In this document: piece by piece, positions 1 to 64,000 of the stretch | How the letters are laid out: every line of letters starts with the position of its first letter | Numbering within the stretch: the first letter of the stretch is position 1 | Source of the DNA: Phaeosaccion multiseriatum | Lineage: Eukaryota > Protista > Ochrophyta, other classes | Assembly (NCBI GenBank): GCA_965112735.1 | Contig: OZ218951.1 | Location: 2,604,001 to 2,668,000, forward strand | DNA length: 64,000 nt | Direction: 5' to 3' | The notes under the pieces: model-generated | What the model was told of the DNA's origin: nothing | The model's database searches: none | Seen by the model: only the letters and a program-made list of their open reading frames with translations | Position numbers and translations under genes: made by a program

Positions 1-3000
1 ACGGCTACGGCCACAACGATCATGATGATGGGTCTGCTGCTGTGAAACGTGGAGTGCGGCTGGCAGCCCCGGGGAGCACTCCGGCGATGCAACGGGCCTT
101 TGCCAGGGCCATCGCCCACACGACGGGGGCGAGGCTCGTCCTCATCAACCACTACAGCGTGAAGGCCCTTGTGACGGCAGGCATTGCGGCGGGGGTGCCG
201 AGAGAAATGTTGCACCCTCTGCCCCTCACCGAAGCGCTGCTCGAGGTGTCGAGGGAGGAAGATGAGCCTTACGTGGTGCTCTTGTCGCTGGATAAGCCTC
301 CTCCGAAGCTGAGGTTGGAGGGGGAAGGGGGCGGTGGCGGAGGGGGGGGGAGGCGTCGGAAGAGGAGGGCGACGACCTCCTCGGGACGGGGGGACGGGGA
401 TGGGGACGGAGGAGGAGGTCTGAGAGGCACAGAGGAGGGAGAGGGGGAGGACGAGGAGGAGGGGGAGTTGGGGGAGAGGGTGCGACGACAGCATGGAGGT
501 GGAGGAGGAGAAGGGCCGGAGGACTATGTTCCCTTCGAAGACGAGGAGGGTGGAGTGGAGGAGATGGCGGGAGATTCGGAGGAGGGGGAGGAAGGGCTAG
601 AAGATGGGGTCATCAGCAGCATGAGAAGTGACAGCAGCACCAGCAGTAGTATGGTGGTGGAAACCGGCGGGGAATGGGATGATGATGAGAGGGCTGAAAG
701 CTGCGTGGGTGCTCTTTCTGGCTTTAGCAACTACGACGACGAGGAGGAGGAGGCGGAGGAGGAGGAGGATGGCGAGGGGGTGGGGGGTGGCGAGGACGGC
801 AGGGGCAGTGACAGCGGCCAATTCATGGATGGCGACGACGACCGTGGGCAGCAGCCGGATACAGTGGATAGAGAGCAGCACGGCTCTCGGGTCGACGGCA
901 AGGCAGAGGGGGGGGGGAGAGGTCGAGGCGGGGGGGAGGGCTCCTTCGAGTGTGCTGACAGCGAGTCCGAGGAGGAGGTGCTGCCTGAGATGGAGTGGGC
1001 GACGAGGCACCAGCAAGAACCACAAGAGGGAGACGACTTTGTAGAAGGAGGACGAGGAGGAGGTGAAGCGAGGGGGGCGCAGGCAAGCACCCGCAGCAGC
1101 AGTAGCAGCAGCAGCGGCAGCGGTGCTAGCAGAGCGGATCGAGCGAATGTCAATGACCTGTTGCTCAACGCCTTGAGTAGTGAGACGTCGCGGGTGCTGT
1201 GGCTGCTCGACGAGCGATTCAGCGGCCTCCACGGCAGCGCACCCATTGTCGCGGGAAGTAACGGAGGAGGCGCACAAAGCGGCTTGTCGGCTGGTTCCTC
1301 TCCTTCCTCGCCCGGACAGGAGCAATACTACCAACAGCAACATCAGCAGGGGCAGGGGCAGCAGCAGCAGCCGCCGTCCTTCTGGTCTTCACCAGGACAG
1401 CAGAGTAATCACCACAAGCAGCAGCAGCAGCAGCAGCAGCAACAGCAACCGCAGGAGGAGGAGGAAGAGCAGCAGCCACCACCCCCACCATACCCGAGCA
1501 CAAACAACGAGGAGACGAAGAGTGGCAGATGGGGAAGTTGGGAGTCGCGGTCAACTGAGGGAGGAGGAGGACACCCAATCATCTCAGTCGACGCGGCCCT
1601 GCTGACGGCCGCTGCCGGTGGGGATGTCACACTGGTGGACTACTTGCTCTCCATCGGGGCAAACCCCTCCTACGCAGATCCTGAAACCAATTGCACCCCC
1701 TTCTTCGTTGCGGCTTCTGGGGCGCACCTACCCGTGTTGATTCGGTTGATGAGGGCTGGGGTAAGGCCGCAGGAGAATGACCTCAACAGCGCGTTGCTCA
1801 ACGCTGTCCAGGCGAGGGTAGTGCGAAACGAGGACGGGAGGGGGCACCCTTCCTCCTCCTCACCACCCCAAACCGGGCCCAAGGGAGCTGTGGTAAGGGT
1901 CGCGGGGGAGAAGGGGTTGGAGGGGACAGACGACCCTTGCTTGGTTGTGAAGCTGCTGCTGGAGAATGGCGCATCGGCCAATGCAAGGGATCCACGCAAC
2001 TCTTCGGCGGCTCTTCCTCTTGCTTGCATGGCGGGCAACGACAAGACCGCACAGCTGCTGCTGGAGAGGGTGAGTGGGGGAAAGGGAGGGAGGGAGGGAG
2101 GGAGGAAGTGGTACACACGTAGAGGAAACCATCTGGGGGATTAACTTAACTTATCATGCTTGGTGGTGTCGCTTGGAGACTGCTGCTTTGTCTGGAAGTG
2201 TTACGTTAATCTCTGGCCACGGGTCTCCGTCCCTCCCTCTCTTTCTCCTTCCTTCCCACCCGCCCTTTCATCCTCCCTCCCTTAATCTCCGTTTTCTCTG
2301 CCCTCCCTCCCTCCTCCCCCCCCCCCCTTCTCTCCCTTCGTTCCTCTCTCCATCGCCATCCACTGCCATCTTTAGGGCTGTCCGGTGGGCATCCCTGACA
2401 AGAACGGTGTAACGGGTCTCACTGCCTCGGCGGCTCTGGGCTATACCCGTGTGGTGAGCCTACTGCTGCGCTGGGGGGCGGCGTGCCCGGATGTGGCTCT
2501 ATGCCTCGCCGCGGAGGAGGGGCACGCTGGTGAGTAGTGGGGTCTTTGCAGGAGAAGAGGGGGGGAGGGAGGGAAGGAGGGAGGGGCAGAAGAGGAAAAG
2601 ATTGGAAGGAACGAGGGGAATGGGGGAAGCTGTTGGGGGAGAGAGAACCAAAAGGGGCGAGAGCCATACCATGGTATCGGGAAGAGACCATGGAAGCGAA
2701 AAAGCACTCGCTTCTAGCCTTGTGTATACCCTCTCTCTCTCTCTCACCCCCCCGTCCCTCCATCCCCTTCCTTCTTCCCTTTACCCCTCCCCCCTATCTC
2801 TCCCCTTCAAACGCGCACCACAGACGTCGTTCGTCAGCTGCTTGATGCGGGATGCTCTCCGGCGGCCTCAATATCGACGTCCGACACGGTTTTCGGGGCA
2901 TTCCATGAGAGCGTTTTCCCACACAAGGACAAGGTCTATGCCCTTATGCTCGCGGCACAGGCGGGACATTTCGAAGTGGTGAAGCTGTTACTCGAGGAGG

Positions 3001-4868
3001 ACACCAAGAGGAACGATAGCAAGATGGGGGGGGGTAGGCGTAACGGTGGCCAGGGTGTGGGTGGGGGTGCGGGTCTGGCGGATGCGAGGGACAGCAGCGG
3101 TCAGAGTGCGATTCTGTACTCGTTTTACGGTTTCGCTGCTACAGAGGCCATGGAGAAGACCATTCGACTCTTGCTCGAGGCCGGGGCAGACCCGAATGAC
3201 GGAGTGGTCAGCAGTGGTCAGCGAACGGGGGATGGGGCTGGTGGAGCAGGAGGAGGCGGAAAAGAAGCGACGAAAGGCAAGCGCAAAGGAAGGAGGGCAG
3301 CGGTGGGGGCCACCACAGAGCTGGTGGATGGGCAGAGGCAACATAGCTTGCTCTTCGACAGCGTTGTGAGCGGGAGGGAGCCTATCGCTTTAATGTTGGT
3401 GGAGGCGGGTGCGTCGGCTGAGCAGGCGGAAGACGGGGAAGGCGTGCCTGTCCTCTTGCACGCCGCCTACAGGGGGATGGCGAAGATGTGCACAGCGCTG
3501 GTTTTGAAGGGAGGGATGGACGTCAATGCGGCAACCAAGCTTACCAATGTGACTGCATTGATGGCAGCCTGCAGTGAGGGACATTCTGAGGTGGTACGAG
3601 CGTTGCTGGGGCTGGAGAAGGAGGCAGAGGCCTACTTTTCGGCCATTGAGAAAGAGGAGGAGAAGGAGGAGGAGGAGAGGGAGAAGGAGAGGGGGGTCGA
3701 GACGGAGAAGAACAAGAACAAGAAGCAGAATGAGAACGGGAGAGAGAGGGCGGGCGGGGGCGGGGGGAGGAGAGAGAGGAGGAGGAGGAAGAAGGAGAGA
3801 GAGCAGGAGAGGAAACGAAGACGGGAGAACCGGAGGCGACGAGCGAAGGTCAATGTGGACGCTGCAGACACGAGTGGCATCACCCCGCTAATGATGTCGG
3901 CCTTCAAAGGCGGTGTGGAGTCGGTGGAATTACTCCTCGCGGCGGGGGCCCGCCCTAACCTGTGCAACTCCGCAGGGCAGAGTGCCATCATGTACGCCTT
4001 TGGGGAGAGGAGAAGAGGTATGTGAGGACAGTGGGTGGGAAGGGCAGAAGAGTAGGCAGGATGTTCTTCAAGTCACAGTTACAATTTTCAGGGCTTGCAC
4101 TTTGGAAGAAGGATTTCATCGATACGGTCCAGAGCTCACACTTTGGAAGAAGTGTGGGATGTGTGTATGTATGTATGTATGTATGTATGTATGTATGTAT
4201 GTATGTATGTATGTATGTATGCAACAACTTTCATGTTTGTAGGCATGACTCTGCTTGCGGTGGGGGGTACACGGAAACCCAGCCATAGTCCGTCCTCTTG
4301 CCCTCCGTATCCCGCCATCCTCCTCTTCCTTTCTCTATCTCTCTCTCTTCCGCCCCCTCTCTCTCTCCTTCCCTCTCACTGTCCCTCTTTGTCTCGCACC
4401 TTCGAATCCCCCCTCAGTGGTGAACGACATAATGAAGCAGCTGCGCCGTAACGGCATGCAGACAGAGCAGCCCCTGAGCGGTCTCATGAAGGCACAAGGG
4501 CAAATCATCCGCATGCTGCTTCGGGCAGGTCAGGGATAGAGAAGAGGGGAGGGAGGGAGGGAGGGAAGGCCGGAAGGAGGGAGGAGGGGAGGGGGGAAGG
4601 GAGATGTGTGCGTGTTGCGATGTGGACACCACTCTTGGTGCTTGCAGGGCGTGACGGTTTTGCTTTCAACGTGTCACCTTCTCTATCCTCTCCCTTCTCC
4701 AGCTTGGACGGCTCGTTTGACGCTCGCTTCTCCTCCTCCTCCTGCTGCTGCTGGCTGCTGCTGCTGGCTGCTGCTCCTCCTCCTCCTCCTCCTCCTCCTC
4801 CTCCTCCTCCTCCTCCTCCTCCTCCTCTCTGTCCTTCGAAGGTGCTGACCAAAATGCCCGCGACGTGA
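1..4868 (+). CDS. Ankyrin-repeat protein with long acidic/Gly/Gln low-complexity N-terminal region (spliced; 5' end uncertain)
   Basis: Multiple ankyrin repeats (ALLTAAAGGDVTLVDYLLSIGANP, TALMAACSEGHSEVVRALL, GITPLMMSAFKGGVESVELLLAAGARPN). Frame-consistent GT-AG exons: <42-2069, 2376-2529, 2824-4017, 4418-4528, and a tentative last exon 4648-4868. Confidence 0.8.
4165..4220. repeat. (GTAT)n microsatellite in intron
   Basis: Perfect tetranucleotide array seen directly. Confidence 0.95.
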
Positions 4869-6266
4869 ATGGAGAAATTGCGACGAACTACGACTATTAC
4901 ATACACGGAACCGGCGGGTGGGGCGGGGGCGGACATTGAGCACTTCTAGAGGCATATGGTACGATAGGAAGGGAAAGGAGGGATGTGCCCTCATTAGAGA
5001 GAAAGAATATGCCCCTCTCTCTCCACACACACATACACGCGCGCGCACACACACATAGCACTTCATATGTACATTTCTTGGGACGGGCATGCCGCGCGGG
5101 GGGCGAGCGAGCGAGGGAGGGAGGGAGTGGCAGAGAGAGCGAAAGGGAAATGCTACAGCAGCAGCCGAGCCCCCGGATAGTATCGGATCGGACCGGCCGA
5201 GGGAGGGAAGGGGAGGGGCCGGCGGCGGCGTCGATCGATGCGTCGATCGATCAAGAGGGGAAGCGTCTAGTGTCGCTGTCCTCTGGAAGTGACGTCAAAG
5301 TAAGACTCGCTCGCCCTCTTGATTGAGCGTCATCCTTGTTCGCTCCTCCTTCTCTCCCTCCCTCCCATCCCCCTCGGCCGATCCGATCCGGCGTCGGCCC
5401 CGTTTTGTGGCCTCTCCGCTCTTCGGACGCTTGGGGGAAGGGAAGAGGCAGAGAGCAAATTGTTCTGTACTGCACTTCAAGTATAGGGTATATACGTAAG
5501 GCTACATAGGATAAGAGTTATATTATGATATTGGAGAGATTCCAAGGTTGCAAGGTGTGTGCTTTCTTCCTTCCTTTCCTTCCTCCCTACATTCCTTGCT
5601 TGCTTCTGCCTGGTGGGGCTGCCCACCGAAAGCGTCCCGTTTGTTGCAGTGTGCAGGTTTGGCTCTTGCTTGGCTGCCCCTCCTCTTCACGCACGCACAC
5701 CCACACACACACACACACAGGAAGGAATCAACATTGATTGCGGCCCTGTCCCGCAGAGAAATTTGACGTGTGTACTACCGTATGGTAGCAGTGAAATGGC
5801 AGCTGACACACGAAACGAATACGATACCCCACCCGTATCTCACACAATTACAGTACAAAAATTTGAAACCCCCACCCTGCATCAGAGGGCGGGGTATGAC
5901 AAGGCCGTCAACACAACACCTGGGTAGGCAGGCCCTTAGGCCCTGGAGACAGACACAAGGAGGTTCGGCGGGGTGGACAGGCAGGTGGAAGGCAGGCAGA
6001 TGCAGACAGACGTATCTACCGACAAGCAAACAGCCTGACTGGGGCGACACACCTACTCTTCTACTCCTGTAGGATGGACTTTGATCATCGCGACGCTACC
6101 TTAGACTCCTCGTGCAATGAATGAGACGCTGCTCTGTTAATCAGACGTCCCATCTCGCTAAACTGACACCTCCCAGTCTGAATATGAATATATTCAGTGG
6201 ATAGAGGTGGGGTGTCAGTCTGGCAAAAGGATGTCTTCTTACAACTCGAACTGGAAGTGACGAACT

Positions 6267-7749
6267 CTACTTGCCGAAGGGCAAAATTCTTGTGAGAATG
6301 TTCTTGCCCTTGGAGAAGTAAGTGAAGGGCACCGCAGCGACGTGGGCGGGCACCAGGAAATACTCCAGGGCCTTGCCCATATACCCGTGTGCTTGGAAGG
6401 CCTTTTTGGCGATGGCTCCGTTGGCCTTTTCCGCCCCGTCCAGGGTGGTGAACCAAAAGGGGAGGCCCTGTGTATGAGTAGGGGCCGTAGGCAGTAGGAG
6501 GGAGCGCAGCAAGGGAGGGGGGGGGGGGGTAGAGACGGAGTGAGAGAGGACGAGGAGAAGGAGGGGGAGGAGGGTGGTTGGGGGGGTTACAAAGACAAGA
6601 AGAGAAGCTTTCGGCAAGGACAAGGACATTGACCGGCCGAGGCATATGCTCGCTCCAAGAGTTTCACCATCCCCACGTGCTTCCAAATCGGCCATCAATA
6701 CTCCGACAACAAGGGTGGTGTGGCAGCTCCTCTCCCATTCTCCCTCCTTACAACAAAACCGCATGTTGGCCTTGCCACGCTTCCTACAGCTATTCCTCCC
6801 TCCCCTCCTTTGTCCGGTCCTGCCTCTCTGTCTCTCTGCTCCGTTTCGCCCCACTCCCCACTCCACCCACCTTGCCACCATAGTACCCCATGGCAATGCC
6901 CGAACCAGGAAGGGTGAAGCTGAGCAGATAAAGACCGTAGTGGTTCAGCCTCCCGGCCAGTTCTTGCCACTTGGGCCCAGGCAGCTCTGCCGGGATCTTG
7001 CTGGCTCGTGCGCTGAGCACCCGAACGGCGACGCGGGGTACTAAGAGCATGGCGGCGGTGAGGCCGCAGCTCTTGTGGAGGAACATCATTCGCCCCTTGC
7101 TCTCCTTGGGCCCCCTCTGGTCGGTCGGGACAGAGCGGGGTGTGGTGGGTGGTGGAGGTTGTTGTTGGTTGTGGTGGTGGATGATCGAGGAGGGGGGAGA
7201 AGCGGCGGGGAAGGGCGGCGAAGGAGTGAAACTTACTGTTAGGAAGGTGGGGAGGACGACAAGGAGGAGGAGGAATGGGGAGTGGGGCGGAGGGGACTAG
7301 AAAGGGGAAAGAAAGAAGAGAGGGGAGTGGCCGTGTGGAGAGGACGTCACGAATGATCCTGCACATTTGTGTCACTCACGCGTACGCACCTGCGCAGCCT
7401 GGGCGAAGGCGACACACCCGACCATAGCGCCGCCATGGATCCAGTGCATTGCCTGCGGAGATGCGAGGCGGAGACGGAGAAAGAGGAGGCGGGTAAGGGG
7501 AGGGACAAGACAGGGGAGTAAGAGAGAGACTGAGAGGGGAGCAGAGACTGGAGGACGACGAGGTAGTGAGGTAGATCCAGCAGCAGAGAGGGGGACAGCC
7601 TTCACCTGCATGCCGCCAGGGTACGCTGTGAGGACTTTTGAGGAGGCAGTCGCAGCAGCTTGCGCGGCTTCTGGGACAGGGGGGGGCGGCGGTGGGGCTG
7701 CAGAGGTGGAGAATCGCCTCGCGGCGACGCTCCTTAGGCCTCTCAGCAT
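6267..7749 (-). CDS. Bacterial-type di-heme cytochrome b561 (CybB/YceJ-like) with mitochondrial-type presequence, ~217 aa
   Basis: Exons 7749-7606, 7452-7390, 7116-6871 and 6467-6267 join in frame: MLRGLRSVAARRFSTS...YPGGMQAMHWIHGG...MFLHKSCGL...PGPKWQELAGRLNHYGLY...GSGIAMGYYGGKGLPFW...QAHGYMGKALEYFLVPAHVAA...ILTRI. Four TM segments and four His at the heme-ligand positions. Alternative ATG at 7755. Confidence 0.85.
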
Positions 7750-8126
7750 GGACATAGATCTCAGCGATACGACAGGGAGAACGCAAGGAGAAAAGAAAGG
7801 TCCCACCCGCAGATATTGTTATCCTCTTTGGGATTATGTCTTTGGGCTTCAAAATCGATCTCCGTCGTCGGAGAACGCCAACTGAAACTCACGCATTGCT
7901 CAACTCGATGCCCTCCGGGGATGGCCGGGAAGGATCGATGGCACTTCACGGCCATTTTTCCCCCTCACCCCCCCCCCTTTTTCCCTCTCCCCCCCACATC
8001 CCCACTGCGCACCTTTGCTTCGCTCGGAGGAGACTGACGCAACTGGGGCCCAAATCCCAGGGGCGGTTAAAGTCCAACCCCCCCCCGATCTTCTCCCCTT
8101 CTCCCCTTCTCGTAACTATACATGGT

Positions 8127-9055
8127 ATGAAGGCCTGGATCTTAATCGCTCCTTCGACCTTCCTCCTGGGAAGCGGCTTCCAAAGCAGTGGCCCTTCGAA
8201 CCACCTCTTGAGGAGTGGTTCTCGTCTGTCTTTTTGTAAAAATCGCGGAGAGAGAGACTTAGAGCCCATCAGGAGAGGCAGAAAGAGGCGCCGGCAATCG
8301 CTTTCCAACTTGGCCGCTTCCCCAGAGGACGGCAATGAGCAGCCCAAGGAGAAGGACGGGACGGAGGGGGGGAGAGACGTGACTGCTGCGAACGCAGAGG
8401 AGGGAGAGGATGACCTGGAGAGGAGCGCTCGTGAGTGGATCGGCGACGACGAGGGGAGAGCGAAGTGGTGGGAAAACCAACGCAAACTAGCAGAGAAGAT
8501 GAAGGAGTCTCAACGGTGGGTAAGCATGGCACTTACTATCTGTGCCCATTCCCAAATAGGGCACGGTGCAATTCCATGGCTAACTTGAGACGACCACAAA
8601 GGGCAACGTTGGACAGTGACCCCGACTGCACGCTGGAGTGACCACCACGCCCGCCACGCCCACACGGCCCCTCTGCCGTCGTAGCAGACGGTTGTCATTT
8701 CCGTCCGGGATGATGCAAATGGATGAAGATGAAGCGTATGCTTTCGATTTATTCCTCCCTACCCATCGTTGTCGTGCACGCCCCTCCCCAACCAACATCA
8801 AGCAGAAGAAGGCTGGGCGAGGTCAACAATCAGGAGAAGAACCTCAAGGAGCAGCTAACCAGGCTCGAACCTCTCTTGGGGCTGAAACTGCTCGAGGAGG
8901 ACGGATCGTACACCCCCGCGGCCCTAGGGCTGCAGTTGGCCACCTATATCCTCCCCGCTCTGCTCGCTTGGGGCTTTTATTCGACCTTCTCAGACGCATT
9001 TCGCGAACTCGGCAAGATTGTCTCTGTGCTGCAGGAGCAGGGTGGGGGGGGGTGA
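8127..9055 (+). CDS. Hypothetical protein, putative plastid-targeted, one C-terminal TM helix
   Basis: Exons 8127-8515 and 8806-9055 join in frame. N-terminus MKAWILIAPSTFLLGSGF followed by a Ser/Arg-rich stretch resembles a signal peptide plus transit peptide; then a coiled coil and the hydrophobic LATYILPALLAWGFY. Confidence 0.6.
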
Positions 9056-10107
9056 GCGATGAGTGCACCGAGTTGATTTGTTGTTGCCTTTAATTGGTTC
9101 ATTGTTGAAGAGTGCAGAGAGATGTACACCTGTTGGCAACACCCTGGCCTGATATGATAGAGGCCTCTGCAGATGAGCAGGCCTACGAGTGGACGAGTGC
9201 GTGCGAGCTTGAAGCTACCGCATACAAAAGAGGTGAGAACTTGGACAGGGGGAGAAGGAAGGAAGTGTCAGTAGCAGAAGCTACGGCGTTTGGGGTACCA
9301 CAGAAACACACATTTTCCGCTGCCTTACGGTCTCTTGCATAAGGCCCGTGCTCCACCCCCTCCATCTGTCTTCACAGGGTGGTATTCCCTCTTTCCTTCC
9401 GTTATGTATTGCTTAGACAGTTGATTGTGCGAAAGTTCGAGGTCCGACAACAGAAACCTCCGACCTTGTTGCCTTGTGAACTGGTTGGCTGGTTGGCTGG
9501 TGGGTTGGTTGCACCCTCCGCCGCTGTCAGCGCGCTGTCGACAGCGTTTTGCTATCGGAGGCTCGCCACTGTGCTACAGTGGTGAATGTGCTGCGCGCTG
9601 CGCCCACCCCAGTCTACATGGACGAATGCTTCTGTCGCCCTGTCGCCGAGTCGCCCAACCCCCGAAGTATCTAACTATGCTCCTTGCTCCCTTCTCTGAT
9701 GCGTTCCGCTACTTGCTCTCTGCTGCCTTCTGTGTGCTTAGCCTGCGTCTCCATGGAGCTGTGGGACTCCTCTCGTCGACGGAAGAACCGTTTCTCCTTT
9801 CTTACAACAATTACTACTAGAATGGTACATACATTTATTTATATCACAGATTTCACGAGAGTACGAGAACATGCGCGCGGCGCGCTCCAAGCTGCTGCTG
9901 TTTGTCCTTCTTACCTCTCCTGAAAACTAAACACGACGACCGCACACAAACCAATAGCACATGTACGACGAACGACCCTTTGAGAGAGAGAGAGTGCGCG
10001 AGCGAGCGAGCGAGCAGTCCATAACAGACTATGATACAGCAGCTCCATTGCACGGCTCCAAAAGGGGGCCCGTCAAAGCCCCTGCGGCCCCTCCAGCTCC
10101 TCCCTCT

Positions 10108-11187
10108 TCAGCACTGCCACAGCTCGTCCATGCCCGACTGAGCAGTGTCCTCGTCGGCCTCCTTGCTGGGCTTCTTGGTGGCGGCCAGCATGGGCGCTCC
10201 GGAGGTTCGTCGAATCACCTTCTTGGTACCCCTTCGCGGGGACAGACGGACCTTAGTAGAAAGCCCAATCGAAGTGGCCACTGCGGACCCCTCCCCGAGC
10301 AGCGCCGCAGCTGCCTTTACTACTTGGTCCGTCTTGGCGGTCTTGGACGGCTTACTGGCTGCTGGGAGCGTTGTTGTTGCTGCGCTTACGTTCTGTGGTA
10401 GCAGCTGCTTCGCCCTCTCGCCGCCCTCTCCAGCCCACCCCGCGTTGCCCTCCCTCTCATGACCCCCCTCCTCGGCGCCTTCCGAGTACACAGTCCGAAA
10501 CCGCCCCAGGACGTCGTCGGCCTCCGAATCCACGTTGTCCTCTCGGTTCTCCTTATCATCCTCCTCCTCTTTCTGTGTGGGCAACTCCAGCGTCTCTTTC
10601 TCGTCCTTGTTCTCTGTGGATGGGTATCGGCGGAGGCCGTCAAGTTTCTTTGGCGTAGGAGTGGCGGCAGCGGTGTGGGGGGTCCTGGGCAGGCTCAGCC
10701 TCTTGGGAGTATCGTCCTTGCCGAGCTGCTGCTCTTGGGCCTGTTGTGGTCGCTGGAGTTCCAGCAGTCGAGCGAGCAAGAGCACCACATCGTACTTCTG
10801 GACAAATATTTTGGCATGAGGAGAGGTCCGGATCGAGAGGAGAAGCCGCGTCAGGGCTGCGCTGAACTCCGCGTCTGCCCCTTCCATGATGCCGCCCTCT
10901 CGCTCCTGTTGCAGCAACTGGTGCTGTTTTTGCTCTTCCTTTTCCTCCTTCTGTTGCTCCTGCTGCTGCTCCTCCTTCTGTTCCCCATGAGAAGCTGCTT
11001 CCCTTCTCCCACCCCTCCTCCACCTGGGTGGTGAGCGGAATATCAACCACCCCACGAGGAGACACACAGCAGCTGCTGGGCCACAGGAGGTAAAAAGGCC
11101 GTTTGTGTATTCGATCCGAGGGTGGTGGCCCCCCCCGAGTTGGTTCAGCCAACTAGCGTCAGCTTTCACCCACTTCATCTCCTTCAT
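10108..11187 (-). CDS. Hypothetical protein (one TM segment, acidic/Gln-rich); may have an upstream exon
   Basis: 359-aa ORF with plausible coding composition; no recognised domain. Confidence 0.45.
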   Translation of the reverse strand: MKEMKWVKADASWLNQLGGGHHPRIEYTNGLFTSCGPAAAVCLLVGWLIFRSPPRWRRGGRREAASHGEQKEEQQQEQQKEEKEEQKQHQLLQQEREGGIMEGADAEFSAALTRLLLSIRTSPHAKIFVQKYDVVLLLARLLELQRPQQAQEQQLGKDDTPKRLSLPRTPHTAAATPTPKKLDGLRRYPSTENKDEKETLELPTQKEEEDDKENREDNVDSEADDVLGRFRTVYSEGAEEGGHEREGNAGWAGEGGERAKQLLPQNVSAATTTLPAASKPSKTAKTDQVVKAAAALLGEGSAVATSIGLSTKVRLSPRRGTKKVIRRTSGAPMLAATKKPSKEADEDTAQSGMDELWQC

Positions 11188-11546
11188 CTCTTCTTCTCCC
11201 TCCCTGCACTACGTCTCGCTCTCTTTGCTGTTGTTCGCCTATTCTCGACGGATCTTCCAATGCTACCACCTTGGATCTTCCCAACTGCCAGTTGGGGGTT
11301 TTCCCTCTTCTCCTACTGCTGCTGCCTGGAGCAGCCGAGAATTGCAGATGCTATTCCCTCTGCGTCTATACTCTCCGCTCCGGAGCCTGCTGTCGTGCGC
11401 AGCAGTGTGGTCCGAGGGCGGAGGTACAGATGCGAGGGAAATGTCAAATGTCGAAGCAGTCGAAGAAGCGAACATCAATGGATGGCAGTAGATGGCAGAA
11501 AGTGTTTCACGTGAAGTGTTCCCTCGCAAAAACAGCTGCTTGTAAA

Positions 11547-11768
11547 ATGAGTGGAGCTGCCAACCCCACGTTCGGAAGGACGGTGTTCGTCTTTGGGGCG
11601 GCGATGGTGTCTTTGTTGAGTGGGGCTACCGCGGTGCACTACGTTATGAAGCCCGACCTTACCTTGCCTGACGTGGATGATGAGTACGGATTGAAGGAAC
11701 TCGCTGAAGAGGAGAGACAGCTGAAGGAAGAGCAGCGCAGCAGAATCAGTAAAGGGGCAAGTCGGTGA
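11547..11768 (+). CDS. BRAWNIN/UQCC6 (C12orf73, DUF4516)-like small mitochondrial membrane protein, 73 aa
   Basis: FGAAMVSLLSGATAVHYVMKPDLTLPDV matches the family pattern of a hydrophobic helix followed by G-A-x-x-V-H-x-x-x-[KR]-P-D-L-T-[IL]-P. Confidence 0.8.
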   Translation: MSGAANPTFGRTVFVFGAAMVSLLSGATAVHYVMKPDLTLPDVDDEYGLKELAEEERQLKEEQRSRISKGASR

Positions 11769-12845
11769 CACCCCCGAGAGAGGAGAGGGAGAAGAGTGAA
11801 TAGTAGAGCAGCTGGAGGAGAAGTGAGGAGGAGGAGGAGGAGGAGGAGGAGGAGGAGGAGGAGGAGGAGAGAAGAGAAGAGAAGAGCGCCTGAGCTCTCG
11901 GGTTCCGTGGGTCCTCGGCGAAGAGGCCCAGAGTGAACACCTCAGATACGGCAACACTCTGACTGATGCCAGGGCCTCACCTCAATCGAGGTCTTCCAAG
12001 CCCTTATGGACGTGTGACGAGGAGAGAAGCGCGACAAGACGGGCTGGAGCTGCCCGGACCTTTGACGTCCAAGCCTGCCCCTCCTTTCTGGTGCTCAATG
12101 ACTTGTCTGACTCAGGCGAGAGTCGTCCTGTCCTGCAAGCGCAGCATTGAGTTCCCTCTGCGAAGGGAAGAACCTGAGAGAGGCAATAGAGAGGGAGAAA
12201 GCCACTCCGAGAAGAGAGAGACACACACGTCCGACAGAACTGTGTTCCCACGTGGCACTCACTCAATGCGCTTTGCGGTGCAGCTAACAATCGAATGGAG
12301 AAGAGAAGAAGCCGGCAGTTCCTTTTGAACAGCGCATAGGCTTTTGTCACCGTATCGATGGCATGGAGCAGAGTATCGCCAGCAGCAGGGCGGTGCCTGC
12401 GAAGAAGCACCTGTGTATGAATTTGGAACTGGCTGCCTCTTTCACGAAAGCTTCAAGCAAGCCAAACATGGCTCTTCAATTAATGTATTAACTGCATTCA
12501 CTCTCTGGGCTGCTCTGCTCCTCTCTCGTACAAGGCAGAGAGAGAGAGAGAGAGAGCTCCCGCCTCGCTTGCATTCACGTGCCGCCATTCTTCTGCTCGC
12601 CCGTAAGATATGTACTTGTAGGGTCTCCTCTCGGCTACCACCACGACAGTTAAGGCAATTTATGGTCTTGGGCATCGCTTCAGCAGCGCTTCGGCCTTAG
12701 CGGGGTAACTGATTGCAGCCATCATCCGAATCGACGAGGGTGATGGCTACTGTCTCAACTCACCTCTACCTCAAGCAAGAGGCACTGACGATGATCAGTG
12801 ACTTGACCATCTGCTGCCATCTAGTCTCTCTCTCTCTCTTATGCC

Positions 12846-14371
12846 TCACGCGAGGAGGTCCGTTACATCAGCGTCCCCGAAGTCGTCGTCCTCTCTACCA
12901 CCGTCTCTACCACCGCTTCCCAAGCCTCCCCTGGCATCGTCTCTTCTATCGACAGTTCTCGCGCCGGGCGCCGCAATGCCCCCACTGCTTCGCCCCCCAT
13001 CGTCGTTGCTGCCACCCCCTCTGCCATCCTGCTGCTGTATCATCAACTGCTGCTGCTGCTGGTGGTGGTGATACTCCTGCTGCTGCTGCATCTGCTGCTG
13101 CTGCTGCTGCAGTTGTTGTGACTGCATCTGTTGCTGCTGCTGCCCCCTATCCAGCCGCGCCAGCTTCTGCTGATACACTTCGCACGGCCTCCCCAGGTCC
13201 TTGCAAATCGCCATGAGGTAGCGCAAGCACTCCAAATTCTCAGGATAGTCGGCGTGTATCTTCTCGTACAGCTCAAGTGCCTTGTGGTAGTCTCCCATAC
13301 GGCGATAGCACGACGTGACCATAAGACTCCACTTGACCTCGTTGGGCTGAATCTGACTCGCCCGCTCGAAAAAGTGAATAGCCTTCTCGTAGAGCTCGCT
13401 CTTGACATACCACACCCCGAGCCAGGAGATGACGTCGAGGTTGACGGGGTAGTGCCGATATGAATCTATATGGTACTTGAAGGCCTCGCTCTCATCGTCC
13501 TCCTTGTTGGCTATTTGGCCGAGGCGACTCAGCACGCCGGGGTCGCTGGGCACACGGGCCTATGGGTGGGGCGGGGGGGAGGGGTGACATCACATGACAG
13601 GGGCCCGACCGATGGACGAAAGGTAGGGTAGGGTTAGGAATGATGATGATGCGTGTACAGGAGAGGGAGAGGGAGAGGGAGAGGGAGGGGAGAGGAAGTG
13701 GAGAGAGAGACAGAGGGAGGGAGAGAGCGATGAGTGGGGGAGAGAGAGACGGGAGGAGGCAGCGTAAGCACAGCCAGCGAAGGACGAGCTCTCATGTGTG
13801 GTATGCCTTCGCTCTCTCCCTCCCTCGGATACTCTCTCCCTCCCTCCCTCACTCACTCACTCACTCACTCACTCACTCACTCACTCACTCACTCACTCAC
13901 TCACTCACTTACTCACTGACTCCTCCCTCCCGTCCTCGCTCCTGACACCAGGTTTTTGACCCACTGAATCACTCACTCACCAGCAGCATGTTGAACCACT
14001 TGGTGGCGGCCTTGAGGTCATCGTGTTGGTTCTCGTACATGTTTGCAATGTGAAACATGACCTCGGCGTTGTTGGGCAGGATGGTGTGAAGCTTCTCGAA
14101 GGCCTGCAGAGCGTCGTCCGTCTGGCCCAGCTGTTGGTGATTCAGTGGGGCAGGGGGGGGTGAGGGGATGAGTGAGTGAGTGAGGGAGTGAGTGTTTGAG
14201 GAGTTGGGTGGGTGGGTGGGAGGAAGCAGGGTGGGAGTGAGTGAGTGGGTGGGTGCAAGAGTTAGGGAGGGCAACAGCCCATAACATTGCCCACTCACTC
14301 ACGTATGCCGAGAGAAGGTCCCGCAATGATTTACACAAAAACAATTACAAACAAGGGACGGACTGACAACG

Positions 14372-14414
<43 letters not shown>

Positions 14415-17400
14415 ATCACCCCCCCACACACAACGCCCACCTGAATGTTGACTAAGCCTAGATTGAAGATGGCCTCTACACAATCCACCTCCACTCCAAT
14501 GGCCTCGAGATACACCTCCTTCGCCTTGTAATACTCCCTGTCCATAAACAGACAATTGCCCTTGTTCACCAGCGCCTTGGCATTGTAACGGTCGTGTCGA
14601 ATGGCCATGTCGGCATACCTATGTGCGCTCTTAAACTCCCCTTCGAGGAAGCAAATGAAGCTGAGGTCGGTGGAGGCCATGGCTTTGAGGTGCTGATCCT
14701 TCTTTTCGAAGCTTCGCAAGTGCTCAATGGCCTTATCAAATTGTTTCTTCTTGAGGAACTGCAGCGCCTTTTCAATCTCCATCTGACTGGCGATGTGCTC
14801 GTGGTCAGGCTTGAGCTGCTCAAACACCCAATCGTAGCCCACCTCCCAGTTCTTGGTGTCCAGCACTGGGCTGATGAGCTTGGCGGCCGTCAGGAGGTAG
14901 TTTGATGCCTCCTTCTGCCGCTGCCGGAGCTCCTTACGTAAGCCGTCAACTGCTGCTTCGCCCGTCACCTCGGCCTCTTCGGCGGCTTTGGCTTCATCTT
15001 TATCCTCCTCATCGTCCTGTGTGTGGCGGTTTGCGGAAGGAGTGTATGACGGAGGCACGGAGAGAGGGAGGGGGGGGGGAGGGACGAGATGAGGAGGGGA
15101 AGGAAGGAAAGACACGCCGAAGGAAGAAGTGGTTGTAGTTCCATCGACCTCCCTCCTTCCTTCCTCGCAACTGTTCCATACACCACGCTCCATGCTCTCT
15201 CCCACACTCTCTCTCTCACACACCTCTGTAAGACCAGGGATGGGGATGGCCACTAGTTTCTGAAACGCCTTGCGCATCTGCGTAACGTCCTGCAGCGCGT
15301 AGTAGCACAGAATCAAGTTGAAGCCCGTCTGGAAGTTCGGCGACCCCCCCATGATCGTCTCGTAGGAGGGGATGGCGTCGGAGAATTGCCCCATGCGGAC
15401 AAAGGCCGTGCCGATATTCCGGAAGATCTTGAACCGCACCTGTTGGTCAGTTGCCAGTTTCAATTTCAGTTTCAGTGTATTGACCTCGATGGGGCGTCGA
15501 TTTGTATCTGGCACCCATCGAAACATGTGCATCGATGATGGATATCGACGTCGATAAACTCTATCCTACCCAGAGCTCGCACGCACGCACGCACGCACGC
15601 ACGCACCTCCTTCCCCGTGTTGGGTATCTGGTCGAGGGCCATACGGTAGTTCTTGATGGCCTCGAGGTATTCGCCTTGTTCGTAGTAAATGTTGCCCATA
15701 TTGGCACGCAGACGGCCCGCCTAAGGAGGTAGTGAGGGAGGTGAGAAGAGAAGGAGAGGAGCAACGTGAGGAGGAGGCGGATCGGTCGATCGATGGGGGA
15801 GAGGGAGAGGGAGAGAGAGGGAGAGAAAGGGGGGGGGGGCGGGAGGGGGGTGGGAGAGAAAGAGAGGAGAGGGGGAGGGAGGGGGAAGGATAAGAGAGTT
15901 GACGTTTGTGCATGCTTCCCGAGGGACTTCCTCCTCCGCCTCCTCCTCCTCCGCCTCCGCCTCCTCCTCCTCCTCCTCCTCCTCCTCCTCCTCCTCCTCC
16001 TCCTCCTCCTCCTCCTCCTCCTCCTCCTGCTCCTCCCCCATCTCCCCCACCTACGCACACACCTGCGGATACTGCTTGTTCTTGACAATGGCGCTGTACT
16101 CCCGCAGAGCCTCCTTTAACATGCCATGAGCATGAAAGCTGTGCGCCAGATTAAAGCACACTGAGTAGGTAAGGTCGAGATTGATCTGCTCCACGAGGCC
16201 ATGCCTCTCGCGATGCTTGCAGAGCGCCTTCTCCTTCTTGTCCGCCTCCTTTGCCAGCTCTAGTGCCTCGTCGAACTTCCTGTCCATACCCACCTACGTA
16301 GCATTACGTAAGAGAGGTGCACGAGAAAAGTGCCAATGAGAGAAGGAGGGGATGATGTGGAGGGGTGGGAGGGCGTGGTCTCATCAGTGAGGGAGGTGCG
16401 GGTGAAGAAATCGTAATTCGAGCACCATTCCTCCATCCATCCTGCGCACCTGCTCCTCCACACCTCCACAATGTGTCCATACCCTACACATACACATCCA
16501 GCAAGGATGGTAGACCTTCTACAGCTACACTCAAGCTGCTCTCCGCCATGTGTGGAGGAGGCAGAATGGCTATGCCGCTCTCCTCGCCTCTTCCACCTCT
16601 CCCCTCTCTCCTCCATTCCCCCCCCCCCCAGCCTCTTCCCTCTCGGTGTCTCGCATGTGTGTGTGGAGTGTGTTGTATGTGGTGCGTAAGTGTCCTCTTT
16701 CTCTCCCTCTTTCCCCTTCTCTCGTACCTCAGCGCTCTTCTCGATGAGCTTGTGCACCGCCTTCTCCATCTCGCGAGCCATGTCCTCCGGGCTATTGTCG
16801 CCCTTCTCCGCCAGCGCAGGGGCCGGCCCTTTCCCCTGACGCAGCGGATCAAACGCAGACACCTTGCTCTTGGACTGGTACCCCGCCCCTGCCACTGAAG
16901 TCATTGGTCGGGCTTCCCCCGGCCCCCGCATTGCGGTACCTGGAACGCCACCCCCTCCTCCCCCACCCTGTGCCCCGGTCATTAGACGCCCCATTTGGGT
17001 TGGCGGTGGTCGGCCTCCGTTGAGCGCTGTGGGTTGTCGGAAAGCGGCCGTGCCTGGAACAGCCGCTGTTCGCATGGCTGTGCCCACGGCGTTTGCTGTA
17101 CCCGGCATTTGGGAAGGAATGCTGCGTGTGTAGGGGGGTGGGGGGGGGGGGGCAGGGGATGGGAGGGAGGAGGGGGGGGTGGTGGTGAGGGGCAGTAAGG
17201 ACGAAGGGACGGGTGAAAGCGAGGGAGAGAGGCGAGCGAATAGCTCTCTCCCCACCGATGAGGCGGGTGAGGGGGCTGGTGAGGGTAAGGCGGATGACGA
17301 AGCGGAGCATACGCCTTCTTGCAGACTGAATGAGCCGAGAGAAGATTGCACCCCTGAGCCCGCTTTGACTGGGATTTGTGGGAACACTCTTCTATGCTGT

Positions 17401-17690
17401 CTCCAAGCAATAAACGCTATAGTAGGAGGAAGCAGGGGAGGAATGCTTTGGTATCGTAGGAAGAAGAAGAGCAAACAAGAACGCAGAGCAGAGGCAGCAT
17501 GGGAGGGGTGACGGGAAGAGCCACCTCGGCCTGCTGCAGGCAGTCAACGCATTCCTCCATACTCAGCTACAAACCCCCTCTCTTGCAATCTCTCTCACCT
17601 GTAGTTGAAGTCCTCATAGAGATCATCGTCAGCAGCGGCGCTCTCTTTCGTGGGGCCCAGCCCTCCTCCCCGCACCCCTCCAAATATCAT
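12846..17690 (-). CDS. IFT88: Intraflagellar transport protein 88 (TPR protein), ~828 aa
   Basis: Exons 17690-17599, 17121-16728, 16293-16063, 15720-15607, 15439-15224, 15016-14441, 14130-13981 and 13559-12846 sum to 829 codons. Signature segments: DDDLYEDFNY, ARPMTSVAGAGY, INLDLTYSVCFNLA, AIKNYRMALDQIP, DRYNAKALVNKGN, SYRHYPVNLDVISWLG, YPENLECLRYL. Confidence 0.95.
13848..13917. repeat. (TCAC)n / (GTGA)n intronic microsatellite
   Basis: Seen directly, inside an IFT88 intron. Confidence 0.9.
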
Positions 17691-18097
17691 CCTTCCCCAG
17701 TGTCGTTTTCCCTGCCTGTGTGCAAGCTGCTGCGCTGCTGGTGCTGACTGGAGGCACCCCTCCTAACTCTGGGTTGTGCCAAGCCCCAGCTCCCCCCACG
17801 ATTCCCCTCCGGTAAGTATCCCCCCTCTGACCGGCCGTCTCAAGAGATAACTCCCCCTCTCCCTTACGATATCCCTTGACTTTCAGTGAGCTCCAGCGTA
17901 GGGATTCTCTTACGCAACAGCGTACGAATTGTGGAGAGAGCGGCAGAGAGAGAGAGAGAGAGAGGGAAATGTGTGTATAGAGACAGAATAGAGGGAGGGA
18001 TCAAGAGAGAGTAAGAGCGGAGAGGCAGGGATTAAAAAGGGGGGGCTCAGCGGTTGCAGCAAAGCCCGTATGCCCGGAATGACGGTTTCCGAACGGC

Positions 18098-18471
18098 ATG
18101 GACGGAAAGCTGGGGGGGCCGGTTTGCGTTTGCACAATCGGCGTGGGAGCAGCCATGTTCTTCCTCCCTCTACTCGCCTCCCTATCTCTGGATGCTACTG
18201 TAGTAGCCTTGTTCTTCTTTCCTCCTGGCGAAGATGGGCAGTCCTGGTTTGACATTGATCTGGTAAGCTTCCCCTATCCCTTTCTTCCCTCTCCCCCTTC
18301 TCCATGTCAAACTCTCCCCCTTCTTCCTCTTCTCACTTATGGCTGCCTGTGCGGTGCAGCAACTTGGCTTGCCTTCCATGTCTTGGAATCATCTGTATGG
18401 CCTGCACCTTAGAATTTGTTTATTTTCGGTGACGCCCCTTTCCCTCCCCCCCCGCCCCCTCCTCTCTCCCT

Positions 18472-18535
<64 letters not shown>

Positions 18536-21500
18536 GCTCCCCCGACAGCTATGCCTTGCCCTGGCGCGGCAGCTTGTTCTCCTGCCCTGGGCGGTCCCCT
18601 GGTTGCACAAGCGGCGTCTTCCCCTCCCCATGGTGCCGCTGGCCTGGCTCGTCGGCAACCTCCTCTTTGTCATCATCAAGGGAATCCTGATCCTGGTGGA
18701 CCCTCCTCAAGAGCTGGCCGGGGAAACCGTGTACTGGTGGCTCCTCATTTCGTGCTCTCTAGGTGAGGGAGGGAGAGAGAGAGAGACAAAACAGAGCGGG
18801 AGGACTGATGGGAGTCCCGGCTGTGCGTCTGTTTGTGTGTCTGCTTAAGAATCTTGGCTTCGCTACCCCTTCCTTCCCTTCTCCCTCTCCCCTCTCTCTC
18901 TCCCTCTCCCTCACCAGTCCTTCCTCCCTCCTCCCTCGTCCCCGATTGCCACCGCGCTCTTTTCCTGCTGATGTCCCCACTCCCCCCCATACATGCTTCA
19001 CCGTGCAGGGTCAATCTTTGCACAGCTCTTTTGCATACAGCACTTGCGCAGCAGTAGACCTAGACCACAAACAAAGACGATCTTCATGGGCTCACGGCTG
19101 GGTCCGCGCATGCTCAACTACAACTTTAGAAGCGGCAGCGGGAAGGGGCCAAGGGGGGGGGGGGGTCGGGGGAGGGAGCTCAACGGCGATCTCGCGGTCG
19201 GCCTGCTTCCCTCTCCCTCCTCTCCAGGCCGCTACGGCATGGACGATGGCAGTGGAAGGGGCGTCGCCGGGGGTGGGGGTGAACGCTCGGAGAGGGATGA
19301 TTCGTGCTACAGATCGGGGTCGGGGGGGGGCGGCGGCCCCGGAGGGGGAGGGGTGGAGGATCTGGTAGACATGTTTGCAGCGCGAGTGGAGGCCGCTCGC
19401 TACTATTGGGAGCACAAGGTGCATGCATTGCGCAGTAGACTGCAGCCCCGCTTCACCAGGCTGGGGGAAGAGGGGGGAGAGATCAGCAGCAGCAGCAGTG
19501 GGGAAGGAGGAGTAGAGGGTCCGGCAGGACGGGAAGGCATCGCAGTCACAACCTTCGGCGCTCGCTACATGCTGCTGCGTCGGGTCTTTTATTTGCTGGT
19601 GAGGAAATCGAATGTTGAATCCGTTATGCTATCTGTGTTGGGTGATGTGGTCTCATTCTGGAAGGAGGAGGGAGGGCAGGGCAAGCTATACATGGCACGG
19701 GCGGGTATTCATGCTCAAAGTGAGCTCCCATCCCCTGCCATCCACTGCCATCCCATCCCCTGTCATCCACTCATCCACTGCCATCCCCGATAGGTGCGGC
19801 TGTACGCCTACGATGACGTGCTCGATCAGCTCACGGCCTGCGCCGCCATCGACAGCCGCTGCCTCGAGTTCTTCTCAGCCCAAATCATGTCCTACCTTGT
19901 GTGGGACGCCTATTGGAGCGGAGGGGCGCTTGAGCGGTGGTTGCTGGCTCGCTGTGAGGAGTCTCTAGAGCTAGCTCATGCCATGGAGTGGCAGTTACGC
20001 ATGTACACGTGTCGGAATGAGGCGGGTATCGATCAGTCCGGTCTCCGGGCCATTGGCAGTCTGTTCGAGGAGGTGCGCAGGAAGGGAGCCAGGGCGGCCT
20101 ATCGGCTTTTCTTGAAGGACAAGCGCAAGGCACAGGCAGAGGTGGAACGCGAGGCGGGTGGGAGCAGCAGCAGCAGCAGCGGCAGCAGTAGAATTACTTG
20201 GGTCCAGGGCAGCGGCGAGGGTGAGGCGGCTCCTGGTCATGCCAATGCCGATGATGGCGTTGGAGTCAGGGTCACGAGTGGTGGAGTGACTACTCCAGCG
20301 GCTACTGCTAGAGTGGCAAGTCAACGGCGAGTAGAGGTCGACGTTGGTAGTGCTCTGTACCAAGCGACCCCTCGCTTTCTAGACCGCCTTACTGAGATCG
20401 CTGCACAGTTGATGCAGGTGAGAGAGTGAGAGAGGAGAGGGGAGGGTGGGGTGGGGGGGGGGGCGTGCTTGGGATCAGTTGATGATGTCTTGGCTGCTGC
20501 ACTCTCTTCCTCGGGGGTGGAGTGTGTGAGAGAGAGAGGGAGACAAAGAGGCGGGGTGGGGATCGAGCGGGGAAGAGAGAGGGAGAAGGGGTGGGAGGAG
20601 AGAGAAATGAGAGGGACATCATGTACACTCTCGTATCGCTGCCAGCAAGCGGTGCACAGAGAGGGGCTGCATGACTGATGCGCATCCATTTCCATCGGCC
20701 GTTTTTACACCAGCGTAACTCCTACTCCTCCTCTGCCCTCCCCGCTCCTCCTCGCCCACTCTCTCCTGTCCTGACACGCCACAGGTTCAGCAATCTCAGC
20801 GGGTCGGTATCCTGCGGAAGCGGCTCGACGAGGTTAAGAACGAGCTCCTGATGGAGGGGGTGGTGCATACTGGTGACAGCTCTAACAGTCCTCCTACCGA
20901 TAGCAGTAGCAGGAAGAGTAATAGTAGTAGAACTAGTAGTAGTAGTGGTGGTGGTAGTGGAAGTAGCAAGAGGAAAGCCGGTGTATGTGCGGGCACCCCA
21001 GACAAGAACAAGAACAGCAGCAGCAGCAGCAGTAGTAGCAGCAGCAGTGGCGATGGAGCTGGCGTTGGCGCCCCTGAGGTCACAGGGCAGGAGAGCGAGA
21101 GCCTCACTCGGGTAGTGGAGGAGGGGGGGGGGGAGGAGAAGGAGGAGGAGGAGGAGAAGGACAAGGACAAGGACAAGGAGAATGCAGTAGCGTCGTCCTC
21201 GTCCTCTTCCTCCGCGGAAGAAGTCTTGACCCTGGCGGCTGCGTCGATGGTGTATCTGCCCCTGGTTGGGAGTCGCCACACCGTTGTGAGCTTGCATGCA
21301 GACGAGTCCTTCACCTTCAATACCAAGGAGCGCGTGCCCTGCTTCGTGTGCGTTGAGGTCGTTAGCCGATCGGCGGCTGTTGCTGTGGCCGTTGCTGCTG
21401 CTGCGGCTGGTGCGGGTGCTAGTGCTGCTGGTGCTGCTGGTGCTGCTGGTGCTGCTCAGGATGAGGATCTGTCCTTTCCGGCCGGAGGAGAGGACTACTC

Positions 21501-23252
21501 AAGGCTAGCTGGAGCAGATGACGACGTGGAGGCGGGTAGGGCAACCGCAGCAGTAGGAAGAAGAGCAGGAGGAGGAGCCGCAGCAGCAGCAGCAGGAGAA
21601 GAAGATTCAGGGGCCACTGGTGTCAGGACTGACGCCGCCGTGTGGGCGTGCGTGTCCCGGGAGCAGCGGGAGCGGGCCAGCGGCAGGGGTCTCTTGGGTC
21701 GCTGGAATGCACACGTGATGCAAGACCTTCGCGGGGTGACTCAGAGGCTCAGCGAGGGAGGGGCAGAAGTTCGATCTCTGTTCCGGAGGAGTCCGAGGGG
21801 GAGAGGCCAGGGGCAGATTCAAGGACAGGAGGGATTCTCGCCAAGCCGCGGAGAGAGAGAGAGCAGGGGCGGTAGTAAGGGCAATGACAATGGGGGCGGT
21901 GAGGGTCGCAGTAGGGAGGGAGATGGTAACGAAGGCAGAGACAGAGACCGAGATGAAGGACCTGGCAGTGGCGCAGAGCTTTCCCTGATGGAGGGCGGAG
22001 GACGAACGGGCACGGGTGCGTGGGGAAGCCTCACGGAGAGGCTATTGCGCGGCGGCCGTGGGAGTGGAGAGGTTAGTGGTGGGGGGCAAGTGGCGGGGAT
22101 GGGATTTGGAGGTGGGGCCGAGAGCAAGGGTCAAAATCAGGGCTATCCTCCGCAAGAGGGAGAGGAGGGGGGTGAAGGGACGATGAGGGAAGATGCCGAG
22201 GAAGGGCCAGAGACGGCAGAGAGCAACCAGGCCGGGACGACGACGCCGACGCCTGTCGCATTATCTGCTGCTGCTAGTGGTGGTGGTGACGGCAACTCAG
22301 CCCCACCCTCGCCCTCAGGAGGATCGTTGAGTGAAGTCGAATTTGTCAATAGTAAGGCTGCTGGGGCTACGGACTCACGGAAGGACGCGAAGCAAGCGGA
22401 GGACGACGCCATTTTCAAAGAGAGATGGGCAGCAAAAAGCGAAAGGATCCGGGCAGGCTCTCGGTGGGGTCAGGAGCAAGGTTGGGCCCTGGTACCCATT
22501 ATTGTGAAGTCGAATGACGACCTTCGACAGGAGCAACTGGTATCTCAACTCTTGGCCACCGCCCACCGACTGCTGAGCGAGGAAGGGGTGCCCGTGTGGC
22601 TTCGTCCCTATGAGATTGTGGCGCTGACTCCAGATACGGGTATCATTGAAGCAGTACCCGACACCATTTCACTGGACGCACTCAAAAAGAAGACGGCGAA
22701 GGAGGGAGGAGCCGGGGGGTGTACCGGGGGTGGGGGAGGGGGAGGGGGAGGGGGAGGGGGAGGAGGATATGTGTCTCTGTTGCGCTTCTTTGAGCAGCGC
22801 TTTGGGGAGAGGGGCACAGAGGGCTTTCTGGAGGCGAGGAGAAAGTTCGTGGAGTCAATGGCAGCCTACAGTATCATCTGCTACTTGCTGCAGGTACGGG
22901 CTGGGGGGGGGAGCGGAGCGGGAGGGAGGGAGGGAGGGAGAGAGGAAAGGTGGAGGCTCAGTTGGGCTTAATTTTGTGTGCGAAAGATCCTGTGGGTGGT
23001 TGAGGGGGGGGGGGGCTCTTGTCTTAAGCATGGAGCTTCCTTGCTGCCCCTTACTTTGCCCATCCTAATCCTCCCTTCCTCATTGACTGACTGACTGACT
23101 GACTGACTGACTGACGGACCGAGTAACTATCTGACTTACTCAGTCAGACACTCACTCCCTTCCTTCCTTCCTTCCTTCCTTCCTTCCTTCCTTCCTTCCT
23201 TCCTTCCTTCCTTCCTTCCTTCCTTCCTTCCTTCCTTCCTTCCTTCCTTCCT

Positions 23253-23284
<32 letters not shown>

Positions 23285-23948
23285 TCCTTTCTCTCCCCCC
23301 CCCCTTTCCCTCCTCTCCCTCCCCTCTCTTCCTCCCTTCCTCCTTTCCTCCCTCCCTCTCTCCCTCCCTCCTTCTCTCCCTCCCCTCCCTCCCTCTCTCC
23401 CTCCCTCCCTCTCTCCCTCCCTCCCTCTCTCCCTCCCTCCCTCCCATGTTCTGTTCTTCCACACGAACAAACCCAACCGTCCCCCCTAGATCAAGGACCG
23501 ACACAACGGAAACCTGCTCCTGCACGCAGAGGGCTACATCATCCACGTGGACTTCGGTTTCATTCTGGCCAACTCCCCAGGGGGGAACTTCAACTTTGAA
23601 AGTGCACCCTTCAAGCTCACGAGCGAGTTTCTGGAGCTCATGGACGGCCCTCGCAGCGCTTGCTTCAGACGCTTCAGAGAGCTGACCCACCAGTGCTTCC
23701 TCGCTCTGCGCTGCCACTCCGATGAGATTGTGTGTTTGGTTGAGATGGCGGCGAGTGGGAATGCCAGTCTGCCGTGCTTCCAAGGAGACCCCGGTGGCAC
23801 GGTGGAGGCGCTCGTGAGTCGATTCCAGCTGCACCTCAACGATCGGGCGTGCCTATCTCTGACCCATGATCTCATCGACGCCTCCATTGACTCGTGGAGG
23901 ACGGCTTGGTATGACCGCTATCAGAGGTTCTGGGTGGGTATTTATTGA
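18098..23948 (+). CDS. Phosphatidylinositol 4-kinase (type III beta-like) with hydrophobic N-terminal extension, ~1386 aa
   Basis: Exons 18098-18262, 18549-18762, 19009-19598, 19794-20417, 20785-22893 and 23490-23948 join in frame. Motifs: helical-domain-like LEFFSAQIMSYL, FNTKERVP, IVKSNDDLRQEQL, FVESMAAYSIICYLLQ|IKDRHNGN, IHVDFGF, FESAPFKLT, C-terminal YDRYQ. Confidence 0.9.
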
Positions 23949-23980
23949 GTGAAAAGTGAAGGAAGGGGGAGAGAATCGGC

Positions 23981-24060
23981 CCTGGACAAGGTTACAGTGT
24001 GCGCCGGCCATAATCAGTAATCAGGCCGGCTGGTGTATAATCAGTAATCAGGTAACCCTG
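23981..24060. repeat. Short dispersed repeat built on TAATCAGTAATCAGGCCGGCTG, bounded by CAAGGTTAC...GTAACCCTG
   Basis: Near-identical to 31044-31120 (cctggacaaggttac-gtgtgcgccggcc-taatcagtaatcag) and related to 29467-29630. Confidence 0.75.
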
Positions 24061-24188
24061 AAAGGGGGGAAGAGAAAGGAAAAAATGGAAATTGGAAGCC
24101 GTCGGGTCGTTACAAATGTCGGGTCGTTACAGATGTCGACGATGTCTTTCTCTCTCTTTCCTCTCTCTCTTGCTTCGCACTATACCTA

Positions 24189-28105
<3,917 letters not shown>

Positions 28106-29170
28106 AGGAGTTCGGAGGAGGGAGAGGAGTGCAGGGGGGATGGGGTACTTGCGCACACCGCAAGTCTCTCCCATGTTCATAAGAGACGATAGAGGGGATG
28201 AGGTTAAAAGACGAGGGGGATGTTGTGGGGGCAAGGAAAAGCCCCCCCTCCATGGCCCCGTGGAGAGGGAGGAGCACTGCAGCGCGATATGGAGACCCGC
28301 AAGAGTCGCACAATGAATCCACCCTGTCAGTACAGGAGCTCGGTGGAGGCTCAGCGGCGGGGAGGGGAGGGGAAGGGAGGGGAGGGGAGGGGAGGGGAGG
28401 GGAGGGGGGCGAGGGACGAGGGGTATTTGAGCTTCACTTAATGACGTCACGTCTGTCACGTCTCTCCTCTCGTCTCCGCATTGATGGGACATAACACTCC
28501 CCCCCCTTACTGCCGTTGTACTGTGGATTGTGGTAGGAGGGAGTCCTTTTGACCTTTTACTTCAGTACGGTGGGTCAGGAGAAAGAGGAGATTGCGTAGC
28601 ACTAGTGATAAGTTGGAGGAAAAAGAAGGAGGAGGTACATTCCATTGGTACAGTACATAAATTTCATTTCTAATAGTAAACATTGATCATTCAGTTATTA
28701 CGCAGAGAGTCCAGGAGAGAGAGAGAGAGAGGGGGGGAAGCAGGCCAGCAACTGCTGATGATGTGCTCCCCCCTGAGCGGCTCAAGTTCTCAGTTTACTG
28801 TACTTCAAACAAGGCTGGCCTAAAAGGGGCGGCCCGCTAATTGGGGTTATACACCGCATAGTGACTCGCCCCCGCCCTCAGGGGCGTCAGACCCTAAGCT
28901 GACGACTGAGGAAGAGCGTTGTCAGCTTGCCGTTCAGGCGCTTGACAGACTAATCTGAAACTTCAAATTAGATTAGGATGACGTTCGCTCGCGAGGAGGA
29001 GGAGGAGGAGGAGGAGGGGCATTGCGTCTGAGAATGGGTAAGGATGTATGGAAGGACAGGAACCCTCCTGTCTGCCTGCCCTGGCCCCCATCCCCCACAC
29101 CCCACCCTTCCCTGTCCTACCCTACGCTATACATCCCTACCCCCTTTCCCTTCCCTTCCCTCCCTTTTCT

Positions 29171-29330
29171 ACCCTATGATACTCTATGATACCCTATGGT
29201 ACTCTATAGTACGTATGGTACCCTATGGTACTCTATGGTACTCTACGGTACCCTAGTATGACTCTATGGTACCCTATGGTACTCTTTGGTACCCTATGGT
29301 ACCTATGGTAGGTACCCTTTGATACCCTAG
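29171..29330. repeat. 10-bp minisatellite (ACYCTATGGT)n
   Basis: About 15 degenerate tandem copies, e.g. accctatggt actctatggt. Confidence 0.85.
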
Positions 29331-29642
29331 TGGCTGTGGTGGTGGCTGTGCGGTTGTGGCGGTTCGGCCCCAGACTGGCCTAGAAGCCTAGGCCTAGAGT
29401 CGAAATTTGGCCGGCCTAGAGGGGGCCTAGGCCTATTTTTGGCGCAGCCCCCCCGGCCTAGGCCTATTACGGTGTGCGCCGGGACCGCAATCAGTAATCA
29501 GCCCCCAGCTGGCGCATAATCAGTACTCAGGCCGGCTGGTCACCGGCTGTAAGCAACCAGGCCGGCTGGCGCCGGTCATAGTCAGTAATCAGGCCGGCTG
29601 CGCCGGCCGCAATCAGTAATCCGATAATCGGTCAGGGTCGAC

Positions 29643-30080
29643 TCCCTCCCTCCCTTCCTTCCTCCCTCCCTCCCTCCCTCCCTCCCTCCCTCCCTCCCTC
29701 CCTCCCTCCCTCCCTCCCTCCCTCCCTCCCTCCCTCCCTCCCTCCCTCCCTCCCTCCCTCCCTCCCTCCCTCCCTCCCTCCCTCCCTCCCTCCCTCCCTC
29801 CCTCCCTCCCTCCCTCCCTCCCTCCCTCCCTCCCTCCCTCCCTCCCTCCCTCCCTCCCTCCCTCCCTTCCTCCCTCCCTCCCTCCCTCCCTCCCTCCCTC
29901 CCTCCCTCCGCCCCTCCCTTCCTCCTTCCTTCTATCCCTCCCTATCCGTCTATCCCACTGTCCCTCCCTCCCTCCCTCGCTCGCTCCCTCCCTCGCTCCC
30001 TCCCTCCCTCCCTCCCTCGCTCCCTCCCTCCCTCCGCCCCTCCCTCCGCCCCTCCCTCCATCCCTCCCTCCCTCCCTCTA
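29643..30080. repeat. (CCCT)n tract 1
   Basis: Seen directly. Confidence 0.95.
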
Positions 30081-30389
30081 TCCCGCTATTCCTCCCTGTG
30101 GAAAGTCGATTCGTAAGTCATGGCCCAGGCCCAGGCAGATACGGTGAGAACGAGTGGCGTGGCTCTCACTATCCTATGTGCGTAGGTGGTCGTTTAGGAC
30201 TAGCATGCGATAAGTTAATAGAGGCAAGACTGGCTGCTAGGCTGGCTTTGGGGTTGCTGTTACCTTGTCCGTGTGTCTAGTTCTATCCTATCTGTAGGCG
30301 ACAGCGCATGTCGTTTTACACTATCTGTAGGCGACGGCGCTGGTCGTTTTACATCCCTCCCTACCTCCTTCTATCCCTCTACCCCTTCC

Positions 30390-31038
30390 GCCCTCCCTTC
30401 CTCCCTCCCTCCCTCCCTCCCTCCCTCCCTCCCTCCCTCCCTCCCTCCCTCCCTCCCTCACTCCCTCCCTCCCTCCCTCCCTCCCTCCCTCCCTCCCTCC
30501 CTCCCTCCCTCCCTCCCTCCCTCCCTCCCTCCCTCCCTCCCTCCCTCCCTCCCTCCCTCCCTCCCTCCCTCCCTCCCTCCCTCCCTCCCTCCCTCCCTCC
30601 CTCCCTCCCTCCCTCCCTCCCTCCCTCCCTCCCTCCCTCCCTCCCTCCCTCCCTCCCTCCCTCCCTCCCTCCCTCCCTCCCTCCCTCCCTCCCTCCCTCC
30701 CTCCCTCCCTCCCTCCCTCCCTCCCTCCCTCCCTCCCTCCCTCCCTCCCTCCCTCCCTCCCTCCCTCCCTCCCTCCCTCCCTCCCTCCCTCCCTCCCTCC
30801 CTCCCTCCCTCCCTCCCTCCCTCCCTCCCTCCCTCCCTCCCTCCCTCCCTCCCTCCCTCCCTCCCTCCCTCCCTCCCTCCCTCCCTCCCTCCCTCCCTCC
30901 CTCCCTCCCTCCCTCCCTCCCTCCCTCCCTCCCTCCCTCCCTCCCTCCCGCCCTCCCTCCCTCCCTCCCTCCCTCCCTCCCTCCCTCCCTCCCTCCCTCC
31001 CTCCCTCCCTCCCTCCCTCCCTCCCTCCGTCCCTCCCT
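30390..31038. repeat. (CCCT)n tract 2 (~650 bp)
   Basis: Seen directly; it produces the spurious SLPP/GGRE ORFs. Confidence 0.95.
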
Positions 31039-31329
31039 TCGACCTGGACAAGGTTACGGTGTGCGCCGGCCGTAATCAGTAATCAGCCCCCGGCTGGCGC
31101 ATAATCAGTAATCAGGCCGGCTGGTCACCGGCTGCAATCAGCAACCAGGCCGGCTGGCGCCATAATCAGTAATCAGGCCGGCTGCGCCGGCCGTAATCTG
31201 TAATCAGATAGGTCGAGGCCTAGGCCTAGAACCGCCGGCCTAGGGCCTAAAGCATAGGCTTCTACGCCAGTCTGGGGCCGAGGCGGTGGCTGCGGCGGTG
31301 GCTGCGGCTGTGGCTGCAGAGCGTGAAGA

Positions 31330-33515
31330 GGGGGCGAGGGCGATGGCGGTGCAGAGGCAGCTTGTGGACACGCTTCAGACCACAATGACACGCTAAGTGG
31401 GCAGATCATGAAGCTGCACACAGATCTGGCGGACAAGTGAGTTAGGCGAGGGAAGGAGGGCAAGTAGAGTCCTTCCTTGTCACGTTTTTCTCCTCGGTTG
31501 GCTTACTGTGTTGACTTGCGTTGTTTGTCGATACCCCGTCCCTCCTTGCCACAGTTCGTCTGTCTCACCCTCTCTTCTCTCTCTCCCTTCCTCTCCCTTT
31601 CCCTTCCCCTTTGCCCCTCTTCCTCTCCTCTCCTCCCTCCCTCTCTCCCTGTCCCTCCCTTCCTCCCTCCTTTCCTCCTGCTGTCCTCTCCAGAGAGGCG
31701 GAGATCCGTACGGAAGTGGCCGCGGAGATGGCAGAGCTCATGGTAGAGATGGAGCAGGAGGTACGTAATGTTACGTCTGTATGCGAATGTGTGTGTATGT
31801 GAGTATGTCTATGTGTGTGCTTGTTTGTTCTCGTGAGCGTGCTTTGTGTTGGCTGGCTGCTGCGGCGTCCAGGCCAGTCCACGGGAAATTCCGATGAATT
31901 TCCTCATGCAAGCACTGACCACACTCTCCCTCCCTCTCCCTCCCTCCCTCCCCCCCCCACCTCCCTCGCTCCCTCCTTTCCACTCTCCTTATACTGCCAT
32001 CTGCCACACTAAAACAGGTGTCCAAGGCGAAAGTGTCTGTGTCCACACGGCCCACTCCTTCCAAGAAGTCAGCCCAATAGAAGGGAGTGGAGGACCAACT
32101 CGAGAACTCGGACGAGGAATTGAACAGGTAGGTGGGCAAAGGGGAGAGGGTGGGGGAGAGAGAGAGGGAGAGGGAGGAGGGAGGGATGGCCCATCACTTC
32201 CTCTTCACCCCCTTCTCCTTCTCTACCCTCCTTCCCTCCTGATAACTCTATCCTTCCGTACCACAGAGTCAATCAGGAGCTTCTGGAGAGCCGAGAGGCC
32301 GCCACAGACATGAGCGCTCGACTCGAGAGCAGCCAGAGGATGTTGCTTGGCGAGCAGCGAACGACGGAGGGTGGAGCTACAGGAGAGGGTGGTATTACTC
32401 GAGAGCGAAGTACGAGGCTTGAGGAAGGTGGCGCAGGACGAGGCGGTGGCAGAGGAGGAGAGGGGGGGGGAGAAGGAGGAACAGGGGGTGAGGGAGGGGG
32501 AGGGGGAGGGGAAGGGTTCGCTTGGAGGAGAGGGAGGTGTACGAGTGGGGGAGGAGGAGGAGCAGGAGTTGGAGGAGGGGATCAGCAGCACGAAGGCGAG
32601 GAGGAGGAAGAGCAGGGTCGTGACGAGGACGAGGACGAGGAGTAGGAGGAGGAGGAGCAACAGCAGCAGCAAGATGGAGGGCTGGAAGGGGCCGGTTGCG
32701 AGGGGAAGCCCCACAAGAGGAAGAGGGAGCACGGGGAGGAGAAGGAGGAAGCGCAGCAGTTGGTGATACAGCAGGAGGAGGACGATACGCCTCTACGACG
32801 CCGTTCCAGGGCTGACACCATCGACTCTGCTGCTTATCAGCATCAGCCGGTGGACAACGAGGGGGGGCGGGAGGAGGTACAGCAGCCAGCAGCCAGAGCA
32901 ACCATCAGAGGAGCAGGAGGAGGAGGAGGAAGAGAGGGAGTATGAGAAGGGCGACTCTGTGGTCTTGCTGAACGCATTCCCAGGGGGGGCGGCTCCTCCA
33001 CAAGGGGAGAGCATCTCAGACTCCTCCCTCTCCTCCGATGTCGAGGACGAGCTTGCAGCAGAGAGGCCGCAGCCTGCCACCAAGGAGGAGGAGACGAAGG
33101 AGGAAAGTAAGGTTTCTGAGGACCTCGTGAAGGGTAAGCAGCCTGTGCTTGCTGCCGACTTGCGCAGTGTGGAGCTGCGGCAGCTATGTAAGAAGAACGG
33201 ACTCTCCCAGGGGGGCACCAAGAAGGAGCTCCGAAGGCGGCTGGAAGCTCACTTATGGCGGGGGAGGGGAGGGAAGGCCATGAGTGGGAGGAGGAGGAGG
33301 AGAAGGAAGATGAGAAGGAGGAGGACGAGAGGAGTATGGACGCCAGCATGGGCGCCAGCAGCGGCAGCAGGAGGGGCGCCAGGAGCAGCAGAAGCAGGGG
33401 GAGAAGGGACGAGTCAAGCAGGGAGGGATCGACTTTACAAGTAGAAGTAAGGATATCTCGACTTTTCGACTCGAGGTTTGTCACCAATTTTTTGTTGTAT
33501 TTTCGCCCGGCGTGA
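31330..33515 (+). pseudogene. 5'-truncated, disabled remnant of a coiled-coil plus SAP-motif protein (tail resembles kinesin-6 class)
   Basis: Spliced exons ~31351-31437, 31694-31760 (EAEIRTEVAAEMAELMVEMEQE), 32018-32127 and 32267 onward. In-frame TAG at 32078-32080 and 32643-32645; frameshifts near 32347 and 32580. SAP-like DLRSVELRQLCKKNGLSQGGTKKELRRRLEAHL at ~33157-33255. No motor domain upstream. The kinesin-6 resemblance is from memory only. Confidence 0.6.
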
Positions 33516-34521
33516 GGCGGAGCAGTGAAGGAGGAGCAGCAAAGCAGGAGCAGGAGCAGCACAGGAGCAGCACAGCGCAGTGGCAACAGGGGTGTGAAAT
33601 GTATAGGCCGCTCATATGCCTCCAGCATTCGATCAGGCAGCCACCCCTGCGAGTAGGCGGTGCATTTTGTGCTTCTTGTTAGCCTCCGAGCCAGGGCAGT
33701 GACGACCCTTCCCGTAACAGCTCTCAGTAGCCACCTAGTGGCCTACCGCTCACTCCAAGTTCTCTGAGATGTGCGCACGGACTGATCAAGTGGAGCGTGT
33801 GTATTTTTTTTAATTTTAAATAGACGTTGCTTATCTTTATCACTCTTGCCTCCTACACGGCCTTGTCCCTTCCCTTTCCCCCCTACACGGCCTCATCCCT
33901 TTGCCCCCCTACGCGGCCTCGTCACTGAACGCCCCTCCCACTGTCCCGAATTTGACAGAAATGGACCTCCTCGATAACCAATGTCGATGTCCTGCCCATA
34001 CACTTACATTCTCCCAGCGCCGTGAGCCGGCGCAGTACTCAAATCACCCCCTGCTGTGCCCCCACCTCCACTTCCACCCCTTCCTCCGCCCCCGGAAGGG
34101 GTCTTCCCTCTGCTAGCGGCACCACTCTCTCCTCCACTTGCCCCCCCCCCCACCCCGCCTCCCTCCTCCCCCCCCCTGACGTGCTTGTGCTCCCTCTTCC
34201 ACCACGCCTCCCTTTGCTACCCCCATTGGCTGGTGTGCTCCCTCCTCCACCGCGATTCGCTTCCCCCCCTCCCCCCCTGCATTGCCTCCCTCCGCGTCCA
34301 GTGCCATCTCTACCTGCTGTGCTCCTTTCTGCACCTCGTACTTGGCCTCTCGCTGCGTGCTCCACACGCTGCCTGCATCATGTAAGCCGCATCCCCCTTG
34401 TCCTCTCTGGCCCCTCCTTTACCACGACTCTTCGGCCTCCCTCTCTCCCTTCCTCGCTCCTTCCTCCTCCCTCCTCCCTGTCCTTCCCCTCCGCTCCTCC
34501 TCCCCTCGCCTCCCCCTCCCC

Positions 34522-34701
34522 CTAGGGCATCCCGTCCGTGAGCAGCAGCGTCACCAGCACATGTACCACCGGGCTTGCAGTGATGTCAAGACCCGGGCAC
34601 TCCATCTTGTCGAACAACAATTGGTCCACGCGCTCACGGAGCTCGTTCACAAGCACGGAGATGCGCGCCATGGCGGAGAAGCGGATCCACCCATCGATCA
34701 T
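34522..34701 (-). pseudogene. Orphan C-terminal fragment of a DEAH-box RNA helicase (DHX29/DHX36/DHX57-like)
   Basis: IDGWIRFSAMARISVLVNELRERVDQLLFDKMECPGLDITASPVVHVLVTLLLTDGMP* resembles the extreme C-terminus of this helicase group. The rest of the gene is absent: the PKS-NRPS stop codon lies ~75 bp upstream. Confidence 0.65.
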
Positions 34702-34776
34702 GGGTCCGGGACCAGCCAGCCAAGTATACATCATCGCCCTATTCTTCAATCGGTCGCCCGTATCGTACTAGAGGGA

Positions 34777-37230
34777 TCAAACTGCATCGAATCTATCGGC
34801 ATTCTTGGTCTCCTCAGGCTGATGCACACTCTGCCACTGGAAAGATACTACTCCTCGGCGAGGGCTGTTTCCCTCTCGAACCACATGTCTCCTCGACCCC
34901 ACTCTGCCCTTGTTGCGAAGGGTTCGCTCTTCTGCCGGGGCTCCGCCGCTGTCCAGCTCCGTTCCGTGACGCGGCGCAGCGAGCGCTCGGGAGGACAAGA
35001 CGTGCTTTCTCAGCGGTATGCCCACCCACGCCACGTCTCCACGCTTTGAATTGGTGACACTTTCACCTCTCATGGCCATGCTCAGGTCACCAACGTTAGC
35101 TCCTGCTTCAACGCGGCATCCAGGCTGCAAGTGAGCCCTTGCTCCGAGCCACGCGTTCTCCTTGACTTGCACAGTCTTGAAGACGAACCCTCCCGTGCCT
35201 TCGATGGTGTGCGCGAAGATTGAAGAGTCTTGCAACACCACCGCTTCGTCTCCAATGACGAGAAGATGCGCATCATAAGCGAGCCTGAGCCATAAAGATG
35301 TGTCCTTGCCAACACTTGCCCCCAGCAGCCGCAGCCACGCCGCGTACACCGGCCCGCCCGCGAAGTACCTGATGCAGAGAGCCTCAATGAAGGCAGGGCC
35401 CATGCTGCCCAAGTCGTATATATCCCGCGAAAGCGAATCGAGCGCTACGGGAGGCTGCCCCTCTTTGGCAGGCAAGGATGTGCCCAGAACTCGATGGAGA
35501 AGAATAACTGAGCAAGCGCCCGCCAAGGCCATGAGAACTTGAAAGACGAAGCTCCCCAACACAAGAAAGAACACTCCAGTATGGCTCTCGCTCAGAGTAT
35601 CCCTCGCCACCACTTCTGGAAGGACGAAGGGACAGAAGGCGGCAGCACCATGCACATGGCCATTGCGCAGCAGCAGGTCAGATACCGACGCGCTGATCAA
35701 CACCCCCGGACACCACGCGCCGAGGAGCAGCACCACAGTCGCAAGCCCACACAGCGCATTGTGCATCCTCGACGGAACAGGAAGACTGGCTGCTGCATCG
35801 ACGCCATCCTTCTCAGCAGCAGCACTCACTGGGTTCGGCACCACAAACGGCCGAGGGGCGCCCACTACAGAAGAGTTGCACGGTACGTCGTCGTCTCCAC
35901 TCACAACGGTGCGATCTGCGACCGTGCTTCCGTCCCCAATGCAAGCTCCGCCTAGGAGAAGAGCTTCGTTCGCAACAATGCTGAAGCGGCCGATTGTGAT
36001 GCTTTGCGTATCCTCGTCTCCACGACCACCCGCATCAGCGAAAAGGTGCACAGAGCCCGCGAGCTGGGAGTTTTCCCCTATCCTGAGCTTCTCCCATATC
36101 GTAGTGATAGGAAGGGTAGAAAGTGCGCACCCCCGCTCCAGCCTGGCGCCCATGGCGGAAGCAAAAGCACGGTTGAGCCCACATCTTGCCACAAGAAGGA
36201 AGCCAGCCTTGAAGAGAGGACTCTCCTGAAGAACTCCGAGTGACAGCCGTGTGGTGGCGCTGGGGCCGAGCAGCAAGAATACACGCTGGATCGATAGCAC
36301 TGCCACCATGTACAGCATGCTTCCGATCAGCAGCAGCACGGGGAACGCCAATGTACGAGCGAAGATGGGGACACTCTCCCCCGCGCCGTCGTCATCACCC
36401 CCACCGGCAAGCACAAGTATCCAGAGGGGCAGCAGGTACGACCCCAAGTTGGTCACTGAAAGCAGGGCCAAGGCAAAAAGCTCTTTTCCTGCCCGCCGCA
36501 GCTCCTGCTCGCGTTCGACCTCTGCCAGCGGGCCAGAAAGTAGCGAATGGCCGAGCGACGCGTACGGACCGAGCTCCATCCCCTCGCCGATGACCAAGTC
36601 CTTTAGCTCCTCATCCAGGCCCTCCTCCCCCTCCTGCGTCTGCCCCCCCTCCCAGGGAGACGGACACACGTTGGACAGTATGCCCACCTTTGCTCCCTTC
36701 CCGATCCTCACGCGATGGACATGGAGCATGCCATTCCGAGTAATGACAGACGGGCGAATGACGGCTCCGTACTCGATCACGGCCCCTTCTCCAATCTCGA
36801 TCAAGTCATGCTCGTGCAGCAGCCAGCTCTCTAAGCGCGCGCTTCCACTGATTCGTGCCCCCAGCAGGCGGTTCCACACCCGCAAGGCGAAGGTACCACG
36901 GAGAACAGAAATCAGCGGTGCGGCAAGTTTCAGCACATTCTGCACAGCATACCACCGCCAGTAGTACGAGCTCCTCACGGACCATCGCCCCGGTCGCATG
37001 CGGCCAAGCACAGTCCACTTCACCACTGCAATCAGGGCAAGGACCCAGCTTAGTGACACGACGACGAGGAGTGGTAGCCAAGAAAGAATCGTCGTGTTGC
37101 CGCGCCCTGCTCTACGTAGCAAGTACACGCCAACGAAGCTGGGAGAAAACCCGCAGCTGAGCACAGCAACAACGAGCAGCCAACTCAGAACCTGCAGCAC
37201 CACTTGCTTGCCAGTGCTGAGCCTCCGGTG
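34777..37230 (-). other. Membrane-embedded terminal domain: three repeats of (TM pair + RxLGAx[IV]G hexapeptide beta-helix); Pls / TIGR02353-type
   Basis: [38 protein letters not shown]...[21 protein letters not shown]...LRIGENSQL...[21 protein letters not shown]...[10 protein letters not shown]...FAHTIE...WVGIP, separated by hydrophobic helices. Confidence 0.85.
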
Positions 37231-40200
37231 CGCTTTCGTCGCTTCCCCTTCTTCACCGACTGACTCGAAATCGCGCTCCTCGTCCTTCACTCGGGCTTCG
37301 CTTGCTGCCGACGACTCTTGTCCGCTGTCTCCTCTACCTCCGCCCTCCTCCGCGGCACCAAGCACTGAAAGTGCCACAGCGGTTCGGTTCTGGAAGATCT
37401 GCATTACTGTCAGAGCCTGCAGGAGTCACACAGACACAACAGGGTCAGCAACAAGGGCGAGACACAACACGACGAAAGCTTTGTGCTCAAAGTCACTCAC
37501 CTCGAAGCCGGGAACCTCTGCCCGGATACGCGAAACCGCCTGAGCCGCACTCAACGATGTTCCCCCCTCTGCGAACAAGTCGTCATTGGCCTGCAAGTGA
37601 GGCTGCTCCGTGGCCTGCCTCAGGATGCCCAGCACTTGGCGGGCAGTGTCGCCTAACGCCTCATCACCATCGGACGCCTTTACAGCGGTTTTGTTTCCCT
37701 TCGCTTCCGCCTTGATCATCCTCAGCACCTCTTTCACGTCTCTCTTCCCACTGCTCGTCATCGGTAGAGCATCCACGGCCACAGCCGTGCTCGGCACCAT
37801 GTATGACGGTAGCAGCCTGCTCACTCCTTGCAGCACCATCTCAACTTCGGCACTAGAAGGTGTCAGAGCCGCCACAACCGTCTCGCGCTCTCTGTCCACG
37901 GCTGCCACAGCGCTCCTCACACCCTCTTGATGGAGCAGCGCAGCCTCCACCTCGCCCAGCTCAATGCGATAGCCGCGCACCTTCACTTGAGAGTCTCGGC
38001 GACCGCTAAACACCAGCGATCCGTCTGCCAGCTGCCGCACCAAGTCACCCTGTCAGAACGTGTTCAGTTTGAGACGCGTCAGATCAGAACACTACAGCAT
38101 AGGCAGCAGAGAAACCTACCTCCACCCCACCCTGCGCTCTGCTTGTCACTGCAAGACATGCCAAAAGCAAGCCAAATGTACACACAACACACGCACACAC
38201 ACAAAGCCGCATACCCATGGGCAACCTTTTCGACTTACCGTACGATACACCCTGCGCTGGTCCGCCAGGAAGGGCGCGGGGATGAAGGCCTTCGACGTGA
38301 GCTCTGGGCGATTCAAGTATCCACGCGCCAGCTGTCTCCCCCCAATGCACAGCTCGCCCTCCACGCCCTGAGGCACCAGCTGCAGACGCTTGTCCACCAC
38401 ATACACTTGCACGCCGGCTCGAGGCTTGCCGATGACGGACGCACTCGACAGAGCCCTAGAGGAGTACTCATGTGCGATCACGGCAATAGTTGCCTCGGTT
38501 GGGCCGTAGCTATTGACAAGGCGCACACGGTGCCTCCACATGTCCACTTGGTCTTGCTTTATCGGTTCCCCACCCAAAGCGATCGACCGTAGGGTGGCCT
38601 CCTGCGCCCCTGTGGCGATGTCGTGCGGCCGAAGCAGCGACAGCAGTGAAGGGGTGCAATCAATGTCCGTCACCTTCAAAGATCGTATCAGCTCCGGCAG
38701 GTCATTCAGCATGGAGCCCTTCTCTGCCAAGCACAGCGTCGCCCCACACGACAACGTCCCGAACAGCAGCTCCACAGACGCATCAAATGTCAGAGCAGCA
38801 CTCAGGAGCACACGAGAAGATGCCGTTATCGTCAGTTCGAATTCGTAGAGCGTCGCCAGGAAGTTGGCCGTGCTTCTGTGCTCAATCATCACGCCCTTTG
38901 GCCGGCCGGTACTACCGGATGTGTAGATCACGTACGCCATGCTCTCGCCCACCGCGTGGCACACAGGCTCCGCGGTACCCTCCACTTGCATCACAGCCAC
39001 CACGTCCACACAGCTCGCGTCTCCGACACGCCGCGCTAAGCTGGCATCGGCGGATGCCAGCACCTCAGACTCGCCTGCTGCCTTTGCCGTCGTCAGAACG
39101 ACGCTCAGCCCGGCATCCTGTGCGATCATCGACAGCCTATCGTCGGGATGCTCGGGATCCAGGGGCACGTACGCCGCCCCGGCCTTGAGCACGCCCAGCA
39201 CTGCCACAACCGCCTCCACGCAGTCCCCAGCAATCAGCACCCCCACCAGGCACTCCGGCCCCACGCCCCTCCCCTGCAGCATGCATGCCACCGCATTCGC
39301 ATGCCCATTGAGCTCCCCGTAGCTCATCACCCGACCCGTCTCATACTCGTGCAGGGCTTCCTGCTCCGGACTGCGAGAGGCCACCTCTTCGAAAGCCGCG
39401 TGCAGGAGGGGTGGCGGTGGCGATGCTTCCTCTGCACCTCCCTGCTCGTCTCCATTGGCATCCCCCGCCACCAGTGCAGCGCCGCTCAACGTCTCCACCA
39501 CCTTCACACGGTCTTCGTGGGCCAAGAGATTCAGCTTCCACACGCTCTCGCCCGGCCTGCCCACTGCACTCTCCAGCAGCGCCAGGAAGCTCCGCGCCAG
39601 GGTCTCCACTGTGGCCTGGTCGAAGACCGCCGTATCGTAGCACAGGCTGCCGTGCATGTCCGACGCACTGTCCGTGCTGCGCACAAGGCTTAGCTCGATG
39701 TCAGTCTGGCTAAGATTAATGGCCTGCTGCTGTCCAGCCTCCTCCGTCATGATCTTGTGGAGTGCTCCAGCTGACAGCTGGGCCTCCTCCTCCACGGCGC
39801 TGGCATTTCCCTCCTGCAGTACAAAGAAGGCCTGCAGTGCCTTGCCACCACTCTTTCTGCCCAGCTGGGCCCGCTCCACCACCTTGTGGAACGGTGCCTC
39901 GGCATGCTTCATGGCACCCAGATACGCGACCTGTACGCGAAGCAGCACCTCCCCAAAGCTGGGGCTTCCTCCCAGGCCCAGACGGAACGCGAGGGTATTG
40001 ACGAAGCATCCCAGCACTCCTTCCAAGCCTTGCGCCACGTCTCTTCCGAAGTGCGCAGTGCCCACCACCACATCCTCCGCTCCGCACACACGAGCCAGCA
40101 GCACTTGGAACGCGCCCATGAGCCCCACAAACAGCGTGACGGAGCTGCTCGAGCATAGGTTGCTCAGCTTCACTATCAGCGAAGCCGGCAGAACAACAGC

Positions 40201-43200
40201 GACACTCCCGCCGCGCCCCCCCACAATCCCATCTTGACCTACAGTCTCCGTCAGATGCGGGCCGAAAGCACCGTGCGGTCGGTCGAGGGGCAGGGTCAGT
40301 GAAGGCGCCCCCGTTAGCTGCCCCTGCCAGTACTCCAACAGCTGCTCCAGGGCCAGGCCGTTGTCCCCGTCCAGTCGCGACCGCTGCCACCGGGAGTAGT
40401 CCGCATACCCAAACGGCAGAGCCGCTAGCGCCTTCGTCGCCTCTCGGCCAGACACGACAGCCCCCCACAGGACCAACAGCTCGCGCGAGAACAGCTTGGA
40501 TGACCACCCATCCATGATGGAGTGGTGGAAGACACACAGCACCGCTTGCCACCCCAGCGGGTGCTCCTTCTCATCATCCTGGGGCGGTGAAACGGTGACG
40601 ATGGTGCTGCGCCAGAGTGGCCTTTCCTCCTCCAAGTCAAACAGACGCCCCGCCTCTGCCAATAGCACGCTCTCGGCCTCTTCGTTGCTGTTCGCCTCGG
40701 CGGACAGGAGCACTGACGCCACAACCTCCGCTGCTGTGGTCTGCAGCCGCACCTGCTGCAGCGTCCCCTCCGGTGACCAGCTTAGCGCCAATCGCAGAAC
40801 ATCGTGACGCTCCACCATGGCGCACAGGGCACGGGACAAGCCGTCCACAACCTCGCTGGGCTCTCTCTCCGATTCGGAGCTGGGCATGGGCAGAAGCATG
40901 GGCACGTTGTATCGCGCCCTCCCGTCTGGGTCGCCCGCTCGCAGCACCACGTCCGACAGCAGCATGTGCTCCTGTTGGTACGACGCTGGAGCCTCACGAT
41001 GGTCGCCAACTCGCGATATCACCATCATACCAGGAAGCGTGTCCTCCCTGCTCGCACATAAGCGAGACACACCCCTCGCGGTGGGTGTCTGGAACATCTC
41101 TGCCACCTGGAGCGCCTGAGTACAGCAACGAGTAAAGATATCCGACGGTCCACAACTATATTAGCAAACCATTTGGAACTACCGGCCACACCAGAAAGAC
41201 AGCCCTCCATCCCACTCACCTCGAAGCCTGGCACCTCTGCGCGAATGCGTGCTGTGACACTTGCAGCGTCAAGCGAAGTGCCTCCCTCGGCGAACAAGTC
41301 GCCGCTGGCTCGCAGATCCGGTCGCCCAACAGCCTCTCGCATAATGCCGAGCACTTGACGGGTGGTGTCGTCCATAGGTGCGTCATCGCTGACGCCTAGG
41401 CTCCGCTGCCTGCCACGGCCATGGTCATGTGCCTCTCGAATGGCTCTAAGAACCTCTGTCACGTCTCGCTTCCCGCTGCTTGTCATCGGTAGAGCATCCA
41501 TGGCCACAGCCGTGCTCGGCACCATGTATGCCGGTAGCAGCTTGCTCACTCCTTGCAGTACCATATCAACTTCGGCACTAGAAGGTGTCAGAGCCGCCAC
41601 AACCGTCTCGCGCTCTCTGTCCACGGCTGCCACAGCGCTCCTCACACCCTCTTGATGGAGCAGGGCAGCCTCCACCTCGCCCAACTCAATGCGATGGCCG
41701 CGCACCTTCACTTGGGAGTCTCGGCGACCCCTAAACACCAGCGATCCGTCTGCCAGCTGCCGCACCAAGTCGCCCTGTCAGAACATAGTATGTTTTGAGT
41801 CGCGTCAGATCAGAACAGTGCACAGGGCGGGCAGCAGAGAGAACTACCTCCACCCCCCCCCCTTGCGCTCTCTTCTTGTCACTGCATGGCATGCTAAAAG
41901 CAAGCCAAATGTACACACAATACACGCACACACACAAAGCCGCACACCCATGGGCAACCTTTTCAACTTACCGTACGATACACCCTTCGCTGGTCCGTCA
42001 GGAAGGGCGCGGGGATGAAGGCCTTCGACGTGAGCTCTGGGCGATTCAAGTACCCACGCGCCAGCTGTCTCCCCCCAATGCACAGCTCGCCCTCCACGCC
42101 CTGAGGCACCAGCTGCAGACGCTTGTCCACCACATACACTTGCACGCCGGCTCGAGGCTTGCCGATAACGGACGCGCTCGGCACGGCAGACGGTGTGTAC
42201 TCGTGCCAGGTTACTACCACCGCCGTCTCTGTGGGTCCATAAATATTGCCCAGTCGCACTCGGTGTTTCCAGTAATCGACCTGCTCTTGACGTAAGGCCT
42301 CTCCCCCAAGCGCGATGGACCGAAGACTCGGGAAACCCACTTCCCCACCATGAGGCTGTGGGAGCAAAGACAGTAGTGACGGAGTGCACACCAAGAACGA
42401 TACCCCAAGCGAGCGCACAGCCTCTGGCAACTCGCTCAACATGGAGAGCTTTTGCACCAGGCACAGCGTCGCCCCGCATGACAGAGCCCCGAAGATCAAC
42501 GCCACTGACATATCGAAAGTCAAAGCGCTGCTCTGCAAAACCCGTGACGAAGGGTCTATGGTGCCCAACATTGTTTCGTAGATCGTCGCCATGAAGCCGG
42601 CCGCGTTTCTATGCTCGACCACCACACCTTTCGGTCGCCCGGTGCTTCCAGACGTGTATATCACATACGCCACATTGATGTCGACGGCCTTACACTCCAC
42701 CTCAGAGACTGTCGTAGCAGCCCCCTCGAGCTGCATCATGGTCCTCACATCCACACAGCTCGCGCCTGCGACGGTGCGAGCCGACCTACCGCCTGTGGGG
42801 AGGCCTTGCTCCACATGGTCCGCCCCAGTCGCTGCCGTGAGAACGACACTCAGCCCGGCGTCTTCTGCGATCATCGACAGCCTTTCGTCGGAATGCTCGG
42901 GATCCAGGGGCACGTACGCCGCCCCCGCCTTGAGCACGCCCAGCACTGCCACAACCGCCTCCACGCAGTCCCCAGCAATCAGCACCCCCACCAGGCACTC
43001 CGGCCCCACGCCCCTCCCCAGCAGCATGCACGCCACCGTATTCGCATGCCCATTCAGCTCCCCGTAGCTCATCACTCGATCTGTCTCATACTCGTGCAGG
43101 GCTTCCTGCTCCGGACTACGAGAGGCCATCTCTTCGAAAGCCGTGTGCAGGAGGGGCGGCGGTGGCGATGCTTCCTCTGCACCTCCCTCCTCGTCTCCAT

Positions 43201-46200
43201 TGGCATCCTCCGCCACCCGTGCAGCGCCGCTCAGCGTCTCCACCACCTTCACACGGTCCTCGTGTGCCAAGAGACTCAGCTTCCACACGCTCTCGCCCGG
43301 CCTGCCCACTGCACTCTCCAGCAGCGCCAGGAAGCTCCGCGCCAGGGTCTCCACTGTGGCCTGGTCGAATACCGCCGTATTGTAGCACAGGCTGCCGTGC
43401 ATGTCCGACGCACTGTCCGTGCTGCGGCGCACAAGGCTTAGCTCGATGTCAGTCTTGCTAAGATTATTGGCCTGCTGCTCTCCAGCCCCCTCCGTCATGA
43501 TCTTGTGGAGTGCTCCAGCTGACAGCTGGGCCTCCTCCTCCACGGCGCTGGCATTTCCCTCCTGCAGTACAAAGAAGGCCTGCAGTGCCTTGCCACCACT
43601 CTTTCTTCCCAGCTGGGCCCGCTCCGCCACCTTGTGGAACGGTGCCTCGGCATGCTTCATGGCACCCAGATACGCGACTTGTACGCGAAGCAGCACCTCC
43701 CGAAAGCTGGGGCTTCCTCCCAGGCCCAGACGGAACGCGAGGGTATTGACGAAGCATCCCAGCACGCCCTCCAAGCCTTGCGCCACGTCTCTTCCGAAGT
43801 GCGCAGTGCCCACCACCACATCCTCCGCTCCGCACACACGAGCCAGCAGCACTTGGAACGCGCCCATGAGCCCCACAAACAGCGTGGCGGAGCTGCTCGA
43901 GCATAGGTTGCTCAGCTTCACTATCAGCGAAGCCGGCAGAACAACAGCGACACTCCCGCCGCGCCCCCCCACAATCCCATCTTGACCTACGGTCTCCGTC
44001 AGATGCGGGCCGAAAGCACCGTGGGGTCGGTCGAGGGGCAGGGTCAGTGAAGACGCCCCCGTTAGCTGCCCCTGCCAGTACTCCAACAGCTGCTCCAGGG
44101 CCAGGCCGTTGTCCCCGTCCAGTCGCGACCGCTGCCACCGGGAGTAGTCCGCATACCCAAACGGCAGAGCCGCTAGCGCCTTCGTCGCCTCTCGGCCAGA
44201 CACGACAGCCCCCCACAGGACCAACAGCTCGCGCGAGAACAGCTTGGATGACCACCCATCCATGATGGAGTGGTGGAAGACACACAGCACCGCTTGCCGC
44301 CCCAGCGGGTGCTCCTTCTCACCATCCTGGGGCGGTGAAACGGTGACGATGGTGCTGCGCCAGAGTGGCCTTTCCTCCTCCAAGTCAAACAGGCGCCCCG
44401 CCTCTGCCAATAGCACGCTCTCGGTCTCTTCGATGCTGTTCGCCTCGGCGGACAGGAGCACTGACGCCACAACCTCCGCTGCTGTGGTCTGCAGCCGCAC
44501 CTGCTGCAGCGTCCCCTCCGGTGACCAGCCTAGCGCCAATCGCAGAACATCGTGACGCTCCACCATGGCGCACAGGGCACGGGACAAGCCGTCCACAACC
44601 TCGCTGGGCTCTCTCTCCGATTCGGAGCTGGGCACGGGTAGAAGCATGGGTACGTTGTATCGCGCCCTCCCGTCTGGGTCGCCCGCTCGCAGCGCCAGGT
44701 CCGACAGCAGCATGTGCTCCTGTTGGTACGACGCTGGAGCCTCACGATGGTCGCCAACTCGCGATATCACCATCATACCAGGAAGCGTGTCCTCCCTGCT
44801 CGCACATAAGCGAGACACACCCCTCGCGGTGGGTGTCTGGAACATCTCTGCCACCTGGAGCGCCTGAGTACAGCAACGAGTAAGGACATCCTATATTAGC
44901 AAACCATTTGGAACTACCGGCCACACCAGAAAGACAGCCCTCCATCCCACTCACCTCGAAGCCTGGCACCTCTGCGCGGATGCGTGCTGTGACACTTGCA
45001 GCGTCAAGCGAAGTGCCTCCCTCGGCGAACAAGTCGTCGCTGGATCGCAGATCCGGTCGCCCAACAGCCTCTCGCATAATGCCGAGCACTTGACGGGTGG
45101 TGTCGTCCAGAGGTCCGTCATCGCTGACGCCTAGGCTCCGCTGCCTGCCAGGACTATCATGATGTGTCGCTCGGATGGCTCTGAGAACCTCTTTCGCGTC
45201 TCGCTTCCCGCTGCTCGTCATCGGCAGAGCATCCACGGCCACAGCCTTGCTCGGCACCATGTATGCCGGTAGCAGCTTGCTCACTCCTTGCAGCACCATC
45301 TCCACGTCGGCACTAGAAGGTGTCAGAGCTGCCACAACCGTCTCGCTGTCTCTGTCCACGGCTGCCACAGCGCTCCTCACACCCTCTTGATGGAGCAGCG
45401 CAGCCTCCACCTCGCCCAGCTCAATGCGATAGCCGCGCACCTTCACTTGAGAGTCTCGGCGACCCCTAAACACCAGCGATCCGTCTGCCAGCTGCCGCAC
45501 CAAGTCGCCCTGTCAGAACGTAGTATGTTTTGAGTCGCGTCAGATCAGAACAGTGCAGTAAGGAGCAGAGAGAACTACCTCCATCCCCCCCCCCCCCTGC
45601 GCTCTCTTCTTTTCACCGCATGACAGGCCAAAAGCAAGCCAAATGTACACACAACACACGCACACACACAAAGCCGCACACCCATGGGCCACTTTTTCGA
45701 CTTACCGTACGATACACTCTGCGCTGATCCGTCAGGAAGGGCGCGGGGATGAAGGCCTTCGACGTGAGCTCTGGGCGATTCAAGTACCCACGGGCCAGCT
45801 GTCTCCCCCCAATGCACAGCTCGCCCTCCACGCCCTGAGGCACCAGCTGCAGACGCTTGTCCACCACATACACTTGCACGCCGGCTCGAGGCTTGCCGAT
45901 GACGAACCCACTCGACATGGCACCCTGACTGTACTTGTGCGTCGTCACGGCATTCGTTTCGGTTGGGCCGTAGCTATTGACAAGGCGAACACTGCGCCTC
46001 CACATGTCCACTTGGCCTTCCTTGATCGGCTCCCCAATCAATGCGATGGACCGTAAGGTGGCCTCCTTAGCTCCATTGGTGATGTCTTGCGGTCGAAGCA
46101 GCGACAGCAGTGACGGGGTGCAGTACATGTCTGTTACCCTCAAAGACTGTATCACCTCCGGCAGGTCGTTCAGCATGGAGCCCTTCGCTGCCAAGCAAAG

Positions 46201-49200
46201 CGTCGCCCCACACGACAACGGCCCAAACAGCGACGCCACAGACACATCAAATGTCAAAGCAGCACTCAGGAGCACACGAGAAGATGCCGTTATGGTCAGT
46301 TCCTCTTCGTAGAGAGTCGCCATGAAGCTGGCCGTGCTTCTGTGCTCAATCATCACGCCCTTTGGCCGGCCCGTACTACCGGACGTGTGAATCACGTACG
46401 CCATGCTCTCGCCCACGGCGTGGCACACAGGCTCCGCTGTACTCTCCACTTGCATCACAGCCACCACGTCCACACAGCTCGCGTCTCCGACACGACGCGC
46501 TAAGCTGGCATCGGCGGTTGCCAGCACCTCAGACTCGCCTACTGCCTTTGCCGTCGTCAGAACGACGCTCAGCCCCGCGTCTTGTGCGATCATCGACAGC
46601 CTATCGTCGGGATGCTCGGGATCCAGGGGCACGTACGCCGCCCCCGCCTTGAGCACGCCCAGCACTGCCACAACCGCCTCCACGCAGTCCCCAGCAATCA
46701 GCACCCCCACCAGGCACTCCGGCCCCACGCCCCTCCCCTGCAGCATGCACGCCACCGCATTCGCATGCCCATTGAGCTCCCCGTAGCTCATCACTCGATC
46801 TGTCTCATACTCGTGCAGGGCTTCCTGCTCCGGACTGCGAGAGGCCACCTCTTCGAAAGCCGTGTGCAGGAGGGGCGGCGGTGGCGATGCTTCCTCTGCA
46901 CCTCCCTCCTCGTCTCCATTGGCATCCTCCGCCACCAGTGCAGCGCCGCTCAGCGTCTCCACCACCTTCACACGGTCCTCGTGTGCCAAGAGACTCAGCT
47001 TCCACACGCTCTCGCCCGGCCTGCCCACTGCACTCTCCAGCAGCGCCAGGAAGCTCCGCGCCAGGGTCTCCACTGTGGCCTGGTCGAGCACCGCCGTATT
47101 GTAGCACAGGCTGCCGTGCATGTCCGACGCACTGTCCGTGCTGCGGCGCACAAGGCTTAGCTCGATGTCAGTCTTGCTAAGATTATTGGCCTGCTGCTCT
47201 CCAGCCCCCTCCGTCATGATCTTGTGGAGTGCTCCAGCTGACAGCTGGGCCTCCTCCTCCACGGCGCTGGCATTTCCCTCCTGCAGTAAAAAGAAGGCCT
47301 GCAGTGCCTTGCCACCACTCTTTCTTCCCAGCTGGGCCCGCTCCACCACCTTGTGGAACGGTGCCTCGGCATGCTTCATGGCACCCAAATACGCGCCCTG
47401 TACGCGAAGCAGCACCTCCCGAAAGCTGGGGCTTCCTCCCAGGCCCAGACGGAACGCGAGGGTGTTGACGAAGCATCCCAGCACTCCTTCCAAGCCTTGC
47501 GCCACGTCTCTTCCGAAGTGCGCAGTGCCCACCACCACATCCTCCGCTCCGCACACACGAGCCAGCAGCACTTGGAACGCGCCCATGAGCCCCACAAACA
47601 GCGTGGCGGAGCTGCTCGAGCATAGCTTGCTCAGCTTCACTATCAGCGAAGCCGGCAGAACAACAGCGACACTCCCGCCGCGCCCCCCCACAATCCCATC
47701 TTGACCTACAGTCTCCGTCAGATGCGGACCGAAAGCACCGTGGGGTCGGTCGAGGGGCAGGGTCAGTGAAGACGCCCCCGTTAGCTGCCCCTGCCAGTAC
47801 TCCAACAGCTGCTCCAGGGCCAGGCCGTTGTCCCCGTCCAGTCGCGACCGCTGCCACCGGGAGTAGTCCGCATACCCAAACGGCAGAGCCGCTAGCGCCT
47901 TCGTCGCCTCTCGGCCAGACACGACAGCCCCCCACAGGACCAACAGCTCGCGCGAGAACAGCTTGGATGACCACCCATCCATGATGGAGTGGTGGAAGAC
48001 ACACAGCACCGCTTGCCGCCCCAGCGGGGGCTCCTTCTCACCATCCTGGGGCGGTGCAACGGTGACGATGGTGCTGCGCCAGAGTGGCCTTTCCTCCTCC
48101 AAGTCAAACAGGCGCCCCGCCTCTGCCAATAGCACGCTCTCGGTCTCTTCGATGCTGTTCGCCTCGGCGGACAGGAGCACTGACGCCACAACCTCCGCTG
48201 CTGTGGTCTGCAGCCGCACCTGCTGCAGCGTCCCCTCCGGTGACCAGCCTAGCGCCAATCGCAGAACATCGTGACGCTCCACCATGGCGCACAGGGCACG
48301 GGACAAGCCGTCCACAACCTCGCTGGGCTCTCTCTCCGATTCGGAGCTGGGCACGGGTAGAAGCATGGGTACGTTGTATCGCGCCCTCCCGTCTGGGTCG
48401 CCCGCTCGCAGCGCCAGGTCCGACAGCAGCATGTGCTCCTGTTGGTACGACGCTGGAGCCTCACGATGGTCGCCAACTCGCGATATCACCATCATACCAG
48501 GAAGCGTGTCCTCCCTGCTCGCACATAAGCGAGACACACCCCTCGCGGTGGGTGTCTGGAACATCTCTGCCACCTGGAGCGCCTGAGTACAGCAACGAGT
48601 AAGGACATCCTATATTAGCAAACCATTTGGAACTACCGGCCACACCAGAAAGACAGCCCTCCATCCCACTCACCTCGAAGCCTGGCACCTCTGCGCGAAT
48701 GCGTGCTGTGACACTTGCAGCGTCAAGCGAAGTGCCTCCCTCGGCGAACAAGTCGTCGCTGGATCGCAGATCCGGTCGCCCAACAGCCTCTCGCATAATG
48801 CCGAGCACTTGACGGGTGGTGTCGTCCAGAGGTCCGTCATCGCTGACGCCTAGGCTCCGCTGCCTGCCAGGACTATCATGATGTGTCGCTCGGATGGCTC
48901 TGAGAACCTCTTTCGCGTCTCGCTTCCCGCTGCTCGTCATCGGCAGAGCATCCACGGCCACAGCCTTGCTCGGCACCATGTATGCCGGTAGCAGCTTGCT
49001 CACTCCTTGCAGCACCATCTCCACGTCGGCACTAGAAGGTGTCAGAGCTGCCACAACCGTCTCGCTGTCTCTGTCCACGGCTGCCACAGCGCTCCTCACA
49101 CCCTCTTGATGGAGCAGCGCAGCCTCCACCTCGCCCAGCTCAATGCGATAGCCGCGCACCTTCACTTGAGAGTCTCGGCGACCCCTAAACACCAGCGATC

Positions 49201-52200
49201 CGTCTGCCAGCTGCCGCACCAAGTCGCCCTGTCAGAACGTAGTATGTTTTGAGTCGCGTCAGATCAGAACAGTGCAGTAAGGAGCAGAGAGAACTACCTC
49301 CATCCCCCCCCCCCCCTGCGCTCTCTTCTTTTCACCGCATGACAGGCCAAAAGCAAGCCAAATGTACACACAACACACGCACACACACAAAGCCGCACAC
49401 CCATGGGCCACTTTTTCGACTTACCGTACGATACACTCTGCGCTGATCCGTCAGGAAGGGCGCGGGGATGAAGGCCTTCGACGTGAGCTCTGGGCGATTC
49501 AAGTACCCACGGGCCAGCTGTCTCCCCCCAATGCACAGCTCGCCCTCCACGCCCTGAGGCACCAGCTGCAGACGCTTGTCCACCACATACACTTGCACGC
49601 CGGCTCGAGGCTTGCCGATGACGAACCCACTCGACATGGCACCCTGACTGTACTTGTGCGTCGTCACGGCATTCGTTTCGGTTGGGCCGTAGCTATTGAC
49701 AAGGCGAACACTGCGCCTCCACATGTCCACTTGGCCTTCCTTGATCGGCTCCCCAATCAATGCGATGGACCGTAACGTGGCATCCTTAGCACCATTGGTG
49801 ATGTCTTGCGGTCGAAGCAGCGACAGCAGTGACGGGGTGCAGTACATGTCTGTTACCCTCAAAGACTGTATCACCTCCGGCAGGTCGTTCAGCATGGAGC
49901 CCTTCGCTGCCAAGCAAAGCGTCGCCCCACACGACAACGGCCCAAACAGCGACGCCACAGACACATCAAAGGTCAAAGCAGCACTCAGGAGCACACGAGA
50001 AGATGCCGTTATGGTCAGTTCCTCTTCATAGAGAGTCGCCATGAAGCTGGCCGTGCTTCTGTGCTCAATCATCACGCCCTTTGGCCGGCCCGTACTACCG
50101 GACGTGTGAATCACGTACGCCATGCTCTCGCCCACGGCGTGGCACACAGGCTCCGCTGTACTCTCCACTTGCATCACAGCCACCACGTCCACACAGCTCG
50201 CGTCTCCGACACGACGCGCTAAGCTGGCATCGGCGGTTGCCAGCACCTCAGACTCGCCTACTGCCTTTGCCGTCGTCAGAACGACGCTCAGCCCCGCGTC
50301 TTGTGCGATCATCGACAGCCTATCGTCGGGATGCTCGGGATCCAGGGGCACGTACGCCGCCCCCGCCTTGAGCACGCCCAGCACTGCCACAACCGCCTCC
50401 ACGCAGTCCCCAGCAATCAGCACCCCCACCAGGCACTCCGGCCCCACGCCCCTCCCCAGCAGCATGCATGCCACCGCATTCGCATGCCCATTGAGCTCCC
50501 CGTAGCTCATCACTCGATCTGTCTCATACTCGTGCAGGGCTTCCTGCTCCGGACTGCGAGAGGCCATCTCTTCGAAAGCCGCGTGCAGGAGGGGCGGCGG
50601 TGGCGATGCTTCCTCCGCACCTCCCTCCTCGTCTCCATTGGCATCCTCCGCCACCAGTGCAGCGCCGCTCAACGTCTCCACCACCTTCACACGGTCCTCG
50701 TGTGCCAAGAGACTCAGCTTCCACACGCTCTCGCCCGGCCTGCCCACTGCACTCTCCAGCAGCGCCAGGAAGCTCCGCGCCAGGGTCTCCACTGTGGCCT
50801 GGTCGAGCACCGCCGTATTGTAGCACAGGCTGCCGTGCATGTCCGACGCACTGTCCGTGCTGCGGCGCACAAGGCTTAGCTCGATGTCAGTCTTGCTAAG
50901 ATTATTGGCCTGCTGCTCTCCAGCCCCCTCCGTCATGATCTTGTAGAGTGCTCCAACTGACAGCTGGGCCTCCTCCTCCACGGCGCTGGCATTTCCCTCC
51001 TGCAGTAAAAAGAAGGCCTGCAGTGCCTTGCCACCACTCTTTCTGCCCAGCTGGGCCCGCTCCACCACCTTGTGGAACGGTGCCTCGGCATGCTTCATGG
51101 CACCCAAATACGCGCCCTGTACGCGAAGCAGCACCTCCCGAAAGCTGGGGCTTCCTCCCAGGCCCAGACGGAACGCGAGGGTGTTGACGAAGCATCCCAG
51201 CACTCCTTCCAAGCCTTGCGCCATGTCTCTTCCGAAGTGCGCAGTGCCCACCACCACATCCTCCGCTCCGCACACACGAGCCAGCAGCACTTGGAACGCG
51301 CCCATGAGCCCCACAAACAGCGTGGCGGAGCTGCTCGAGCATAGCTTGCTCAGCTTCACTATCAGCGAAGCCGGCAGAACAACAGCGACACTCCCGCCGC
51401 GCCCCCCCACAATCCCATCTTGACCTACAGTCTCCGTCAGATGCGGGCCGAAAGCACCGTGCGGTCGGTCGAGGGGCAGGGTCAGTGAAGACGCCCCCGT
51501 TAGCTGCCCCTGCCAGTACTCCAACAGCTGCTCCAGGGCCAGGCCGTTGTCCCCGTCCAGTCGCGACCGCTGCCACCGGGAGTAGTCCGCATACCCAAAC
51601 GGCAGAGCCGCTAGCGCCTTCGTCGCCTCTCGGCCAGACACGACAGCCCCCCACAGGACCAACAGCTCGCGCGAGAACAGCTTGGATGACCACCCATCCA
51701 TGATGGAGTGGTGGAAGACACACAGCACCGCTTGCCGCCCCAGCGGGGGCTCCTTCTCACCATCCTGGGGCGGTGCAACGGTGACGATGGTGCTGCGCCA
51801 GAGTGGCCTTTCCTCCTCCAAGTCAAACAGGCGCCCCGCCTCTGCCAATAGCACGCTCTCGGTCTCTTCGATGCTGTTCGCCTCGGCGGACAGGAGCACT
51901 GACGCCACAACCTCCGCTGCTGTGGTCTGCAGCCGCACCTGCTGCAGCGTCCCCTCCGGTGACCAGCCTAGCGCCAATCGCAGAACATCGTGACGCTCCA
52001 CCATGGCGCACAGGGCACGGGACAAGCCGTCCACAACCTCGCTGGGCTCTCTCTCCGATTCGGAGCTGGGCACGGGTAGAAGCATGGGTACGTTGTATCG
52101 CGCCCTCCCGTCTGGGTCGCCCGCTCGCAGCGCCAGGTCCGACAGCAGCATGTGCTCCTGTTGGTACGACGCTGGAGCCTCACGATGGTCGCCAACTCGC

Positions 52201-55200
52201 GATATCACCATCATACCAGGAAGCGTGTCCTCCCTGCTCGCACATAAGCGAGACACACCCCTCGCGGTGGGTGTCTGGAACATCTCTGCCACCTGCAGCG
52301 CCTGAGTACAGCAACGAGTAAGGATATCCGACGGTCCACAACTATATTAGCAATACCATTTGGAACTACCCGCCACACCACAAAGGCAACCCTCCATCCC
52401 ACTCACCTCGAAGCCTGGCACCTCTGCGCGGATGCGTGCTGTGACACTTGCAGCGTCAAGCGAAGTGCCTCCCTCGGCGAACAAGTCGCCGCTGGCTCGC
52501 AGATCCGGTCGCCCAATGGCCTCTCGCATAATGCCGAGCACTTGACGGGTGGTGTCGTCCATAGGTGCGTCATCGCTGACGCCTAGGCTCCGCTGCCTGC
52601 CACGGCCATGGTCATGTGCCTCTCGAATGGCTCTAAGAACCTCTGTCACGTCTCGCTTCCCGCTGCTTGTCATCGGTAGAGCATCCATGGCCACAGCCGT
52701 GCTCGGCACCATGTATGCCGGTAGCAGCTTGCTCACTCCTTGCAGTACCATATCAACTTCGGCACTAGAAGGTGTCAGAGCCGCCACAACCGTCTCGCGC
52801 TCTCTGTCCACGGCTGCCACAGCGCTCCTCACACCCTCTTGATGGAGCAGCGCAGCCTCCACCTCGCCCAGCTCAATGCGATGGCCGCGCACCTTCACTT
52901 GGGAGTCTCGGCGACCCCTAAACACCAGCGATCCGTCTGCCAGCTGCCGCACCAAGTCGCCCTGTCAGAACATAGTATGTTTTGAGTCGCGTCAGATCAG
53001 AACAGTGCACAGGGCGGGCAGCAGAGAGAACTACCTCCACCCCCCCCCCTTGCGCTCTCTTCTTGTCACTGCATGGCATGCTAAAAGCAAGCCAAATGTA
53101 CACACAATACACGCACACACACAAAGCCGCACACCCATGGGCAACCTTTTCAACTTACCGTACGATACACCCTTCGCTGGTCCGTCAGGAAGGGCGCGGG
53201 GATGAAGGCCTTCGACGTGAGCTCTGGGCGATTCAAGTACCCACGCGCCAGCTGTCTCCCCCCAATGCACAGCTCGCCCTCCACGCCCTGAGGCACCAGC
53301 TGCAGACGCTTGTCCACCACATACACTTGCACGCCGGCTCGAGGCTTGCCGATAACGGACGCGCTCGGCACGGCAGACGGTGTGTACTCGTGCCAGGTTA
53401 CTACCACCGCCGTCTCTGTGGGTCCATAAATATTGCCCAGTCGCACTCGGTGTTTCCAGTAATCGACCTGCTCTTGACGTAAGGCCTCTCCCCCAAGCGC
53501 GATGGACCGAAGACTCGGGAAACCCACTTCCCCACCATGAGGCTGTGGGAGCAAAGACAGTAGTGACGGAGTGCACACCAAGAACGATACCCCAAGCGAG
53601 CGCACAGCCTCTGGCAACTCGCTCAACATGGAGAGCTTTTGCACCAGGCACAGCGTCGCCCCGCATGACAGAGCCCCGAAGATCAACGCCACCGACATAT
53701 CGAAAGTCAAAGCGCTGCTCTGCAAAACCCGTGACGAAGGGTCTATGGTGCCCAACATTGTTTCGTAGATCGTCGCCATGAAGCTGGCCGCGTTTCTATG
53801 CTCGACCACCACACCCTTCGGTCGCCCGGTGCTCCCAGACGTGTATATCACATACGCCACATTGATATCGACGGCCTTACACTCCACCTCAGAGCCGATC
53901 GTAGCCGCCCCCTCGAGCTGCATCGTGGTTCTCACATCCACACAGCTCGCGTCTCCGACGGTGCGAGCCGACCTTCCGCCTGTGGGGAGGCCTTGTTCCA
54001 CATGGTCCGCCCCAGTTGCTGCTGTGAGAACGACGTTGAGCCCGGCGTCTTGTGCGATCATCGATAGCCTATCGTCGGGATGCTCGGGATCCAGGGGCAC
54101 GTACGCCGCCCCCGCCTTGAGCACGCCCAGCACTGCCACAACCGCCTCCACGCAGTCCCCAGCAATCAGCACCCCCACCAGGCACTCCGGCCCCACGCCC
54201 CTCCCCTGCAGCATGCACGCCACCGCATTCGCATGGCCATTCAGCTCCCCGTAGCTCATCACTCGATCTGTCTCATACTCGTGCAGGGCTTCCTGCTCCG
54301 GACTGCGAGAGGCCATCTCTTCGAAAGCCGCGTGCAGGAGGGGCGGCGGTGGCGATGCTTCCTCCGCACCTCCCTCCTCGTCTCCATTGGCATCCTCCGC
54401 CACCAGTGCAGCGCCGCTCAACGTCTCCACCACCTTCACACGGTCCTCGTGTGCCAAGAGACTCAGCTTCCACACGCTCTCGCCCGGCCTGCCCACCGCA
54501 CTCTCCAGCAGCGCCAGGAAGCTCCGCGCCAGGGTCTCCACTGTGGCCTGGTCGAGCACCGCCGTATTGTAGCACAGGCTGCCGTGCATGTCCGACGCAC
54601 TGTCCGTGCTGCGCACAAGGCTTAGCTCGATGTCAGTCGTATTATTCTTCCAAGTGTCCACACCCGCCTCCTGATTCTTCAAAATATCCAAACCCGCCTC
54701 CTGCAGTACAAAGAAGGCCTGCAGTGCCTTGCCACCAGCATCTCTGCCCAGCTGGGCCCGCTCCACCACCTTGTGGAACGGTGCCTCGGCATGCTTCATG
54801 GCACCCAGGTACGCGACCTGTACGCGAAGCAGCACCTCCCGAAAGCTGGGGCTTCCTCCCAGGCCCAAACGGAACGCGAGGGTGTTGACGAAGCATCCCA
54901 GCACGCCCTCCAAGCCTTGCGCCATGTCTCTTCCGAAGTGCGCAGTGCCCACCACCACATCCTCCGCTCCGCACACACGAGCCAGCAGCACTTGGAACGC
55001 GCCCATGAGCCCCACAAACAGCGTGGCGGAGCTATCCGCGCACAGTTTACTCAACTTGACCACCACTGCATTGGGTAGCACCAAGTTCACCCTCCCACTT
55101 CCTCCCACACTGATGATATCTCCATGCACCATTTCTCCACTGAGGCCCTTTTGGGCATGTCGCTGATGGAGAGGCAGCTGCAGTGGACTGGTACCAGCCA

Positions 55201-58200
55201 GTTGACCCTGCCAGTATTCAAGCAGCTCCTCAATACGACCTTCGCCGTCCAGCCGAGCTCGTTGCCACCTGGAGTAGTCCGCGAAGCTGAAGGGCAGAGC
55301 CGGTAGGTCTTGTGCAATGCCTCTCCCCGCCATGGCAGCTGCGCATGTGGCCTTGAACTCGCCCTGGAAGAGCAAGTAGGATGCACCATCAAAGATGCAA
55401 TGATGGAAAGTAGATACCGCGGCATACTGCTCCTCCACTCCGCTCTGCTGCGGGAGGTGTACGACCAACGTACGCCATAGAGGCTGGCTCCGCTCCAAAT
55501 CGAATGTACGAGCGATATCGGCCTCGATCAGGCTCCGAGCCGCCCCAACACTGCTGGCCACGGCAGAAGAGAGACAAGCTGACACCACCGCGGCTGCCGT
55601 AGTTCCAAGCTGTACCTGCCTCAGAGAGCCCTGCTTTGTCCACTCAAGCGCCGTCCGGAGCACGTCATGTCGCTCCACTATGCTGCCTAACACTTGTGCT
55701 ATCATGTCCACAATTTCAGCGGATGTTCGTCCGGAGATCAGCGCGACTGGCAGCGGCAGCACCACTGGGAGATTGTACGCGCTCTGCCCGCCAGGGGCAA
55801 TCGTCCGCAGTGCTACGTCCGAAAGGTACATGTGCTCCTGCTGGTAAGCCGCGGGGGCGTCAGCATCCAAGGAGTAGTGCGAAAGACCTGTTGCTTGATC
55901 ATCAGGCTCACTCAGCGGCCCCGAGTCCGCTCCCAGAACTTCCTCTTCGATCCATGAAGCCATTGCAGACACTGATGGATACGTAAAGAAGGCGCCGCTC
56001 GACATGGTGACACCACACCAGGCCTCGATTCGCTTGCCAAACTCCACGGCCGCCATTGAATCGAGCCCGGCTTCCATCAAGGGCATCGCTGCTGCCAAGG
56101 TGAAGTCCTCGCCAACGCACTCGACTGCCATGTCCGTCAGGACTTGCTCGATCCTCTCCCGCCGTGCTGACTCCGGCAAGAGCAGGAGCTCATCCCGCAC
56201 CTCGGCATTGACGCTGTAGCACTTTGTCGCCTCACCACTTTCTCCGCGGTCCGTCAACTGCCCGAGGAAATCGCTGAGCACAGGGTCCAAGCTCGCTCGA
56301 AATCTGCCCCACCTCATGGCCGGCATGACGGCCACCTCCTGCACGTTGGCTTGCATTTGACTTGCAAGGACGGCTTCCAGAGCCTTCATACCCAGCGCCG
56401 ATGAGATCAGGCCCACTCCGGCCATCTCCGCAGCTTTCGACACCATTTCAAGCCGCACCGCCATACCTACGTCGCCCCATGGGCCCCACTGAACGTTGGA
56501 AGCAGGAAGGCCAAGCTGGCGTCGGCGGTAGCGCATCAGCCCGTCCAAAGCAGCGTTGGCCCCGGCATAGGCGCTCTGATTGGACAAGCCAAGCAAAGCG
56601 GAGGTCGATGAGTACGAGGCGAAGAAGTCGATCTCCTCCCTGCCGCTCGCCGCCCACTCAAGGCACAGCGCGTGGAGATTCCAACCTCCCTGGACCTTGG
56701 CGGCAAAGACATTTCGCACGTTCTCTTCCGTCTCGCCCGACAACATCCTCTTTGCGCCATTCACCCCCGCTGCGTGGATCACACCCCGAACATGAGGCAG
56801 CTCCACCAAGGCCGTTGCCACAGTATCTCGAAGCTGATGCATGTCGGACACATCGCAGGCCACGGCCACAGCGGTGACACTCTCCATGCTCTGCAGGGCC
56901 TGCCACAGCCCTGAAACTTCCTCCGCCGCCCGGCCGCTTCGAGATAGTAGGAGCAGGTATCGGGCACCCTGGGAGACCAAGTGATTCGCCGTCACTAGCC
57001 CCAGCCCCCCCAGACCACCGCTGATCAGGTAGGTCCCATCCTCTCTGCACTTGAAGCGATCGACTCCTACCGGCGTCAGATGGAGTGTGCTGGGCACCAG
57101 CCTCGGAGCGAGAATCTCACTCCCTCGAACCAGCAGGTCCACGCCTCGGCCGCCGTCGCGGGCTCCTGCAGCCACCGTCACAGCCTGGGAGATAGCTTGG
57201 GCTTCCATGTTCTCTACTCTAGGTCGTGCATCCTCAGACTGTGGATACATGGCATACTCAAGGTCGATGTGGTTCACATCGAGGTCGCCCCGCTCCAGGC
57301 GTACGCTTCTCACCAGTCCCACTGCCCAGCTGTCCTGCCAACCCGCACCGCTGTACACGCCCGTTGTCACCACCGTGATCGGCATCACTGCCGCGTCCCC
57401 GTCTAAGCTGTGTACAGTTTGCACAAAGTGGATTGCCCCATCGGTAGCAGAGCCCGTTGCTGACGTCAAGTAGAAGAGATGGGCCCCACGGGGCTGCGCG
57501 TCTGAACCGACCGCCTCCACCACGTGCACCTCTACACCACTTGCTGTCGCCGCGCTTCGGACAGCTTCCAAGGCTCTGTGGTTGTTCGAAGCGTGCTGCT
57601 CTTCAGCTGCCTGGGGAATCACGACGAGCCACGGAAGGCGGCCGGTCAGCGAAGCCTGCTGCGAAGCCGTGGGCACCTCCACCGCCTCCCACTCAACAAC
57701 ATAGAGCGGGCCCTGCTCAGCTTCACTCCGCGGCTGAGGTGCTGCTGTGGCTCGCGCTGTGTACCAAGGAAAGGCTTTGCGCGTTGGGAACAGGATGTGC
57801 TCCTCGCCCTTACTCTCTGGCTGCTGCACTGTGCTCAGAGCTGCTCGAAACGACTCCTCGGAGCTCTTCCCGCGCGTGAGAGAAGGGATCCACACCAGCC
57901 CCTCGCGACGCTCGCACTTGGCTCCCATGCTGCTCAGCACAGGGTGGGGGCCCACCTCAACGATGCTCAGGTCAGCCCCCCTCCCGTCTCCCATCCAGTG
58001 CTCCACCACCGTGTGGATGCCTTCTGCGAACAGCACTGGCGACAGCATGTGTTGCACCCAATACGTCGCCTGCGTCACCTCCTCCTCTCTCACCACCTCA
58101 CCCGTCAAGTTGGATACCAGGGGGATGCGTGGGGCGCTCAATGATACCTGCCTCAGAACCTCCTCCAGCGCACGTACAGCGGGCTCCATCAGAGGAGAGT

Positions 58201-61200
58201 GGAAGGCGTGCGGCACCTCCAGGGCCTTGCAGCCCACCCCATCTGCCATGAGCTTCTCCACCACCTTGTCCACAGCGCTGCGAGCTCCAGAGATCACGCT
58301 CGCCCTCGGTCCATTCGACGACGCCAGCACCACCTCGTCTGCCCCCCCTGCAGCGTCGATGCTTGCCAAAGTCGCCTCCTTGCCTGCCCTCACTGCGAAC
58401 ATCACTCCCTTGCCCTCGGGGCAGGCCTGCATGGCGGCTCCTCTCTTGGCGGACAGCATCAGCCCGTCCTCCAGCGACATGACGCCGGCCACGCACGCCG
58501 CCACCACCTCGCCCAGGCTGTGGCCCATCACCATTGAGGGCTCCACGCCCTCCGACTTCCACAGCTCACACAGGGCGTACTCCAGCACAAACAGGCACGG
58601 CTGGCAGTAGCGCGTCTCCTTCAGCAGCGCTTGTGCAGTCTCCTCCTCCTCCTCGTCCCCGTCCTCAGCGGCGGCAGGGTACATGAGCTCCACCACAGAC
58701 TTGTCCAGCCAAGCCCGCTCCATGAGCAGCGTGCTGCACCGCTGCACGCACTCGCGGAACACGCCCTCCTTCTCGTACAGCTCCCTGCCCATGCCCACGT
58801 ACTGCGAGCCCTGTCCGGTGAATACAAACGCCACTGGAGGCTCTGCTTGATGGGCATTAGGGCCTGGCGCACCCTCATTCTTCTCCCCATAGCTCTTCAG
58901 CAGAACGTGTGCATTCGTCCCCCCGGCCCCGAACGAGCTCACCCCCACCAACACATCTCCCTCGTCCTCCAGCTCCACCATCTTCGATGGAAGCTGCACG
59001 TGGAAGCTGTCCATGTCCAGCTCCGGGTTGACGCTCTCGAGGTGAAGGTTGGCCGGCACAGCGCGGTGCTGCAGCATCAACACGGCCTTGATGAGCCCAG
59101 CAACGCCCGCCGCACCCTCCAGATGGCCGATGTTGGTCTTCAACGCACCCACCACCAGCGGGAAAGACTCGTTGCGGTTCTTTCCGTACGTGGCCTTCAG
59201 AGCGCTCATCTCGATGGGGTCGCCTAGCGAGGTTCCCGTGCCGTGTGCCTCCAGGATGCGTACTTCGGACCCCTCCCGACCGGCCTCACGCAGCGTCGCC
59301 TCGATGAGTCTCTGCTGGGCGGCGGGGCTGGGGGCCGTCAGACGGGCACTGGCTCCATTGTGGTTGACGACACAGCCCTCAATCACAGCGAGGACCGTGT
59401 CTCCGGCAGCGAGGGCGTCACCCAGGCTTTTCAGCACAACGGCGCCGCACCCCTCACCACGCACGTATCCGTTGGCTGAGGCGTCGAACGTCTTGCAGCG
59501 CCTGGGAAGGTCAATCGGAATGGAGGAAGTGATATCAGCGATTGAATTGTACGCAGCTTGAGAAAATGCACACAGAGGTCGGCGGCACTCCCTCATTTCC
59601 ACATAAGCCCCTCGCGTTTGTGGAGGGCAGCAGTAGCACAAAGTAGATGGTGTGAGCGGAGTATTAAGGGAACTACAGGAATCGAAGTCGAGGTGAGTAC
59701 ATCATACATCACAGGAGAAGAAAAACAACACATGGTGTGGAGCAGCCGGTGCCACGTACCAGTCGGAGGAGAGGAAGGTCCCCGCAAACAATGACTGAAA
59801 GGTACTCTTCCCGAGCAGCAGGTTCACGCCACCGACCACCGCCGAGTCGCACTTCCCCAGGCGGAGGTTGCTGCAAGCAGCGTCCAGAGCCACCAGAGAC
59901 GACGAGCATGCTGTCTGCAGCAACGCACTGGGGCCGCAGAGACCCAGAGTGTAGGATACGCGATTCGCAATGTTCGAAGCCGTCAGGCCCATTCCGCCGT
60001 AGGCGCTCTGAGCACCGGCATCTCCTGCCACGAAGCCCCAGTCCGTGTCCGACAAGCCTACAAACACGCCTGTGTTGCTGCCCCGCAGGCTGCTCTTGCT
60101 GTGGCCCGCGCGATGGAGGGCCTCGAAGGCCACCTCCAGCATAAGGCGCTGATTGGGGTCCATTACCTCTGCCTCGGCAGCACTGATGCCAAAGAAGGCA
60201 TTGTCGAACATCTCGACGCCCTCGATGAACCCACCCTGTAGCTGCAGCTCGCCCGCCTTACTCTCCCACCTGTCGTGTGGCGCTGTCGTGATGCAGTCTC
60301 TACCCTCGCACATCATCGACCAGAACTGCTCCGGGCTGTTGGCTCCACCGGGGAGGCGACACGCCATACTCACCACAGCGATGGGGGCTCGAGAGTCCGA
60401 GGACAAGTGCCGTCCTGTCAGTACTTCTTTACCGCCTTCTGCATCATCCGGCACCTCAAGAATCTGGGCCTCGAGCCACGCGGCCATTGCAGACACCGAT
60501 GGATACGAGAAGAAGGCACCATTCGAAACGGTGACACCACACCAGGCCTCGATTCGCTTGCGAAACTCCACGGACGCCATTGAATCGAGCCCGGCTTCCA
60601 TCAAGGGCATCGCTGCTGCCAAGGTGAAGTCCTCGCCAACACACTCGACTGCCATACCCGTCAGGACTTGCTCGATCCTCTCCCGCCGTGCTGACTCCGG
60701 CAAGTGCAGGAGCTCCTCCCGCACCTCGGCATTGACGCTGTAGCCCTTTGCCGCCTCACCACTTTCTCCGCAGTCCGTCAACTGCCCGAGGAAATCGCTG
60801 AGCACAGGGTCCAAGGTCGCTCGAAATCTGCCCCACCTCATGGCCGGCATCACCGCCACCTCGTGCACGTTGGTATGCGTCTGGCTTGCAAGGACGGCAT
60901 CCAGAGCCTTCATACCCAGCGCCGGTGAGATCAGGCCCACTCCGGCCGTCTCGAGAAGCCTATGTAGCGTCGTAGACTTTCCTGCCATGCCCGCGTCACC
61001 AAATGGCCCCCACTGAATGCTGGTGCCCGCCAGTTTGAGCTGCTGCCGGCGGTAGCGCATCAGACCATCAAGCGCGGAGTTGGCTGCAGCATAATTCGTC
61101 TGTCCGATGTTACCAAGCGTCCCAGCCGTAGATGAATAGGATACGAAGAAGTCCAAGTTCTCTTCCCTCTCGGCCCACTCAAGCGACAGCTCATGCAGAT

Positions 61201-64000
61201 TCCAAGCCCCCTGAAGCTTTGGTGCGAAAACTTTCCGCACGCTCTGATCGGTCTGCCCAGCAAACTTGCGGTCATCTAGAGCCCCCGCTGCGTGGATCAC
61301 ACCCCGAACACGAGGCAGGCCCACCAAAGCGTTGGCTACAGCTCCTCGAAGCTGGCCCATGTCGGACACATCGCAGGCCACGGCCACAGCGGTGACACTC
61401 TCCATGCTCTGCAGGGCCTGCCACAGCTCTGAAACTTCCTCCGCCGCCCGGCCGCTTCGAGACAGGAGGAGCAAGTGTCGAGCCCCCTGGGAGACCAAGT
61501 GATTCGCCGTCACCAAGCCCAGCCCCCCCAGACCACCGCTGATCAGGTACGTCCCATCCTCTCTGCACTTGAAGCGATCGACTCCTGCCGGCGTCAGATG
61601 GAGTGTGCTGGGCACCAGCCTCGGAGCGAGAATCTCACTCTCTCGAACCAGCAGGTCCACGCCTCGGCCGCCGTCGCGGGCTCCTGCAGCCAGCGTCACA
61701 GCCTGGGAGATAGCTTGGGCTTCCATGTTCTCTACTCTAGGTCGTGCATCCTCAGACTGTGGATACATGGCATACTCAAGGTCGATGTGGTTCACATCGA
61801 GGTCGCCCCGCTCCAGGCGTACGCTTCTCACCAGTCCCACTGCCCAGCTGTCCTGCCAACCCGCACCGCTGTACACGCCCGTTGTCACCACCGTGATCGG
61901 CATCACTGCCGCGTCCCCGTCTAAGCTGTGTACAGTTTGCACAAAGTGGATTGCCCCATCGGTAGCAGAGCCCGTTGCTGACGTCAAGTAGAAGAGATGG
62001 GCCCCACGGGGCTGCGCGTCTGAACCGACCGCCTCCACCACGTGCACCTCTACACCACTTGCTGTCGCCGCGCTTCGGACAGCTTCCAAGGCTCTGTGGT
62101 TGTTCGAAGCGTGCTGCTCTTCAGCTGCCTGGGGAATCACGACGAGCCACGGAAGGCGGCCGGTCAGCGAAGCCTGCTGCGAAGCCGTGGGCACCTCCAC
62201 CGCCTCCCACTCAACAACATAGAGCGGGCCCTGCTCAGCTTCACTCCGCGGCTGAGGTGCTGCTGTGGCTCGCGCTGTGTACCAAGGAAAGGCTTTGCGC
62301 GTTGGGAACAGGATGTGCTCCTCGCCCTTACTCTCTGGCTGCTGCACTGTGCTCAGAGCTGCTCGAAACGACTCCTCGGAGCTCTTCCCGCGCGTGAGAG
62401 AAGGGATCCACACCAGCCCCTCGCGACGCTCGCACTTGGCTCCCATGCTGCTCAGCACAGGGTGGGGGCCCACCTCAACGATGCTCAGGTCAGCCCCCCT
62501 CCCGTCTCCCATCCAGTGCTCCACCACCGTGTGGATGCCTTCTGCGAACAGCACTGGCGACAGCATGTGTTGCACCCAATACGTCGCCTGCGTCACCTCC
62601 TCTCCTCTCACCACCTCACCCGTCACGTTAGACACCAGGGGAATGCGTGGGGCGCTCAATGACACCTGCCTCAGAACCTCCTCCAGCGCACGTACAGCGG
62701 GCTCCATCAGAGGAGAGTGGAAGGCGTGCGGCACCTCCAGGGCCTTGCAGCCCACCCCCTCCGCCGTGAGCTTCTCCACCACCTTGTCCACAGAGCTGCG
62801 AGCTCCAGAGATCACGCTCGTGCTCGGTCCATTCGACGACGCCACCACCACCTCGCCTGCCCCCCCCGCAGCGTCGATGCTTGCCAAAGTCGCCTCCTTG
62901 CCTGCCCTCACTGCGAACATCACTCCCTTGCCCTCGGGGCAGGCGTGCATGGCGGCCCCTCTCTTGGCGGACAGCATCAGCCCGTCCTCCAGCGACATGA
63001 CGCCGGCCACGCACGCCGCCACCACCTCGCCCAGGCTGTGGCCCATCACCATCGAGGGCTCCACGCCCTCCGACTTCCACAGCTCACACAGGGCGTACTC
63101 CAGCACAAACAGGCACGGCTGGCAGTAGCGCGTCTCCTTCAGCAGCGCTTGTGCAGTCTTGTCCTCCTCCTCCTCCCCGTCCTCAGCGGCGCCTAGGTAC
63201 ATGAGCTCCACCACAGACTTGTCCAGCCAAGCCCGCTCCATGAGCAGCGTACTGCACCGCTGCACGCACTCGCGGTACACGCCCTCCTTCTCGTACAGCT
63301 CCCTGCCCATGCCCACGTACTGCGAGCCCTGTCCAGTGAACAAGAACGTCACCGGCGATCTCTTCTTATTTCGCTGCACATCCAGCTGCAGCAAGGCTCC
63401 GCTCTCGCTCTCCTCTACTAGAGTCGGTCCGAAGCTGCTGAGCACCACATGGGCGTTGGCTCCTCCCGCACCGAAGGAGCTGACAGCAGCAGTACGCCTC
63501 TCCCCGTCCCTGGCACTCAGTGGCACTATGGCAGACGGCAAAGTCACCGCAAAGCCATCCAGGCGCAGCTCCGGATTGAGCTTCTTCATGTGGAGATTGG
63601 GGGGAGCCGATCCGTGCTGAAGGACCAGCAGAGCTTTGATGAGGCCAGCGATTCCGGACGCACCCTCTAGATGCCCGATATTGGTCTTCACCGCCCCAAC
63701 CACTAGGGGCCGATCTTCCTCGCGGCCGTGGCCATACACGGCTCTCAAAGCACTCATCTCGATGGGGTCGCCGAGAGAAGTCCCGGTGCCGTGTGCCTCC
63801 ACGTAATCAACCTCCAGACCGTTCAAGCCGGCCTCCGCCAGTGCCTGCTCCATCAGACGCTGCTGAGCAGTAGGGCTCGGGGCAGTGTAGCGCAAACTTC
63901 TCCCGTTGTGGTTCGCAGAGCAGCCATTGACGACAGCAAGGATGTGGTCGCCATTGGTCTGTGCATCGTCCAGTCGCTTCAGCACCACGGCGCCGCAGCC
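34777..64000 (-). CDS. Giant hybrid cis-AT type I PKS / 5-module NRPS with Pls-like membrane terminal domain (5'-partial; ~9,170 aa in window)
   Basis: Exons 64000-59760, 59501-53159, 52961-52407, 52301-49425, 49228-48674, 48582-45706, 45509-44955, 44863-41972, 41774-41220, 41115-38239, 38049-37501 and 37416-34777 have GT-AG boundaries and sum to 27,516 nt (9,172 codons) with no internal stop. Motifs: KS TACSSS/HGTGT/NIGHLE, AT GHSLG and HAFH, KR GGLGGLG, ACP GLDSM, C HHxxx[21 protein letters not shown]|GDL/SGKRD, T GGTSL. Confidence 0.95.
37380..41015 (-). other. NRPS module 5 (C-A-T); hand-read A code DAEDAGSIAK (acidic pocket)
   Basis: [31 protein letters not shown]; GGTSL. Confidence 0.85.
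41075..44760 (-). other. NRPS module 4 (C-A-T); A-T near-identical to module 1 (offset 11,187 bp)
   Basis: C domain of the module 2/3/5 type joined to an A-T of the module 1 type. Confidence 0.85.
44820..48480 (-). other. NRPS module 3 (C-A-T); near-identical to module 2 (period 3,719 bp)
   Basis: Same pocket residues as module 2; only scattered substitutions. Confidence 0.85.
48540..52200 (-). other. NRPS module 2 (C-A-T); hand-read A code DVAYAISAVK
   Basis: HHSIMDG; [31 protein letters not shown]; GGTSL. Confidence 0.85.
52260..55870 (-). other. NRPS module 1 (C-A-T); hand-read A code DMAVAGIVVK
   Basis: C motif HHCIFDG; A motifs [31 protein letters not shown]; T motif GGTSL. Confidence 0.85.
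55930..60390 (-). other. PKS module n: KS-AT-KR(no LDD)-ACP
   Basis: [26 protein letters not shown], one intron (59502-59759), [36 protein letters not shown]. Boundaries approximate. Confidence 0.9.
60440..64000 (-). other. PKS module n-1: KS (C-terminal part)-AT-KR(B-type, LDD)-ACP
   Basis: [47 protein letters not shown]. No DH or ER. Boundaries approximate. Confidence 0.9.

Follow-up and report, generated by a model that had tools for sequence, protein, structure and literature searches.

The gene and its modules

The window, i.e. the whole 64,000-nucleotide stretch of Phaeosaccion multiseriatum DNA analysed here, carries on its minus strand a giant gene of 12 exons and 11 introns. The introns are 84-258 nt long, all follow the GT...AG rule, and open with the donors GTGAGT, GTAAGT or GTACGT. 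Once they are removed, the coding sequence within the window amounts to 27,513 nt, or 9,171 codons with 0 in-frame stops before the TGA at 34779-34777 (minus strand), in line with the original prediction of one spliced frame of more than 9,170 aa. A stop-free frame of this length cannot be attributed to chance. At its upstream end the frame is still open at position 64000, hence the gene extends past the window and its true size exceeds 9,171 codons. The encoded megasynthase is larger than 1 MDa. Introns have a GC content of 51%, against a GC3 of 66-73% in exons, and codon usage is correlated among the PKS, NRPS and terminal parts of the gene (r = 0.76-0.90). Our results support the existence of one intron-containing (spliceosomal) eukaryotic PKS-NRPS gene at this locus.

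All searches were made exon by exon, rather than on one concatenated protein. The domain order given by Pfam is KS(partial)-AT-KR-ACP, KS-AT-KR-ACP, five times C-A-T, and then a terminal exon of 879 aa. Upstream of the terminal domain, the features are as follows:

59760-64000, minus strand: exon 1 (part within the window), with the C-terminal half of a KS, AT, KR, ACP and the N-terminal part of KS2 (Pfam and motifs)
63940-63587, minus strand: C-terminal half of KS1, cut off by the window end (Pfam)
63349-62351, minus strand: AT1, with GHSLG and HAFH (Pfam)
61555-61001, minus strand: KR1, LDD motif present (Pfam)
60619-60473, minus strand: ACP1, with GLDSM (Pfam)
60385-59762, minus strand: N-terminal part of KS2, with TACSSS (Pfam)
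59502-59759, minus strand: intron 1, 258 nt, GTACGT...CCCAG, inside KS2, splitting the W codon in SSDW/RCKTFDA
53159-59501, minus strand: exon 2, with the rest of KS2, AT, KR, ACP, C1 and the A1 core (Pfam)
59503-59036, minus strand: remainder of KS2 (Pfam)
58828-57836, minus strand: AT2, with GHSLG and HAFH (Pfam)
57037-56474, minus strand: KR2, without the LDD motif (Pfam)
56098-55949, minus strand: ACP2 (Pfam)
55786-54440, minus strand: C1, with HHCIFDG (Pfam)
54325-53234, minus strand: A1 core, code DMAVAGIVV(K) (Pfam)
37501-53158, minus strand: NRPS array, with the remainder of module 1 and modules 2-5 (Pfam, splice sites, DNA identity and codes)
52961-52407, 52301-49425, 49228-48674, 48582-45706, 45509-44955, 44863-41972, 41774-41220, 41115-38239 and 38049-37501, minus strand: exons of the NRPS array
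37417-37500, minus strand: last intron, 84 nt, GTGAGT...CTGCAG, in phase, at the same T-domain position as in modules 1-4

The two PKS modules have the features of modular cis-AT type I enzymes (TACSSS, HGTGT, GHSLG, HAFH and GLDSM), with KS, AT, KR and PP-binding each matched twice by Pfam. The expectation of at least two cis-AT modules was thus borne out, both AT domains having GHSLG and HAFH, and so was that of five C-A-T modules, each recovered as a set of Condensation, AMP-binding, AMP-binding_C and PP-binding matches. Thioesterase (TE) and reductase (R) domains were predicted to be missing, and neither they nor DH, ER, MT or E domains were matched by Pfam in any of the 12 exons. Most of the nearest relatives of the PKS exon belong to modular PKSs of bacteria (32-40% identity), and two Chrysoparadoxa fragments were matched as well. 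A PI4-kinase exon drew no more than three weak matches, the best named one to Ectocarpus; along with the presence of Chrysoparadoxa among the PKS matches and the nearest relatives of the terminal domain, this weakly hints at an alga. Read from their sequences, the PKS modules (at least two) would be malonyl-specific and add beta-hydroxylated C2 units to the chain.

The NRPS part is built from a repeat unit of ~3.72 kb, made of a C-A(N) exon, an intron of 189-197 nt that splits YRT/GDL, and an A(C)-T exon of 549-555 nt, and closed by an intron of 84-105 nt after ...RAEVPGFE. Motifs of multimodular NRPSs are present (HHSIMDG/HHCIFDG, SSGKRD, GGTSL). Self-BLAST showed that the modules are tandem copies 94-99.5% identical, introns included, in which the A-domain cores have been swapped; modules M2 and M3 differ at 19 sites. 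Tandem Repeats Finder returned zero matches for this repeat, because the longest period it handles is 500 nt. The array probably arose through duplication of modules in tandem, or through gene conversion, in the very recent past. The near identity of the modules also makes their count sensitive to assembly error.

The A-domain codes fall into three types: DMAVAGIVVK in M1 and M4, DVAYAIS(NA/AV)K in M2 and M3, and DAEDAGSIAK in M5. They suggest an amino-acid pattern a-b-b-a-c, where c would be a basic residue of the Arg/Lys type. A5 is the only one of the five A domains with a basic-amino-acid code, and the Glu at its code position 3 is absent from M1-M4. Its core has a backbone 70-97% identical in DNA to those of M2/M3, yet 5-6 of the 9 extracted code positions have changed. 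Of its 10 positions, the code shares 7 with the Arg consensus (PMC12283262) and 5 with the Lys code (PMC10522769 Suppl. Table 2), and its D-A-E also occurs in the Lys code of Pls. As a control, our extraction method recovered the published Pls code from Streptomyces-type matches. Almost all Pls-family A domains examined had a D-x-E pattern (DAE in 59 sequences, DME in 14, DFE in 8). None of six code prefixes looked for in the supplement of PMC12283262 was present there. A very high-scoring PDB match, LgrA (linear gramicidin synthase, E 3e-102), might have suggested a Gly-type A domain; we rejected this reading, since the score is the sum of two A-domain matches.

The terminal membrane domain

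The original prediction placed a splice junction between 37501 and 37416, where we find the 84-nt GT-AG intron (37500-37417), which on sequence grounds occupies the position conserved among the T domains. In the terminal exon, the C-terminal part of T5 (19 residues) is homologous to the corresponding 19-residue segment of T1-T4. The splice to T5 is therefore well supported, because the position and phase of the intron match those of T1-T4 and the terminal exon opens with the missing half of the T domain. The exon contains the following features:

37240-37416, minus strand: C-terminal part of T5, then an acidic Gly/Ser/Glu-rich linker
36517-37203, minus strand: unit 1, with TM1 (37203-37147), TM2 (37077-37021), and helices plus LbH (36999-36517; C1 equivalent)
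35827-36480, minus strand: unit 2, with TM3 (36480-36409), TM4 (36351-36295), and helices plus LbH (36279-35827; C2 equivalent)
34981-35766, minus strand: unit 3, with TM5 (35766-35695), TM6 (35574-35518), and helices plus LbH (35499-34981; C3 equivalent)
34777-34980, minus strand: C-terminal tail of ~67 aa and the stop TGA; homologue alignments end near exon aa 800-812

About six TM helices interleaved with three hexapeptide-repeat domains had been expected at the C-terminus. Hydropathy indeed reveals six hydrophobic segments in three pairs (exon aa 72-90/114-132, 313-336/356-374 and 551-574/615-633), each pair followed by a soluble hexapeptide-repeat unit (PF00132, E 4.8e-11), the only type of Pfam match in this exon (Hexapep). 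The three units are mutually homologous (hhalign probability 99.8-100%, E 1e-30 to 5e-47). An AF2 model of the domain (pLDDT 80.5, pTM 0.88) has paired helices and three beta-rich units. Foldseek searches of the PDB with parts of the domain returned only left-handed beta-helix (LbH) acyltransferases and gamma-carbonic anhydrases, the top ten being GlmU, LpxA, CysE, maltose and streptogramin acetyltransferases and gamma-CA (E >=2.5e-4, probability 0.84-1.0), and the weak PDB matches found by sequence were to maltose O-acetyltransferase. No structure of a whole Pls-type domain was found in the PDB by sequence or by fold. The domain has the left-handed parallel beta-helix of hexapeptide repeats that defines the LbH acyltransferase superfamily.

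This architecture is that of the terminal domain of Pls and PosA, which spans ~730 aa and in which three pairs of TM helices separate three soluble, mutually homologous units of ~180 aa, C1-C3 (PMC10522769, PMC8506220). The predicted matches to TIGR02353 and LbH models in the last ~800 aa were found: they are the only NCBIfam matches of the terminal exon, with an LbH acetyltransferase over aa 440-518 and TIGR02353 at E 1.2e-40 in three stretches, the best of which covers aa 70-299. Yet, the TIGR02353 score is 139.5 bits, below the curated NCBI cut-off of 423.1 bits, which control domains P0178 (638 bits) and P0001 (764 bits) exceed in a single stretch each. Multidomain relatives score 171-330 bits, likewise under the cut-off. 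A search for the terminal domain among 1.84 billion representatives gave 1,156 matches, of which those inspected were of Pls/PosA type (best E 6e-37) and those named belong to the Pls/PosA family, and none was more than 50% identical to the query. A metagenome scan using the domain produced no relative.

The unit had been described as the hallmark of Pls-type synthetases. This holds in that the last ~750 aa share both homology and overall build with the TM/C1-C2-C3 region of Pls/PosA, but not in the sense of canonical membership: the domain falls outside the canonical Pls clade, among other relatives below the cut-off, some of which terminate PKS or PKS-NRPS genes of protists (Chrysoparadoxa, Stygiella, Phalansterium), in a tree where its placement rests on long branches. 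Its nearest neighbours in this tree are the terminal domains of P0007 and P0029 (SH-aLRT 94). Of 85 columns at least 80% conserved in the family, 41 are kept and 44 are changed. Unit 1 is the best conserved and keeps the KW..GR..PG...RW motif, while unit 2 has lost its AD motif. In unit 3, the His at exon aa 717 (YDAHL) stands where 72 of 72 other aligned family members have the Asp of the TE.DL motif. Catalysis may be altered or lost, because an invariant Asp is replaced and only 41 of the 85 columns are kept. The other His of unit 3, at exon aa 736 (FAHTIEG), is retained; it is invariant in 7 divergent sequences, found in 99% of the other 72 rows, and a likely catalytic base judging from this conservation.

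Probable chain release at the membrane

By analogy with its relatives, the terminal domain is most likely a membrane-embedded off-loading acyltransferase. T5 is fused, via the acidic linker, to a divergent six-helix member of the Pls/PosA terminal-domain superfamily, which would stand in for a thioesterase and anchor the enzyme in the membrane. It would accept the polyketide-pentapeptidyl thioester from T5 and hand it on, at the membrane, to an amine (or hydroxyl) group acting as nucleophile. Precedents for such acyl transfer may be found in Pls itself and in hexapeptide-repeat acyltransferases that use acyl-carrier thioesters. The transfer would free an amphiphilic product, possibly in a manner coupled to export. 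Taking the locus as a whole, we think it probable, with moderate confidence, that it is one functional gene in which the terminal domain replaces the thioesterase and transfers the acyl chain to a nucleophile at the membrane.

The release machinery might instead contain a polymerase. Under this hypothesis A5, T5 and the terminal domain form a Pls-type iterative enzyme, which makes an oligo-isopeptide tail of the basic residue, later capped by a polyketide-tetrapeptide, or joins entire polyketide-peptide units via the side-chain amine of the C-terminal basic residue. These three domains reproduce the complete domain order of Pls, and A, T and terminal domain are all that Pls needs to make polymers (PMC8506220; PMC10522769). 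The D-x-E of the Pls family occurs in A5 alone among the five A domains, it arose within an otherwise M2/M3-like backbone, and an acidic pocket residue is also found in the last A domains of two relatives described below (D at position 4 in P0009, E at position 5 in P0007). Against this, the A5 code suits Arg at least as well as Lys, and guanidino groups accept acyl chains poorly. The terminal domain also lies outside the canonical polymerase clade and under the TIGR02353 cut-off. Furthermore, T5 is expected to carry the full chain because C5 lies directly upstream, and amino-acid polymerisation is not the general role of this subgroup because the Stygiella protein P0097 lacks an A domain beside its terminal domain. 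We regard this alternative as unlikely; comparison with the relatives speaks for release through acyl transfer rather than for polymerisation.

The divergence of the domain might also reflect decay, if acyltransferase activity had been lost and only a membrane tether or export conduit remained, with release by hydrolysis or by a separate enzyme. A score of 139.5 bits where canonical domains reach 638-764, the changes in more than half of the conserved columns (44/85), the replacement of the invariant Asp by His and the disappearance of the AD motif of unit 2 all fit this scenario. Yet, the three units, the six helices and a confident fold have been kept over ~750 aa with no stop or frameshift, the conserved His of unit 3 is retained, and the same divergent features recur in relatives that likewise lack TE and R domains. 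The larger ORFs in the other 34 kb of the window include no release enzyme. Such an inactive anchor seems to us just as improbable as the polymerase.

Finally, the exon at 34777-37416 could be an independent Pls-like gene, a pseudogene, or the result of an assembly error at the junction or in the array, but this is very improbable: near-identical repeats such as these modules are a classic source of mis-assembly, and the terminal domain has no close relative in any collection searched, yet 27.5 kb are open once the 11 canonical introns have been taken out, the PKS, NRPS and terminal parts do not differ in composition, the 19 differences tell M2 and M3 apart, and an independent gene starting at the first ATG of the exon (37404) would begin inside a carrier-domain helix. 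Since the terminal exon opens with the second half of a T domain after an intron at a conserved position, a false join is possible only inside this 84-nt intron.

Related systems and wider implications

Our preferred interpretation, off-loading by acyl transfer, can be set against the systems that the gene most resembles. As in Pls (Streptomyces albulus) and PosA (Acinetobacter baumannii), the terminal domain directly follows a T domain without a TE, it has six paired TM helices and three homologous LbH units, its sequence is significantly homologous to theirs (E 1e-40), and Asp235/Glu239 of the family members that activate diamino acids are found in the last A domain. Unlike these enzymes, which have a single A-T and no C or PKS domains, at least two PKS and five NRPS modules (with five Condensation domains) lie upstream. 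Moreover, A5 and T5 have their paralogues in the remaining modules of the same gene and do not descend from a Pls-type A-T, and the gene is eukaryotic and has introns. The acyl-ACP-dependent LbH acyltransferases LpxA and LpxD, and those using acetyl-CoA (maltose, serine and streptogramin acetyltransferases), share the left-handed beta-helix and thioester donors, place three helices around a threefold axis, and rank as the top structural matches of every unit (Foldseek probability up to 1.0). However, they are soluble homotrimers of distinct chains, whereas here three helices are joined in one chain, with TM hairpins between them and a covalent tether to their own carrier domain.

The upstream part resembles bacterial and fungal hybrid type I PKS-NRPSs, with cis-AT KS-AT-KR-ACP modules leading to a C domain and collinear C-A-T modules, all with intact core motifs. 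Those hybrids are soluble and end in a TE, a reductase, a terminal C/Ct or a Dieckmann cyclase, in contrast with the integral-membrane LbH end found here. To our knowledge, none of the release domains described so far (TE, R, terminal C) is a membrane protein; all are soluble. The original prediction noted no characterised multimodular PKS-NRPS known to end in this way. In the literature on TIGR02353, on Pls together with PKS-NRPS, on Pls-like domains and on Pls structures, we found no paper describing such a line; three uncharacterised proteins nevertheless end alike. These are CAM9397790.1 of Chrysoparadoxa australica (P0007; DH-ER-KR-ACP-C-A-T-terminal domain), EP01028_P005930 of Stygiella incarcerata (P0097; PKS...ACP-terminal domain, a pure PKS with no A domain nearby) and EP01116_P002995 of Phalansterium solitarium (P0009; C-A-T-terminal domain).

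Like the gene in the window, the three encode a PKS and/or NRPS line capped by a divergent Pls-like domain without TE or R, and they share non-canonical motifs with it, e.g. H-x-I in place of HLFEDR. Their terminal domains are only 21-25% identical to the one studied here, and none of them has five C-A-T modules. The Chrysoparadoxa gene, truncated where its contig ends, differs further in being intronless over 9.6 kb and in having a fully reducing module and only one NRPS module, whereas P0097 has no NRPS module before the terminal domain. A broader proposal is one that we hold more tentatively than the reading of the locus itself: the divergent Pls/PosA branch may be an unrecognised membrane-embedded domain for release (perhaps also export or polymerisation) in multimodular PKS and PKS-NRPS lines, replacing the thioesterase in unrelated protist lineages. 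In Phaeosaccion, a polyol-polyketide pentapeptide with a basic end would be transferred to an amine acceptor at the membrane, or its units joined by isopeptide bonds, and cationic lipopeptides or comb polymers of a new class could result.

Chain release determines the product of an assembly line. If our interpretation is correct, this multimodular line would follow a new logic of off-loading, through a terminal LbH acyltransferase that is integral to the membrane and tethered to its carrier, and the role of the Pls domain would reach beyond the synthesis of homopolymers. Fusions that have this terminal domain in common, but are unrelated in other respects, occur in protists, in bacteria and even in Eucalyptus; therefore, a biochemical answer here would annotate a wide and unstudied family.

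Among algae, parallels are offered by the giant type I PKSs (PMC4661987), including the PKZILLAs of Prymnesium parvum (bioRxiv 10.1101/2024.01.29.577497), which also have megadalton size, introns and recent module duplication. These systems are PKSs, whereas the gene in the window includes NRPS modules, of which algae reportedly have few; as of 2015, no microalgal NRPS with more than 10 domains was known, and we found no mention of a TM or Pls-like terminal domain in that study (PMC4661987). The gene encodes an unusually large NRPS-containing megasynthase for a eukaryote. Its module array is also a clear natural case of assembly-line evolution, in which the copies differ only in the specificity cores of their A domains, in the stereo motif of one KR and in the final T domain.

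One spliced gene and its surroundings

Inspection of open reading frames on the minus strand, from 64000 to 34777, revealed long open stretches separated by short gaps, and the splice sites of each gap were placed by eye and by pattern. In the resulting model the megasynthase gene consists of 12 exons; its 11 introns measure 84-258 nt and are all GT...AG, with GTGAGT, GTAAGT or GTACGT as donors. The exons total 27,513 nt (9,171 codons, zero in-frame stops). Since the frame is still open at 64000, the gene extends upstream of the window.

Features of the gene (minus strand)
61001-61555, KR1
56474-57037, KR2
37417-55786, five C-A-T units (M1-M5), introns included
37501/37500, splice donor of M5, opening an 84-nt intron
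34777-37416, terminal exon (879 aa), first ATG at 37404
34779-34777, TGA stop codon

Introns have 51% GC, exon GC3 is 66-73%, and codon usage correlates among the PKS, NRPS and terminal parts (r = 0.76-0.90). The locus is a real eukaryotic gene of homogeneous composition, and its spliceosomal introns indicate a eukaryotic host. An algal host is plausible, the named pointers being a weak match of the PI4-kinase exon to Ectocarpus and the Chrysoparadoxa matches of the terminal domain and PKS part. The GC skew of the + strand in 34001-64000 is steady across the whole 29-kb gene (-0.13 to -0.25), the coding strand being thus richer in G than C throughout.

The larger open reading frames scanned in the flanking 34 kb (42-4025, 14345-15532 and 20851-22971) encode ankyrin-repeat, TPR and PI3/PI4-kinase-like proteins. 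No tailoring, transporter, PPTase or release gene was recognised among them, so that the megasynthase apparently does not lie within a biosynthetic cluster. Two long microsatellites, (CTCC)n and (TCCC)n (29642-30078 and 30354-31038, 109 and 171 copies), also lie in this region, as do several further C/T- or G/A-rich repeats at 28.3-34.5 kb; these repeats explain why GC and AT skew are extreme at 30-32 kb.

Modules and predicted product

Pfam, run exon by exon, gave the PKS order KS(C-half)-AT-KR-ACP, then KS-AT-KR-ACP, followed downstream by C-A-T five times, with zero matches to DH, ER, MT, E, TE or reductase domains in the exons within the window. Hence, the original prediction of one spliced frame of more than 9,170 aa with at least two cis-AT PKS modules, five C-A-T modules and neither thioesterase nor reductase is borne out. 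Given the lack of DH and ER matches, beta-hydroxyls should be retained in the polyketide part. Both ATs carry GHSLG and the malonyl-type motif HAFH. TACSSS is found in KS2 and HGTGT in both KS domains, the window edge cutting off the active-site half of KS1. Further core motifs are GLDSM in the ACPs, HHCIFDG or HHSIMDG in the C domains, the A10 Lys (SSGKRD) in the A domains and GGTSL in the T domains. Self-BLAST aligns the DNA of the two PKS modules over 2.9 kb at 92.7% identity. In an 11-residue stretch the LDD motif is present in KR1 but absent from KR2. The usual KR rule ties this motif to hydroxyl configuration, which suggests opposite configurations within otherwise near-identical modules.

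The five C-A-T units are tandem copies with 94-99.5% identity (94-98% by self-BLAST, introns included). Column-wise comparison reveals a mosaic. Among the C domains, those of M2-M5 share 98-100% identity, and that of M1, the acceptor of the polyketide, departs from them in its first ~1 kb. Two types of A-domain core (700 nt) occur, one in M1 and M4, the other in M2 and M3; M5 has a diverged version of the latter, along which identity drops from 97% to 70%. T5 with its intron shows only 45-60% identity to its counterparts. Between M2 and M3, 19 of 3,719 positions differ and gaps are absent; they are separate, very recent copies. The array is a natural instance of modules duplicating or undergoing gene conversion while their specificity cores stayed distinct.

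Specificity codes of the A domains (alignment extraction)
M1 and M4, DMAVAGIVV(K)
M2 and M3, DVAYAIS(NA/AV)(K), last two positions ambiguous through a one-residue deletion
M5, DAEDAGSIA(K)

Applied to Streptomyces-type matches, the same extraction returned DAESIGTVV, the code published for epsilon-poly-L-lysine synthetase (Pls; PMC10522769 Suppl. Table 2). Only the M5 code has acidic pocket residues; it has D-A-E in common with the Pls lysine code and agrees at seven of ten positions with the arginine consensus D-A/V-E-D-I/V/L-G-A-V/I-T/D-K (PMC12283262). Of 987 aligned residues, 71 distinguish M5 from M2. A 143-column stretch within the A core holds about half of these differences, and among the nine extracted code positions 5-6 are altered, a pattern suggestive of directed change in specificity. 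The peptide is predicted to follow the order a-b-b-a-c, where c would be a basic residue.

The terminal domain and its relatives

A phase-0 intron after ...RAEVPGFE splits each T domain, and the downstream exon of each of T1-T4 completes the carrier through a 19-residue segment. M5 uses the same donor, and the terminal exon opens with a homologous segment. Since it starts with the second part of a T domain, and its first ATG falls within the T-domain helix, this exon cannot be free-standing. At the level of sequence, the shared split is the strongest available evidence that it is spliced to T5, as had been proposed for the 37501/37416 junction.

Beyond an acidic linker, the hydropathy profile has three pairs of hydrophobic segments (exon aa 72-90/114-132, 313-336/356-374 and 551-574/615-633), and a soluble region of ~150-170 aa comes after each pair. 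The three units are mutually homologous (hhalign probability 99.8-100%, E 1e-30 to 5e-47). The NCBIfam model TIGR02353 matches the domain (E 1.2e-40), at 139.5 bits against a curated cut-off of 423.1; canonical controls scored 638 and 764 bits in a single end-to-end stretch. An AlphaFold model built from a 73-sequence alignment (pLDDT 80.5, pTM 0.88) has long helices in pairs and three beta-rich units, the PDB matches of which are solely left-handed beta-helix (LbH) acyltransferases and gamma-carbonic anhydrases, single units each time. This agrees with the published anatomy of Pls and the poly-ornithine synthetase PosA: a domain of ~730 aa, six TM helices as three pairs, and models in which C1-C3 each form a left-handed beta-helix, the three being arranged with pseudo-threefold symmetry (PMC10522769; PMC8506220). 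The kinship with Pls TM/C1-C2-C3 expected from some six helices interleaved with three hexapeptide-repeat domains was thus recovered in match, repeat and predicted fold, the anticipated TIGR02353 hit on the last ~800 aa falling below the curated cut-off.

A HMMER scan of 1.84 billion representatives matched 1,156 proteins, the best only ~30% identical (E 6e-37) and most of ~1,300 aa, as A-T-terminal-domain proteins would be; those scanned were of this build, and the annotation of the named ones is Pls/PosA family. The window's domain keeps 41 of the 85 columns conserved in at least 80% of the other 72 aligned sequences, unit 1 being well retained and units 2 and 3 less so. The unit 3 TE.DL Asp, present in 72/72 of these sequences, is His in the window (YDAHL, exon aa 717). 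The His of QTHLFEDR (99% conserved) is retained (FAHTIEG, exon aa 736) and is invariant across the seven most divergent sequences. A quick ML tree groups the window's domain with Chrysoparadoxa P0007 and metagenomic P0029 (SH-aLRT 94) and separates nine rows including these three from 64 canonical ones (support 99), the exact position of the window being uncertain because all are long branches.

Four of the nine divergent rows terminate assembly lines or other multidomain proteins, not a lone A-T.

Relatives with similar architecture
P0007, CAM9397790.1, Chrysoparadoxa australica (ochrophyte alga), locus L001, DH-ER-KR-ACP-C-A-T-terminal domain
L001:1-9588, Chrysoparadoxa australica CAXMZZ020000274.1, 9,588-nt intronless ORF from contig end
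P0097, Stygiella incarcerata transcript, 4,380 aa, two-module PKS with the terminal domain directly after the last ACP
P0009, Phalansterium solitarium, C-A-T-terminal domain

The annotated P0007 product (2,459 aa) is incomplete: the frame stays open for 2,076 nt farther upstream, encoding N-terminal parts of DH and ER, and reaches the contig end, so that the true gene is a larger PKS-NRPS. No introns were seen in its 9.6 kb, whereas the window gene has 11. The five divergent proteins scored (these three, P0029 and that of the window) come out below the TIGR02353 cut-off. Since similar protist lines exist, the combination is not unique to the window. The only homologues that the PosA paper mentions for Amoebozoa, Metazoa and 'Alveota' have a single module, and our literature searches found no paper describing or characterising such an architecture, in line with the earlier remark that no characterised multimodular PKS-NRPS was known to end this way. 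The gene joins a PKS-NRPS hybrid to a Pls-superfamily terminal domain, and its analogues in other protists are uncharacterised.

Proposed chain release and other fusions of the family

Architecture and homology are supported by these comparisons; the function of the terminal domain is a proposal. T5 is covalently fused to a membrane domain and a canonical release domain is absent. We lean towards the view that the terminal domain off-loads the chain: the polyketide-pentapeptide on T5 would be transferred, as an acyl group, onto a nucleophile located at a membrane. LbH enzymes use thioesters as acyl donors, acyl-ACP in the case of LpxA and LpxD. In Pls, the same kind of domain makes amide bonds from T-bound lysine (PMC8506220). 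Besides this chemistry and precedent, the proposal draws on the retained family-invariant His and on the Stygiella relative, where no A domain is adjacent and the terminal domain can only act on a carrier-bound acyl chain.

A true iterative polymerase would fit the order A5-T5-terminal domain, which repeats the whole domain set of Pls and has a D-x-E code, but the Arg-like A5 code, the C5 domain upstream and the position outside the canonical clade make it unlikely. We hold a catalytically dead anchor or export conduit to be equally improbable, and an artefact or separate gene is very hard to credit given the shared T-domain split. The gene deserves experimental follow-up as a candidate for a new chain-release logic.

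Fusions of the family to redox enzymes are much more widespread than one would gather from the homopolymer literature. Eucalyptus proteins of ~2,300 aa (P0115 cluster; E. grandis XP_039159797.1 and XP_039159799.1, E. globulus KAL3718670.1) unite an amine oxidase with A and T domains, a Pls-like terminal domain and a catalase domain, which appears to be an unstudied fusion of this family in a tree genome. P0029 (locus L004, on a eukaryote-like contig) has two amine oxidases and two T domains together with the terminal domain. Metagenomic P0022 and P0037 read (cNMP-binding-)A-T-terminal domain-FMN-dependent alpha-hydroxy-acid oxidase, fragments of the P0037 cluster carrying the names Burkholderiales and Vicinamibacterales. 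Another relative, P0019, ends A-T-terminal domain in a phosphopantetheinyl transferase.

Follow-up and report, generated by a model that had tools for sequence, protein, structure and literature searches.

The 64,000-nucleotide stretch of Phaeosaccion multiseriatum DNA analysed here (the window) carries the 3' part of an intact gene for a eukaryotic hybrid type I PKS-NRPS of at least 9171 aa, in which the last NRPS module is joined to a membrane-embedded domain of the Pls/PosA superfamily. The likeliest function of this ending, in which we place middling confidence, is to release a cationic lipopeptide at the membrane by acyl transfer.

Structure of the gene

On the minus strand, the removal of 11 GT-AG introns joins apparent fragments into exactly one stop-free open reading frame of 9171 aa, which extends past the window edge at 64000, with the N-terminus outside the window. 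Pfam and NCBIfam searches give the domain order ..KS-AT-KR-ACP-KS-AT-KR-ACP-(C-A-T)x5, followed by a terminal domain of about 740 aa, and find no TE, R or terminal C domain after the last carrier, T5. All five C domains have the HHxxxDG motif; core motifs of the A domains and serines of the carriers are likewise present, including those of A5 and T5, and the PKS part is 30-45% identical to bacterial PKS-NRPS enzymes in the longer alignments. Modules 1-4 contain two introns each, at fixed positions. The upstream part of the gene is arranged as follows:

59760..64000, minus strand: first exon in the window; KS (C-terminal part)-AT-KR-ACP and the N-terminal part of the next KS (Pfam, exon model)
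59502..59759, minus strand: GT-AG intron within KS2, enclosing the in-frame stop 59702-59704; junction SSDW/RCKTFD, exact splice site less certain than those of the other introns
53159..59501, minus strand: exon with the rest of KS2, AT-KR-ACP-C1 and the A1 core (Pfam; HHCIFDG in C1)
41116..53158, minus strand: rest of module 1, then modules 2, 3 and 4 (exon model, codes, module identities)
53158-52962, 52406-52302, 49424-49229 and 48673-48583, minus strand: first four introns of modules 1-4
45705-45510, 44954-44864, 41971-41775 and 41219-41116, minus strand: other four introns of modules 1-4

Bacterial-style ORF calling breaks the locus into 14 pieces with stops and frame changes, and the 99.4% identity of modules 2 and 3 is an assembly risk, but a frameshifted pseudogene or an artefact of collapsed repeats is extremely improbable, given that each interruption is flanked by a GT(A/G)AGT or GTACGT donor and a CAG acceptor, that the interruptions share the same two codon positions across all five modules, that their excision restores a single frame, and that the neighbouring genes are eukaryotic.

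The last module and its adenylation pocket

The region 34777-39400 (minus strand) encodes A5 (core and C-terminal subdomain), T5 and the terminal domain (Pfam, NCBIfam). Two spliceosomal introns (38238-38050 and 37500-37417), absent from the initial annotation, cut this region. Module 5 comprises:

39409..41115, minus strand: T4 end, then the module 5 condensation domain, C5 (Pfam Condensation, 174.9 bits)
40527-40507, minus strand: HHSIMDG of C5 (motif)
38239..39408, minus strand: A5 core, motifs A1 to A7
38050..38238, minus strand: intron in motif A7 (YRT/GDL), containing stops that split ORFs
37501..38049, minus strand: A5 C-terminal subdomain and first part of T5 (Pfam AMP-binding_C, PP-binding)
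37557-37555, minus strand: carrier serine of GGTS in T5
37417..37500, minus strand: intron in T5 (PGFE/AL)
37204..37416, minus strand: end of T5 and acidic linker

The initial annotation described the last A-T unit and the terminal domain as an intact Pls-like unit. For A5-T5 this description has to be abandoned. The pair is 90-91% identical to modules 2/3, with introns at the same positions, and is thus their paralogue; in HMMER comparisons A5 matches LgrA at 1e-100 versus 2.7e-33 for the Pls A domain. It also follows directly after a C5 in which HHSIMDG is intact. Judged by sequence, A5-T5 is a copy of modules 2/3 with a re-tuned pocket, outside the Pls lineage. C5 looks active, so T5 should carry the whole chain.

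Between modules 5 and 3, six of the ten code positions differ, versus 104/1140 overall (Fisher p=8e-5), which counts for the view that the pocket of A5 may be under selection. The rest of module 5 is 92-100% identical to module 3. T5 with its linker is the other diverged part, as would be expected for a carrier serving a different downstream partner.

The codes were extracted in two ways: by motif anchors on the spliced protein, cross-checked against the HMMER alignment to LgrA, and by aligning the domains in MAFFT with 197 A domains from the Pls/PosA family, an alignment that recovers the published codes of Pls (DAESIGTVVK) and PosA (DMEHNGTVSK) (PMC10522769, Supplementary Table 2). Both ways give DMAVAGIVVK for A1 and A4, DVAYAISAVK for A2 and A3, and DAEDAGSIAK for A5, exactly the codes first proposed for these modules. 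The acidic residues claimed at 239 and 278 of A5 likewise keep their places in the family-wide alignment (E239, D278; no shift), and apart from D235 none of the other four A domains has an acidic residue in its pocket. GrsA (1AMU) is match 13 in the HMMER comparison (E=4e-58). The pocket codons of A5 are:

38784-38782, minus strand: D235
38781-38779, minus strand: A236
38772-38770, minus strand: E239
38661-38659, minus strand: D278
38580-38578, minus strand: A299
38574-38572, minus strand: G301
38511-38509, minus strand: S322
38487-38485, minus strand: I330
38484-38482, minus strand: A331
37746-37744, minus strand: K517

The pocket is of the cationic-substrate type, as had been suggested, and matches the Lys-type code of eukaryotic Pls homologues (DAESIGSVVK) at 6/10 positions (D235, A236, E239, G301, S322, K517). 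In PosA, E239 (code position 3) contacts the side-chain amine; every known polymer synthetase has this Glu, and Ala at code position 2 is associated with Lys (PMC10522769). With D at position 1 and E at position 3 present, A5 bears the D235/A236/E239 signature of lysine-polymer synthetases. Going by the code, the substrate of A5 (Z) is most probably a cationic amino acid, with L-lysine the leading candidate and ornithine or arginine as alternatives. The nearest code to that of A5 is DLEDVGSIAK (8/10 positions), from a group without an assigned substrate (PMC10522769).

The terminal domain

The terminal domain is uninterrupted and consists of three TM pairs (residues 72-132, 313-374 and 551-633 of the last exon; Kyte-Doolittle hydropathy) and three soluble segments of about 175-180 aa (180, 176 and 177 aa). 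An AF2 model (pTM 0.74) has the same layout:

37021..37203, minus strand: TM hairpin 1 (TM1-TM2; Kyte-Doolittle hydropathy, long helices in the AF2 model)
36481..37020, minus strand: soluble segment C1, ~180 aa (beta-helix-like strands; best TIGR02353 stretch)
36295..36480, minus strand: TM hairpin 2 (TM3-TM4; hydropathy, AF2 model)
35767..36294, minus strand: soluble segment C2, ~176 aa (weakly similar to hexapeptide-repeat acetyltransferases)
35518..35766, minus strand: TM hairpin 3 (TM5-TM6; hydropathy, AF2 model)
34987..35517, minus strand: soluble segment C3, ~177 aa (Pfam Hexapep; superfamily-invariant His codon 35211-35209)
34777..34986, minus strand: basic C-terminal tail, ~69 aa, and stop codon 34779-34777 (predicted disordered, pLDDT about 30)

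Hexapeptide repeats and a beta-helix fold are present: Pfam Hexapep scores 42.2 bits in C3 versus a cut-off of 27, C2 and C3 give weak NCBIfam matches to O- and N-acetyltransferases, and Foldseek matches the model to serine and maltose acetyltransferases, which are hexapeptide acyltransferases (probability 0.99-1.0, E about 5e-3).

The initial annotation was correct in calling this domain Pls-like. It has the complete anatomy, with T5 immediately upstream, and its significant matches are Pls/PosA-family proteins only; TIGR02353, the terminal-domain model of that family, matches with 139.5 bits (E=1.3e-40), below the NCBIfam curated cut-off of 423.1. An exhaustive search yielded 1153 representatives at E<=1e-3, with no homologue above about 31% local identity. 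Defined broadly, as a carrier followed by a membrane-embedded triple beta-helix domain, the Pls/PosA superfamily includes this domain.

As a polymerase, by contrast, the proposed unit fares poorly. In both FastTree and IQ-TREE phylogenies the domain groups with those of two uncharacterised proteins, P0127 and P0148, outside the clade of known and predicted polymer synthetases, and the two-clade split has 100% SH-aLRT support. Forcing it into the polymerase clade costs 42 lnL units (AU p=0.02), in a test whose groups were defined once the first tree was known and in which the query sits on a long branch (2.05). Only 14/48 columns conserved exclusively in polymerases are kept, and most of those in C2 are lost. 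In the superfamily core (columns conserved in both clades), 18/29 are kept, including the invariant His; the core changes include E715D, D717H, K640L, R420S and T688G, by which the activity of the domain could have been altered or lost.

Relatives of the terminal domain

The closest collinear relative is P0127 (CAM9397790.1, uncharacterised) of another eukaryotic alga, Chrysoparadoxa australica, whose terminal domain is the sister of the query's in both trees and aligns over residues 74-804 at 29% identity in one alignment. Like the query, it joins a PKS part to a C-A-T module and the terminal domain (ER-KR-ACP-C-A-T-term). Unlike the query, its last A domain has the code DAMMEGAVAK, without E239, and one NRPS module is visible versus five, in a gene model cut near the contig end. 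Two other relatives, P0129 and P0256, are C-A-T-term proteins, and P0219 is PKS-ACP-term. In most members of the query's clade the A domain lacks D235 or is missing altogether. The fusion of the clade's domains to PKS, C-A-T and non-amino-acid loaders, which would not polymerise, supports a general off-loading role.

Proposed release of the chain

We propose off-loading by acyl transfer from the architecture, the members of the clade being functionally uncharacterised. At least two KR-only PKS modules would build a hydroxylated acyl chain, and five C-A-T modules would append X-Y-Y-X-Z, with Z a cationic amino acid. Because C5 looks active, the full chain would finish on T5. The terminal domain, with its three TM hairpins and three left-handed beta-helix segments, would act as the catalyst that off-loads the chain from the T5 thioester, in a single or a repeated transfer, onto a membrane-sited nucleophile, which by analogy would be an amine, yielding a cationic lipopeptide.

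One feature favours other readings: the Pls-like D-A-E pocket, which A5 gained independently right beside the terminal domain, is what a role for the side-chain amine in the terminal reaction would predict. The initial annotation had proposed the product polyketide-X-Y-Y-X-(Lys/Orn)n. A polylysine tail is possible, though not the likeliest outcome, and the role of the lipopeptide as a primer has to be reversed: in Pls the amine of the free chain accepts the acyl group donated by the thioester (PMC10522769), so the lipopeptide would cap an oligolysine and not prime it.

Tentatively, then, A5-T5 and the terminal domain may iterate in a Pls-like manner between lipopeptide cycles, joining free lysines via side-chain amines, after which the polyketide-tetrapeptidyl-Lys thioester would be moved onto the oligomer's amine end to give a lipopeptide-capped oligo(iso)lysine. 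The signature of lysine-polymer synthetases in A5 (PMC10522769), its place directly upstream of a complete Pls-type domain, and a pocket gained on the module 2/3 background and retained despite homogenisation are all consistent with this, and Pls chemistry lets a free amine attack any T-bound thioester. The terminal domain itself argues otherwise, through its clade, its missing polymerase-specific residues and its sub-cut-off TIGR02353 score. Moreover, with C5 intact, lysine on T5 is also open to ordinary elongation, and relatives in the clade load substrates unable to polymerise via a side chain. That a single protein puts one module to both uses, oligolysine synthesis by A5-T5 and the terminal domain and delivery of the polyketide-tetrapeptidyl-lysine cap by T5, we regard as doubtful. 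If true, it would provide a natural lipidated polycation made by a polymerising domain from a clade without known polymerases, and the A5 pocket would be a convergent adaptation to that domain.

It is unlikely that the terminal domain uses the last residue's own side-chain amine, forming a lactam on release or joining lipopeptide units head to side chain. The initial annotation had offered oligomerisation of units through the side-chain amine as its alternative. The side-chain amine of the last residue is still free after C5 condensation, the code and pocket divergence of A5 fit equally, and 3/3 clade members with an amino-acid-type A domain have an extra acidic pocket residue (E239 and D278 in the query, D278 in P0129, E299 in P0127). 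In published codes, acidity at position 278 or 299 is not by itself a specific mark of a basic substrate, which counts against this model, as do the lack of a known precedent in the family and the absence of D235 or of any A domain in most clade members.

A degenerate relic, serving mainly as a membrane anchor while release proceeds by hydrolysis or a separate enzyme, is decidedly unlikely. Only 68/206 columns conserved among the first set of matches are kept, the conserved E-x-D ahead of C3 reads D-x-H, and the losses in the superfamily core and the low identity to any homologue point the same way. Against this, an 879-aa open reading frame is maintained, the six TM segments and three repeats have normal lengths, most of the invariant Gly and Arg residues survive along with the invariant His, and the protein has no other release domain. 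Pls and PosA themselves share just about 20% identity here (PMC10522769).

Comparison with known systems

Returning to the proposed off-loading enzyme, its ending resembles that of Pls (epsilon-poly-L-lysine synthetase, Streptomyces albulus; eukaryotic homologues in Epichloe, Planoprotostelium and Nematostella), in which the domain after the carrier, ~730 aa long, has three pairs of TM helices (six in all) and three segments of ~180 aa each (PMC10522769). A5 shares D235, A236, E239, G301 and K517 with Pls and its eukaryotic homologues, and S322 with the latter. Pls consists of one A-T-terminal-domain unit of about 1300 aa and lacks a C domain, whereas the query is a PKS-NRPS of more than 9171 aa with C5 present, an A5 of another lineage with D at pocket position 4 (S in Pls), and a terminal domain that differs in clade, model score and polymerase-specific residues.

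PosA (delta-poly-L-ornithine synthetase, Acinetobacter baumannii) has a terminal domain of the same superfamily, modelled as three beta-helices on a six-helix bundle, and, like A5, E at code position 3, which in PosA binds the side-chain amine (PMC10522769). Its code has Met at position 2 (Orn), where A5 has Ala, and the differences in architecture and clade are those described for Pls.

Bacterial hybrid type I PKS-NRPS enzymes (cyanobacterial, myxobacterial and mycobacterial) share KS-AT-KR-ACP and C-A-T with all core motifs. The query differs from them in its spliceosomal introns, its near-identical tandem NRPS modules and its proposed release, for which a membrane-embedded domain of hexapeptide repeats would serve in place of TE, R or terminal C.

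Significance

To our knowledge, the Pls/PosA terminal domain has been characterised in one role only, that of homopolymerisation by enzymes with a single module. In the query and a few uncharacterised relatives, this domain replaces the release domain of large eukaryotic PKS, NRPS and hybrid lines. The gene is also a natural experiment, with five near-identical modules that differ almost solely in the pocket subdomain, the last having a lysine-polymerase-type pocket. If the off-loading role is true, it would represent a further, membrane-coupled strategy of chain release for assembly-line enzymes, and a cationic lipopeptide or lipidated oligolysine, should either prove to be the product, would form a new class of algal/protist metabolites, likely membrane-active.

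Gene structure and genomic setting

Within the window the gene occupies 64000 to 34777 of the minus strand, and in a bacterial-style ORF listing it is split into about 14 pieces and appears broken. Polyketide synthase (PKS) and non-ribosomal peptide synthetase (NRPS) domains follow one another in regular order across these pieces, and every NRPS module is interrupted at the same two places. Direct reading of the DNA identified all of the breaks as spliceosomal introns, whose donors are GTAAGT, GTGAGT or GTACGT and whose acceptor is CAG. In all five NRPS modules (M1-M5), the introns are located in motif A7 (between YRT and GDL) and in the carrier domain (between PGFE and AL), and one further intron occurs within the ketosynthase domain KS2. 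Splicing out 11 intervals, with no base altered, leaves one continuous ORF, 9171 aa long, which has a stop only at its end and starts beyond the window edge; the gene is therefore intact and eukaryotic. A pseudogene or frameshift is rejected, as every break is a GT-AG intron and splicing restores one ORF; the chance that the locus is an artefact or a pseudogene is minimal. The introns listed below include the A7 copies.

Introns in KS2 and in motif A7
59502-59759, minus strand, KS2 intron, which splits a codon; predicted junction SSDW followed by RCKTFD
52962-53158, minus strand, A7 intron of module 1, with a run of about 10-13 G after a GT-rich stretch
49229-49424, minus strand, A7 intron of module 2, with the same kind of G run
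45510-45705, minus strand, A7 intron of module 3, with the same kind of G run
41775-41971, minus strand, A7 intron of module 4, with the same kind of G run
38050-38238, minus strand, A7 intron of module 5, shorter than the other copies and without the long G run

Beyond their shared codon positions, the introns are conserved in sequence among the NRPS modules, and module duplication therefore came after intron gain. At the KS2 junction, where the model reads SSDW-RCKTFD, this KS motif usually has a Gly, and the true splice site may differ slightly from the modelled one.

The spliced protein has the order KS-AT-KR-ACP-KS-AT-KR-ACP-(C-A-T)x5, continuing upstream, followed by the terminal domain. 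In the homologue search, the PKS exon matched bacterial modular PKSs only, with 30-45% identity over the longer alignments, and gave no indication of the taxon. The HHxxxDG motif is present in 5/5 condensation (C) domains. The first of these (53159-56000, compared with 41972-44863) is only 25-60% identical to the other four in its N-terminal half and reads HHCIFDG instead of HHSIMDG; this divergence fits a condensation domain that would take a polyketide delivered by an ACP and not a peptidyl chain.

The surroundings of the gene are those expected of a eukaryotic genome, with ankyrin, TPR and PI3/PI4-kinase-like ORFs and long microsatellites. Three weak matches were found for the PI4-kinase-like ORF in the homologue search, the sole named one being from Ectocarpus siliculosus. 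Together with the origin of the terminal domain's closest relative in the alga Chrysoparadoxa, this weakly hints at a stramenopile source. Among the window ORFs scanned, none is an obvious tailoring or transporter gene that would serve the megasynthase.

Features flanking the gene
42-4025, ORF with ankyrin repeats
14345-15532, ORF with TPR repeats
20851-22971, ORF with a PI3/PI4-kinase fragment
29642-30078, (CTCC)n microsatellite, about 437 bp
30354-31038, (TCCC)n microsatellite, about 685 bp

Numerous shorter purine or pyrimidine repeats are scattered across 28-34.7 kb, and together with the two microsatellites they account for the extreme strand skew and the spurious ORFs at 30-32 kb.

Substrate pocket of the last adenylation domain

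Pocket codes were extracted in two ways: from motif anchors on the spliced protein, in agreement with a HMMER alignment to LgrA, and from a MAFFT alignment with 197 adenylation (A) domains of Pls/PosA-family proteins (Pls, epsilon-poly-L-lysine synthetase; PosA, delta-poly-L-ornithine synthetase). The register of the latter is validated by its recovery of the codes published in PMC10522769 (Suppl. Table 2), namely DAESIGTVVK for Pls (124 sequences), DMEHNGTVSK for PosA and DGESISVVNK for the beta-lysine enzyme. Both ways gave DMAVAGIVVK for A1 and A4, DVAYAISAVK for A2 and A3, and DAEDAGSIAK for A5, exactly the strings read in the initial annotation. The acidic residues that it placed at positions 239 and 278 of A5 are real (codons 38772-38770 and 38661-38659), and proper family alignment does not shift the pocket.

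Crystal structures of PosA show the side-chain amine bound by the Glu at code position 3; its replacement in the E221A mutant abolishes activity, and every known polymer synthetase retains this Glu (PMC10522769). Position 2 follows chain length (Phe for Dap/Dab, Met for Orn, Ala for Lys), and PosA M218A moves preference toward Lys (PMC10522769). With D-A-E at its start, G as the sixth residue and S as the seventh, the A5 code matches the eukaryotic Lys-type code DAESIGSVVK at 6/10 positions. A cationic substrate is thus well supported by the likeness of its pocket residues to the D-A-E Lys-type code; lysine is the best guess, and ornithine or arginine is possible. The nearest code in the set, DLEDVGSIAK (8/10 positions), belongs to a subgroup described as uncharacterised in the PosA paper (PMC10522769). 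A literature search with the exact code strings returned nothing relevant.

Origin of module 5

The NRPS part is a tandem array of five paralogous modules. Identity is 99.4% between M2 and M3, synonymous sites included, and 90-91% between M5 and either of them. Differences between M5 and M3 cluster in the pocket subdomain and in the carrier domain T5 with its linker, with 92-100% identity elsewhere. Synonymous differences are raised in the same windows; therefore, the flanks were homogenised, while the pocket region escaped. Code positions differ between M5 and M3 at 6/10, against 104/1140 positions overall (Fisher p=8e-5); within the pocket subdomain, the figures are 6/9 against 34/198 (p=1e-3).

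It had been proposed that the last A-T and the terminal domain look like an intact Pls-like unit. This is not supported for A5-T5 (spliced residues about 7700-8290): M5 is a paralogue of M2/M3 with the same intron positions, and A5 is far closer to LgrA (1e-100) than to the Pls A domain (2.7e-33). Module identity, shared introns and this PDB ranking are likewise the grounds for rejecting a joint arrival of A5-T5 and the terminal domain as one Pls unit. On the same sequence evidence, the Pls-like pocket of A5 arose by convergence, through re-tuning within an ordinary elongation module.

A mosaic of concerted evolution extends over modules 2-4 (41116-52961) and 38239-41115, where the condensation domains C2-C5 and the A-domain flanks are 92-100% identical and divergence is confined to the pocket subdomains and to T5 plus its linker. 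The near-identical 3.7-kb repeats carry a risk of assembly collapse.

Fold and relatives of the terminal domain

The 879-aa last exon matches TIGR02353, the family model for the Pls/PosA terminal domain, with E=1.3e-40 and 139.5 bits, below the cut-off of 423.1, and its Pfam Hexapep match is over threshold. Hydropathy shows three transmembrane pairs and soluble segments of 180, 176 and 177 aa, the same layout as that reported for Pls and PosA (PMC10522769). The predicted AF2 model (70 homologues; pLDDT 69, pTM 0.74) agrees with this layout. A PDB sequence search with the terminal domain gave marginal matches to hexapeptide acetyltransferases only, and Foldseek against the PDB gave single hexapeptide acyltransferases only; neither search found a solved Pls-type terminal domain. 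Literature searches found nothing beyond PMC10522769 on hybrids with this domain or on newer structures, and those on TIGR02353 or "Pls-like" returned plant PPR papers only.

All matches of a word-indexed search were A-T-terminal proteins about 1300 aa long (top score 105 bits), while an exhaustive search gave 1153 representatives. As the best of these reaches only 144 bits and 31% local identity, no orthologue is on record. A look-up of the last-exon ORF by exact sequence in public assemblies likewise gave no match.

Relatives from the exhaustive search (term, terminal domain)
P0127 (CAM9397790.1), Chrysoparadoxa australica: ER-KR-ACP-C-A-T-term, aligned collinearly from residue 74 to 804
P0219, Stygiella: PKS-ACP-term
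P0148: two amine oxidase and two carrier domains ahead of the terminal domain
P0129 and P0256: C-A-T-term
P0143: cNMP-binding domain, A-T-term, FMN dehydrogenase
P0235 and cluster members, Eucalyptus: amine oxidase, A-T-term, catalase

P0127 (2077-9588 of CAXMZZ020000274.1) starts about 2 kb from the contig end with an ER domain, and it probably represents the 3' remainder of a bigger, truncated PKS-NRPS.

Trees of the terminal domain (FastTree on 144 rows; IQ-TREE LG+C20 on 58 rows) split in two: a polymerase clade, whose A domains are essentially all D-x-E, and a second clade, mixed in architecture, where most A domains are of a non-amino-acid type. The domain studied here belongs to the latter, with P0127 and P0148 as its sisters (96% SH-aLRT; 100% for the two-clade split). 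Constraining it to the polymerase clade lowers the likelihood by 42 lnL units (AU p=0.02), figures to be read with its long branch and with the groups having been named only once the first tree had been seen. The conserved residues are in line with this placement: it keeps 14/48 columns conserved in the polymerase clade only, many of which lie in the second soluble segment, and 18/29 shared by both clades, among them the invariant His (His736) of the third. Changed core residues are E715D, D717H, K640L, R420S and T688G.

This uncharacterised Pls/PosA-type clade (the Eucalyptus proteins, P0219, P0143, P0148, P0129 and P0256) has very different fusion partners, including in land plants. Many of its A domains lack D235 and are therefore unlikely to load alpha-amino acids.

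Possible role of the terminal domain

Because the fifth condensation domain looks active, T5 should carry the whole polyketide-pentapeptide. The protein contains no TE, R or terminal C domain, which leaves the terminal domain as the sole candidate for release. In this family, a free amine attacks a carrier-bound thioester (PMC10522769). By analogy with this chemistry, and given the varied loaders in its clade, we regard a single acyl transfer of the chain loaded on T5 to an acceptor at the membrane as the most likely function, with about even confidence.

The initial annotation had envisaged a polycation primed by the polyketide-peptide. The cationic pocket and the Pls/PosA-superfamily terminus speak for a polymer; the priming does not stand, since the thioester is the donor in Pls chemistry and an oligolysine built in repeated cycles on A5-T5 would be capped by the lipopeptide. 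Such a capped polymer is rather unlikely. Self-reaction through the side chain of residue 5, by lactam closure or unit oligomerisation, is more doubtful still; an extra acidic pocket residue in 3/3 amino-acid-type A domains of the clade lends it some support. That the domain is a degenerate anchor appears slightly less probable again.

With release by single acyl transfer as the preferred reading, the sequence evidence indicates that this locus is a eukaryotic PKS-NRPS ending in a divergent Pls/PosA-superfamily domain, its last module having become lysine-type by convergence.
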